DNA of 64,000 bases from Thalia democratica (Eukaryota): NCBI GenBank assembly GCA_965202585.1, contig OZ241826.1:75764001-75828000 (forward strand). Reading direction: 5' to 3'. The notes under the pieces are model-generated. The model had not been told where the DNA came from. It saw only the letters and a program-made list of their open reading frames with translations, and did no database searches. Positions within the stretch are counted from its first letter, which is position 1; each line of letters opens with the position of its first letter. Below, piece by piece: positions 1 to 64,000 of this stretch. The position numbers and the translations under genes were made by a program.

Positions 1-3000
1 TAGATGAACACGATGTAACAATTTTTTGATGGAAATAAAATTCGTAAACTAAATACAAAATTTGTAATAAATTTTCAAAATGTGTTTTTTAATCTTTACC
101 CAATAATTAGTAATTTAAATTATCTAGAAACTTAAGTTCATGATAATCTGAACCGCACGTTCATCAACAACAGTTCAAGCGACCTATTTTTATAGAAATT
201 AGGACTCATCAGGCAGACACAATCAATAAGATACATTATTTCAGTCGAACTACAAAGCTTATACCAAAGCTAATGGTGGAACTTCTTGTTTTATGTAATT
301 TTTATCATTTTTTGTAACTTTTTTTGAACTACCAGTTTTTTTTTATAAAATCTAGAAACTCCAACATAGAACTTTCTTATATTCGTTTTAAATTGTTCAC
401 ATTGTGTTTGTGTGACAATTAGCCACATGTAAAAAAAGTTGAGCTTAAAACTCCACGGTCGCAATTTTCGGATCCCATACGTTTTGCATTGGGGTGGTTT
501 TTCGAAAATTGGTTGGTGCCAAGGTGAAATGTTCTTAAAATCATCTAAAGTTTGTACAAAGTATTTAAATGTTATTTCCAAAACATAAAAATTTTTCCAG
601 GTGGAAAACCAAAAGTAGCTGTAAAAATAAGCACCCTAGTCTGTAGGCGTGATGGAAATTTAAAATATTTCTTTTATTATGTTTCTGTTGTTTTCCATAA
701 GTTCATGATGCTAAACGACTATTATCCAATGAAAATAGCATTACTGACGACAGGTGTGGGCTTGAATATTAATTACGACGTCATTTTCAAATAAGCCGGT
801 ACAACAAAGCTTGTAATTTTTTATTGCAAAGTTGTAGAATAGCATAAAATATTAAATGTTTAGGCTTTGCTGATGGTCTGAGCTCATATTTAGAAGCTTT
901 TAGAAGACCATTACCGCATTATCGAAAAGTAATTTTTGTGAAAATATCGAAAAGTAATTAATAACAATTTCGCTTTCAAAACTTAATAAATATATTCATT
1001 GATAAAAAGAAGCATGCACTAAAAAAGTTATTTTTTTCTTATAAAATTAGTTTATCTCATGAACTTTTTTTTTAATATTTATACCAAGCTCTTTTAATTA
1101 AAATTTGTTTGATTTAGTTATAGGTGAAAAATACAGAATGATAAATGCCTGCAGTTAAGTTGACAACAACAAAACTTGAAACTAACAAACACTAAAGTCG
1201 TACCCATTTAGAATTGTATGTTAAATTTTTATGAAAACTGTTTGTTTATAGAAGATCAATAACCAGCAATGAAAACGATATTTCACGCTTGACTTGCTTT
1301 AGTCTTATAATAACAACCACTCGTTTTATTATAAAAGCATTGGCAGTTCTCAGAAACAAAGACAGACGGTAGTAGGGGTTTTAATTAATAACGAACTTGT
1401 ATAAACGCTCTTGTTAATGACAGACAAATTAATGAAACCGCGCTGTGAGCACAACGCAATCTCGAATACACGTCGATTATACTTTCAGAAGGCGCTGGCA
1501 GTTTTATATATAAGCTTTTAATGAACAGTCTTGCATTCTTCTATTGTTGCTCAAGCTGTGTGGTTTCAAATTGAAGGCGATCATGTCTGTGCATTAACAC
1601 TGTCGTGATTACCTAATGTGCTGGCTCGTTATGTTTGGAAGTAGCCCAAAAAGTTTTTGATATCAACCGTAGAAAAATTCAACTGTCATTCAGAGTATAT
1701 TTGTCAACAGAGGCATCTTTGTTTGTCGCCAGACACGACTTTAAAGAATATTTAAACTCGAAATCACCGCGGTCTAATAGGCGATATTTATAGACTGTAT
1801 TTGCAGACTGTATGTTTATTGTAATTTATTCTGCACATTTTATATGCATATTTTTGTAACAAACCACGTTATCGTTATTCGTCAAGAATTCGATACACTA
1901 TAATATTCATGCATGAACTTTGAGTGGACATCATTGTAGAAAAATACAATGACAGTTTTTTTTACTAAATTTTGTATCTTGGAAAAAAATTAATAAATCA
2001 TTAATTTATAAAACTTTAATTTTGAAAAGAACAAAACTTTTGTAGTTGTTATAACATATACTTTTAACTAAAATAGCGAAAAGTTATACTGTATTTAAAA
2101 TTTTTTAGATAAACTTTAAAAATGTTATTTCAGTTTTAAAATATAAAACTACTTTCATTAGCCAAAATTAAAGCTTGACAGTCTAAGTACTACTTAAAGC
2201 CACTTTATAACCTCATAGATAAAATCAGTGGTATTTGTCATCTATAATCTAAAGTAAAATTGATCAAAACTTAATTTTTAAGTCATTAGGCACCTAGCTT
2301 TCGGTTTAAAATACTTTAGTTCACTCCTAAACCAAGGTCATATCAGTTAAAATATGTTTTATTCTATATTCGTTTGTGGAACTAAGTAGTTCTTAAATTT
2401 TTGGATTGTTACTATATTGAAGACTTTTTATATCAATAAAAAGTTATTAAATTTAAATGTAAACTAGCCTCTTTTGTAACCGAAATAACTGGTGTACCTC
2501 CAAAACGAAAACGTTCAGTTGGATGGGTCTCTTGGATTAACCAGGGGTACCTGGAACTAAAGTACAAAAATAAAACATGAAATTTATGTATTTTATTAAA
2601 TTTAAGGTGGTGAAAAAAATTAGATAAAATTGATAAAAATTTCATTCTTAGAATTTGTATACAAAAGCTTATTCTAAGCCAGTTCGAAAAGCATTGACTT
2701 TCGTATTGTAGAATTTGATACGTTAGGCTTACAGTAAAATGGGTTGGCATCCAAACTTTACACTATTGCGTCTAAAAAAGGCCTATATAGCTTTGAAAAT
2801 ACACAGAAAGGTTTGAGAATGCAGAAATAAACTGCCACGCCGTCTAAGCTGTGAGCAATCTATTCCAATTAAGTTGGCTTATGACGGATCAACAGCTAAT
2901 TATCTGTCCTGCCAGCAAACCACTGCCATCTAGTAAACAGTGCGTTTCATTCATGAGAGCGAGTTTTCGCATTTAGTGGCGCAAATTCGTGTGAAGATAA

Positions 3001-4340
3001 AGATCTTCAGCTAAGTTATTACGTCACAGTAAGAGATTGAAACTTGATTATTAAGTAACATTCAATCATGTCACAAACAAGTCGCAAAACATCGCGCCGT
3101 CCCCTTAAATCTCCTTATCTCCAATACAAATCGTCTGTTGTTGAGCAAAAAAAGCAATTAGTTTTGCCTTGTGACTTAAATAAAGAAATTATGTAAAAAT
3201 ATGCTTCAGACTCTAATAGTTGCACAATCCTAACATATTTCTGACTTTTGAACTAAGTTTGTAAATTCAAGTGTTTAATCAAAGTTCTTTTTTAACACTT
3301 AAAAAGTCTTTGATGAGATTAAGCTGCTTAAGTAATTATCTGAATTGAAAGAAATGTAGGCAGTACTTATAAACTGATTAATGCACGATAGATAAATATT
3401 GTTAACTGGCAACAGTTTAATTGAATTTACAAACTTAGTTCAAAAGTCAAAACAAATATGTAAAAAAATTTCTACTTATTTTTGTTTTTTGTTCTGTTTT
3501 AACATCATGTCAAATACTTTAGGCTAATTAATTACGTACTATACGTAATAAGTCTTACCCTGATTATATCAAGTGTTTATGTATCTTCCACCAAGTGAAA
3601 ACATCAATGTTAAAGTTTTTGAAATTATGAACTACAAGTTTTCTTTTACCTTAAACTTTGAATAAGAAGCTGAGTTTTTTAATGACATAACTTATTTGAA
3701 ATTTTAAAAAAATTGTTAGGAAAAACCTTTTAAGAGAGATAAGTTAATTTAAGTCAGAATATTCAATCCTAAAAGTAGCTGGTTGCGGTTGTAATTATAC
3801 TAGAAGCTGATCAAATAATTTTGCTCGGATAATATGAAAGCCATCTTAATATGACGTATTTATAATGTGTGCAGATGTTAAAATAGTTTTGTGGTAATAT
3901 CCAAGCAAATGGCTTTTGTTGAATAGTTTTTTCCAGTTTTTTAAATAAGCTTTTTAAATAAACTTTTAGGAATGACTGTATTTTTCCGAGTATTTTTTTA
4001 TTCACCAATTTGATTCAGAAAATTTATCTAAACTATATCACGAATGAAATAAACCTGATAAACGTTTAATAAGTTTATATAACTTATTACAATTTAAAGC
4101 GGCAAATAACGTTCCGTTTTAAAAGACCGCTTCAAAAAATCAACATTTTGTTAAATATTTTCAACGTATTTTTTGAACTTGAAGACTTGTAATTTTTTTC
4201 AAAGCGTTTCGAAAAACTATGTACTTATATTGTACTCTGTACGCCCTAAAACTCGTAAACGTTTCTCCATCACAAAAACGCCTAAACTGTACAATAATCG
4301 CATAAATGCTCAGAAATATTTTAGCTAATTTATATCCGAT
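1..4340 (-). pseudogene. Copy D (5' part only): decayed duplicate
   Basis: Remnants of exon 61050-61137 at ~2468-2556 (in-frame TGA, donor gt->gc) and of exon 63530-63577 at ~3558-3608. The 62466-62596 homolog is absent. Bases 195-260 match 16250-16320. Confidence 0.75.
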
Positions 4341-7300
4341 AAACAAGTATTCAAAATATAGTAGAAGCTAAGTTAACTTTTCAATTTTAAATAAAAAATG
4401 TTTATAAGATCTTTTGACGCTCAAATTATAAACAGTAATTAACTTCGCACCTTAAACTTTCAAAAAGTTTCTGTTTAAATTTCTATCTATATTAATACTT
4501 AAAATGCTAAATACAAAGAATGTTGTTGTATTTTCAAAAACTTCTTTGAAATGAACTTAGTTAACTTTAATTAAACCTTCAATATTTCAAAAGGTAGATA
4601 GTTTACTTTTAATCAATCATTAAACTATTTAACGTTGCAAGTAATTAACATAAATTAATGTTTGTAAACATAATATATGTCGGTTGTTTTTTGGCAAGTT
4701 GTATTAGATTAAATTACTAAATTAAACTGGTGAAAGTTTAGATATCTAATATAAACTTTAAGTAGTCCTATGTTTTTAGAATATGCAGTAAAAGTTGCTT
4801 GATAACTTGAAATTTATTTTGAAACTTTTTTTAAAACAACAATTAGAAACATTAATCAAATTTAATAATTTGACGAACACTTTGAGGAAAATAGTTAATT
4901 TAGTATCCTAATAACCATCCGAGTACACAGAACTGGTGCTCATAAAACACTTTTCAATCACCTGGATTTTTTACGATTTCTTCCTACCGCTTTGTTTTAA
5001 AGACTCTGCCACTAGACAGAGTACAAAAAAGAAAAGTGAAAAAAATATTAGGTTTTATTTGAACAGATCAAGTAGAAGATGTATTAGTTATCTAACAGAC
5101 TAATGGTTAAGTTAAAAACAATTAGCAGATAGCATTGTCATTGGTATTCTCCGTACAGTATATGCATTACACAACATTATTATAGTAATACCCTCAATAC
5201 GTCTCTCCAATGTTTTATATAATTTTTCTCATCACTTTTGGCGCTAAGGTGTTACACCTTCGACAAAGCAGAGTTTAACTACTTAACTTTTAATTAGTAC
5301 AAGTGAAACTTTTTAACATTATACACCTTTTTTATATACTCATGTTTTTATCATCTAATAAAATCATTGTTTTTGAATAATTTACTTTCGCTATATTAAA
5401 TAAACATGTACTGTTAATTAGTTTGTCTGGCTACCTACTTTTGTAATAGTTTACCTACCGTATCATTCAATGTTTGAGAATAATTATTTTGTTGAAACTT
5501 CGACTAAAAAAAGTTTTTTGCTTTGATTTCATAATACTCTAATCTAAAACTTATCAAAGATTTTATATTGTAAAAAAATCTAAGTAAATATTTCAGCTTT
5601 ATTTTGTTTGTTGTTCATTATGTAAAATCAGTTTAATAACAATGATGAAAAACGTACGAAACAATCATTATAACTGAAAACAAATACATGTTACATTGAA
5701 AAACTTTAAAGTATGTACACTACATATAAATACATAAGTATTTAAATATCAACTTAAGCAATGGTTACTACAAAGTTATGAATTTTGATTATGTTTTAAA
5801 ATGTATAACCCCAGTGTATTGCTATTTACAAAATTTCGAGGTTTAATAATAAGTTAAGTTCAGAAAACAGCTTTTATCAAAAAACGTTTAACGCTAAAAT
5901 TGTCTATTGTCTTTCCAGACTTGAATAAAATTAGAATAAAAAAAGTTAATTTTCTAAATAGGGAGTAACCTATTTAGCATAAACTCGAAACCTAAAAACT
6001 ACTACACTTTATTTTATTCAAGTAGTCACAAAATACTTACATAAGTGGAAAAAAAACCTCGTTATTTTAAATTTCATTAGTGTTAAGGTTTTGATTTAAA
6101 ATATATGCGGTTTGAATATGATTTCAAAGAATAAGAATTAGCAATCAAAGGTAATGTTTTGATCTTACCGCATCAAAGTAATTATATTCGTAAAAACAGT
6201 GCAGCTATGCAAACACATTATTATTAAGTTTTATTAAATTTTCAATCTAAAGAAGACTAGGTGCTTAAGCCATCTTGAATAAAATGGGTATTATAATGAA
6301 AAAGCATTTCGTTTTCTATCAGAACAAAAAATGCAGCTTAAAGTTTTGTAGATTAAAATGGAATTTAATGCTAAAAAGTTCGCTGAGTTTAAACTGGTTC
6401 AAACTTCTTGATTTTTAAGACTACAGTATAGCGAGATCAAAGTAAACAATCTGTAACAAATGGGAAAAACAAGCCAGTTCAATAGAAATTTAACTGGTTA
6501 ATCTCGCAAAATTCTGACTATTGCGGCTCTTTTCATAAACAAACAGCTTGTCTAGTGGTAAGTATTTAGTAATCAGATTTTTACGGGTGGATTTCACACT
6601 AAATTATTCTGCAAACTTCAACAATTTATGATAACCACAAACTGTTTCCCAAAAATATGTTTTTGGTAGCTTCATTCCTTTTTACCAAAAAAAAGACTTT
6701 GATATCAAAAAAGTCTTTTTGGATTGTTTTGAAAAGTTTTAAAAATTATTAAAATGCTGTCAAGTTTTACTTATGGTATTTAAACCGGTGTGAACGATTA
6801 AGTTCTTTTTTTGGTTTTTGTTTGTAGAAAGCTTAATGAATATTTTTCCAATTTTATAATCTTTTAACATTAAGTTTTTACATAAATTTCTGAAACTAGT
6901 CAACAACATAGTCATCAAAAAACTTAACATATCACTTGTTTTAAGTATAATGATGATTATAAAATCTTAAATTTAAGTATTAAATACAATTCATCTAATT
7001 TATAACGATGATGTAAACTAAAAACTTAGTATACTGTCTGAATTTTAATAAAAAAATTCAATATAACAACCTTTATTTTGATTTGCTCGTTTTGTTAAGT
7101 CTGTTTTATTAAGCCTATATTTACATTTTAAACTAGTAGGTAGTAATTTTATGTAAAAAAGTTGCGTGTTAAATTAAAAAAAACTCTCATTTGGGTGGCA
7201 AACAAAACTATAATGATTAAATTAAACCAAAGGGTCGCTCCTATCAAAAGAAACTTATGGCATAAATTTCTAATAAGTGACAGTTAATGAATATTTTTTT

Positions 7301-8239
7301 CATTATAATGCTATTATTTAATAAAAAGTAGTACCAAAGCCAAATCGATGTGTTTTTTGTTTTAAATTAATGATAATAGTTCAATTTTTTTTATTAGGCA
7401 CGAACTCTAAGTCCATACAAACTTTTAAATAAGTATATGTCTTTAAAAAACTACTTATAAAATTTTAACTACACTGAAAAAGTATTACTCTTAAAACTAA
7501 AAACTGATATAAATTCTAAAGTAGTTATCAAAAAACCTATAATTGCTAATGTAATGTAGTCTTATTAATTATTTTTAGCCAGTTTAAATTAAATTTATTT
7601 ACCTTAAGATTTATTTTTTAAACTACAAAGATTTGTTTTTAGGCTAAAGAACTTTATCAAGTTTTAAGCTCTGTAAAAATCATTATGGTTGTTATAAATT
7701 TTACTTTTTATTTGTTGTGAAATGTTTTACTAGGTGCTTCACTTTGTTCAAGCCATTAATTCTGATTAAAATTTTACATGTAAAACACTCTAAAAACTAT
7801 GGAGTCAAGTCACATGTGTATTGCAAAACACTAAACAAAAAATTATTGTAATATAATAGTTTGATAAATATTACAAAATGTTACAAAAATTACCATAATA
7901 ACTTAAAAATCATTGTAAGTATAAAATGCAATTTTGAAAACACAACACACTTGAAACTTGATATATTTTTGTAGTTTAACAAATATGGGATGTATATTTT
8001 AATATTTTGCATTTGTATTGTACAAAAAATCGACTTATAAATCTTAAACGGTTGATTGGTTGTAAAAAATTATTAAATGTGTTTATGAAAAAATTTTGTT
8101 ATGTTAAAGAATTTTTGATAAAATTTATTTTGAAACACGCTACTTCAAATTAATTACAACGAAAATTAACAATTCAATTAAGTTAAATGATTTAGAAATA
8201 AAATTACGTGGCAACTTTAATTGAAATTAGTCAACAAGC

Positions 8240-9656
8240 GGGCAGGACTTTTTATGGGTAGTTTTAAATATTGGGTACTTTTAATTGCAGCATTTTTGCA
8301 AAAAAAAGTACCCAATATTTTGATAATGTCATTAACTTTACTTTGGGTACTTTTGAAGCTTAAACTTTCTTAACAAAACAAAACTGCTGTATAGGCCTAT
8401 GATAAATTCACTTTGTTTTATTTTTCTAAATATAAACTATAACTGAAATAAAACAATAGAATGTAAGTAAACATTTCCCTATGTTATCAAAATTGTAGAA
8501 ATATAATTTTCAACTTTGATATTTTTTGTGTAAGTACAATTTTAAATTTAAGCACAAGTTAAGATATTGACTTTTTAAATTTTTGTTTTATAGTTTATTG
8601 ATGACTTTAAGTTATCATATTTTATCAAAATTTCATTATTTTACATGTAGAAGTAGTTTAAAAATTATAGATTTTTAGGTGATTTTTGTTTTAAATACCA
8701 GATTTTTTCAATTTTTTTAATTTCACAAGTTCAAGGTTTTTCCAGTTTTTGTTTAAACTGTCAAGTTCCTGGGTTCCAGGTGTGTTGGCAACCCTGCTCA
8801 AATTTTAAGGAAGTATTCCTTTCAATATTTATTAATAAAAAGAAAAAAGAAAAAAAGTTGACAATTAAAACCTACTGTACTCTCCTATTTTAATGTTACG
8901 TATCAAAAATTTGTTTTCGTATAAAAAATCTGTATAAAGCTACTTGTAGTTTAGATTAAAATTTATAAAGTGACATCAACTTGTAATAAAAGTGATCTAC
9001 ACCCTTCCTGTACCCAAGGTGACTCCTAAAGTTTTTTTTGAAATTTTATTAAATTTTTCTAAATTTAATATATTTTTAAAAATGCAAGTCTTAATTACTT
9101 TTTTACAAAAAACAAGTGATCAGAATTTCAAGTCATTCTAGGATTTTAGACAACATTCTAAGATTTCCATAAGCATCTAGGTTTGATGGCCATCCTGTTA
9201 GCTTTATTTCAAACTAAAAAAAGGTAGCTTTTATAGAAGTAGATAACTTATGTACAACTAGTTCAAATTTTTCTATGACTGAAGTTCATTAATAAACTAT
9301 AAAACAAAAATTTTAGAAATCAATAGCTTAATTTGTTTTTAAATTTAAAATTATAACTTACACAAAAAATATCAAGGTTGAAAATTATATTTTTACAATT
9401 TTGATAACATAGGGAAATGTTTACTTACATTCTATTGTTTTATTTCAGATATACTTATTTTTATATTTAGAAAAAATAAACAAAGTGAACTTATCATAGG
9501 CCTAGACAGCAGTTTTGTTTTGTTAATAAAGTTTAAGCTTCAAAATTACCTAAAGTAAAGTTAATGACATCATCAAAATATTGGGTACTTTTTTTTGCAA
9601 AATTGCTGCAATTAAAAGTACCCAATATTTAAAACTACCCATAAAAAGTCCTACCG
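8240..9656. mobile_element. Long-TIR (foldback/Mutator-like) non-autonomous element, 1417 bp
   Basis: About 370-bp inverted arms (8240-~8612 vs ~9277-9656); flanking 8-bp direct repeat caacaagc (8232-8239, 9657-9664); empty sites at ~25480 and ~41530. The superfamily assignment is tentative. Confidence 0.85.
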
Positions 9657-10071
9657 CAACAAGCAGTCTAAAACATGACGTAACTATAAGAAGCTTCGTT
9701 AGAATGAATTTCCGTCTAGATTGATTTCAGCGATTTTTTTATTAATTACTACTCATTCCACAGGAGCTAATCAACGGTTTTGAAATAATATAGCAGGCAT
9801 ATAAATTCATTTTCAAAAGGCTTGACTCCAGAGTATAGAATAAAAAATTTTTGGAACAATCTTCAAAAAAAATTCAAATTACTTGTTACAGCAATCTTTA
9901 AATAATCGTTTAACCTTTGAGATTAAAAAAAAATTTCCAGCTTAATTTTAGATTGAAATTTAAATTAGACAATACGTATTAGTTCTTAAAAGTCAAAATA
10001 AAGTTTTTTATAGTTCAATCTAATATAAATTTATTTATAATTAGACAAAAATTGCTTTGTAGAGTTTAATG

Positions 10072-10419
10072 CAGGGTTTCCCAAAGTGGGCCATGACAGA
10101 TACTCAGGGGGCCATGAGCAGCAAAGGGGGAAGAGGGGGGGCCATGAGCAGTAAAGGAGCCACAGGGGGGGCCAAGAGGCCATAACTTGAAACTTACACT
10201 AGATATTCTTGAGTTGCAGATGAAGAGCAAAAAAAAAAAAAAAAGGTCTTACGTGTATTTTATGGCAGTTTAGAAACTTACACTAGGTGATGAAGAGCAA
10301 AAAAAAAGGTCTTATGTGTATTTTATTGTAGTTTATGAGTAATCTATATGTTGAAGGGGGCCATTACTTTTTCAAACTCTTTAAAGGGGGCCATTAGCAA
10401 AAAAGTTTGGGAAACCCTG
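10072..10419. mobile_element. hAT-like MITE (348 bp), unique to the unit upstream of copy D
   Basis: 14-bp perfect TIR cagggtttcccaaa/tttgggaaaccctg; 8-bp TSD gtttaatg (10064-10071, 10420-10427); repeated GGGGGCCAT subterminal motifs; empty site at ~25785. Confidence 0.92.
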
Positions 10420-12738
10420 GTTTAATGCATATACCTATAGTTATTTGCAAAAGAAATGTTAGGTATTTCAACATTAAGTGTCAATTACAACAACTTTTCT
10501 GTTTTCAGTATGGAAAAAAAAGTAACTTAATTCAATTAACTTAATTTTCCTAAACCAAATCAGCAGTTTTAAGAAATTTTGTTCTTTTAAAATGTTTGAC
10601 TAAATGTTTTAAAAAGCGTTTAGATTTTTAATTTGTGCTTTTAAGTTTATGTAATGTTTAAAAGTTAATTATTTCCGATACACTTGCTTGTCATTTTAAA
10701 TTACATAAAAAATCAGCTAAAATATCAATTACAGAAATCAATAATTTTTTCTAAAGTAGTTCTAGTTTTTATATACATATTAAGCTTTACTAATATAATT
10801 ATTTTAAAATCATAGTTTTTTATATCGAACTATAATTTCCGAGAAAAAACATAAAACTTTAAAGTAATTTTGTAGATACAAACTAGTACGGTAATAATAA
10901 ACTTAATTATAAAAAAAATTACATTAAACAAAAAAGAACAAAAGTTGTTAAGCTTTTAAATTTAATTTTTTTACAGGAACAAATTGAATAGATATATAAG
11001 GAATAGCTTCAGATATCAAATATCAAAAAGTAATAAAAATTGCAAGTATGGGTAAGTAAATATGTACAAGTCCTAGTTGACTGATGTAAAAAAAAAACTT
11101 TGTAAAAAACACAAATATTAAAGTTGCAACTAAAAGAAGGAGTTTTAAAAAGCAAGATTTTATTTAAAAACTTTTCATAAGCTTGACACATTTTTGTTAA
11201 GTGTTTAAAACATTTATAAAGTTTTGTGAATGTCATTTCACAACTTTGTTTGATAACTGAAAGTTTAAGAAAATACTTAATCATAAATGTGTAAACATAT
11301 TTTTATACAGTTCACAAAAGTTTTAATCTAACAAAGTTATTTATGACTTTTGTCGCCAAACAAGGTTAAACGTTTTTTAATTACATAAAGTATAATATTG
11401 GAAAAACGACAAAACGACAAAAAATACAATTTTTTTGCAAAAGTTAAACATTTCTATTTGAAACTTTTAATTAAAAAAATGATTTTATATTTAGTTCTCA
11501 AAACTGTATATAAACTATTTAAAAAGAAAAAAAAGCTTATAAAGCTTTTTTTCCTAAGTTTATCACTATTATTTTTTCTGCTTAGTTTTTCTGATATAGC
11601 TTATAATGAAGCATACAGTTCTATAAGAAATGTTTATGAATTTTTAAATAAGAAGAATGTTTTACTCAAATAAATACTGAGTATAGTGTCCCGTCGTCGT
11701 TAATTGTCATTTTTTTAAATAGCAGCTTTGCATATAGCTTCTTGCAATGCTTTTATAAATTTTGAAGTGTTTATTTGATCATCACTGTTTAAATTGAACT
11801 TACTTCTGGGTTTAGACGCTAGTGCTTCTAATGTTTTACTTTTACTAATTCCGATATCTACGATAATTATGCGAACTTCTGAAAAATAAACAAGATTAAA
11901 AGTTTTAATTTGGTAATAAAATTTACTTTATAATTAAATTTAAAAACCTTCGTTTTGTTGTTTGATAATTTTAGATCTTTCTACTGGCTGTTGTTCGTTA
12001 CTCTCCTGATAATATTTTGAAGATATCTCTTATTGCTTTTGTGTATTTAGGCATATAAGTTTCTTGCAGCAACCTCAAAACTTCATACAAGTTCACTTTT
12101 CCGTCTGAAAGTTATAAAAACACGGTTGTACTATTACTTATTTTAAAGTTTGTTTAAACAGCTTTATTAATACATAAGTTTAACTTAAAAAAATACTTTA
12201 GATATTCAAATCTGTCTACGTATTCATTTTTTATTTTAAAATATGATTCTCAAAATATTAAGTCCTAAGACTTGGTACACGAAGAACCATTCGATTATCA
12301 AGTCGCACACCATGGATACCTTTTAAGGTCTTGTCCAGGACAATACGTTACTTTACATACAAACTGCTACTTTAAAAATGTTTGTGCGGCTTATAAATTA
12401 CAGTTAGAACGAAAACATGTTATTAAAATAAGACTACATAATTACATCATGGCTTAAAGTATAAATTTTAGAAAATTTTAAACTCATATTTCAAATTTGA
12501 ATGTAAAAAAATATAAACTTTCTTTATGGTTTTAGCATGCTAGTATGATAAACTATTTAAAATATTTTTCCCCATAAACTAAGATGTTTGTTAAACTTGT
12601 TTATAAAAAATTTCAAAAGTTAACAATATTTTTTATCAACAATTATTATTAAAATTTTAGATTTAAAATTATTTAAATCTAAACAAATTCAACACACATA
12701 TTCCATCTGTTTATAAACTGATAAATACTTCAGTGCCT

Positions 12739-12930
12739 TATCAAAACTACAAAGCGTTACGGCGCGTGAACTTGACAATGAAATTGAATTATCTAATTGT
12801 CAGACAAAAGAAAGGCGTTAGTGTTTTCCGAGTAGCAACTTTAGAGTTGTCTTCTTCATCAAATTGACATTAACACCCAGCTGCGAGTTAAGCAGAGAAT
12901 AAATAAGACCGGTAGACAGTTTCAATTTAA
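12739..12930. promoter_or_regulatory. Ultraconserved non-coding block, putative enhancer; copies at 28852-29040 and 51029-51220
   Basis: 105 bp identical in all three copies (12739-12843 = 28852-28956 = 51029-51133), intronic in copy A. Contains TGACA/TGTCA, ACAAT/ACAAAG and TAAT-type motifs. Function is inferred. Confidence 0.6.
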
Positions 12931-13880
12931 AGAACTGAAGTTTTTTTAGAGTTTGTTCTGTTGAGGATAACTCTATAATCTGTGTTTTTTTACTCCTTGA
13001 GGTTTCTGTAATGATTTATTTATTGCACATTACAAATACTTATTATAAAGTCATAAACTGATAAAACTGTACAACATGTTTTGTAAATTCGATTAAAAAC
13101 AGATCAATAATATCAGTTGTGGTATTTGATACTATTTTAATCAGGGGTAATTTCAAAATATGCGTGTAAAATAGCCTTGTACTTTGTTCCTACACCCTTA
13201 AATATTATGATAACTATCAAAGTGGTAAATATTTTTCATCGAAGTATTTAAATTACATTGTAAACATTTGACAGGATTAAACTTAGTAAAATTTATAAAG
13301 ACCTTTTTGATAAGTTCGAACGTCTGTAAGTTAAACTAGAAATTTAACAGACTAAGGTTAAACATAATTGAAACGAACTTGTTTGGATACTAAATTAGTA
13401 CTTCATTCACTAATAAAAATGATTTACAAAGTATAACTTGAAAGCTAGTATTTCTAATGTTATTATCGTTAATACTTTCGTAAAACATAATTATTTGCCG
13501 TTGCCAACAAAAACTACAATATTTTTTGTAACGACTAACCTTTTTTTCTAAAAAAAAGTGAAAAGATGTTTCAATAATTGAAATTTACAATTTAAGAAAA
13601 ATAAATTTAAGCAATAAAAATTCAACACTAAAAAATTTTCCAGTACTTAGTTTGATATGCCATAGTTAAAATGAAAAAGTTTAAGTTTTTAAAGTTAAAG
13701 AAATAGTCTAGCAAAAAAATCAAACTAACTGCCTAAAATTTGTAAAACAGCTAAGAACATTTTATTACTAACTGGTGTTAAAAATTATGATTAACTGAAT
13801 TTTTACTGTCTAAACGAGCAAAGTTTTACAATTAAATGCGGTTATAAGCATAAATAAAACACTTGTCAAGTGGTGAATGC

Positions 13881-13989
13881 CTAGTAATCAGATTATCAAA
13901 AGTAGAAACTGATAATTACGTTTATATTTCAATTTGGAAATAGACGTAATTACACACAGAATGTATCAGAATTAAATTCGAGATATGCA
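13881..13989. promoter_or_regulatory. Conserved non-coding block with a P3-type homeodomain palindrome; copies at 30013-30121 and 52070-52177
   Basis: TAATCAGATTA is invariant, and the TAATTACGT-N22-ACGTAATTA inverted pair is present in all three copies. Confidence 0.55.
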
Positions 13990-16900
13990 TTTATGATAAA
14001 AATAAAGTTTGGATTATCTGGTAAAAAATACATTATTTTAAGATAACGAAACATTATAACTCAGATTGAAAACTGCAAATTAAAGTGTTATAAGCGTGAT
14101 CAAAAAAAAATCTTGCAAACAAAATTCCTATATAATTTGTATGTAGCTAAACTCGTGACTCTTTGTTTGCACTTCTTTGTAATTGGTTTTAAAAGGATGA
14201 TCTACGCTTTATCTACAGTTAAAATATTTTAACAAGTCTGGGAAATGAATTTTCGAGAAAAGTATTTAAATTATAAAAAGTATTTTAATTGTTATAATTA
14301 CTATGAGACAAAATTGAAACGTGTTTTATTATTTAAATTAGTTTCATTAACTCACAAAAGATAAAAAGAAAATATTTTATTAAACTATTTTATTTTTGTA
14401 TTCAAGTTAAGTTAACAATAAAATTTTGAATACTTTTATAAACTCAGAGTAGTTTCAGAAGTGTTTTTAACTAGTTTGTGCTTATTGAAGAATTTAAGTC
14501 TAAAACTATAACTCAATCTGCTAAACACAAAAGGTTCAAAACCAAATAACTAGAACCAAACATAAACACAACAAAATCGTCAAACAATTCAACCACTAAG
14601 CTGCACAAAATACAAAGACACAATCTGTATTTTTATTATGTCATGAAGCTTAAATAAAAGACGAGATGTCTTGATTGAACTAGAGATAATATTGAATGTT
14701 TGCGGTGTTTGATAAAAAGATGTGTTTACTAAAAGATTGAGATTGTTAAACTAAAATGTTTACTTTGAGAAGACCTTAGTACACAACGACTCTTTTGATC
14801 TTTTTAGATTAGTAAAATCTAAGCTTAGATGTTAAAAACTGTTTAAATAAAAGTTTGTTTAAGGATTGGCAAGACAAGGATTTAATAAATACATTGAGCT
14901 TTTAAGAATCTAACTATTTGTAAATTCAAACTTCTAAAAACGCAACTACTTACTAATAATTTTCTCATAAAAAAAGCAAAACACACTTTTAATTTCAATC
15001 TTCAAAGTAAGTGCAGTGTCATCTTGGGATTTGCCGCCTGTAATGAATACAACGATTTTGAACGCCTCCCTTCTTGAATATTCGAAACCACTGAGATAAG
15101 CGTAGTTGAACGCCAGTTCCTTTGTTTGATTATCGTTATCGTAGCTGTACAACACTCTTTTCATTTTAAATTTGATTATAATAATAATGTTAAAACTAAA
15201 TCTGTTACTTATAAATACTATCAATTTCTAATTTGACTTATTTATATTTTGAAGGTAAATTTTTATCTTTAAAATCATCTAAATAAGAGTAAATTTAGAA
15301 TATAGCAAAAAGTCAAAATTATTCTCAAAATAAAATTTTTACTATCTAAAACTAACTTCAAATGTCGCAATCGGAGCAACAGGTCGTTTTTTGTGGTGTA
15401 AGTGGACAATGGAGCCACGTATCTCGCCTCGTTCGAGTATAAAATGATGCCAATTGTTGTCGCATGCCACAACATAACACTTCATAAACGATAGCAAAAG
15501 ATATTGATTCAATTCTTTAATTTATTTATTCGTCTTATTTTTTTTACACAATAGCAAAAAAAACACTTTATTTATTTAAACGTTAAATTAACTTTTTATA
15601 ACAAAACTACCTTATCATATTGACTAATTTAATGTATTTTACTCTAAAATATTCACATCAAATATATTAACATATGAATTTAATATTTTAGCTACTTTCT
15701 AAATTTTAAAATAATTCTCCCAATGTTTTCAATTAATTCTTCTTTTAAATATCTTGATTTTGTTCGTAAAATCCAATAAATACAATAAAAAGTTCGAACG
15801 GGAACACTATTGAAAAATTAATTGAAAAAAAGCGTGCAAAACATCAAAGAGCCGATAATATCTAGTTCGATTCGTTCTGAAAGCTTTATCTTCCAAAAAA
15901 AAACTTATCATTCTAAAATCATAATGTATTTCATAAGCGTTATCAGTAGTTTTTTAATACATATGTGTTTTGGAATATTGGTCCATTAGTTTTAGTCATT
16001 AAAAAAATACTGTATAAATGCTAAAAAATTAATCATGAAGTTATATTTTTTTTTACACAATTAATTATATTTTATGACTGAACATTAACTTTAAAGTTTT
16101 TATGAAAACGGAAGCAAAAAAAAATAACTAAAACCTTTTATATTTGTGTTTCAAATCTTGACATAAATCATTATTTAAGAAATGTACCAGAAAAATATAA
16201 GTACTAAACTGAACTTTCTAAAACAATTTATGTGACCTTGTTTTATACTCATTAGGACTCATCAGGTAGACAAAGTCACAATCGTTTCAGTTCAAAAAAA
16301 ATCAGAACCAAGCTTGCCTATATTTTAAGTAAAAACTTTAATCATTTTTTCTTATGTTTTGCATGAAAAAAAACTAATTTAAAAGTATTTCATATAGTGA
16401 CATCATACTTGGAAGTGTCGATGAGGACGAGAATGTCGGCGGTGATGCTCGCGCACGACATGTCAAACTCAAACTTGTACTCGGTTGATGACGTATTCAT
16501 ACCTAATGTCATCATATTCATCTCGTACTCGGTACTTTCCAGATTTTCAAGTCGCACTCTTTCTGGAAAACTATTACTTCACTAAGCAAAGAAATATTTT
16601 AAGTTAAAACTTTACTTTAAAATTAACACACATGTTTTAACATTTTGAAGGCTGTGATGCTGCTGATCACCGTTTAGAATTATGTACTTTATTGAGTAGA
16701 AATCAATGAGACCTCTGGGGCGATTCTACCTTATCTTGGCAGAGAAGTGTTGATTTATGCCAAAATTTTATGTCTTTTGGTGCATCAATGGGCGACAAAA
16801 ACATATCTGTATACATCTAGTTTAAATCAATTTAGTTTGAAGTCAGACTAAACAATACGTTTAAAACGGTTAGATGAAAAATAGTACAAAATTCAGATTA

Positions 16901-19900
16901 TGTACTTATTTTTAGAAGCTTAAAAAGAAAGCTGTTAATAATAAATTCTTTTTCAGTACAATTTTGGTATTTGAAACGTGTTTTTAAGATAAAAATTCAC
17001 CAAAATACGTGTTTGTTAAAGATAAAAAATAAATGTTTTGTGATTATTTTTCTGCTGTTTTCCATAAAAATATCTCTACTGACGGCAGGAGTGAGCTTGA
17101 ATATTAATTACGACGTCATTTTGACATAAGCTGGAACAACAAAGCTTGTAAATTTTTGTTGGAAGATTAAAAATAATATAAACTACAAAATATAGAGGCT
17201 TTACTGACGGTCTGAGCTCATATTCAGAAGCCTTTCAAAGGCCATTACTGCATTCTCGTTAGTATTTATTGTTTTAAACTGAACTGCTTTTTATAAAAAA
17301 ACAACGTTGCTTGAATAAAAAAATAGAAACTTATTTTAGCACAGATAAAATACGAACATGTAGCTTTTTAAGTTAAAATTTGCTTCATATAGGTATGATA
17401 AAAAAAGAAGTTTAATAACTATTTTAAACTTTAGATGAGAATAATTAATTTAAAACTAACAGCAACCTAAAGCAATAACCCGAGTAAAAGTTTTAAAATT
17501 TGATTTTACTAAATTTAGATTTTTATTTCTATGAGAGCACTAACCAGCAATAAAATGTTATTTCACGCTTATTCATTTTATAATAAAATTTATTATTTTA
17601 TTACAAATATTCATGTAATTTTTGGAAACAAAGACATACGGTAGTAGGGAGGTTTAGTTGTTAACGAACTAGCATAAACGCTCTTGTTAATGACATACAA
17701 GTTAATGAAACCGCGCTGTGAGCACAATGCAATCTCGAATACACGTCGATTATACTTTCAGACGGCGCTGGCAGTTGTACATATAAGCTCTTAAGGAACA
17801 GTTTGAATTAACTTCAAAGAATAAAGAAGTTGCTTGCAGTCTTCTATTGTTGTGCACGCTGTGTTCTTCCAAATTGAAGGTGTTCATGTCCGTGACACTG
17901 CATTGACACTGTCATGATTACCTAAAGTGCAGGCTCGTTGTGTTTGGATGAAGCACGAGAAATTTTTGAAATCGAGCGTGGAAAAATCAAACTTACTTAC
18001 AAATTTGTAAACAGTGGAATCTTTGCTAGTAGCTAGACGCGATTTTGAAGAAAATTTTATTTAGAAATCATCGCGGTCTTTTAGGCAATTATAAACTTTA
18101 TTTGCAGCACACATATATGTTTGTTGTAAACTTATTCTGCACTTTTATATATATATATATTTATTTTTTTTAATTCGCGTAATCCTTTTTTGTCATGAAT
18201 TCGATACACTTTAATTTTCATGCTTTAATTTCATAAGGACAATGTTGTAGAAAACTACAATGAAAGTTTTCTACTGCATCTTTTAGCTTCAAATTAATAA
18301 TAAATCATTGGTTTAAAACAAAAAATATAATGTAAAGAATAAAAAACTTTTAGTATATACAAGCTAAACTTTTATTTTGAAATTATGTAAAGATACAAAG
18401 TGTTTCAAATGTTTCTGAATAAACCTTTAGAATGTAATTTTAACTTAAAGATATAAAATATTTTTTATCTGCTAAGCTTGAATTTGACAGTCTAAATACT
18501 ACTTAAAGCCTTTTTACAACCTCATAGATAAAATCAGTAGGTTTTGTCATCTATAATCTAACGTAAAATTGATTAAAAGTTAATTAGTAGCTCATTAACA
18601 CCTAGCTTTTGGTTTAAAACACTTTAGTTCACTCCTCAACGAAGATCATATCAGATGAAATATTTATTATTAAATAGACGTTTATCATCCAAAATACCTT
18701 TTAATTTTGTGAACTGTAGAATTTTAGAAAATTTATTTGTAAATAAAAATTTATTGCATCAAAATGTAATTAATCTCTTTGTTAACTATAACAATTAGTG
18801 TACCTCCGAAACGAAAAGTCTACTTGAGATGGGTTTCTTGGATTTATCAGGGATAAATGGACCTGAGGTATAATAATATACTGTGAAATCAGCACTTTAA
18901 AACTGTAAAAAGTGATAAAATTTATATTTTAAGAATTTGTAAACTTAAGCTTATTTTAAGCAACTTCGGAAAGCATTGAGTTTTTTATTGTAAAACTCGA
19001 TACGTAAGGCTTACACGTAAGGATATAAAGAGTTGGCATCCAAACTTTACACTTTTGCGGCTGAAAAAGCATTTAATTCTTGGAAAAGATATAAAAAGGT
19101 TGGAAAATGCAGAGATAAACTGCAAGGCCGTCTAAGCGGTGAGCAATCTATGTCAATTAAGTTGGCTTACGACGGATCAACAGCTAATTATTTGTCCTGC
19201 CAGCAAACCACTGCTATCTAGTAAACAGAGCGTTTCATTCATGAGAGCGAGTTTTCGCATTATGTGGCTCGAATTCGTGTGAAGATAAAGATCTTCAGCT
19301 AAGTTATGACGTCACGGTAAGAGATGGGAATTTGATAGTTGCGTACCAACGATCATTTCACAAACAAGTCGCAAAACATCGCACCGTCTCCTTAAATCAG
19401 CTTATCTCAATTCAAATCGGCTTTTGTTCAGCAAAAAAGCAATTAGTCTTGCCTTGTGACAGCGAAGGCTTTTAATTGAGGTTAAATTTCGTTTTAATAT
19501 AAGTTTTATCACATTTTTATAAATTATTTAAGAAATAAAAACAGTTTATAATTTAATCTAACCCTAATAACTACATTTTAATATTACATTTTCTATAAAT
19601 TTTGAATTTTTAGCGTTGTGAAATTAGTTGACCTACTCTTAAAATGTAAATCTATAAAAATACTATATTTATTTCGTTGGAAATTTTTAACTTTTGTAAT
19701 GTACTTTGCTTGTGAGCCTATTTTTTCATTAATTTTATATTCTAAATATTTATGTTAATTAACACTACCAAAAAATTTTGCAACTAATAAAGCTAGTAAC
19801 TCACTTGTCTTCCACTGGTTATTTCGAAGTAACAGGTAATATTTCGAAGAGATCATTTAAGTCCTCTCAAATCAGCGTAGTTACTTGACGATTTATCAAC

Positions 19901-22900
19901 ACGTATAACACTTCTAAAGAGAGGTCTATCAATTATGTCAAAAACATATTAAGCTCGCAAAATGCTATATGGTTTTGAAATCTGTAAAGACTTTCTTAAC
20001 TGTTTTAGTTTTTGTAACCTAATATTTTAAATTAGTTCTATTAAAAAAAAAAAACCAAGTTACTTTACTAGTTAATAAAGTATCTTTTTTTTCCTACTTT
20101 TAAAAATTTGTAAGTTTTAGAAAGTTTACATACTTTTATACCGTTATAAACAGCTCTATTCTTTACTTTTGATTTGAGAAAGTATTTTACTAATTTATAA
20201 TTTCAAAAACTAAGTTTTTAAAAGTAATTTTTAATGTTCATTAGAAACACATTCTTACAAAAAAATTGTTGAAATTTTTAAAGTATATAAGATTATGGTA
20301 AATGCACCTGCTAAAAAGTAAGCAAGTATTTTAGTTTTTATATTTGACACTAATCCTAAATGCAATATTGATTCAACAGATTATATGCAAAAATTAAATG
20401 CTGATTGATGTATAAATAATGCTTCAGAATTTGATAAATGTACAATCCTGACATATTTCTGACAAAAATTTGTATCAATAGTTAATTTATCAGTTTAAAT
20501 CTACTTGCTATAATTTTTGCAATTTAGATAATCACATCAAAAGCTTCACGAGTGGAAATAAAGGTACTTAGATTAAACAATTGTTTGAATTAATTAGCAA
20601 CAGTTTGATTAAATTTACAAGTTTATTTAAAAATTTAAAACAGCTATGTATAAAAGTTTCTAGTTATTTTTCTTTGTATACTCTTTTGTTTTTGTTTTAT
20701 ATCTTACAAGTTAGAATTAAGCTAAGTAAATACATTTTAACCTAAAAAAACAAATTCACCTCGAATTTATCCAATATTTATATCTTTTTCACCAAGTAAA
20801 GACAACTCTGTTAAAATTTACAACACTATTTTATAAAAGTTTACTAAATTTTCTTCATACTTTAACCTTTAACTTTCAATTAAAAATCGAGTTTTTTAAA
20901 ATGACGTAATTTATTTAAAAATTGTTTGTAACAACCTTTTAGGAGCTTTTAAGTCAGATTATTCAATCCTAAAAGTAGCTGGTTGCGGTTGTAATTATAC
21001 TAGAAGCTGATCAAATTATTTTGCTCGGACAATATGAAAGCCATCTTAATATGACGTATTTATAATGTGTGCAGATGTTAAAACAGTTTTGTGGTAATAT
21101 ACAAGCTGGTAGTTTTTGTTGTTTACTCAACTAAAAAAAGTTCTTTAATAATTTTTTTATTACGATCGTATTTATCTTAGTGGTCTTTGTTTTTTTAAAA
21201 CTTAAGTTAGACAAGTTATGTATACTTCATCACCAATTTAATAAACCAGTAAAAGTTTCAATAAGTTTATTCTACTAAGTTATCTAATATCTTACTATTT
21301 AAAAGCAGCAATAACGTTTTGTTTTACGAGTACGCTTAAAAAATACCAATTTATAACACTTATTGAAATTTTCTCTGACTTTAAGACTTGTAATGTGATA
21401 GTTTCTTTCGAAACATTTCGACTAATTTTCTACTTAAATCGGCTTTGCACACCCTAAAATCCGTAAACGTGTGTCCATCACAAACACGCCTAGACTGTAC
21501 ATTAGTCGTATACTGCTAAGAAGTATTTTAACTAAATTATGTTCAATAAACAAGTATCAAAGTATAGTAGAAGCTAAAATATCTTTAAAAGTTTAAATAC
21601 GGATTGTTGTTAAAACATTTCAACACTCAAATAGAAAATAATAATTATCCACGCAATTTTAAACTTTTAAAAATTTATGTTTCAATTTTACTTAAGCTTG
21701 TAATGCAAAATACTAAAATACAATGAGTGTAGTTGCGATTTCAAAACTAACTTTATAAATACATTTAGGTTAAATTAAAGTAAACATTCAAAATTTCAAA
21801 ATCTAGATAGTTTACTTTAAAAAAGATGATTAAATTGTTTGACGTTGCAAACAATTAACGAAAATTAACTTAGAGAAAATATATGTCGGTTTAATTAAAA
21901 TCAAACGTTGTTTACTTGGATAATTAAACTTTATTAAATTATTAAATTAACCCGATCACAATTTAACACTTGAATTTAAACTTCAAGTTTTTCTATAGCT
22001 TTTAAATTGGCAGCATAAATTGTATTTTAAACTTGTAAAAACGTTTTGCTGTTTTTATTTAAACTTTAACAACTATTAGGTGTACTGTTAATTAGTTTTC
22101 TAACAACCTTGCTTGTGATAGTCCTCATACCGTATTTTGGATGGTTTTGAGAATATTTATTTTGTTGGAATTTCGATTGTGAAAATTTTTAGCTTTGATT
22201 TTAAAAAATTCTGACCTAAAAGTCATCAAAGATTTTATTATTTTAACGAAATAAGTGATTATCTTAGTTTTATTTTAGTTTTTTAATTTAAAAAAATCAG
22301 TTTCAGGAATACAAACAATGACCAAAAAAACTTACAGTTATTACAATTTAAAATAATTAAATGTTATATTGAAAAAAATAAACGTTGAACTGTTTATAAT
22401 CAAAAACAATGTTACAGTTATTTGAATACAAACTTAAGCAAAGTTGACTATAAAACTATGAAGTTTGATAAATTTTTAAAAGTAATAACTCTAACCGGTC
22501 TCAGTATACCAAAGGCTTGTGGTCTGATGATCAAATTAATATGATCAACCCTTTTGTTAAACTTGAGCTTGTCTCACTGTATACGAAAATCCAGGCTTCC
22601 GCTCTGCAGACTTTTGCCGATGTTTTTGTGTTAATAACCCTAAAGTTTAACTATTTATTTAATATCAAAGTTTTAAAAAAAACTTTTATATTTTCACCAC
22701 TTTTATCTAAAACAATTAACTCTACAATCATCCACAAATACCAGACTCGAAGGAAATTAATATTTTTATAGATACATCTTACTCAAGTTGCCATTAAACA
22801 CTTGCTTGAAAAGTCGAGAAACTTGTTATTTAAACTTTCACTATTTTTAAGATTTTGGTTTAAAGTATAAGCTAATTGAATAATGATTGCCGAGAATTAA

Positions 22901-23699
22901 AATGAGCAATCTAAACTAATGGATTAATTTCACTAAAGTTTCAAAAAGTTATTATATTCGTATTAATAACGAAGTGGGTAAACAAGTTATTATTAAGTTT
23001 AATTTAAGAAGCTTAGATATACGCTCAAACTGTCTTGAATAAAATGGGTATTAAAATGAAAAGCTTTTAGTTCTTCGACCATAACAAAATATGCAGGTTA
23101 AAATTGCGTAAATTAAAACGGAATTTAATGCTAAAAAGTCCGCTGAGTTTAAACTGGTTCAAACGTATAAATTTTTAATATTTTTTTAATACAACAATGT
23201 AGAATGATCAAAGTAAACAATTTGTAACAGATGGGAAACATAAGCGATTTAAATAGAAATTTAACTGGTTAATCTCGCAAAAGTCTGATTATTGCGGCTC
23301 TTTTCATAAATAAGCAGCTTGTCTATTGGTAAGTATTTAGTAATCAAATTATTACGGGTGGATTGCACATTGAATTATTCTGCAAACTTCAACACTTTAT
23401 GAAAACCACAAACTGTTTACAAGTTTTTTTTATTTTGGTAGCTTCAATAATTTTGACTAAAAGACAAACAATTTGATATCAAAAAAGTATGGTACGTATG
23501 TTGTAAAAAGTTTATAAATTAACTAAAATGCTGTCAAAATTACATTCATGGTTTTTAAACTTGGGTGGCTTCATAAGTGCTTGTTTCATATCCGTTTGTA
23601 AAAGCTTAACAAATATTTTTCTAATTTTATTATCTCTTAATAATAAGTTTTGAATCGTCAATAAGATAGTCATCATTTATTAACATATCACCTGTTCTA

Positions 23700-24207
23700 A
23701 GAAGAAAAATCTGCCACTTAGGCACTTCTTAGGTACGCACTACCAGTATGGTACACACTTTTAAGCCTAAAAACTCTGTGTTGAGGTTTTTTTTTTTACT
23801 TTCAAATTAAGAAAACAACCTAAAGTTAATGGTAGAAAAGTATTTTTTTTAAGATAATTTATACTGTAATAATTTTAAATAAATTAAAACTAAAAAAACC
23901 AAGAATTTACAAATTGTATATCAAATCCAATATTTAAAACAAAAAAAATCAAAGCTTATATTTTTGACGATAATAACGAACGGTGCAATTTAAATTTTCA
24001 TACCCCATGATTAAAACATAGAAATAATGAATACTTAAAAGGTCACACAAAATATAGATAAACGAAATTAATGAACAGTGCAATTAACATTTACATACCA
24101 AACGATTGAAACATAAATGTAAAATGATGTAATTAAACACCAAGTTTTTAGGTACACTCAAGTATGGTATGGTACGCACTTTTGAGTACCAAGGTGATAG
24201 GTTACTG
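23700..24207. mobile_element. Degraded member of the same Tc1/mariner-like family; orthologous insertion at 39740-40243
   Basis: gtacgcactaccagt...gtacacactttt and gtacgcacttttgagtaccaaggtgataggttactg resemble the termini of 47490-48324; empty site at ~6945. Confidence 0.65.
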
Positions 24208-26926
24208 ATAGTGTTGATTAAAAAACCTCGTGTTTAAGTTTAAAATATAATATATTTAATCTATAATGATGATGTAAACTAAAAACTTAGTAACTGTCTG
24301 AATTTCTGATAACTTTTTTCAACATAAGAGTCTTTAGCTTGAATTGATTTCTCTCATAAATCTGTTTTAAGCCTATATTTAAATTTTTAACTGGTAACTT
24401 TATATTAAAATGTTGCGTGTTAAATTAAAAAAAAAACTCTCATTTGGATGGCAAACAAAATTGTTATGATTAAATAAGCCAAAGGGTCGCTTCTATCAAA
24501 AGAAACTTGTGGCATTAATTTGTAATAAAGTGACAGTTAATGATTATTTTTTTCATTATTCTGCTATTATTTAATAAAAAATAGTATGAACGCAAAATCG
24601 ATGTGTTATATGTTATAAATTAATGATAATAGTTCAATATTTTAATTTTAGGCACGAAATCTAAGTATATAAAAACTTTTAAATAAGTATATGTCTTTAG
24701 AAAACTACTTTTAAAGTTTTAAAAAACACTAAAAAACTCTTAAAACTAAAAGCTGATTAAAAATTTTAAAGTAGTCATTTAAGACGCGTACAGTTTCTAA
24801 TGATGTCTTATTAATTATTCTTAGCCAGATTGAACTAAAAACTAATTTACCTTAATACATTTTTTTTTAATTACAAAACATTTGTTTAAAGCTAAAGAGC
24901 TTCATCAAGTTTTAAGCTCTGTAAAAATCATTATGGTTGTTATAAGTTTTACTTTTTGTTTGTTGTGAAACATTTTTCCGATGCTTCTATTTGTTTCAGC
25001 CATTAATTCTGATTAAAATTCTAGATATAAAACTGTAAAATCAAGTCACATGTGTGTTACATAAAACACAAAACATAAAATAAAAAACCAGAGTATTATA
25101 ATAGTTTAATAAATATTACATTTTGTGAAAAAAACGTTGTCATAATGTTTTTTGAATATTATTGTCACTAAAAGCTACGATTTTGAAAAACAAAATATAT
25201 ACTTGAAACTCAATACATTTTACAGTTTAACATAAAGGGGCGAGTAACTTTAATTTTTGCCTGTTTATTGTACAAAAAAACGAGCTATAAAATCTACATA
25301 GTTGATTGACTATTAAAATTTGTTTACTTAAGACTTTTTACAAGGTCAATGAAAACAAGCTACTTTAGATTAAATACAATGAAGTTTATTAATTTAAATA
25401 ATAAGTTACTGAAATGATAATTTTATTACATTTTGTACGTGAAAAATTTAAATTATCTTAAACAAAATTATAAACCACTAGTAGACTATAATATGACGTA
25501 ACAATAATAAGCTTTGTAAGAATGAATTTCCGTCTAGAATGATTTAATCATGTTTTTTGTTAATTGCTACTCATTACACAGGAGCTAATCAACAGTTTTG
25601 AAAAATATTAGACGCAAACTAGTTTTAAACTAGTCTTTAACAACTGTCTAGTTTATATTTTTTAAGCAAATAAGTTTGAGAGTACGTATTTATTTTTTAA
25701 AAGCCTTTAAAGACAAGATAAAGTTTTTCATAGTTAAATCTAATATAAATTTTCTCATAATTAGACGAGAATTGCTTTGTAGAATTTAATGCCAATTCCT
25801 AAAGTTATTTGTAAAATAAATATAAGGTATTTTTTAAAAAGTGCCAATTACATTTAAAAAAAAAGTAATTTAATCCAATTAAGTTAATTTTTCTAAACCA
25901 AATCAACAGTTTAAAGATATTTGAGCTCTTAAAAAACGTATAATTAAACTTTTTTTATAGCGTTTAAATTTTTGAATTCTGCTTTTAAGTTTACGGCTAT
26001 GTTTAAAAATATACAAGACTAAAAATTAATTATTTCCGGTATACATGCTTGTCATTTTTAATTAAATAAAAATTATCTGAAAATAAATTTCTTTACTGTG
26101 ACTTTAGTTTTAACATGATTACTAAGCTTCATTGATTGAAATATTTTTTAAAAATAAAATTTTATAGCAAATCAAAGTTTGTAAGTAAAAGACTATTTGT
26201 TGTACTCCCAAAAAGTTTTGTAATTATAAGCAAGTATGTTGAAAAAATTATATATAATAGGTGCTTAATTAGTAAAAGGACTTACATATAATTAAAGTAA
26301 ACAAAAATACCTAAAATTTTAAGTTTTATTTTTCTAAAGGAACCAATTGAATAAATCTATAAGCAAAAGCATCAGATATCAAAATATGAAAAAGTACTAA
26401 AAATAGCAAGTATGGGTAAGTAAATATATACAAATCAAAGTAGACTGATACAAAAAATTAGTAAAAAACACAAATATTAAAGTTGCAACAAAACGAAAGA
26501 AATTTTGAAAAAAAAAAGTTGTAAGTGAAACTATTTATAAACTTTAAAAAAAATTTGCTAAATGTTTTAAACAGTTATAACATTTATTAAATGTAGTTTC
26601 ATAAGTATGTTTAATAATTTCAATTTGTAATAATACTTTATCATAATGCGTAGAAATATTTTCATATAACTATCTTTTCACAACTATTTTAAATCTAACA
26701 AAGATATTTATAATATTTTTCTTTATGTTGTATGACATATAGTAATAAGTTATTAAATTGATTTATAAAACATATATACTATAATATTGGAAAAACGACA
26801 TGACAACAAGAAACAGATTCTTTGTAAAATTATAAATAATTTCTTTATAAAATTTTCTATCAAAAAAATGGTTTGTGAAATAATTTCTAGAACTTATTCA
26901 AAAGCTAGTTGAAGATTAGATGAAGC

Positions 26927-29900
26927 TTATGAAGTTCTTTTCTTTTTCTTAAGTTCTACACTATTCTTTTTTCTGATCAGTTTCTCTAAAGTTTTTTTTT
27001 CTTATAGTTTTTTTTTTTATATAAGTTTGAAGAATAGTAAAACACCTTCTTTTAAAGTAAGTATAAAATTAAATGCTCACTTGTTGTTGTTTTGTCATTT
27101 TTTCTCATAGCTGCTTTGCATATAACTTCTTGCAATGTTTTTACAAATTTTGAACTGTCAACCTGATCATTGCTTTTCAAATTGTACTTACTTCTGGGTT
27201 TAGACGCTAGTGCTTCTAATGTTTTACTTTTACCTATTCCAATATCTACGGTAATTATGCGTACTTCTGAAAAATTAAAATACTTTTAATGTAACATTTA
27301 TTATAGCCATATTTTTATGATGAGGATTAAATAACCTTCGTTTTGTTGTTTAATTATTTTAGATCTTTCTACTGCTTTTGTTCGTTATTATCTCCTGATA
27401 GTATTATGATTATATCTCTAATTGATGTTGTGTATTTAGATATCGAATTTTCTTGCGATAACCTTAAAGCTTCATTCAATTTTTATTTCCATCTGAAAAT
27501 TACAAACAAATATAATGCACAATATGTTTTCTGTTGAGATAATCTTTAATAAATATAACTTTAAACTAAAATAAGAATTACTAAAAAAATCAAATTTTTA
27601 AGCGTATTTGCTTTTAAGATGCTTAATATCAATAGTACATTTGTGTTTATGAACTTTTAAAGAACCATATAAACCTAATACTTAAGACAGACTTAGTATA
27701 CTTTAATAGCTAATCAAATACAAACACTTCAAGTAAACGGAGAAAAATAATCATCAGTTTTAAATACAAGCTTACTTATTTGTTGTATGTCTTGAATAGT
27801 TCTAGATAGCTGTTGTTAGTTGTCTTGGTAACCAAGGGTAAATGGGTCACGTTTGTATGGGCAAACTGAACTATTGACAACCAAATTCCATGCGTCATAA
27901 CTTTGGGTATCTTGTGCAAAATTCCTCTTCTTTCGAATTGACCCTTTTTAGACTAAGCTAGTCTGTTTTTTGTTCACAGTTATCAATATATTGTTTATTG
28001 AACCATAAAAAAAGCGCTAAAAAATTTAAGTCTTAGGACCTGGTGTAAAAAATACCTTTCGGTTATCGAGTCATACACCATATGCTTTCAAGTAGTTTCA
28101 CTAATAGTTTCAAGTTAAAAAAAAAATATTTGTTATAGGGTGGATTTTTTTTTTCGTTTAAAAAAATTGGTTTCAAATTGACAAACTAGTTTTTAACTTA
28201 ACATAATGTGCCAATTTTTAGCTCTATAATTTGAAACAGGTTAGAAAAGAAATATATATTTATAGATTATAATAGCCACCATGAAAGAATTTTACACTTG
28301 TGATTAAGATACTAACACGGGTAGTTTTAGGCATTAAATTCTCATCATAATAAGCTGTTAGATACATAAAACTAAGCTCGACTTAGAGAATAAATAGTTG
28401 ATAAGCTAATAATAGAACTCAATACATTATTTTACACACAAATTGCTACTATAAAAGGTTTGTGCGGCTTATAATTCCTTTAGTCAATCTGTAACTTTTA
28501 CTTTAATATACAGCTAGAAAGAAAATCTGTTATTTATATACGGCTACATAATTACATCATGGCTTAAAGTAAAATTTTTAGAAAATTTTAAACGGTCTAC
28601 TTCAAATACACCACTAAGAAAAAATTAAACTTTCTTTATGGTTTTAGCATACTAGTATAATAAAACTATTTGAAGTATTTTTCTACATAAACTAGGATTC
28701 TTGTTAAACTTGTTCATAAAGCATTTCAAAACTTAATAATATTTTTTATTAGTAACTATTATTAAAACCTTAAATTTTAATTCATCTATAGCTAAACAAC
28801 TTAAAAACACAAATCACATCTGTTTATAATCTTAGAAATATTTCAGCGCTTTATCAAAACTACAAAGCGTTACGGCGCGTGAACTTGACAATGAAATTGA
28901 ATTATCTAATTGTCAGACAAAAGAAAGGCGTTAGTGTTTTCCGAGTAGCAACTTTAAAGTTTTCTTCTTAATCAAATTGACATTAACACCCAGCTGCGAA
29001 TTAAACAGAAAATAAATAAGACCGGTAGACAGTTTTAATTAACAGGATTGAAATTTATTTAGAGTTTATTCTGTTGAAGATATCTCTACAATCTGTGTTT
29101 TTTACTCCTTGAAATTTCTGTAATGACTTATTTATTGCACGTTAGAAATACTTATTATACAGTCATAAATTGATAAAACTGCTAACAATTTTGTAAGTTC
29201 TATCAAAAACAGATCGTTAATATCAATAGGCTGTTTGATACTGTTTTAATCAGGGGTAATTTCGAAATATGCGTGTTAAATAGCCTTGTACTTTGTACCT
29301 ACATCCTTTAATATTATGATAACTATCAAAGTGGTACATATTTTTCGACAAAATATTTGCATTACATCGTAAATACTTTATAATACTAAGCTTTGTAAAA
29401 TCTATAAATTAATTTTTCTTTAATTTGAATGTTTTTAGCTTATATTACAAATTTAACAGACTGAGGTTAAATATAATTGAAATGAACTTGTTTGGATACT
29501 AAATTAGTACTTCGTTCACTGATAAAAGTATTTTGCAAAGTATAACTTGAAAGCTACTTTTTCTAATGTTTTATCGTAAATACTTTCGTAAAACATAATT
29601 ATTTGCCGTTGCCAACAAAAACTTCAATACTTTTTGTAACGCCTAAACTTGTTTTCTAAAAAAATAGTGAAAAGATGTTTTAATAATTGAAATTTACAAT
29701 TATTATAAAAAAAGTTTTTTATACAAGAAAAATGAATTTAAGCAATAAAAAAAAAATACTATAATATTTTCCAGTACTAAGTTTGATATGCCATAGTTAA
29801 AATGAAAAAGTTTAAGTATTTTGCGTTAAAGAAATAGTCTAGCAATAAAATTCAAACTAACTGCCAAAACTTTGTAAAATAGCTAAGAATATCTAATTAC

Positions 29901-32900
29901 AAATAGGTGTTAAAATTGAGGCTTTACTGAATTTTTACTGTCTAAACGAGCAAAATTTTACAATTTAATGCGGTTGTAAGCATAAATAAAGCACTTTCCA
30001 AGTGTTGGGTGCCTAGTAATCAGATTATCACAGGTAGAAACTGATAATTACGTCTCTATTTTAATTTGGAATTATACGTAATTACACACAGAATGTATCA
30101 GAATTAAATTTGAGGTATGCATTTATGGTAAAAATAAAGTTTGGATTATTTGGTAAAAAATACATTATTTTAAGATAACGAATTATTATAACTCAGATTA
30201 AAAACTGCCAATTAAAGTGTTATAAGTGTGACCAAAAAAAAAAACTTGAAAACAAAATTCCTATACAATTTGTATGTGGCTAAACTCGTGCTTCTTTATT
30301 TACACTTGCTTGTAATTGATTATAAAAGGATGATCTACGCTTTATCTACAATTAAAATACTTAAAAAAATCTAGGAATTGAGTTTTCCAGAAAAGTATTC
30401 AAATTGTAAAAAATATTTTAATTGTTATAATTACTATGAGACAAAATTAAAACGTGCTTCAACATTTAAGTTAGTTTCACTAACTCACAAAAGATAAAAA
30501 TGTTTTTTTATTAAACTATTCTATTTTTGTATTCAAGTTAAGTTGACAATAAAATTTTGAATACTTTTATAAACTAAGAGTAGTTTCAGAAGTGTTTGTA
30601 ACAAGTTTTTGCTTATTAAAGAATTTAAGTCTAAAACTAAAACTCAACCTGATAAATACAGAAGCTTCAAAACCAAATAACCAAAACAAACAAAAACACA
30701 ACAAAATCGTCAAACAATTCAACCACTAAGCTGCACAAAATACAAAGACGCAATCTGTCTTTTTATTATGTCATGAAGCTTAAATAAAAGACGAGATGTC
30801 TTGATTACACTATAGATAATATTGAATGTTTTCGGTGTTTGATAAAAAGATGTGTTTACTAAAAGATTGAGATTGTTAAACTAAAATGTTTACTTTGAGA
30901 AGACCTTAGTACACAACGACTCTTTTGATCTTTTTAGATTAGTAAAATCTAAGCTTAGATGTTAAAAATTGTTTAAATAAAAGTTTGCTTAAGGATTGAC
31001 AAGACAAGGATTTAATAAATACATTGAGCTTTTAAGAATCTAACTATTTGTAAATTCAAACTTCTAAAAACGCAACTACTTACTAATAATTTCCTCATAA
31101 AAAAAGTAAAACACACTTTTAATTTCAATCTTCAAAGTAAGTGCAGTGTCATCTTTGGATTTGCCGCCTGTAATAAATACAACGATTTTGAACGCCTCCC
31201 TTCTCGAATATTCGAAACCCATGAGATAAGCGTAGTTGAGCGCCAGTCCCGTCGTTCGATTATCGTTATCGTAGCTGTACAACACTCTTTTTGTGCAGCT
31301 TAGTGGTTGAATTGTTTGACGATTTTGTTGTGTTTATGTTTGGTTCTAGTTATTTGGTATTTTTAAATTTGATTATAATAATAATGTTAAAACTAAATCT
31401 GTTACTTATAAATACTATCAATTTCTAGTTTGACTTATTAATATTTTGAAGGTAAATTTTTATCTTTGAAATCATATAAATAAGAGTAGATTTAGAATAT
31501 ACCAAAAAGTCAACATTATTCTCAAAATAAAATTTTTACTATCTAAAACTAACTTCAAATGTCGCAATCGGAGCAACAGGTCCTTTTTTGTGGTGTAAGT
31601 GGACAATGGAGCCACGTATCTCGCCTCGTTCGAGTATAAAATGATGCCAATTCTGGTCGCATGCCACAACATAACACTTCATAAACGATAGCAAAAGATA
31701 TTGACTCAATTCTTCTAATTTATTTATTCGTTTTATTTTTTTTACAGAATAGCAAAAAAAACACTTTATTTATTTAAACGTTAAATTTACTTTTTATAAT
31801 AAAACTACCTTATCATATTGACTAATTTAATGTATTTTACTCTAAAATATTTACATCAAATATATTAACATATAAATTTAATATTTTGTATCAACAGCTA
31901 CTTTCTAAATTTTAAAATAATTCTCCTAATGTTTTCAATTAATTCTTCTTTTAAATATCTTAATTTTGTTCGTAAAATCTAATAAATACAATAAAAAGTT
32001 CGAACGGGAACACTATTGAAAAATTAATTGAAAAAAAGCGTGCAAAACATCAAAGAGCCGATAACATCTAGTTCGATTCGTTCTGAAAGCTTTATTTTCC
32101 AAAATACTTATCATTCTAAAACCATAATGTATTTCATAAGCGTTATCAGTAGTTTTTTAATACATATGTGTTTTGGAATGTTGGTCCATTAGTTTTAGTC
32201 ATTAAATAAATACTGTATAAATGCTAGAAAATTAATCATGAAGTTATATTTTTTTTTACACAATTAACTTTATTTTATGACTGAACATTAACTTTAAAGT
32301 TTTTATGAAAACGGAAGCAAAATAATAACTAAAACCTTTTATAGTTGTGTTTTAAATCTTGACATAAATCATTATTTAAGAAATGTACCAGAAAAATATA
32401 AGTACTAAACTGAACTTTCTAAAACAACTTATGTGACCTTGTTTTATACTCATTAGGACTCATCAGGTAGACAAAGTCACAATCGTTTCAGTTCAAAAAA
32501 AAATCAGAACCAAGCTTGCCTATATTTTAAGTAAAAACTTTAATCATTTTTTATTATGTTTTGCATGAAAAAAAACTCTAAGAAAAACTAATTTAAAAGT
32601 ATTTCATATAATGACGTCGTACTTGGAAGTGTCGATAAGGACGAGAATGTCGGCGGTGATGCTCGCGCACGACATGTCAAACTCAAACTTGTACTCAGTT
32701 GATGACGTATTCATACCGTATGACGTCATATTCATCTCGTACTCGGTACTCTCCAGATTTTTAAGTCGCACTCTTTCTGGAAAACTATTACTTCACTAAG
32801 CAAAGAAATATTGTAAGTTAAAACTTTACTTTAAAATTAACACACCTGTTTTAACATTTTGAATGCTGTAATGCTGCTGATCACCGTTTAGAGTTTTGTA

Positions 32901-35900
32901 CTTTATTGAGCAGAAATCAATGAGACCTTTGGGGCGATTCTACCTTATCTTGGCAGAGAAGTGATGATTTATACCAAATCTTATGTATTTTGATGCATCA
33001 ATGGGCGACAAAAACATATCTGTATACATCTATTTTAAATCAATTTAGTTTGAAGTCAGACTAAACAATACGTTTAAAACGGTTACATGAAAAATAGTAC
33101 AAAATTCAGATTCTGTACTTATTTTAAGAAGTTTAAAAAGAAAGCTGTTAATAATAAATTCTTTTTCAGTACAATTTTGGTATTTGAAACGTGTTTTTAA
33201 GATAAAAATTCACCAAAATACGTGTTTGTTAAAAATAAAAAATAAATGTTTTGTGATTATTTTTCTGCTGTTTTCCAAAAAAATATCTCTACTGACGGCA
33301 GGAGTGAGCTTGAATATTAATTACGACGTCATTTTGATATAAGCTGGAACAACAAAGCTTGTAATTTTTGTTGGAAGATTAAAAATAATATAAACTACAA
33401 AATATAGAGGCTTTACTGACGGTCTGAGCTCATATTCAGAAGCCTTTCAAAGGCCATTACTGCATTCACGTTAGTATTTATTGTTTTAAACTGAACTGGT
33501 TTTTAATAAAAAAACAACGTTGCTTGAATAAATAAATAGAAACTTATTTTAGCACAGATAAAATACGAACATGTAGCTTTTTAAGTTAAAATTTGCTTAA
33601 TATAGGTATGATAAAAAAAAAGAAGTTTAATAACTATTTTTAACTATATATGAGAATAATAAATGTAAAACTAACAGCAACCTAAAGTTAACCCGAGTAA
33701 AAGCTTTAAAATTGATTCGATACTTAGTTTTGATTTTTGTTAGTACGAGAGCAATAACCAGCAATAAAAATGTTATTATATGCTTATTCATTTTATAATA
33801 AAAATATCTCATTTTATTACAAAAGTTCTGGCAATTCTTAGAAAGAAAGACAAACGGCAGTGGGGAGGTTTAATTGTTAACGAACTAACATAAACGCTCT
33901 TGATAATGAATGACAAATTAATGAAACCGCGCTGTAAGCACAATGCAATCTCGAATACACGTCGACTACATTTTCAGACGGCACTGACAGTTATATATAA
34001 TAGCTTTTTATGAACAGTTTGAAATAACTTCAAAGAATGAAAAAGTTGCTTGCAGTCTTCTATTGTTGCTAAAGCTGTGTGGTTTCAAATTGAAGGTAAT
34101 CATGTCCGTGACACTGCATTAACACTGTCGTGATTACCTAATGTGCTGGCTCTTTATGTTTGAATGAAGCCTGCGCTTTTTTTTATTCACCGTGGAAAAA
34201 TCAAACTGTTGATTAGAGCACATCATGTAAACAGAGTAAACTTTCTTAGTCGCCGGACGCAACTTTAAAAAGTATTAAAAATCAAAACCACCGCGGTCTA
34301 ATAGGCGATTGTAGATTTTATTTGCATTACACATACATGTTTGTTATAAATTTATTCTGCACTTTTTAATATACTTTTGGAAAAATCGCGTTATTATTCT
34401 TCGTCAGGAAATGCAATAAACTTTAATTTTTATGCTTCAATTTTAAAAGGAAAATGTTGTAAAACCTTACAGTGACAGTTTTCTACTGTTTTTGTAGCTT
34501 AAACTGAATTACTAAATCATTGATTTATAACAAATGTAATATTGTAAAGAACAAAACACTTTTAATATATATAGGCTATACTTTTATTTTGAAATTGTGT
34601 AAAGATACAAAGTGTTTCAAATGTTTTAAAATAAACATTTAGAATATAATTTTAATTTTAATATAAAATACTTTTTATCTGTCGAGTTTAAAATTTGATA
34701 GTGTAAGTATTACTTAAAGCCACTTTATAACCTCATAGATAAAATCAGTGGGTTTTGTCATCTTTAATCTAACGTAAAATTGATTAAAAGTTAATTTGTA
34801 ACTCATTAACACCAACTTTTCTGTTTAAAATACTTATTTCATTCTTTTATCAAGGTCATATCTGTTAAAATGTATATTGTTATGTATATCATCCAAAAAA
34901 CCTTTTAATTTTTTTATTTGTTGATTAATAGAAAATTTATTTATACATAAAAATTTTTTGCATCAAAATGTAAATTAATCTTTTCGGTAATTGTGATAAT
35001 CAATGTACCTCCGAAACGAAAAGTCTACGTGGGGTGGGTCTCTTGGATAAATCAGGGTTATATGGACCTAAGGTACAATAATATACTGTGAAACCAGCAT
35101 TTTAAAACTTAAAAAAGTGAACTAATTTATATTTTGAGAATTTTCATACTTTAGCTAAACTTAAGCCACTTCAGAAAGCATTGAATTCTGTATTCAAAAA
35201 ACTCGATACGTAAGGCTTACAGTATAGTGGGTTGGCATCTGAACTTTACACTATTACGGCTCGAAAAGGCTATAAAGCTTGGAAAAGATAGAAATAGGTT
35301 GGAAAATCTAAGATAAACTACCATGTCGTCTAAACTGTGAGCAATCTATGCCAATTAAGTCGGCCTATGACGGATCAACAACTAATTATTTGTCTTTTTA
35401 GCAAACCACTGCTATCTAGTATACAGTGCGTTTCATTCATGAGAGCGAGTTTTCGTATCAAGTGGCTCGAATTCGTGTTAAGATAAAGATCGTCAGCGAA
35501 GTTATGACGTCACAGTAAGATACTGAAATTAGGTAACCATCGATCATGTCACAAACAAGTCGCAAAACACCGCGCCGTCCTCTTAAGTCACCCTATCTCC
35601 AATATAAATCAGCTGTTGTTGAGCAAAAAAGCAATTAGTCTTGTTTTGTGACAGCGAAGGCTTTCATATGAGGTTATGTCTCGTTTTAAAATATTTTTTT
35701 TCAAAATTTAATAAGTAAGTAAAAAAAACAGTTTATAATTTTTTATAACCCTAATAACTACACTTCAATATAACATTTTCTATACATTTCGAATTTTGAG
35801 CAATGTGAAATTGGTATTGACCTAATTTTAGAATGTAAGTATGTAAAAGATACTATATTTCTTTTGTCGGAAATTTATAACTTTTCTAACGTACTTTGCT

Positions 35901-37530
35901 TGCAAGCTTTTTTTTAATTGAGGTTTATATTCTAAATCATTATGGTACTTAACACTACTAAAAAAGTTTGCAACTAATAAAGTTAGTAATAAACTTTTTT
36001 ATCACCGGTAAAGATATTTACTTTATATAACCTATTATTTTTAAAATAGTACAATAAAAAAAAGTTAAGTTACTTGACTAGTTGATAAAATTTTATAGTT
36101 TTCTTATTTTTAGAAGTTATGTTAGTTTTAAAAAGTTTACATACTTTATACCTTTATAAACAGCTCTATTTGATAAAATATTCAACTAATTTATAATCTC
36201 AACGGCAAGTTTTTAAATAAAGTTTTTAATGTTCAATATAAAAACATTCTTACAAAAGAATTGTTGAACTTTTTAAAGTAAATGAGATTATGGTAAATGC
36301 ACCTGCTAAAAAGTAAACAAGTGTTTTAGTTTGTTTTTATTTGACACTAATCCTAAATGCAATATTAATTTAACAGATTATATGCAAAAACTAAATGCTG
36401 ATTGATGTACAAATAATGCTTCAGAATTTAATAAATGTACAATCCTGACATCTTTCTGACAAAAATTTGTATTTATAGTTAATTTATCAGTTTAAACCCA
36501 CTTGCTATAATTTTTGCAGTTTCAATAATTACTCTAATCAACTTATCACACTAAAGGCTTATTGAGTGGAAATAAAAGTACTTTGATCAAACACTTATTT
36601 GAATTAACTAGCAATAGTTTATTTAAATTTACAAATTAAGTAAAAATGTAAAACAGACATGTGAAAAAGTATTTAGTTATTTTTTACACACTCTTTTGTT
36701 TCTGTTTTATATCTTGCAGATTAAAACTAAGCTGAATAACTATATATTCAACCTAAAAAAAAAAACTAACTTACCTTGATTACATCCAATATTTATATCT
36801 CTTCCACCAAGTAAAGACAACTCTGTTAAAATTTATAATATTATTATATAAAATTTTACCTTTTACTTTCTATTAATAATCGAGTTTTTTTTAATGAAAC
36901 TATATTTGAAAATTGTATGAAACAACCTTTTTATTGCACTAAGAAAGTTTAAGTTAGATAGTTCAATCCTATGAGTAGCTGGTTGCAGTTGTAATTATAC
37001 TAGAAACTGATTAATTTATTTTTCTCAGATAATATGAAGGCCATCTTAATATGACGTAGTAAAATTTGTGTGCATATGTTAAAACAGTTTTATGGTAAAA
37101 TACAAGCTTATGGTTTTTGTTTAACAGTTTAATTTATTCAAAAATTATTCTTTAATAACTTTTTTAATTACGATTGTGTTTATCTTAGTGTTCTTTGTTT
37201 TTTTTTAACTTAAATTAGACAAGTTATGTATACTACAGCATGAATTTAACAAACCAGTAAATAGTCAAATAAATTTATTTTACCTAGTTATCTAACATCT
37301 TACTAGCTAAAATCGGCAATAACGTTTTATTTTACAAGTAAGCTACAAAAAGATAGCATTTTATAACACTTATTAAAATTTTGTTTGCTTTTATGACTTG
37401 TAATGTATTAGTTTCTTTCGAAACTTATCTATAAGTTGTCTACTTAAATCGGCACTGCACACCCTAAAACTCGTAAACGTTTGTCCATCACAAAAATATC
37501 TAGACTGTACAATAATCGTATAACTGCTCA
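26927..37530 (-). pseudogene. Copy B: decayed duplicate of the vWA/FN3 gene
   Basis: Homologous exons at ~26927-26985, ~27077-27270, 27336-27492 (157 vs 159 nt, two -1 deletions), 27776-27962 (early TAG, -1), 31130-31274 (donor gt->at), ~31550-31735 (5-nt deletion GTGG[CCCCG]CATG), 32623-32776, ~32845-33018, ~34980-35068 (donor lost) and ~36775-36822. Copy-A segments ~44.9-51.0, ~52.2-54.6 and ~57.8-59.1 kb are absent. Confidence 0.88.
37445..37530 (-). pseudogene. Candidate first coding (signal-peptide start) exon remnant; homologs at ~4225-4320 and ~21432-21530
   Basis: tttgtgATGga is conserved in three copies. The ATG frame reads MDKRLRVLGCAV / MEKRLRVLG / MDTRLRILGCA with conservative changes, is followed by a gt donor, and lies upstream of the 48-nt exon homolog. 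The copy-A homolog should lie just beyond position 64000. Confidence 0.35.
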
Positions 37531-39154
37531 AAAATATTTTAGCTAAATTATGTTCAATAAAAAAGTATCAAAGTATAGTCGATACAAAACTGTCTTTAAA
37601 AGTTTAAATACGGATTGTTGTTAAAACATTTCAACATTCCAATTCAAAATCATAGTTATCTTTGCACCTTTAAACTTTCAAAAATTTATGTTTCAATTTT
37701 ACTTAAGCTTGTACTGCTAAGTGTTAGAATACCATGAATGTAGCTGCATTTTCAAAATCTACTTTTGAAATACATTTAGGTTAAATTAAGTTAAACATTC
37801 AATATTTCAAAATCTAGATAGATTACTTTAAAAAAAGATGATTAAACTGTTTGACGGTGCCAATAGTTAACGAAAATTAACTTAAAGATAATATACGTTG
37901 GTTGATTTAAAATCAAAGGTTGTTTACTTGGCTAATTAAATTTTATTGAATTATTAAATTAACCCGGTAACAGTTTAACACTTAGATTTCAACTTCAAGT
38001 AGTTCTATAGTATTTCAATTGGCAGCATAAATTGTACACTAAACTTGTAAAAACATTTTGCTGTTTTTATTAAAACTTAGATATTATTTTATAAATATTA
38101 GTTGTACTGTTAACTAGTTTTCTAACTTCCGTGCTTGTGATAGTTCTCATACCCTATTTTGGATGGTTTTCAGAATATATATTTTATTTGAAGTTGTAGT
38201 TTCGACTAGGAAAATTTTTAGCTTTGATTTTATAAAATTCTGACCTAAAAGTCATCGAAGATTTTAATATTGTAAAAAAATAAGTGATAATTTCAGTTTT
38301 ATACTAGTTTTTATTTCAATATAATCAGTTTCAGATATAAAAACAATGACCAAAAAACTTACAGTTGTTATAAAATAATTAAATGTTACATTTAAAAAAA
38401 AAACACTTTAAAGTGTTTATATACTAAACACAATTTTGAAGGTATTTTAAAATCAAGTTAAGCAAAACTCACTATAAAACTTTGAAGTTTGATAAATTTT
38501 TAGAAGTAATAACCCTAACCGGTCGCAGTATACCGAAGGCTTGTGGTCTGATGAACAAATTAATATGATCAACCCTTTTGTTAAATTTGAGCTTGTCTCA
38601 CAGTATACGAAATTCTAAGATTCTGCTCTGCAGACTTTCACCAATGTTTTTGTTGGTAACAAACCTAATTTTTTAAATATTTATCAAATAACAAGGTTTT
38701 ACAAAAAATTATAATCTTTAACCACTTTTACCTAAAATAAAATAAACTACAATCATCCATAATTACTAGATCCTAATGAAATTAGTATATTAATGAGTTA
38801 ATTTTCTAGATACATCTTACTCTAATTACCATTAAAAACTTGCTTAAAAAGTCAAGAAATTTGTTCTTTAAACTTTCACTATAATTAAGATTTTGATGTA
38901 AAGTATACACAGATTAAATATGAATGCCAAGAACTAAAATGAGCAATCCAAACTAATGGTTTAATTCCACCAAAGTTCCAAAAAGTGATTATATACGTAC
39001 CAATAATGCAGCTATGCAAACACGTTATTATTAAGTTTAATTTAAGAAGCATATGTGTACGCTCAAACTATCTTGAATAATGGGTATTATAATAAAAACC
39101 GTTTCGTTTTTCGATCAGAAGAAACTATGCAGCTTAACATTGCCTAAATTAAAA

Positions 39155-39425
39155 CAGAATTTAATGCTAAAAAGTCCACTGAGTTTAAACTGGTTCAAAC
39201 CTCTTAGTTTTCAATAATTTTTAAGATAACAATGTGGTAAGATCAAAGTAAAAAATTTGTAACAGATGGGAAAAATAACCCAGTTCAATAGAAATTTAAC
39301 TGGTTAATCTCGCAAAAGTCTGACTATTGCGGCTCTTTTCATTAATAAACAGCTTGTCTAGTGGTAAGTATTTAGTAATCAGATTATTACGGGTGGATTG
39401 CACACTAAATTATTCTGCGAACTTC
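39155..39425. promoter_or_regulatory. Conserved intergenic block; copies at 6355-6625 and 23115-23410
   Basis: tttaactggttaatctcgcaaaa...ttgcggctcttttc...ggtaagtatttagtaatca(g/a)att is conserved in three units and contains a P3-like TAATCA(G/A)ATT motif. Confidence 0.5.
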
Positions 39426-40449
39426 GGTAATATATGATAACCACAAACTGCTTCCTAAAAAAATATATTTGTTACCTTCATTCCTTTTTACTGAAAAACA
39501 AACAGTTTTGCTATTAAAAAACCTTTTACGAATGTTTTAAGTAGTTTAAAAATTAACTAAAAAGCTGTCAAAATTATATTTATGGTTTTCAAACTTGGGT
39601 GACTTATTAAGTGCTTGTTTCATATCCGTTTGTAAAAGCTTAACAAATATTTTTCTAATTTTCTAATGTTTTAACAGTAAGTTTTGAATCAAGCTAAAAA
39701 GATAGTCATCATATAATTTAACACATCACTTGTTCTGAGCAGAATAATCTGCCACTTGTTAGGCATTTCTTAAGTACGGAACTGCCAGTATGGTACACAC
39801 TTTTTAACCTAAAAGCGTGGTGTTCATTATTTTTTTTACTTTTAATTTAAGAAAACAACCTAAAGTTAAGAGTACAAAAGTAATATTCGTTTAAGATAAA
39901 TTGTACTGTAGTAATTTTAAATAAATTAAATTTAAATAAATCAAGAATTTACAAATTGTACACCAAATCCAATATTTAAAACAAAAAGATTAAAGCTTAT
40001 ACTTTTGACGATAATAACGAACGGTGTAACTTAAATTTTCATACCCCATGATTAAAACATAGAAATAATGAATACTAAAAAGGTCACACAAAATTTAGAT
40101 AAACGAAAATAATGAACAGCGCAATTATCATTTACATACCCAACGATTGAAACATAAATGTAAAGTTTGTAATAAACTACCAAATTTCTTAGGTACACTC
40201 TGGTATGGTACGCACATTTGAGTACCAAGGTGATAGGTTAGTGGTAGTGTATATAAAAAACGTCGAGTTCAAATTTAGAATATAATATATTTAATCTAGA
40301 ATGACGATGTAAACTAAAAACTTAGTAACTGTCTAAATTTGTGGTAACTTTTTTTCAACATAAAAATCTTTTGCTTGAATTGAGTTTTCTGTTAAGTCTG
40401 TTTGAAGCCCATATTTAAATTTTAATCTAGTAACTTCATATAAAAAGTT

Positions 40450-40670
40450 TGCGTGTTAAATTAAAAAAAAACTCTCGTTTGGATGGAAAACTAAATTATT
40501 ATGATTAAATTGAGCCAAAGGGTCGCTTCTATCAAAAGAAACTTGTGGCATTAATTTGTAATAAATTGACAGTTAATGAGTATTTTTTTCATTATACTGT
40601 TATTATTTAATAAAAAGTACTATCAAAGCCAAATCGATGTGTTATATGTTTTAAATTAATGATAATAATT
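40450..40670. promoter_or_regulatory. Conserved intergenic block; copies at 7160-7385 and 24410-24635
   Basis: ccaaagggtcgct...tatcaaaagaaactt...tgacagttaatga...aaatcgatgtgtt is conserved in three units. Confidence 0.45.
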
Positions 40671-41544
40671 CAATGTTCAATATTAGGCGCGAAATCTGAG
40701 TCTATACAAATTTTTAAACATATAAGTATATGTCTTATAAAAATTATTTGTATAGTTTGAACTACACTGAAAAAGTTTTACTCTTAAAACTAAAAACTAA
40801 TACAAATATTAAAGTGGTCATGAAAAAATCTATAATTGCTAATGTAGTCTTATTAATTATTTTTAGCCAGTTTAAACTAAAAAATTATTTACCTTAACAT
40901 ATTTTTTATTTTACAAACCATTTGTTTTAAAGCTAAAGAACTTTGTCAAATTTTAAGTACTGTAAAAAATTATTATGGTCGTTAAAAGTTTTACTTTTCA
41001 TTTGTTATGAAACAATTTTTCGATGCTTCACTTTGTTCAAGCCACTAATTCTGATTATATAACTCTTATATAAATATTAAAAAAACTGTAAAATCAAGTC
41101 ACGTGTGAATTGTAAAACATTATATAAAAAACTAAAGAAGTATAACAGTTCAATAAATATTACAAAATGTGAAAAAAAACGTTGTCATAATGTTTTTTGA
41201 ATACCATTGACAGTGAAAACTTCGATTTTGAAAGAAAAATGTATACTTGAAAATCAATACATTTTGCAGTTTAACATAAAAGGACTTTAATTTTTGCATC
41301 TATAGTGTGAAAAAAACGAGCTATAAAATTTAAATAGTTGATTAACTGTTAAAATTTGTTTATTTAAAACTTTTTACAAGGTTAATGAAAAACAAGCTAT
41401 GTTCTTTAAATTAAATATCATGAAATTAAATATCATAATATACTTCAATATTAAGTTACTTAAAAGATACTTTTGTTACATTTTGTACGTGAAAAATTTA
41501 GATTATCCCATAACAAAATTATAAACCACAAGTAGACTATAATA

Positions 41545-41660
41545 TGACGTAACAATAAGAAGCTCAGTTAGAATGAATTTCCGTCTAGAATGATTTAATC
41601 CTAGTTTTTATTAATTACTACTCATTCCACAGGAGCTAAGCAACAGTTTTGAAATATATT
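41545..41660. promoter_or_regulatory. Conserved intergenic block; copies at 9675-9790 and 25495-25610
   Basis: atgacgtaac...agaatgaatttccgtctaga...tactcatt(c/a)cacaggagctaa is conserved. Confidence 0.4.
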
Positions 41661-43016
41661 AGACGCAAACTAAATTTTAAACTAATCTTTAACAACTGTC
41701 TATTTTATTTATTTCAAACAAATAACTTAGAGAACACATAATTATTTTTAAAAGCCTTTAAAGCCAAGATAAAGTTTTTTCTAGTTCAATCTAATATAAA
41801 TTTACTTATAATTAGACGAGATTTTTTTTAGTAAAATTTATTGCTTTTACCTAAAGTTATTTTTAAAATAAATATAAGGTATTTTTCAAAAAGTGCAATT
41901 CAACATTTTTTTTCTGTTTTGAATATCTAAAAAAAAGTAATTTAATCCAATTAAGTTAATTTCCCTAAACCAAATCAACAGTTTAAAGATATTTTAGCAG
42001 TTAAAAGACGAATAATTAAACCTTTTTTAAGGCGTTTAAATTTTTGAATTCTGCTTTTAAGTTTATGTAATGTTTAAAAATATACAAGATTAAATGTTAA
42101 TTATTTCCGGTATACATGCTTGTCATTTTTGATTAAATAAAATACAGCTGAAAATAAATTTCTTTACTTTAACTTTGGTTTTAACATGATTACTAAGCTT
42201 CATTGATTTAAATATTTTTTAAAGATAAAATTCTATAGAAAATCAAAGTTTTCAAGTAAAATACTATTTGTTGTACTCCCAAACAGTTTTGTAATTTTAA
42301 ACAAGTATGTTAAAAAAATTATATATAATAGGTGCTTAATTAGTAAAAGGACTTACATATAATTAAAGTAAACAAAAAGACCTTAAATTTTAAGTTTTAT
42401 TTTTCTAAAGGAACCAATTGAATAAATCTATAAGCAAAAGCATCAGACATCAAAATATGAAAAAGTACTAAAAATGGCAAGTATGGGCAAGTAAATATAT
42501 ACAAATCACAGTAGACTGATATAAAAAAAAAATTAAAAAAAACACAAATATTAAAGTTGCAACAAAACAAAAGAAATTTTGAAAAAAAAGTTGTAAGAGA
42601 CACTATTCATAAACTTTAAAAAAAATTTGCTAAATGTTTTAAACAGTTATAACATTTCTAAAATGTAGTTTCAAAAGTATGTTTAATTACTGTAATTTGT
42701 AATAATACTTTACCATAATGCGTAAAAATATTTTCATATAACTATCTTTTCACAACTATTTTAAATCTAACAAAGATATTTATAATATTTCTTTTTTATT
42801 TGTATAACATATAGTAATAAGTTTTTAAATTGATTTATAAAACATATAAACTATAATATTGGAAAAACGACATGACAATAAAAAACAGATTCTTTGTAAA
42901 ATTTCAAATAATTTCTTTATAAAGTTTTCGATACAAAAATATCGATAAAAAAGAATTTAAATTATTAAAATAATTTCTAGAACTTATTCAAAAACTAGTT
43001 GAAGAGAAAGTGAAGC

Positions 43017-45508
43017 TTATGAAGTTGTTTTCTTTTTCTTAAGTTCTGCACTATTCTTTTTTCTGATCAGTTTCTCTAAAGTTTTTATTTATATAATTTT
43101 TATAAAAAGATTGTATAATTTTATATAACATGTTTATGCATTTGAAGAACAGAAAAACACCTTCTTTTAAAGTAAGTATAAAATTAAATGCTCACTTGTT
43201 GTTGATTTATCATTTTTTCTCATAGCAGCTTTGCATATAACTTCTTGCAATGTTTTTACAAATTTTGAACTGTCAACTTGATCATCGCTGTTCAAATTGT
43301 ACTTACTTCTTGGTTTGGACGCTAGTGCTTCTAATGTTTTACTTTTACTAATTCCGATATCTACCGTAATTATGCGTACTTCTGAAAAATTAAAAACATA
43401 TTAATGTAATATTTATTATAGCCTTATTTTTATAATGAGGTTTAAACAACCTTCGTTTTGTTGTTTAATTATTTTAGATCTTTCTACTGCTTTTTGTTCG
43501 TTATTATCTCCTGATAATATTATAATAATATCTCTAATTGATGTTGTGTATTTAGACATCGAATTTTCTTGCAATAACATCAAAGCTTCATTCAAGTTGA
43601 CTTTTCCATCTGAAAATTACAAACAAATATAATGCACAATATGTTTTCTGTTGAGATAATCTTTAATAAACATAACTTAAACTAAAAATATAAGTACTAA
43701 GCAAATTAAAATTTGTAAGCGTATTTGCATTTAGAATGTATAATATCAATAGTATACCAACTATTGTTTATTAGCTTATACTATTTAAAAGGTTATTGAT
43801 TTTCAAAGAACCATAAAAACCTAATACCTAAGACAGACTTAGTATACTTTATTAGCTAATCTATTTTAAAAACTTTAAGTAAACGGAGAAATAAAAATAT
43901 CTGTTTTAAATGCAAGCTTACTTATTTGCTTTATGTCTTCAATAGTTCTAGATAACTGTTTGTTAGTCGTCTTGGTAACCAAGGGTAAATGGGTGACGCT
44001 TGTATGGGCAAACTGAACTATTGACAATCCAATTCCATGCGTCATAACTTTTGGTATCTTGTGCAAAATTCCTCTCCTTTCGAATTGACGCTTTTTAGAC
44101 TCTGCTAGTCTGTTTTTTTATTTGCAGTTAACAATATATTGTTTGTCTTACGACAAAAAAGCGCTTAAAAAGTTTGGTCTAAGGACCTAGTGTATGAAAA
44201 AACCTTTCGGTTATCGAGTCATACACTATATGCTTTTAAGTAGTTTAAAAATAATTTCAAGTTTAGAAAAACAAATCTAATCGTTATATGGTAGAACTTT
44301 TTTTTCTTTAAAGAAACAAATTGGTTTTAAATTGACAAAGTAGTTTTTTATTTTACATAATGTGCCAATTTTTAGCTCTATAATTTAAAACAGGTTGGTT
44401 TGGAAATATACATTTATAAATTATGTTAGCCACCAAGAAAGAAAATTAGACTTGTGATTAAGATACTAACACGGATAGTTTTAGGCATGAGATTTTCACC
44501 ATAGTAAGCTGTTAGATACATAAAACTAAGCTCGACTTAGGAAATAAATAGATGGTATGCTAAGAATAGAACTCAATACATTATTTTACACACAAATTGC
44601 TACTATAAAAGGTTATGCGGCTTATAATTCCTTTTGTCAATCTGTAAGTTTTACTTTAAATTACAGCTAGAACGAAAACCTGTTATTTAAATACGGCTAC
44701 ATAATTACATCATGGCTTAAAGTAATAGTAAATTTTTTCCAGTAAATTTTAAACGGTCTACTTCAAATATAAAGCTAACCAAAAATTATTCAGACTTTAC
44801 TTATGGTTTTAGTGCGTTAGTATAATATAACTGTCTAAATCTTTTTCCACATAAACTAGCTTGTCTGAAATAGTTTGAATAGTTTTGTCAATGTTGACAT
44901 TCGTTTTTCTAACTTAAAAATTTTAAGTTTTCTGATTAATAGTTTAAGCTGTTTATAAACAAAATCTTATGTTTCAAACTTACCTTTTAACTAAACACTT
45001 ATGACACTATTTGATAGAAAAATAGTCTAAATAATAACAAAAATTTTATAATATAAAACATCCAAAATATATTCTAACTTATATGAAAAACCTTGCACTA
45101 AGTTACAAATAAGTAAATTAAACGCAAACTAGATAATTTTTGTTTAATATAAGAATCACGTTAAAGAGTTTTTAAAGAAATATTTTTTTAACTGTTTAAA
45201 GTTTTTTAAAGATTCAGGTTTTTAATAAACTTTAAGATAGTAATATAACTTACTTTATTTGCTTTTAGAACTAAAGTAAATTCTGCTTAATTTAAAAAAT
45301 GATACAGTACAAGCTTAATTGCTAAATAAGATTTATTTAAACAGTGTATCAAACAAATGTTCATACTTTTCTATGCCTTCAATCTTTAAACTTTCCACGA
45401 GCTTTTTAAGCATTGATTTTGTTTGAAGAAATTTTTTATTGTTTATAGAGTCTGATCCATCAATCAAAAACAACAAGTTGCTTCCTGACTGTAGACATGT
45501 TCCTATTT
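43017..45508 (-). CDS. Copy A vWA domain 4 and Lys-rich C-terminal tail (5 exons)
   Basis: CLQSGSNLLFLIDGSDSINNKKFLQTKSMLKKLVESL...IGLSIVQF...NLNEAL...DIIIILSGD...VRIITVDIG...LEALASKP...LQEVICK. The donor A|gtgagc at 43195 leads to a final exon KKLIRKKNSAELKKKKTTS* that is also conserved in copy B. Read-through to TAA at 43167 is an alternative end. Confidence 0.8.
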
Positions 45509-48500
45509 CTGTTTTGAATAATTTATTATTTGACAAAACTTAATTAACAGTGAAAAAAATTAGCTGATATTAATTTTAATTTACATTTTACAAATATAAC
45601 TAAAACTGTAAGCTATACGCTTATGTTTTTGTGACTATACAAGTTGTGTTAAATATATAATAATCTTGTTTCTTTAACTTTTTTTAAGCTAAAAAGTATA
45701 TCTTTTTTAATAAAAGTAAGTAAACTTTTTTTTAAATCTCCAAGAAAGCTGTCAAATTAAAAAGTATAAGTCTTACGACAAACATGAAATGAAAAAAAGT
45801 CATAATACTTTTAGTAGCAACTTTTAAGTGCTTGGTGTGCCTGGCTTTTACTCTCAAATTTTTCAGCGGCTTGTTCACTGCACAGCACTGCCCATTAGGA
45901 AGCATGACTTCTTTGTTTGTGAAAAGATGATTCCCTAAATAAAAAAATATATATATTGTAATAAAAGCAGCAGTTATGTCACAAAAAAAATCCTTACAAT
46001 TCGTCTCGCTTCTGCGTATTGACGGAATTCTTCCTCTCGAATCGGTATGAAATGGCACGGTGATTGCTGCACTGAAGTTTCTACCGGAGTGAGCTTCCAG
46101 TACAAAGTAGTAGCTTGTGTCAGCTTGTAAAGTTGACATAAATCTGTATCCATACTGAACTCTTTTTCTATAAAAAAAATATATATGTACAGTTTTTTTT
46201 AACTTTTTGCTATTTTTACCCACAAATGCAAGAAACAATTCTAAACTTTTTTAACTAATAAACTTGAATAAATATAAATTTGAAAATGATGTTAGAAAAT
46301 GTAACTAAAAAAAATATCCTAGTTACGAACTTTACAGTGACATTTTGGCTCCAAACATAATTTTCACTATTTGCAAGCTGAAGACTCATGCTATAATTTC
46401 TAGGCCAGTCATTTGGTGCCCACCATTCTACTACGTTTTTTCTTTAACAAAATATCATATCATAAAAAATCCAAAATAATAGCTTTATGTTTGTAGAATT
46501 GTGCTAATTATAAACATTGTTGTTTTATTAAAAATACAACTGTTTTTAATATTATTGATTTTAATTAAACTACTAAAACCTTAAACATAAAGTTTACAAA
46601 ATGATGTAGTTGTTTAAACTCAAAAAATATCAACATAAAACAAATACCGGGTCGTGTCGCGGAAAACAGCGACTGCAAGCGGTTTAACGTCTCTTTCCTG
46701 TTCGACAATTTTCAGTGGAAATTGAACTGACCTGACGATGTCGACGACTATCAAGTTTTCCACTAGGTGGAGTTGGTCGTAAGAGCTTAGAACGTATCTG
46801 TGCATCACCGACTGACTGTGAAGAAGAAATTTTGAAATATTATAACACTCCACAGTAATACCTATAGTATTATGAAACTTGTTGGTAAGAGTTTGAGTAA
46901 CTACAGTGAACGATATTAAAAAAAAGTTAGAACAAACTAAAATGTTTGATTTGTTTAACTTTGTAATACAAAATACAAAGTATCTACAGTTTAAACGCTT
47001 AGAAAACTTTCAATAAAAAACTAAAAAAAAAAAACTTTCCCACTTTGAATAGATAGGTTGCGGTTCAAACGCCATCTGAAGCACGACTGACGTGATTCCC
47101 TCGTCGGCGAAATCCTGCTCGTGTTCGGGCATCAGGTTGGTGTAGTGCTGGTTGGTTGCCAGTAGAAACATGATCCTCGGAACCCCACTCCGCGCGTGTT
47201 TGAACGTTTTCTAAGTTTGAAAGAGAAACAAGTTGTGTAAACATAATGAAGTCTATTTTTGTTTGTAAATAGTTTATAAACAATTTTTGTTTAGCTCGTT
47301 GTATATACTACAAAAGTATTTTCACAATGATTAAAGTTTGACTTGTGTTCTGTTTAAAATATATAAGATTAAATTAATTCTATAGCTAAATAGTATTTTT
47401 GTGACAATATTGCTATAGGATTAAACGACTGTAAAGATAGTGAAACATTGCTTATAAGCACAAATAATTCGATTAATAAAAAGTAAATACAGTACACTAC
47501 CGCTTAAGTACGCAAATTGAACCCGACCAAAAAGTGCGTACTTAGCACGGGTAGTGCGTACTTTTTGACGACATAGTATAATATGAAATTTAGTTGTTTG
47601 TTTTCTTTCTTACAACTAGCCACCAAATAATTAAGCCATACAAACAAGTCTCTTTATTTTAAATAACATTTAATACATAATTCTAATTTGTAAAATTTTT
47701 TTATAAATTTTAAAATGGTTTATTTTTTTTATAAAAAGTCTCTACATAATTAATACATACATTTAATATAGAAAGTCAATGTCAGTCAATGATTTTAAAA
47801 AAAATATTAAGCTACATTTTGTTTTGTTAGAGGAAAAGTACCAAACCACATTGTGTTTACCAAACATTTTCAAAACATCAATGTATGTACATTTAAATTA
47901 ATTTATGACTTAACTATTTTGTATTTGTAGGTTTTTTTTAACTTTGTCATCTATATTTATTTATTTTATAGCATTACAGCTCAAATATCATTATTCTTTT
48001 TACTTTTCTGCAACCACTACATAAGTATTTAGTTTATTAACATTAAATAACAGGACTGTCACAATCTCAGGTTACTTTAGACTACTCAGGATTACTCACC
48101 CTAGTTTAAAAGTTGTGAAAGTCTCAGGCTAACTCAGCAGGTTGGCCATTCTACCTAGAAACATAAAATAATCTGGAAAAACTTGATGATTGAAAATTTA
48201 GGCAAAAAAAGTGGAATTTCTTGAAGTTCTAGTATAATATCCTTTACTTTGTCTTTCTGGATAAGTGCGTACTTAAGGCGTGATGCGTACCAAAAAAAGT
48301 GCGTACTTAAGCGGTAGTATACTGTATATAGTTTTTGTGTTATAAAGTCTTCAAGTATTTTTATAAGTTTCCTAAGGATGTTAAAAAGAGTAAAAAAGTT
48401 TCTTACAGATATAAGTTAAGCTAGTTATTTATTAAGTTATTGTTTTTATATCACTGGATCATTGAAACTTAGTAAAAGGTTTTAAAGTTGAGTTAATGAA

Positions 48501-51500
48501 GTAAATTTTTATTTGGAAAAAAAAAGCTTTAAAGTATGTTTAAGTTTAAAAATGAACAAAAAACTTTCTTATTGTTGTTTCATTTTATTATTTGTAATAG
48601 TATTAATGTTAAATGACGCGACAATTCCCCTTAAAAGACAGTTTTTAATAACTAAACTATGCTTACTTTGAAAAATGTGTTATAAAAACACTACTATACT
48701 CAAAATTTAAATATTTTTTATTGAAACCGGAAATAAATTATTTTTGAACCCTTTAACACAAATTGTTAAATGAACCTTCACTGTTTCAGTGAAATCTTCA
48801 GGTTTTAGGTTTTCTGAGCCAGAGAGCGGATACAAAGACCCCAATGACGTCATGATTTCATTCTCACTGAGCTTGTTTTGCAATGATATTTTTTCAATAG
48901 GGTGATTAGTAAGTTGAGTTGCTCCGAAGCTAAAGTTTGGAAAATATATTTAGCTTTTTATTTATTTTATTTATATCAGCATTAAATTAAACTGTTAGAG
49001 CTCGATGTTTATAAGGCAGTTCTAATTTAACCAAAATTATAACTTTGAATAGATTAGAAAAGGTAACTTCTGTAAAAGTTAAGATTAAAAACTATAATCC
49101 AAATATACAAATCTATACACGAAACATATATATGTACGTATAATTGTAGTTTTTAAACAAACCTTACAACTCCCTCTGAGTCGTGATCGAATGCACCTGC
49201 TAATGACTTTAGAAAGTTTCTGGTCGATATAAACTCTTCTTCCATAAGTGATGGGGAAATTTCAACTAAAAACGCAATGTCTACGGCCAGTTTGACTTTC
49301 TTTGTTTTAAAGTGGATCGTTGACACATGACTGCTTATATCCGACCCTAGTGAAGCCTTGAAAAGTAAATATTAAAGTCTTAATTATTAAGTTAAGTAAA
49401 TTAATCTAACTTAAATTAAACAAATTCAGTTTGTTTTATCTGAGTTATTTTTTATGTAACCAATAAATTAAGTACTATTATGGTTTTCGTACTTGTAACG
49501 TTGCAGTAAGACTTTTTCCCGGTATTAAATTTTCGACCCAGCAATAAACAGTCTGGTTATCGTAATCCAAATGTTCGGATATCGAATTGTTGTACAGCTG
49601 CTGCTGGCCAACCAGGTATCCTCGATTGTCTGTCACTTGTACATAGTAGGCCAGCTCAGTGCTCTTGTCTTGCACCTTGAAGTTCAGAAGGTCCCAGCTC
49701 AACTGGACCTGGGTCTCGTATGCCTTCGACATTCGAAAGTTTGCGGGTTTCGGCATTTCTGCTCATTGTTAACAATTTTTATATATTTATTAAATTGGAA
49801 ATATAACTCATGTGTTTGTTTGATCTATAGAACAATATGTTATTCTAAATGTTGTCATAAAAGTTACTCTTAGTGAAAGAAATCTCTTTGTTTGATTGTC
49901 ATATGTACATCTCTTTTAATCAAAAGAAAATAAAGAAAATAACAACAAGGGTTAAGCAACTCAACAATATAAATACAAGTATTTTTAAATTAGAAAGCAT
50001 TAACTAAGTTCAATAAAAATTTTTAGTAATATATAAACCTGTTACAAACAAAGCTTTGCTGGGTTTGCTTTTTATACCTCTGCCATACATGGCTAGCACC
50101 CAAACCTCATATTCTGTGCCTGGGTACAACTTGTTTGTCTGGTAACTTGTCTCGTATTTATCTGTTATTAGAAGTTTAGAAAAATGTATTATAGTTTTTT
50201 GAGCTCAAACAACACATAAAACACGCTAAAAAAGTTAAACTGCCTTAGAAATAGCTAATAATGTAATAGAACAAAAATTACTTAATAGCTTAGAAAAGAG
50301 TGATATTTTAAAACGTAAACTGCGTTTTATATAGTATAAGTATAAATTTTTAAATTATAAGCTCTTTTCATAGTAAAATTGACTAAAAAGTTAACTGTAC
50401 TAACCAAGAAAAATATTGATGACGGCCTGATTATTGCTTGTAAGGTAAACTGATACCTGGTATTGCGACACGTAGCGGACAGAATCTGGAGGCTGCCAGA
50501 AAATTTCAACCAGTGAACCTGGAAGCTGAAAAACTTCCGTTCGTTTCGGTGAAGGAGTTTCTAATCAGAAGAAATAAGACGTGTAAAATATTACTTTGTT
50601 CTAGCATTAAAATATAATAATCTATAACAGTTTTTTACATTCTAGTTCATTTTTAAAAGTGTGTTTCATGTTTTTATTTTAGATAAAATCTTAGCTGTGT
50701 TATGAAAAATCAAAGAAAAAACTATCAACTTAGCTTTAAAGCTTATTAGTTTATTTTAATTAATAAAAATGTTTTAAACTTTTTAACTTTTTAACCAAAA
50801 TTAATCATTTTAGATTTAATTTTTTCAACTACAAACAAATATTCAAAAAACTCGACCTAACATAAAAAACAGTTTCAGAGTCAAAATAAAAACAAGTACA
50901 AAAAATAGCCAACCCTCAAAAAAATTGTTTTGTTTGTAAAAATAAAAGTAAAAAATACTATTTTAAAACTAAGTTACTGAAACATACACATCTTATCTGT
51001 TTATAAGTTTATAAATACTTCAACGCTCTATCAAAACTACAAAGCGTTACGGCGCGTGAACTTGACAATGAAATTGAATTATCTAATTGTCAGACAAAAG
51101 AAAGGCGTTAGTGTTTTCCGAGTAGCAACTTTAAAGTTGTCTTTTTCATCAAGTTGACATTAACACCCAGCTGCGAATTAAACAGAGAATAAATAAGACC
51201 GGTAGACAGTTTCAATTAAAAGGATTAAAATATATTTAGATTTCTGTATGCTGATAATATCTCTTTTATTTTTGCTTTTACCTTGTTCAGTGAAGTACCT
51301 GTAATGGTTTATTTATTGCACATTACAAATACTTATCAAAAAGTCATAAACTGATAAAACTGCACAACATGTTTTGTAAGTTCTATTAAAAACAGATCAT
51401 AAATATCAGTTGGACTGTTTGATACTATTTTAATCAAGGGTAGTTTCGAAAAATGCAAATAAAATAGTCTTGTGTTTTGTACCTACGCCCTTAACTATTC

Positions 51501-54500
51501 TTATGTATATAAATTCATAAAAATATTTGTGCAACATTGCAAACACTTAATGGGATTAAACTTAGTCAAGTTTATAAAGACCTTTTTGATCAGTTCGAAT
51601 GCTTAAAGAAATTTTTACAACTGCAAAATCTTAGGTCAAACATAATTGAAACAAATTTGTTTGAATACTAAATTAGGATTTCATTTACTGATAAAATAAT
51701 TACCGTAATATTACTTGAAGCTACTGTTTTTAATATTTTTATCGTAAATATTATCGTGAAAAACACCTATTTGTAATAGCCTACAAAAGTTACAACGTTT
51801 TTGTAATGCCTTTGTCGCTTGTTTTTCTAAAAAATTAATAAAATAATTTGAATACTGAACTTGATATGCTTTAGTTAAAAAGAAAGGGTTGAATTGCTTG
51901 TTTGGAGAAACATTCTAGCAATAAAAACTAAACCAATAGAGTACTTTTTGTAAATATAACTAAGGATTTGTTTTTGTAACTAACAGGTCTTAAATTTTTA
52001 TTGTTGCAAACTTCATACAAATAATGCGGTTGTAAAAATAAAATAAAAACTTTTTAAGTGGTAGGTGCTTAGTAATCAGATTATCACAGGTAGAAACTGA
52101 TAATTACGTTTATATTTCAATTTTGAGTTAGACGTAATTACACACAGAATGTATCAGAATTAAATTCGAGATATGCAGTTGTGGTAAAAATAAAGTTTGC
52201 ACCACACACAACACTTGTCAAATGGATATAAATTATAAATTTTTATAATCAAATATTTTCAAGATTAGTATAAGATTTTACAGCATCAAAATATAATAAT
52301 TTTCTAACCACACACTTTATATACATACTTCAGTTTTACAATTATGTAATTTATATGCTTGTTCTATCAAGGTTTGTTTTATTAGAATAAATAAAGTTAA
52401 AACTAAGGCCTAAAAACTTGAACTAAAAATATAAAACCTTAAAATTTTAGAACTTTTTTTTTTTCAAACTTTAATAAACAACACGCTAAAATAAGTAATA
52501 TTCATTAAATGTTTAAGAATTTTAAAAGTATTATAATTGTACTCTGGTTAAAAAAAATCAGTATAACAATAACCTATGTTAGCATTACTGAAAGAGAATG
52601 TTTATTATTTAAGTATTTTTTAAAGTCTATTTCTTAAATTAAAAATAAAAAACTTACTAGTTGTCGCGGTGACCAATCTTTTAGAGCTTCTACGTCCAAG
52701 ACCAGTTGCCGTGACAACTATATTGTATTCGTGTCCTGGTAACAAATCCCACAATTTGAAGTTTCTAAAAATAGTTTGTCAATGTTTTTAGATTTAAAAC
52801 TTAACTATTTTTGATAGTTATTGTAAAAAGCTTAAAATTGAAGTGAAAATACTGAAAGAATATGTAAACATTTCAATGTTTTAGCATACAATAGAACAAG
52901 TTAACCATTTATAAAACCTTATAGATAATTAAAGTTATTTAATTCAATTTAAAAAAAAAAAATTCAAATTAACTTCTCTCGCGCACACTGCTGTACATAC
53001 AAGCTTTAAGGGATTTTCAAATTTTGCAAAGTTGTTTAACATACTAATACCTTAATCCGGCAGCATATTAAAACAAAGTCTTTAAAGAAATAAACATGTT
53101 TTAAGTGTCATTTTTGACACAAATTCTATTTGGAAAGATTAGAGGTGTACATCAAAAAATACTTGAAGTATTTACTGTTTGTGCTGTTTCATATATTTTT
53201 GAAATTTAATAATTTGATGATCATTGAAACGGGAACTGATCGACAATGGTAATACTCAGTGTTCAACTTTACACACGTAATTGTTACATAGCATATATTA
53301 AGTAGAAAATTTTATTAAAATTCTTAAGCCTTTTACATCAACTACTTTTTAATTTAAGTAAAAAGTTTCCTCACTTTTACATAAACTAAAAATAAAACTT
53401 AAGAAAAGATTCAATTTTGTTTGACACTATAGAACTTTTAAATGTAATTTATCTTTTAAACATATTTTTAGTACAAACAGCTAAATTGTAACTAGAACAC
53501 TAATTTTTAAAGTTATATAAGCAGTTATCATAAAATACAAGACTTCTATAAAAAAGATATAAAAAATATTGTTCAAAAAACTGAAGCAAACCTTCTTCTT
53601 CTTCCGATTGAGTAAGTTTTTCCATTACTGTCGATTGTGACGTCATAACCTGTGATTTTTGATGAACTCGATTGCTCCCATGTGACTTCTATTGTTGTGT
53701 TTGTGACGTCACTAACATGTAAATTTATCGGCGACGGTAATACAGGATTAACTACAACAATTATAAAATTCATTATTTTTCAATTTTAAACTTTTCTTAT
53801 GTTTACAACAAATATCTGTCTGTATAACAACTAAGTTATTTAAACAATTTAAGTTTAAGTTATCTAGTTTTTATGTTAGTATAAAAAATTACTTAAAATA
53901 AACAACAATAAAGACAGAGAAAATAAATATAGCAGATTTTTTTAGAAAGCTCAGGATATTACCTTTTCTGTAATATCTGAACGCCTCATTGCAAATCACA
54001 TCAGATATTTTGTGCTGAACCGCCTTCAACATCTTGTAAGAAGGAACTGTGAAGTTGTAATCCAAATATTTCGCATCAGTGCTGTTCAACCAATCAGATT
54101 GCTCCAAATACTTGTTTGTGCGAACTCTCATGTTTAATTGGCTACTTGATTTGCGATTGCTTAATTGTGATTGGTCCACTTCGATCTTAAGCGTCAGAGC
54201 TCCGTCTTTTTTCAATCTCTAACAATATGTAATATTCAATCTTACAGTACATGTTTTAATTTATGACTTTTTTTAATTTTTATTTTCAGACAATTTTACA
54301 TACACCGAAAAATTAAGGAAATATAAATGTGTTAAAAAAAAAACAAAATTAAAACACAATCAACTTCTTAAGAACAAACATGTAATAAAAGTATAACGGA
54401 ACTAAATTATACTGTATTTATTAAAAATACTAATTTTGAAAAATTTTCAACTAATTTTTTCTACTTTGTTGCGTAGCATAACAAATATAAAAACTTTTTT

Positions 54501-57500
54501 TTTAATTTGTCTATAAATAAAAATTAAATTATAAATCTTAAAAACATTTTCACAAAACTTTTATATCTTATTTAAAGAAAAAAATGAATGTATGATCTGG
54601 GAAAAGAATTCCTTAATAAGAGAAAAAGCCACAAAACAAATTACTATCAGCGTGATCATAAAAAACAAAATTCCTGTACAATTTGTATGTGGCTAAACTC
54701 GTGATTCTTTATTTACACTTGCTTGTAATTGATTTCAAAAGGATGATCTAAGCTTTATCTACAATTAAAATGTTTAAATAAGTCACGTAATCGAATTTTC
54801 CAGATCAGCTTTTATAATTACCAATAATCTCTTTGGTTTAAAAAGAAAACTTTTTATTTAACTGTAAAACAAATATTACCGATCAATTTTTTTTTTATTA
54901 AGTTTAAAACTTAAAAAACGTTTTTGCAGTATTACTAGTTGTTATAAAAAAGTATTAAGTAATTGAATAAGATTATTAGAATAGCTTTTTTAAATCAAAT
55001 TATGTAAAACTTTTGTATTTTAGATAATATGAGATAAAAATTATTCATATTCAATAGACTTAAGTTTTTCTTTTTTGTATACCATATATTAAAAGTAAAA
55101 ATAAAACTAACCTAGGAACTTTTAATTTACAAAATAATTTTTTTATGTTTTTATAAAGTTAAAACGGTTTTGGAAGTATGTGTACCTAGTTTAAGTTCAG
55201 GAAAATATAAAAGGTTTAAAAGTATCAATCAGAAGTCATAAGCTTTATAAAACCTCACGTACGAATAATAAAAATAACAAACAATGCAACCACTAAACTA
55301 CAAAAATGCAAAGAACATAATTTTTTTTTTCTTATGTCATAAGGCTTTTATAAAAAGTCGAGATGTCTTGATTACTCTCGAGATAGTATCGATTATTAAA
55401 AATGATGACTTGCGGTGTTTGATAAAAGTCTGTGTTTACTAAAATATTAAGTTTACTTTGTAAAACCTTATATATATATATATATAATGTCATTTTACAA
55501 TATGAAATCATGGATATATATCAGGGTTACCCAAAATGGACCTTTTCAGAAATTTAGGGGGTCATAAGCTGCAAAGGTCATTATTTTAAAAGTTACTCTA
55601 GATATTCTGGTGCTGATTGTTAAGAGAAAAAGAAAAGATCTTAGGCATATTTAAGGGTGGTTTTGAAACTTATAATAGATAGTATGGGAAAATTCAGAAA
55701 ATTAGAGAGCTATTAGTTGTAAAAGGCCATAATTTGAAACTAACACTAGATATTCTGGAGTTGATGATGAAGAGCAAATGTTATTTTTTGCGTATTAAAA
55801 GATATTTATATAAGAAATCTTATCGAAGGGGGCCATAGTTACTAATTTCTTTAAAGGGAGTCCTAACTTAAAAAAAAGTTTCGAAAGCTCTGGTTAATAT
55901 CTTATAGTAAAATTTACATTTATAAGTTTTTTAAAACTGTTTAAATAAAAGATTAATTTTGGATTGGTAAACTAGAAAATTTCAAGTACACTACACTTTT
56001 AATGTTTACACCCTCATATTTTCTATTTTAAAAAACGAAAAACACATCATCTTTACTGAAAGTTTATGTTTCGAAAATCAATAAATCAAAACAGTAGTAA
56101 TGCGTTTAAACCTTCAAAGGAAGTGTTGTGTTGTCTTGGGATTTGCCGCCTGTGATAAAAACAACAACTTTGAACGCCTCCCTTCTCGAATACTCGAATC
56201 CACTAAGATAAGCGTAGTTGAGCGCCAGTCCCGTCATTCGCTTACCGTTATCGTAGCTGTACAATATTCACTTTTTTTTTTAAAACTTAGCTTTGAAAAA
56301 AATCCTATTTAAATCAATTTTTGTATGTAAACAAGAGTGAATTTAAAAAAAAATAATTAGACTAAGTCACTAACAATATAAATAGGATTACTTGATACAA
56401 ACAGTACAAATAACTTAAACTAACTATAAGTGTCTCAATCGGAGCAACAGGTCGTTTTTTGTGGTGTAAGTGGACAATGGAGCCACGTATCTCGCCTCGT
56501 CCGAGTACAAAATGATGCCAATTCTGGTCGCATGCGGGGCCACTACATAACCTTTCACAAATGACAGCAAAAAATTTTGACTCAATTCGTCAAATTCCGA
56601 CTGTTTTATTCTATTAAAATGATAATTTATTTACGCTGTAGCCATAGATTTCTAATTTATTGACAAATAGATATTATTTTAAATATTTTGATAAATCTAG
56701 CAATTAATTTTAATCCAAAACATTAATATCAAATAAGTTTATTAAAAGTTTCTATATATAAAACAATAGTTTTCTTTATTTTAAAGTAACTCTGTAAATT
56801 CATTAAATTCCTGTTTCGTTTTTTAATTTCTTATTTTTGTTCCAAAACCTAAAATAATCGTAGAAAATTCCAACAGGAATAAAGTATTACATAACTCTAG
56901 AAGCGTGCAAAACATCAAAGGTGCTGATAATATCTAAAACAATTCGTTCTAAAAATTTTATTTTTCAGAAAACTTATCTTTTTTAAACCATTAACCATAA
57001 CATATATTTTCATCTTAATTGTTTCAATTGCAGTTGTTTTTGGAATGTTAGTATTTAAATTTTTGAAAACTTTTTGAAAAATTAACAGAACGTATTAAAA
57101 ATTTATCAGCATTTTATGCAGAAAGTAATTTTAAGAAACAACTACATTTAAATAATGAAGTTTAACAAAACCAACAACAAATTGTAAAATTAATTTTAAT
57201 TAACGTGACACATATATTTTAAAACCTATCAATTTCTTTTTTTTTTACAGTTTTTCAAACTATTTCTGAACATTTTTCAGTTTAAAAAAACATAGTAACA
57301 AAATACTACTTATAAAATTTTTGTTCAATCATTAAAGATTATGACGTCATACTTGGAAGTGTCGATGAGGACGAGAATGTCGGCGGTGATGCTCGCGCAC
57401 GACATGTCAAACTCAAACTTGTACTCGGTTGATGACGTATTCATACCGTATGACGTCATAATCACTTCGTACTCGGTACTCTCCAGATTTTCAAGTCGCA

Positions 57501-60500
57501 CTCTTTCTGCAAATATTTTTGATCTACTAAACATCAAAACATTTAAAACTTTTCTTAAAAATTAACACACCTGTTTTAACATTTTTAATGCTGTAATGCT
57601 GCTGATCACCGTTTAGAGTTTTGTACTTTATTGAGTAGAAATCAATGAGACCTCGGGGGCGATTCCAACTGATCTCGGCAGAGTAGTGATGATTGATGCC
57701 GAATCTGATGTCTTTTGGTGGATCAATGGGCGACAAAAACATATCTGGTTTTAATTTTTTAATATATTTCCTAGTTCTCAACTTTAAATGGGTTAATATA
57801 AACTTGAAAAACAAAACTGTACTTTGATATGTGTTTACTTGCTTATCATATTTTATAAAACAGCACAACATACTAAGAAAAAACATTTTAAAGATCAAAC
57901 AAACATGTTTAAAACATACTGAGGAGCTTCTCACGGAGTCTTTTATGAACGTCCTTCCACAAACTGCACAATCCGTGAGACTTTCTCTTGTAAAAAGGTC
58001 GGTATTTCTCTCCGGACGCACTCGTCAGTTTTTTCAATTGTTTCTGTTTTTGACAAGCTTTCAATTAGCAAGAATTTTCGTTAATCGTTGTACTTGCGGT
58101 CTTTATACACGCGTTAAACAAATTAAATTAAAACAATTTAATGTGTCGTAAAGTTAGTTTAAACGAGCTCTTATTTACTAGAACGATATCAAAAATGTTA
58201 GATAAAATAATTTACATGTGCAAAAATTTTGGCCATTACCATGTCGTATTCAAATTCATTTTGACAAAAAATAGAAAGTGATGATTTAAAATTATTTGCA
58301 TAAGTACTCTAAAGCAAAACTTATAACTATTTTTTACAAACACTAAAAAAGTTATACCAATCTTAGTTTTATTAACTATTATGTAGTTAACCACGGATAA
58401 ATTTCTTGAAAAAATTTGGAGCAACTTTGACAGTTTATCAATTTTAAAAGCTATTTAGTTTAATTGGTCTAAAATAAACAAAGTTTTACCAATTATTAAA
58501 CAAACAAAATCCTTTTTAAAAACTAGCGTAACAAATTGACAAGCAAAAACCGGTTTTCACCTGAATATCAATTTCTTAGTACAATGTACTTTGGCACAAA
58601 AGTTTTTTAAATATTACTAACGTATGAAGCTCCGTCATAACCAACTGTGAGAAACACTGTTTGTGGTCTGATCGAAAGTAGTTTCAGTTCTTCAGAAAAA
58701 TCATCCTTAGAAGGTGAGGCCAGAACTAATACAATCACTTTAGCAACATCTCTTCTCACTCCATAGTTGTACTCATTGACTAAAACCCTTTCCCGAGCAA
58801 AGTTTAGGGCTTTTCCTAATGCTAATTGCCTGCCCGGTTCATTTTGCATATATTCTAAAGCTGTTAAAAATTATAACCTTTTAGCATTACTTAGCATGAT
58901 AAGCTTCTATAGTTATTTGTTAATTATTTTCACAGCCTAAAGTTTTTTCGCTATAAGTTGTGTTAAGTTAAAGGTAAATAATATGTAACTATAAAAATTA
59001 ATAGTTCTTTTATTATCTTGTTTTATTCTATAATATGAATTAAATAGCAAAATTTCAACAATTTTCCAGCGTAGTAGAAAACTAAACTGTTAAGTATGTT
59101 CAAATTGCATTATATAAAAAGTACTACGAAGTTTAGAATTTGTACTTATTCCAAATGTTAAGTAATAACTTTTTTATCAATAAAACTTATTTTGATATAG
59201 TTATTATATTTAGCACACGTTTCAAATAAAAATCACCAATGTACGCGTATTGGAAAATGTAAAAATATTTTTCTCATTTGTTTTCCATAAAGTCGTAATG
59301 CTAAACCATTATTTTCCAATAAATAATCACTACCGTCATTACGACGTCATTATGACTTAAGTGGTAACGCTAAAGCTTTTAACTTTTTTTTTTTGGAATA
59401 TTGTAAAATAATATCATTTATTAAGTATATTGAGGCTTTGCTGACGGTCTGAGCTCATATTAAGAAGCGTTTAAAAGGCTATTACCGCATTGTCGAAAGT
59501 GCTGTTTTAATAAAATTGAATAAGTTTAAAAACAAACCTTGTTTTCCAAAAAAGATAAATATATTTTCAGTCATAGATGAAAAAAGAATGACTTAAAAAG
59601 TTTAGTTGAATTACTTATTTTAACCATAAAAAATATGTTCTCAATAATATGTTTACTTAGATCATTATGTTAAAACTTTCGTAGTACTATTTAAACGTGT
59701 ACAGTTCAATTTTATAAATGTTTAAAAATTTAGATAGTAAAAATAAATTTAAAACTAATATAGCCTACTATAGTCATCCCCTGTGAGATTTGTAAGTTTT
59801 TTTTGCTAAACTGTTTATTTATCCGAGAGAAATAACTAGCAGTCGATATGATGTTTCACGCTTGATTTGGATTAATCTTATAATAACAACCGCTCAATCT
59901 ATTACAAAAGTATTGGCAATTCTCAGAAACAAAGACAGACGGTAGTAGGGAGGTTTAATTGTTAACGATTTTTATAATGACAGACAAATTAATGAAACCG
60001 CGCTGTGAGCACAATGCAATCTCGAATACACGTCGATTACATTTTCAGACGGCGCTAGCAGTTGTATATATAAGCTTTTAATGAACAGTTTGAAATAACT
60101 TCAAAGAATAAAGAAGTCGCTTGCAGTCTTATATTGTTGCGCACGCTGTGTGGTTTCAAATTGAAGGTAATCATACCCGTGACACTGCATTGACACTGTT
60201 GTGATTACCTAATGTGCTGACTCGTTATGTTTAAAAGTAGCCCACGCTTTTTTCAATATCGACTGTGAAAAAATTCTACTGTCAATAAATGCAAATTTGT
60301 AAAGAAAGGCATCCTTTTTAGTGACTCGACGCGACTTTGAGGAACTTTTAAGATCGAAACTACTGCGATCTAGTGGCGATTATATGTTTAATTAGAAGTA
60401 CACATGTGTTTTTTGACGGTTTTTTTCTCATTAATGTATGTATACTTTAAAAAAAGTTGTGTAAACATTCGTCGTCATAAATTCGTTACACTTAAATTTT

Positions 60501-63500
60501 CATGATTGAATTTCGAATGGACAATGGACATGCTTGTACGAATATACAATGACAATTTTATTAACATCTTTTTTAACTTTAAATGAACTGCTGATGCATT
60601 TATATACAACATTTTGATATTGCAAAGTGTAAAACACTTCTAGAAGTTATAAGCTATATTTCTTTATGCAATTGCAGAAAATTATACTGCATTTTAAAAA
60701 TTTATAAATAAAGCCTTAAAATTTGTATAGAAACTTAAAAATATAAAATATTTTTATCTGCCAAGTTAAAAATTTGACATTATAAGTACTACTAAATGCC
60801 ACTTTATAACCTCATAGATAAAATCAGTGGATTTTGTCATCTTAAATCTAACGTAAAATTGATAAAAAGTTTATTTGTAGCTCATTAACACCTAGCTTTC
60901 GGTTTAAATACTTAAGTAAACTCCTTGACCAAGTTCATAGAAGTAAAATATTTACTATACTATACAATTTTTTGAAACTAAGTATCTTTTATTTTTTTTT
61001 TCTAATTGCAACATTATTGGAAATTTATTAACCTTAAATATAAACTGACCTCTTTGGTAACCATAGTAGTCAGTGTACCTCCGAAATGAAAAGTCTACGT
61101 GGGGTGGGTCTCTTGGATTTATCAGGGATATCTGAACCTGAAGTACAAAAATATACTATGAAACTAATACTTTGAATAATTTTCAAGTAGGTAAAAATTT
61201 TGAAAACTAATTTTGTTTTGAAAATATGTACACTTAGGTTTATTTTAAGCCTGTTCGGAAAGCGTCAAGTTTTATATTGTAGAAATTGATACGTAAAGCT
61301 TACAGTATAATGCGTTGGCATCTAAGCTTTACACTTGTGCGGCTGAAAAAAAGTTTAAAAGCTTGGAAAATGCAGAGATAAACTACATTGCCGTCTAAGC
61401 GGTGAGCAATCTATGTCAATTAAGTCGGCTTATGACGGATCAACAGCTAATCATTTGTCCTTCCAGCAAACCACTGTCATCTGGTAAACAGAGCGTTTCA
61501 TTCATAAGAGCGAGTTTTAGCGGGAGTTCGTGTAAAGATAAAGATCTTCAGCGAATTTATGACGTCACAGTGAGAGATGGAAACTTGATTATTACGTAAC
61601 AATCGATCATGTCACAAACAAGTCGCAAAACACTGTGCCGTCCCCTTAAGTCACCTTATCTAAAACATAAATCGGCTGTTGTTGAGCAAAAAAGCAATTA
61701 GCCTTGCTTTGTGAGAGCAAATGAAATCAATTGAGGTTACGTTTCGTTTAAACATCAATTTTAGCTTAATTTTTAAACAGAAACCAAACAGTTTATAAAT
61801 ATAAATTTAAATATTTTTTTTACATTTCGAAGTGTCAGCGATTTAACTTTGGTGTTTAGCTAATTAAAGATTATTTTGCACAAAAAATAAATAATATATG
61901 TATAAACTTTGCAAATCTAGTTTTTATATTACGGTTTTGCATTTAAATTTTATTTCTCATTAAACTTTATACTTTGAATCTTCATAATAAAAAAGTTATT
62001 ATTTTATAAAGTTTTTGAGAAACAAGCTGTAGGGCTTCTTTTTTTTTAAATTTTATTGATAAGCTTAAGTTAAAACTTGTGTTTTTAATTTTTAATTTAA
62101 AACTTTTATATATCTACTAGCTACCACCACTTGTTATTATTAAAACGTTACTTTAAATTGCCTCATTTGTATGTTTAAAAAACCCTGTTTGTAATACAAA
62201 ATTACCATAAAGCTATATTATTAAAGTAGCTACTACTTTAAGTATAACAGCTTTTGGTAAAGTAGAAACTTTTTAGTTTAGTTTTAAAAATTCAAATGAT
62301 GTAACCTTTGGCTACATAAAAACAAAATTTAATTTTAGAAACTTAAAGTTAATTGAATTATAAGTTTATACAAACTTTGACTCCTTATGTCAAGTTCTTT
62401 ACGATTGTCGCTTACTGTACAACTCTAACAAAATAAATTTGCTAACAAAGGAGTTAATAACTAACTTTTCTTCCACCGGTAACATTAAAGTAAGTGGTAA
62501 TATTTCGAAGCAAACACTTAATTCCTCTCAAATCAGCGTCATTATTTGACGATTTATCCACAATGTATAATACGTCTAAAGAGAGGTCTATCAATTCTAT
62601 AAAAATAAGCTCTATAAAAGTCATATTGTTTTCTGAACTAAAAATTAAAAAAAATTTTTTTAGGATTTTATAAAATATTTTAGTGTAAGTTTTAAATACT
62701 TTAATTTTGAAAAAAAAATCCTGCAAAACTAATTATTTTTAATTGACTTATTTGTAAAAGTTACAGTTATGAATTTTCTAATTACCATAAATTTAGATGC
62801 TCGTAAAAAGTTGTAAAGTTTATTTTCCTTTTCGAACAGTTTTGTACTAAAATACAACGTTTCTATTTTAATTTTTGTTGTACCCAAAACCTAGCATCTT
62901 AATAGCTAAATTTTATAACTTTTTATTCAACAATATTCCAAATTACTAAAATAAAGTTCTTATAATAAGAGTTTATTTACTCACTTTTAAATGTTTATAA
63001 AAAATCGTAATTTGAAAAAAAACTGATTGAAATTGTACAATTAATTAACATCAGGTTTAATGCATTTTCTAAAAAAGTAGACAGCTGTTTAGTTTTTATT
63101 TTAAAGTTAATCCTTAAAACAATATCAATTAAACAGATTATCTGCAAAAATTAAATACCAATTGATGTATAAACATTACTTCATACATTATTGCACAATC
63201 CTAACATATATCTGACACGAATATGTATTTAAAATGCTTTCAAATACGTATGAGCTACGAATTTATAATTTAAAGCTTTTGCTTGTGGTTTTTATTTATT
63301 TAGATGATTACTTTAAGCAGCTTAATCACATCAAAGGCTTTAAAAGTGTAAATAAAAGTAATTTGATTGAAAACTTATTTAAATAAGCAGCCGGTTTATT
63401 AAAAGAAAATCCTAAGAACTAAGTTTAAAACAATTTTTAAATCTAGTTGTTTTTGTGTATTCACTTTTAAATTTTTTTGCTTGACGTCAATCACAAGTAA

Positions 63501-63577
63501 GCTAGAAAACTACATATAAAAAAACCTACCTGGAATGTATCCAGTATCTATGTCTCTTCCACCGAGTAAAGATAACT
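43017..63577 (-). CDS. Copy A: apparently intact multi-exon gene for a secreted-type extracellular matrix protein with 4 vWA and 5 FN3 domains (collagen XII/XIV-like N-terminal architecture, no collagen helix); 5' end outside window
   Basis: Manual splicing, all GT-AG with matching phases. Exons 5'->3': 63530-63577, 62466-62596, 61050-61137, 58622-58860, 57920-58043, 57571-57744, 57353-57506, 56425-56610, 56112-56256, 53963-54218, 53592-53751, 52658-52764, 50405-50560, 50039-50161, 49493-49758, 49163-49356, 48776-48929, 47044-47210, 46648-46815, 45998-46167, 45809-45934 (donor least certain), 45367-45508, 43922-44109, 43451-43609, 43196-43381, 43017-43075 (ends TAA). About 4070 nt coding with no internal stop. 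Domain calls come from recognising consensus motifs, not from a database search. Confidence 0.88.
45809..49356 (-). CDS. Copy A vWA domain 3, divergent FN3 domain 5 and Cys-Cys linker (6 exons)
   Basis: VDIAFLVEISPSLMEEEFISTRNFLKSLAGAFD...KTFKHARSGVPRIMFLLAT...HRYVLSSYDQL (vWA); LQADTSYYFVLEAHSGRNFSAAITVPFHT (FN3 second half); a 63-nt intron at 45935-45997 precedes WNHLFTNKEVMLPNGQCCAVNK. Confidence 0.8.
47490..48324. mobile_element. Tc1/mariner-like non-autonomous element (835 bp) in a copy-A intron
   Basis: 25-bp TIR cagtacactaccgcttaagtacgca vs tgcgtacttaagcggtagtatactg (1 mismatch); TA on both sides; repeated gtgcgtactt subterminal motifs; no transposase ORF. Confidence 0.9.
49493..50560 (-). 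CDS. Copy A FN3 domains 3 and 4 (3 exons)
   Basis: PSPKRTEV...VEIFWQPPDSVRYVSQYQVSVY-...NKLYPGTEYEVWVLAMYGRGIKSKP; PKPANFRMSKAYETQVQLSWD...YYVQV...VENLIPGKSLTATLQ-ASLGSDISS. Confidence 0.9.
52658..54218 (-). CDS. Copy A end of vWA domain 2 and FN3 domain 2 (3 exons)
   Basis: RLKKDGALTLKIEV...LKAVQHKISDVIC (vWA C-terminus); PSPINLHVSDVTNTTIEVTWEQ...ITGYDVTI and FKLWDLLPGHEYNIVVTATG (FN3 consensus). Confidence 0.9.
55522..55892. mobile_element. Older, degraded member of the same hAT-like MITE family in a copy-A intron
   Basis: Ends cagggttacccaaa / tttcgaaagctctg; internal ggccataatttgaaactaacactagatattctggagttgatgatgaagagcaaa matches 10178-10230; absent from B/C. Confidence 0.75.
56112..57744 (-). 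CDS. Copy A FN3 domain 1 and first part of vWA domain 2 (4 exons)
   Basis: PIDPPKDIRFG...AEISWNRPRGLIDFYSIKY...VRLENLESTEYEVIMTSY (FN3), then CASITADILVLIDTSK-IKQSEFDELSQNFLLSFVKGYVVAPHATRIGIILYSDEARY...-MTGLALNYAYLSGFEYSRREAFKVVVFITGGKSQD (vWA). Confidence 0.9.
57920..63577 (-). CDS. Copy A N-terminal linker exon plus vWA domain 1 (5 exons)
   Basis: Spliced: LSLLGGRDIDTGYIPE-LIDLSLDVLYIVDKSSNNDADLRGIKCLLRNITTYFNVTGGRK-VQISLINPRDPPHVDFSFRRYTDYYGYQRA-LEYMQNEPGRQLALGKALNFARERVL...GVRRDVAKVIVLVLASPSKDDF...VFLTVGYDGASY-KQLKKLTSASGEKY...KRLREKLL. vWA secondary-structure motifs appear in the expected order. Confidence 0.85.
59330..59490. promoter_or_regulatory. Conserved intronic block; copies at 745-900, 17120-17245 and 33290-33450
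   Basis: ttacgacgtcatt and ctga(c/t)ggtctgagctcatatt are conserved in all four copies. Confidence 0.4.
59925..60245 (+). promoter_or_regulatory. Conserved promoter-like block (TATA-like element, splice-donor-like site, hairpin); copies at 1360-1650, 17630-17960 and 33850-34170
   Basis: aatgaaaccgcgctgtgagcaca...tctcgaatacacgtcga is followed by tatatataag (60065) and cagtt, then gaag|gtaatc. Present in all four copies; orientation is inferred. Confidence 0.45.
60800..60865. promoter_or_regulatory. Conserved AT-rich intronic block; copies at 2200-2270, 18510-18575 and 34720-34790
   Basis: aacctcatagataaaatcagt...tttgtcatct...aatcta...gtaaaattgat is nearly invariant in four copies. Confidence 0.35.
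61285..61710. promoter_or_regulatory. Conserved ~430-bp non-coding block, putative enhancer; copies at 2720-3180, 18995-19460 and 35200-35650
   Basis: High similarity across all four copies; TGACGTCA in three copies and several AGATAA/TTATC motifs; intronic in copy A; no consistent ORF. Confidence 0.5.
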
Positions 63578-63761
63578 CTGTTAAAAATTTATAGCTTTAA
63601 TAACCTTTAACTCAAAACTTTAGTTTTTATCTTAGTTCATACTTTAACCTTTAACTTATAACCATATAAAGAGTTTTTTAATGACATATTAATTTAGAGA
63701 TATTAAAAACTGTTTGATACAACCTTTTAAGAGCGCTGAGTGATATTAAATCACATGTTTC

Positions 63762-63885
63762 AATCCTAAAAGTAGCTGGTTGCGGTTGTAATTATACTAG
63801 AAGCTGATCAAATTATTTTGTTCGAAAAAATGAAGGCCATCTAAATATGACGTATTTATAATGTGTGCAGATGTTAAAACAGTTT
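63762..63885. promoter_or_regulatory. Conserved non-coding block; copies at 3765-3885, 20965-21085 and 36963-37085
   Basis: tcaatcctaaaagtagctggttgcggttgtaattatactagaagctgatcaaat is identical in three of the four copies. Confidence 0.5.
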
Positions 63886-64000
63886 TGTGGTAATATACAA
63901 GCTCATGGCTTTTGTTGAATAGTTTTTCGGTTTGATTAAGAAAGTTTCTTAAACAAACTTTTTGTATGACAACGGTTTTTAATGATTGTTAATATTTTTC

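What the first reader, a model, noticed from the sequence alone, without database searches (positions are those of the whole stretch)
1..64000. Tandem gene array in which exons decay while the non-coding blocks are kept: possible enhancer array built from dead gene copies
Seen: B, C and D have broken exons (frameshifts, stops, lost donors), yet about ten intronic and intergenic blocks remain nearly identical to copy A. The three multi-kb segments missing from B and C (copy-A ~44.9-51.0, ~52.2-54.6 and ~57.8-59.1 kb) contained 14 of the 26 exons but none of these blocks, and two breakpoints closely bracket the 51.0-52.2 kb segment holding the two best-conserved blocks. Established: neutral pseudogene DNA should decay at similar rates in exons and introns, so inverted conservation points to selection or homogenisation acting on the non-coding parts. 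Inference: the dead copies persist as multiplied regulatory cassettes (enhancer dosage for copy A or a neighbouring gene) or as hosts of a nested non-coding transcript.
Basis: partly seen in the sequence, partly recalled or inferred. Interest (0 to 1): 0.82.

Follow-up and report, generated by a model that had tools for sequence, protein, structure and literature searches.

The report
Gene-conversion islands in a tandem cluster
At least ten copies of a matrix-protein gene, most of them broken, share short islands of similar DNA (exons plus about ten non-coding pieces) that look like leftovers of copy-correction between the copies, not enhancers kept by selection; only one 125-base piece still looks protected.

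Summary
The array is real. The window holds four minus-strand units of a VWA/FN3 gene, part of a cluster of at least 10 units over about 190 kb. B, C and D are broken (frameshifts, stops, missing exons). About ten non-coding blocks are 81-93% identical to A, against about 67% for the DNA around them, and they occur nowhere else in the genome.

The claimed inverted conservation does not hold. Shared exons are as similar to A as the blocks are (0.864 vs 0.860).

Between copies that split recently ({B,C,E1} and {E3,E4}), the blocks have diverged almost as much as their flanks (0.15-0.16 vs 0.17-0.19). The block tree is a star with near-zero internal branches. Invariant sites do not cluster, and base composition is drifting towards the AT-rich background. 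Third codon positions are as similar as the blocks.

My best reading is past gene conversion confined to homology islands, followed by near-neutral decay. This is a known kind of pattern. An enhancer array of dead genes is not supported for most blocks.

There is one exception. A 125-nt core of block nc1 (51018-51142) is identical over about 105 nt in A, B and C, and stays conserved between the dead sister copies. Its function is unknown, and no RNA data exist.

Other first-reader notes of this scan report similar conversion patchworks at other loci of this genome.

The parts
44651..64000 (-). Unit A, the most complete VWA/FN3 gene. It runs on to about 65200 outside the window, where a signal-peptide exon lies at 65033-65140.
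   Evidence: Pfam VWA and FN3 hits on minus-strand ORFs. ORF list. Self-BLAST.
43170..44117 (-).
   Evidence: V4a (45336-45539) matches VWA profile positions 1-33 only. V4d aligns weakly with the C-terminal end of another VWA (E=0.01). The rest is motif reading, so this is an inference.
28421..44650 (-). Unit C, a truncated and broken copy.
   Evidence: Shares the 5-bp deletion in exon V2b with B. Lacks V1a, V1c, V2d, F2 and V4a.
12342..28420 (-). Unit B, a truncated and broken copy and flank-sister of C and E1.
   Evidence: Net indels of -1, +1, -5, -1 and -2 in five exons. B-C flank identity is 0.82-0.84.
1..12341 (-). Unit D (it continues upstream of the window to about -6100), a differently truncated and broken copy.
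50995..51231 (-). Non-coding block nc1, 89-94% identical in 10 units. In gene sense it starts with a branch-point, pyrimidine-tract and CAG motif and ends with TTTATAAAC.
51018..51142 (.). nc1 core, 125 nt with 7 CpG. This is the one element still conserved between dead sister copies. About 105 nt are identical in A, B (12739-12843) and C.
   Evidence: Each of the 10 copies differs from the consensus at 1-10 positions. B-C identity is 0.950 in the cores against 0.868 outside them. Alignment.
51290..51436 (.). Non-coding block nc2.
52045..52261 (.). Non-coding block nc3. About 60 nt of it are cut off in B, C and E1 by their shared deletion.
   Evidence: 151-157 of 217 nt retained.
54642..54784 (.). 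Non-coding block nc4.
56128..56274 (-). Conserved block that is a coding exon (VWA2, exon V2c).
   Evidence: Open frame and Pfam VWA positions 73-119.
56409..56543 (-). Conserved block that is a coding exon (VWA2, exon V2b).
57330..57747 (-). Conserved block made of two coding exons (FN3, then the FN3 end plus the VWA2 start) separated by a short intron.
   Evidence: Present only in this cluster.
59426..59500 (.). Non-coding block nc8.
59876..60246 (.). Non-coding block nc9.
60764..60925 (.). Non-coding block nc10.
61064..61148 (-). Conserved block read as a coding exon (VWA1, exon V1b).
   Evidence: Open frame in several copies. No Pfam test was run on this exon, so the domain assignment is motif reading.
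61275..61723 (.). Non-coding block nc12, 449 nt with 21 CpG in the consensus.
62546..62612 (-). Conserved block read as a coding exon (start of VWA1, exon V1a).
   Evidence: Open frame with a VWA-start-like motif. No Pfam test was run on this exon, so the domain assignment is motif reading.
63742..63940 (.). Non-coding block nc14. It contains TATAAATA in gene sense and lies in the first intron of gene A.
21374..21524 (.). Non-coding block nc15 as it stands in unit B. The A copy, 64174-64326, lies just outside the window.
44966..50890 (-). A-only segment holding about 10 exons (FN3, FN3, VWA3, a probable further FN3, and the start of VWA4). No other unit of the cluster has it.
47448..48369 (.). 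929-bp stretch with a 93% identical inverted copy in an intron of unit D (about -3011 to -2086). Probably a transposable element.
14550..17340 (.). Tract where B and C are 95-98% identical, against about 84% elsewhere. This looks like a recent long conversion or exchange between neighbouring units.

Best explanation
The window is part of a cluster of at least ten units of a secreted VWA/FN3 matrix-type gene. Unit A is the most complete. B, C and D are truncated pseudogenes.

In every unit the exons and about ten discrete non-coding islands share a much more recent common ancestry than the intron DNA between them. The most likely cause is interlocus gene conversion (concerted evolution). It kept working only inside islands that were still similar enough to pair, and those islands were probably seeded by exons and regulatory or intronic elements of the ancestral unit.

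Homogenisation faded at about the time of the latest duplications. Since then the islands have decayed at close to the neutral rate in the broken copies and somewhat more slowly in A.

Shown here: the shape of the divergence. Inferred: conversion as its cause, and any original function of the islands.

One element, the 125-nt nc1 core, departs from this and still looks constrained in most units.
For: 1. Shared exons and non-coding blocks are equally similar to A (0.864 and 0.860), against 0.669 for flanks.
2. Flanks give a clear hierarchy. {B,C,E1} are 0.81-0.82 identical and {E3,E4} 0.83, while all other pairs are 0.65-0.72. In the blocks every pair is 0.80-0.87, sister copies included (0.84-0.85).
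3. ML trees. Flank terminal branches of the recent copies are 0.10-0.12 and their stems are 0.104 and 0.086. Block terminal branches are 0.083-0.117 (A 0.063). Block stems are 0.004 for {B,C,E1} (topology-constrained tree) and 0.034 for {E3,E4}. So the block-to-flank rate ratio is about 0.8-1.07 on recent branches but 0.04 and 0.39 on the older stems.
4. Only 2 sites are derived and shared by exactly B, C and E1, out of 1194.
5. Third codon positions differ by 16%, the same as the blocks, against 28-35% for flanks of the old pairs. This is hard to explain by protein-level selection.
6. Invariant sites are not clustered. The longest run invariant in all copies is 12 nt.
7. Block GC is 0.35, the substitutions imply an equilibrium of 0.28, and the window as a whole is about 0.26 GC.
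8. Nearest neighbours change from block to block. In nc14, B is closer to D than to C or E1 (23:9 and 26:10 sites). In nc15, A-B differ at 15 sites and B-C at 28. E3-E4 differ at 10 sites in nc10 but at 90 in nc12. A 67-nt block is 100% identical between A and the adjacent inverted unit within a 68% background.
9. Blocks defined without using A-D come out at the same coordinates.
10. A precedent exists: a non-coding motif kept by gene conversion, with raised G+C, across the BEX/WEX/GASP cluster (PMC1274310).
Against: - The AU test does not reject the flank topology for the block data (p=0.15).
- The PHI-type test is borderline (p=0.054).
- The runs test gave 7 pairs at p<0.01, but poorly aligned copies confound it.
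- So direct proof of conversion tracts is thin, and the star tree could also come from strong past selection followed by relaxation.
- It is unexplained why the islands have the same sharp edges in all ten units unless they once had a function.
- The nc1 core does not fit neutral decay.
- Flank divergence of the old pairs is near saturation, so its branch lengths are rough.
Confidence: 0.55

Rival explanations
1. Selection only. The blocks are cis-regulatory or other intronic elements of the ancestral gene. Purifying selection kept them in every unit while the units were active, and they were released when the units died. No gene conversion was involved.
For: - The block edges are discrete and the same in all 10 units.
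- Spacing between blocks is conserved.
- The block branch of A is the shortest (0.063 against 0.083-0.117). Its departures from the consensus are also fewest (58 against 66-103).
- The AU test does not reject the flank topology.
Against: - It needs almost no change in about 1300 nt of non-coding DNA on the {B,C,E1} stem (0.004 against 0.104 in flanks). Yet the intact copy A evolves at about 0.2 of the flank rate overall.
- At A's rate about 40 derived sites shared by B, C and E1 are expected. Two are seen.
- Third codon positions are as conserved as the blocks.
- It needs relaxation at the same time in two independent clades.
- No motif-like invariant runs are present.
Confidence: 0.2
2. The dead units persist because their non-coding blocks act as multiplied enhancers for A or a neighbouring gene, or because they host a nested non-coding RNA.
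For: - The nc1 core (51018-51142) is identical over about 105 nt in A, B and C and keeps 7 CpG.
- It is more conserved between the dead sisters B and C than the DNA around it (0.950 against 0.868).
- The copies differ from the consensus at only 1-10 positions each.
- The blocks are specific to this cluster and are not repeats.
Against: - For the five 5' blocks tested (nc9-nc15), sister copies diverge about as fast as their flanks.
- Variation is evenly scattered and composition is decaying.
- One deletion cut into nc3, and conserved non-coding DNA was lost along with the deleted segments.
- There is no Rfam match, no covariation and no unusual folding energy (z = -0.47 and -0.01).
- Differences in a second sample fall inside the blocks of copy B without a visible deficit, though coverage of the block interiors is poor.
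Confidence: 0.1
3. Artefact. The array or its patchy similarity comes from assembly or polishing errors in a repeated region.
For: Contigs of the read sets break inside the blocks and depth rises there. This shows that short reads cannot separate the copies in those stretches.
Against: - Contigs from runs of the same organism match copy-B-specific flanks with 0-9 differences.
- A second sample (X3) carries the same copy at about 97% identity.
- The copies differ by 13-35% in their flanks, far too much for collapse or mis-polishing.
Confidence: 0.03

Closest known systems
Concerted evolution of a non-coding element by gene conversion in the mammalian BEX/WEX/GASP cluster (Winter and Ponting 2005, PMC1274310)
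   Same: A cluster of tandem paralogs in which a non-coding motif has an evolutionary history separate from the surrounding sequence. It stays similar across members, and G+C is raised in the homogenised parts.
   Different: There it is a single 5' UTR motif in live, expressed genes, with independent events documented in several mammals. Here there are about ten islands per unit, most units are pseudogenes, no second species is available, and conversion is inferred mainly from the shape of the tree.
Intronic gene conversion between tandem paralogs, for example the introns of the human X-linked red and green opsin genes being more alike than some exons (from my own knowledge, not checked here)
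   Same: Non-coding parts of neighbouring paralogs can be as similar as coding parts, or more so, because conversion homogenises them.
   Different: In that case whole introns are homogenised between two functional genes. Here only short islands are, within introns that are otherwise about 67% identical.
Conserved non-coding elements or enhancers under purifying selection
   Same: Discrete blocks of 70-450 nt with sharp edges, richer in GC than their surroundings, at fixed positions relative to the exons.
   Different: Between recently split copies most blocks evolve at about the flank rate, and they lack clustered invariant sites. Only the nc1 core behaves like a constrained element.
Arrays of non-coding host genes with conserved intronic small RNAs, such as snoRNA host genes (from my own knowledge)
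   Same: Repeated units whose exons are dispensable while an intronic element is kept. This would fit the nc1 core.
   Different: The C-box-like motif is not conserved and there is no terminal stem. There is also no Rfam hit, no covariation and no excess folding stability.

Membership tests
Concerted evolution / interlocus gene conversion | Similarity between paralogs is independent of their duplication order (star tree in the homogenised parts, hierarchy in the flanks) | tested here: met
   Blocks are 0.80-0.87 identical for all pairs. Flanks are 0.81-0.83 for {B,C,E1} and {E3,E4} and 0.65-0.72 for the rest. The {B,C,E1} stem is 0.004 in blocks against 0.104 in flanks.
Concerted evolution / interlocus gene conversion | Mosaic tracts, or significant disagreement between trees of neighbouring segments | tested here: inconclusive
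   The triplet test is significant for nc14 (23:9 and 26:10), and A shares a 67-nt perfect match with the adjacent unit. Against that, AU p=0.15, PHI-type p=0.054, and the runs test is confounded.
Concerted evolution / interlocus gene conversion | Silent sites of exons are homogenised as well | tested here: met
   Differences by codon position are 10.3%, 9.0% and 16.0%. The third-position value equals block divergence and is far below the 28-35% of old-pair flanks. The exon frames are my own reading and are not backed by RNA.
Concerted evolution / interlocus gene conversion | Paralogs group by species when a second species is compared | not testable with these tools
   No related genome is available. 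The second sample (X3) is only about 3% different.
Enhancer or conserved non-coding element under purifying selection | Lower divergence than neutral flanks between copies of known recent common origin | tested here: not met
   For the 5' blocks nc9-nc15 the sister-pair divergence is 0.15-0.16 against 0.17-0.19 in flanks. Terminal branch ratios are 0.8-1.07. The feature is met only by the nc1 core (0.950 against 0.868).
Enhancer or conserved non-coding element under purifying selection | Clusters of invariant positions (binding-site-like) beyond chance | tested here: not met
   Across the 5' blocks the longest run invariant in all copies is 12 nt. The shuffled mean is 7.7 and the shuffled maximum 17.
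Enhancer or conserved non-coding element under purifying selection | Open chromatin, enhancer marks or reporter activity | not testable with these tools
   No such data can be reached, and no RNA runs exist for this organism.
Intronic small-RNA gene (snoRNA or miRNA) in a host array | Match to a known family, or conserved boxes or a hairpin with compensatory changes | tested here: not met
   No Rfam match at gathering score, and only chance-level matches at E up to 10. Only 2 of 59 predicted pairs show a compensatory change, and the covariation term is +0.15. Folding z-scores are -0.47 and -0.01.
Dispersed repeat / transposable element | Many copies scattered over the genome | tested here: not met
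   The five blocks searched (four non-coding blocks and the exon pair 57330-57747) each have 7-13 copies, all within C1:75.736-75.927 Mb or on contig C502.
VWA/FN3 multidomain extracellular protein gene | VWA (PF00092) and FN3 (PF00041) domains, plus a signal peptide | tested here: met
   Several exons reach or approach the Pfam cut-offs for VWA and fn3. A signal-peptide-like exon lies at 65033-65140 (read by eye). No full-length model or RNA support is available.

The most novel reading that the evidence does not exclude
The 125-nt nc1 core (51018-51142), possibly with nc3, is a functional non-coding element carried once per unit. It could be a protein-binding regulatory site, an internal promoter, or part of an alternative terminal exon. 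Selection would keep it even in units whose coding exons are dead, so the broken units would persist at least partly as carriers of that element.
Probability: 0.2. Interest if true: 0.6.

Novelty: new member of a known kind. Interest (0 to 1): 0.3.

Why it matters
The finding matters mainly as a caution. Blocks that look like conserved non-coding elements when tandem paralogs are compared need not be under selection. Comparing copies of known recent common origin separates shared history (homogenisation) from present constraint.

If the nc1 core proves functional, it would be a compact element multiplied along with a gene array and kept in dead copies. That would be worth a reporter or deletion test.

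The locus also gives a clean example, in an AT-rich marine animal genome, of homology islands with a star-like genealogy set inside introns with a hierarchical one.

Tried and rejected
- Dispersed repeat: rejected. The blocks occur only in this cluster.
- Missed exons: true for five of the fifteen conserved blocks (56128-56274, 56409-56543, 57330-57747, 61064-61148, 62546-62612). The other ten have stops in all frames, indels that are not multiples of three, and no long ORF even in the 10-copy consensus.
- Known RNA family or structured RNA: no Rfam match, no covariation and no excess stability. A C/D-box reading of nc1 fails because the C-box-like motif is kept in only 6 of 10 copies and there is no terminal stem (by eye).
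- Full-length homolog to guide exon mapping: the search returned only an 89-aa fragment and unrelated multi-FN3 proteins, so there is no protein-guided gene model.
- RNA evidence: no RNA runs exist.
- Reads of a second sample laid on copy B: it differs by about 3%, and records rich in block DNA show 4.1-4.4% against 2.8-3.6% elsewhere. But contigs break inside the large blocks and the difference list was truncated, so this is weak evidence.
- Difference alleles in that sample: they look like ordinary point changes, not imports from paralogs.
- nc1 core in JGI metagenome contigs: two exact-match scans found nothing.
- BLASTP between exons V4b or V4c and their VWA2 counterparts: nothing significant. 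The VWA4 assignment therefore rests on V4a (Pfam), a weak V4d match and motif reading.
- Whole-unit MAFFT alignment: too rough across the large indels, so BLAST chains and regional alignments were used instead.
Full report
WHAT IS THERE

The window is 26% GC and lies at C1:75764001-75828000 of an 802-Mb animal genome. Small shares of its words turn up in marine metagenomes.

Minus-strand ORFs carry VWA and FN3 domains. A signal-peptide-like exon lies just past the window end, at 65033-65140.

Self-comparison shows four tandem units: D (to 12341), B (12342-28420), C (28421-44650) and A (44651 to about 65200).

With 160 kb of added flank, the window proves to be part of a cluster of at least ten units over about 190 kb. 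There is a further unit Z upstream. There are five inverted units E1-E5, an inverted fragment next to A, and a 3.3-kb sub-repeat.

CHECK OF THE OBSERVATION

The three A segments absent from B and C are real.

B, C and D are broken:
- B has net indels of -1, +1, -5, -1 and -2 in five exons.
- C shares the 5-bp deletion in V2b and has no V1a.
- D has a frameshift and a stop in the signal-peptide exon.
- Exons V1c, V2d, F2a and V4a have no match in any of the three.

Sliding identity along A finds fifteen blocks of 60-450 nt at about 81-93% identity, within a background of about 67%. Five of them are coding exons. Ten are non-coding: they have stops in all frames, indels that are not multiples of three, and no long ORF even in the ten-copy consensus.

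The blocks are not dispersed repeats. The five I searched have 7-13 copies each, all in this cluster or on contig C502.

- The deletion shared by B, C and E1 cuts about 60 nt off block nc3.
- The 52.2-54.6 kb segment contains another conserved non-coding block, 53227-53293.
- The boundary at about 44.65 kb seems to split gene A. Its last VWA starts in exon 45336-45539 (Pfam profile positions 1-33). It appears to continue in exons at 44117-43170. That rests on motif reading and one weak match. BLASTP of the other two exons found nothing.

The 5.9-kb segment 44966-50890, with about ten exons, exists in A alone.

ARE EXONS DECAYING WHILE BLOCKS ARE KEPT?

No. B-A identity is 0.864 in shared exons, 0.860 in non-coding blocks and 0.669 in flanks. 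Exons and blocks behave alike.

ARE THE BLOCKS CONSTRAINED IN THE DEAD COPIES?

The flanks identify copies of recent common origin. {B,C,E1} are 0.81-0.82 identical and {E3,E4} are 0.83, while every other pair is 0.65-0.72. In the blocks those same sister pairs are only 0.84-0.85 identical. That is no closer than unrelated pairs, which are 0.80-0.87.

ML branch lengths say the same.

| Branch | Flanks | Blocks |
|---|---|---|
| Terminal branches, recent copies | 0.10-0.12 | 0.083-0.111 |
| Stem of {B,C,E1} | 0.104 | 0.004 (topology-constrained tree) |
| Stem of {E3,E4} | 0.086 | 0.034 |

Across all ten copies the block terminals span 0.063 (A) to 0.117 (E5).

So the blocks changed hardly at all while the flanks diverged deeply. 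Then they changed at roughly the flank rate.

Further points agree with this:
- Only two of 1194 sites are derived and shared by exactly B, C and E1.
- Invariant sites are not clustered. The longest run is 12 nt.
- Block GC is 0.35, but the substitutions imply an equilibrium of 0.28, close to the window's overall 0.26.
- Blocks defined from Z and the E units alone fall at the same coordinates. A is only slightly closer to those units than B, C and D are (0.155 against 0.174-0.186).

WHY WERE THE BLOCKS SO ALIKE BEFORE?

Selection alone would need near-zero change in about 1300 nt of non-coding DNA on the older stems. Yet the intact copy A changes at about a fifth of the flank rate.

Third codon positions differ by 16%, the same as the blocks and well below the flanks.

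Nearest neighbours also change from block to block:
- In nc14, B is closer to D than to C or E1.
- In nc15, A-B differ at 15 sites and B-C at 28.
- E3-E4 differ at 10 sites in nc10 but at 90 in nc12.
- A 67-nt block is 100% identical between A and the neighbouring inverted unit, within a 68% background.

B and C also share a 2.8-kb tract at 95-98% identity.

I therefore favour interlocus gene conversion confined to homology islands. A precedent is the non-coding motif of the BEX/WEX/GASP cluster (PMC1274310).

The formal tests are not decisive. AU gives p=0.15, a PHI-type test gives p=0.054, and a runs test is confounded by poorly aligned copies.

The shared sharp edges suggest that the islands began as functional parts of the ancestral unit. 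That is an inference.

THE EXCEPTION

Block nc1 contains a 125-nt core (51018-51142) with 7 CpG. About 105 nt of it are identical in A, B and C, and the ten copies differ from the consensus at 1-10 positions each.

Between the dead sisters B and C the cores are 0.950 identical, against 0.868 around them. This is the element another first-reader note flagged (s1-287251).

In gene sense, nc1 begins with a good branch-point, pyrimidine-tract and CAG motif and ends with TTTATAAAC. An alternative last exon or a promoter is therefore conceivable.

There is no Rfam match, no covariation and no excess folding stability, and no match in JGI metagenome contigs. Its function is unknown.

READS

No RNA runs exist.

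Contigs from the same organism match copy-B-specific flanks. A second sample carries copy B at about 97% identity, so the array is not an assembly artefact.

Differences in that sample show no visible deficit in records rich in block DNA. However, contigs break inside the large blocks and the difference list was truncated, so this test is weak.

VERDICT

The array and the blocks are real. The pattern is the known patchwork of concerted evolution in a tandem family, followed by decay. It is not an enhancer array built from dead genes.

The nc1 core remains an open and modestly interesting lead.

Other first-reader notes report similar conversion patchworks elsewhere in this genome. I did not check them.

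Noticed in passing
L009:501-10000 and L024 (window coordinates about 74500-88000): A 3.3-kb unit repeated about four times in tandem at 84-85% identity. Each unit holds nc3, nc2, nc1 and the exons V4b-V4d, and those exons carry frameshifts or truncations.
   Followed up: partly
window coordinates about 69600-163000 (L008, L009, L024-L033): The second half of the cluster is inverted relative to the window. It holds five further units (E1-E5) with the gene on the plus strand. E3 and E4 show no indels in the two exons checked, so one of them may be intact.
   Followed up: partly
window 47448-48369 and L010:6989-7914 (window coordinates -3011 to -2086): A 929-bp stretch, 93% identical and in inverted orientation, sits in introns of units A and D. 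It is probably a young transposable element.
   Followed up: no
window 53227-53293 and L008:9834-9900: A 67-nt non-coding stretch is 100% identical between unit A and the adjacent inverted fragment, although the surrounding alignment is about 68% identical. It looks like a recent short conversion tract.
   Followed up: partly
L008:1033-1140 (window coordinates 65033-65140): Signal-peptide-like first coding exon of gene A (it begins MKAAAAKISLLFF). Within the window and its 20-kb flanks, only D has a recognisable, broken counterpart; the more distant inverted units (E1-E5) were not searched for it.
   Followed up: partly
contig C502 of the same genome (about 4700-35300): A small contig carries further copies of blocks nc9 and nc12 and of the FN3/VWA exon pair (57330-57747). 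It may be an alternative haplotype of part of the inverted half of the cluster.
   Followed up: no
window 16300-22299: The second sample (X3) differs from the reference by about 3%. Part of those variants also appear as a second allele in the runs of the reference organism, which suggests very high polymorphism in this species.
   Followed up: partly
window 14550-17340 and 30700-33560: B and C are 95-98% identical here, against about 84% over the rest of the unit. This suggests a recent long exchange between adjacent units.
   Followed up: partly
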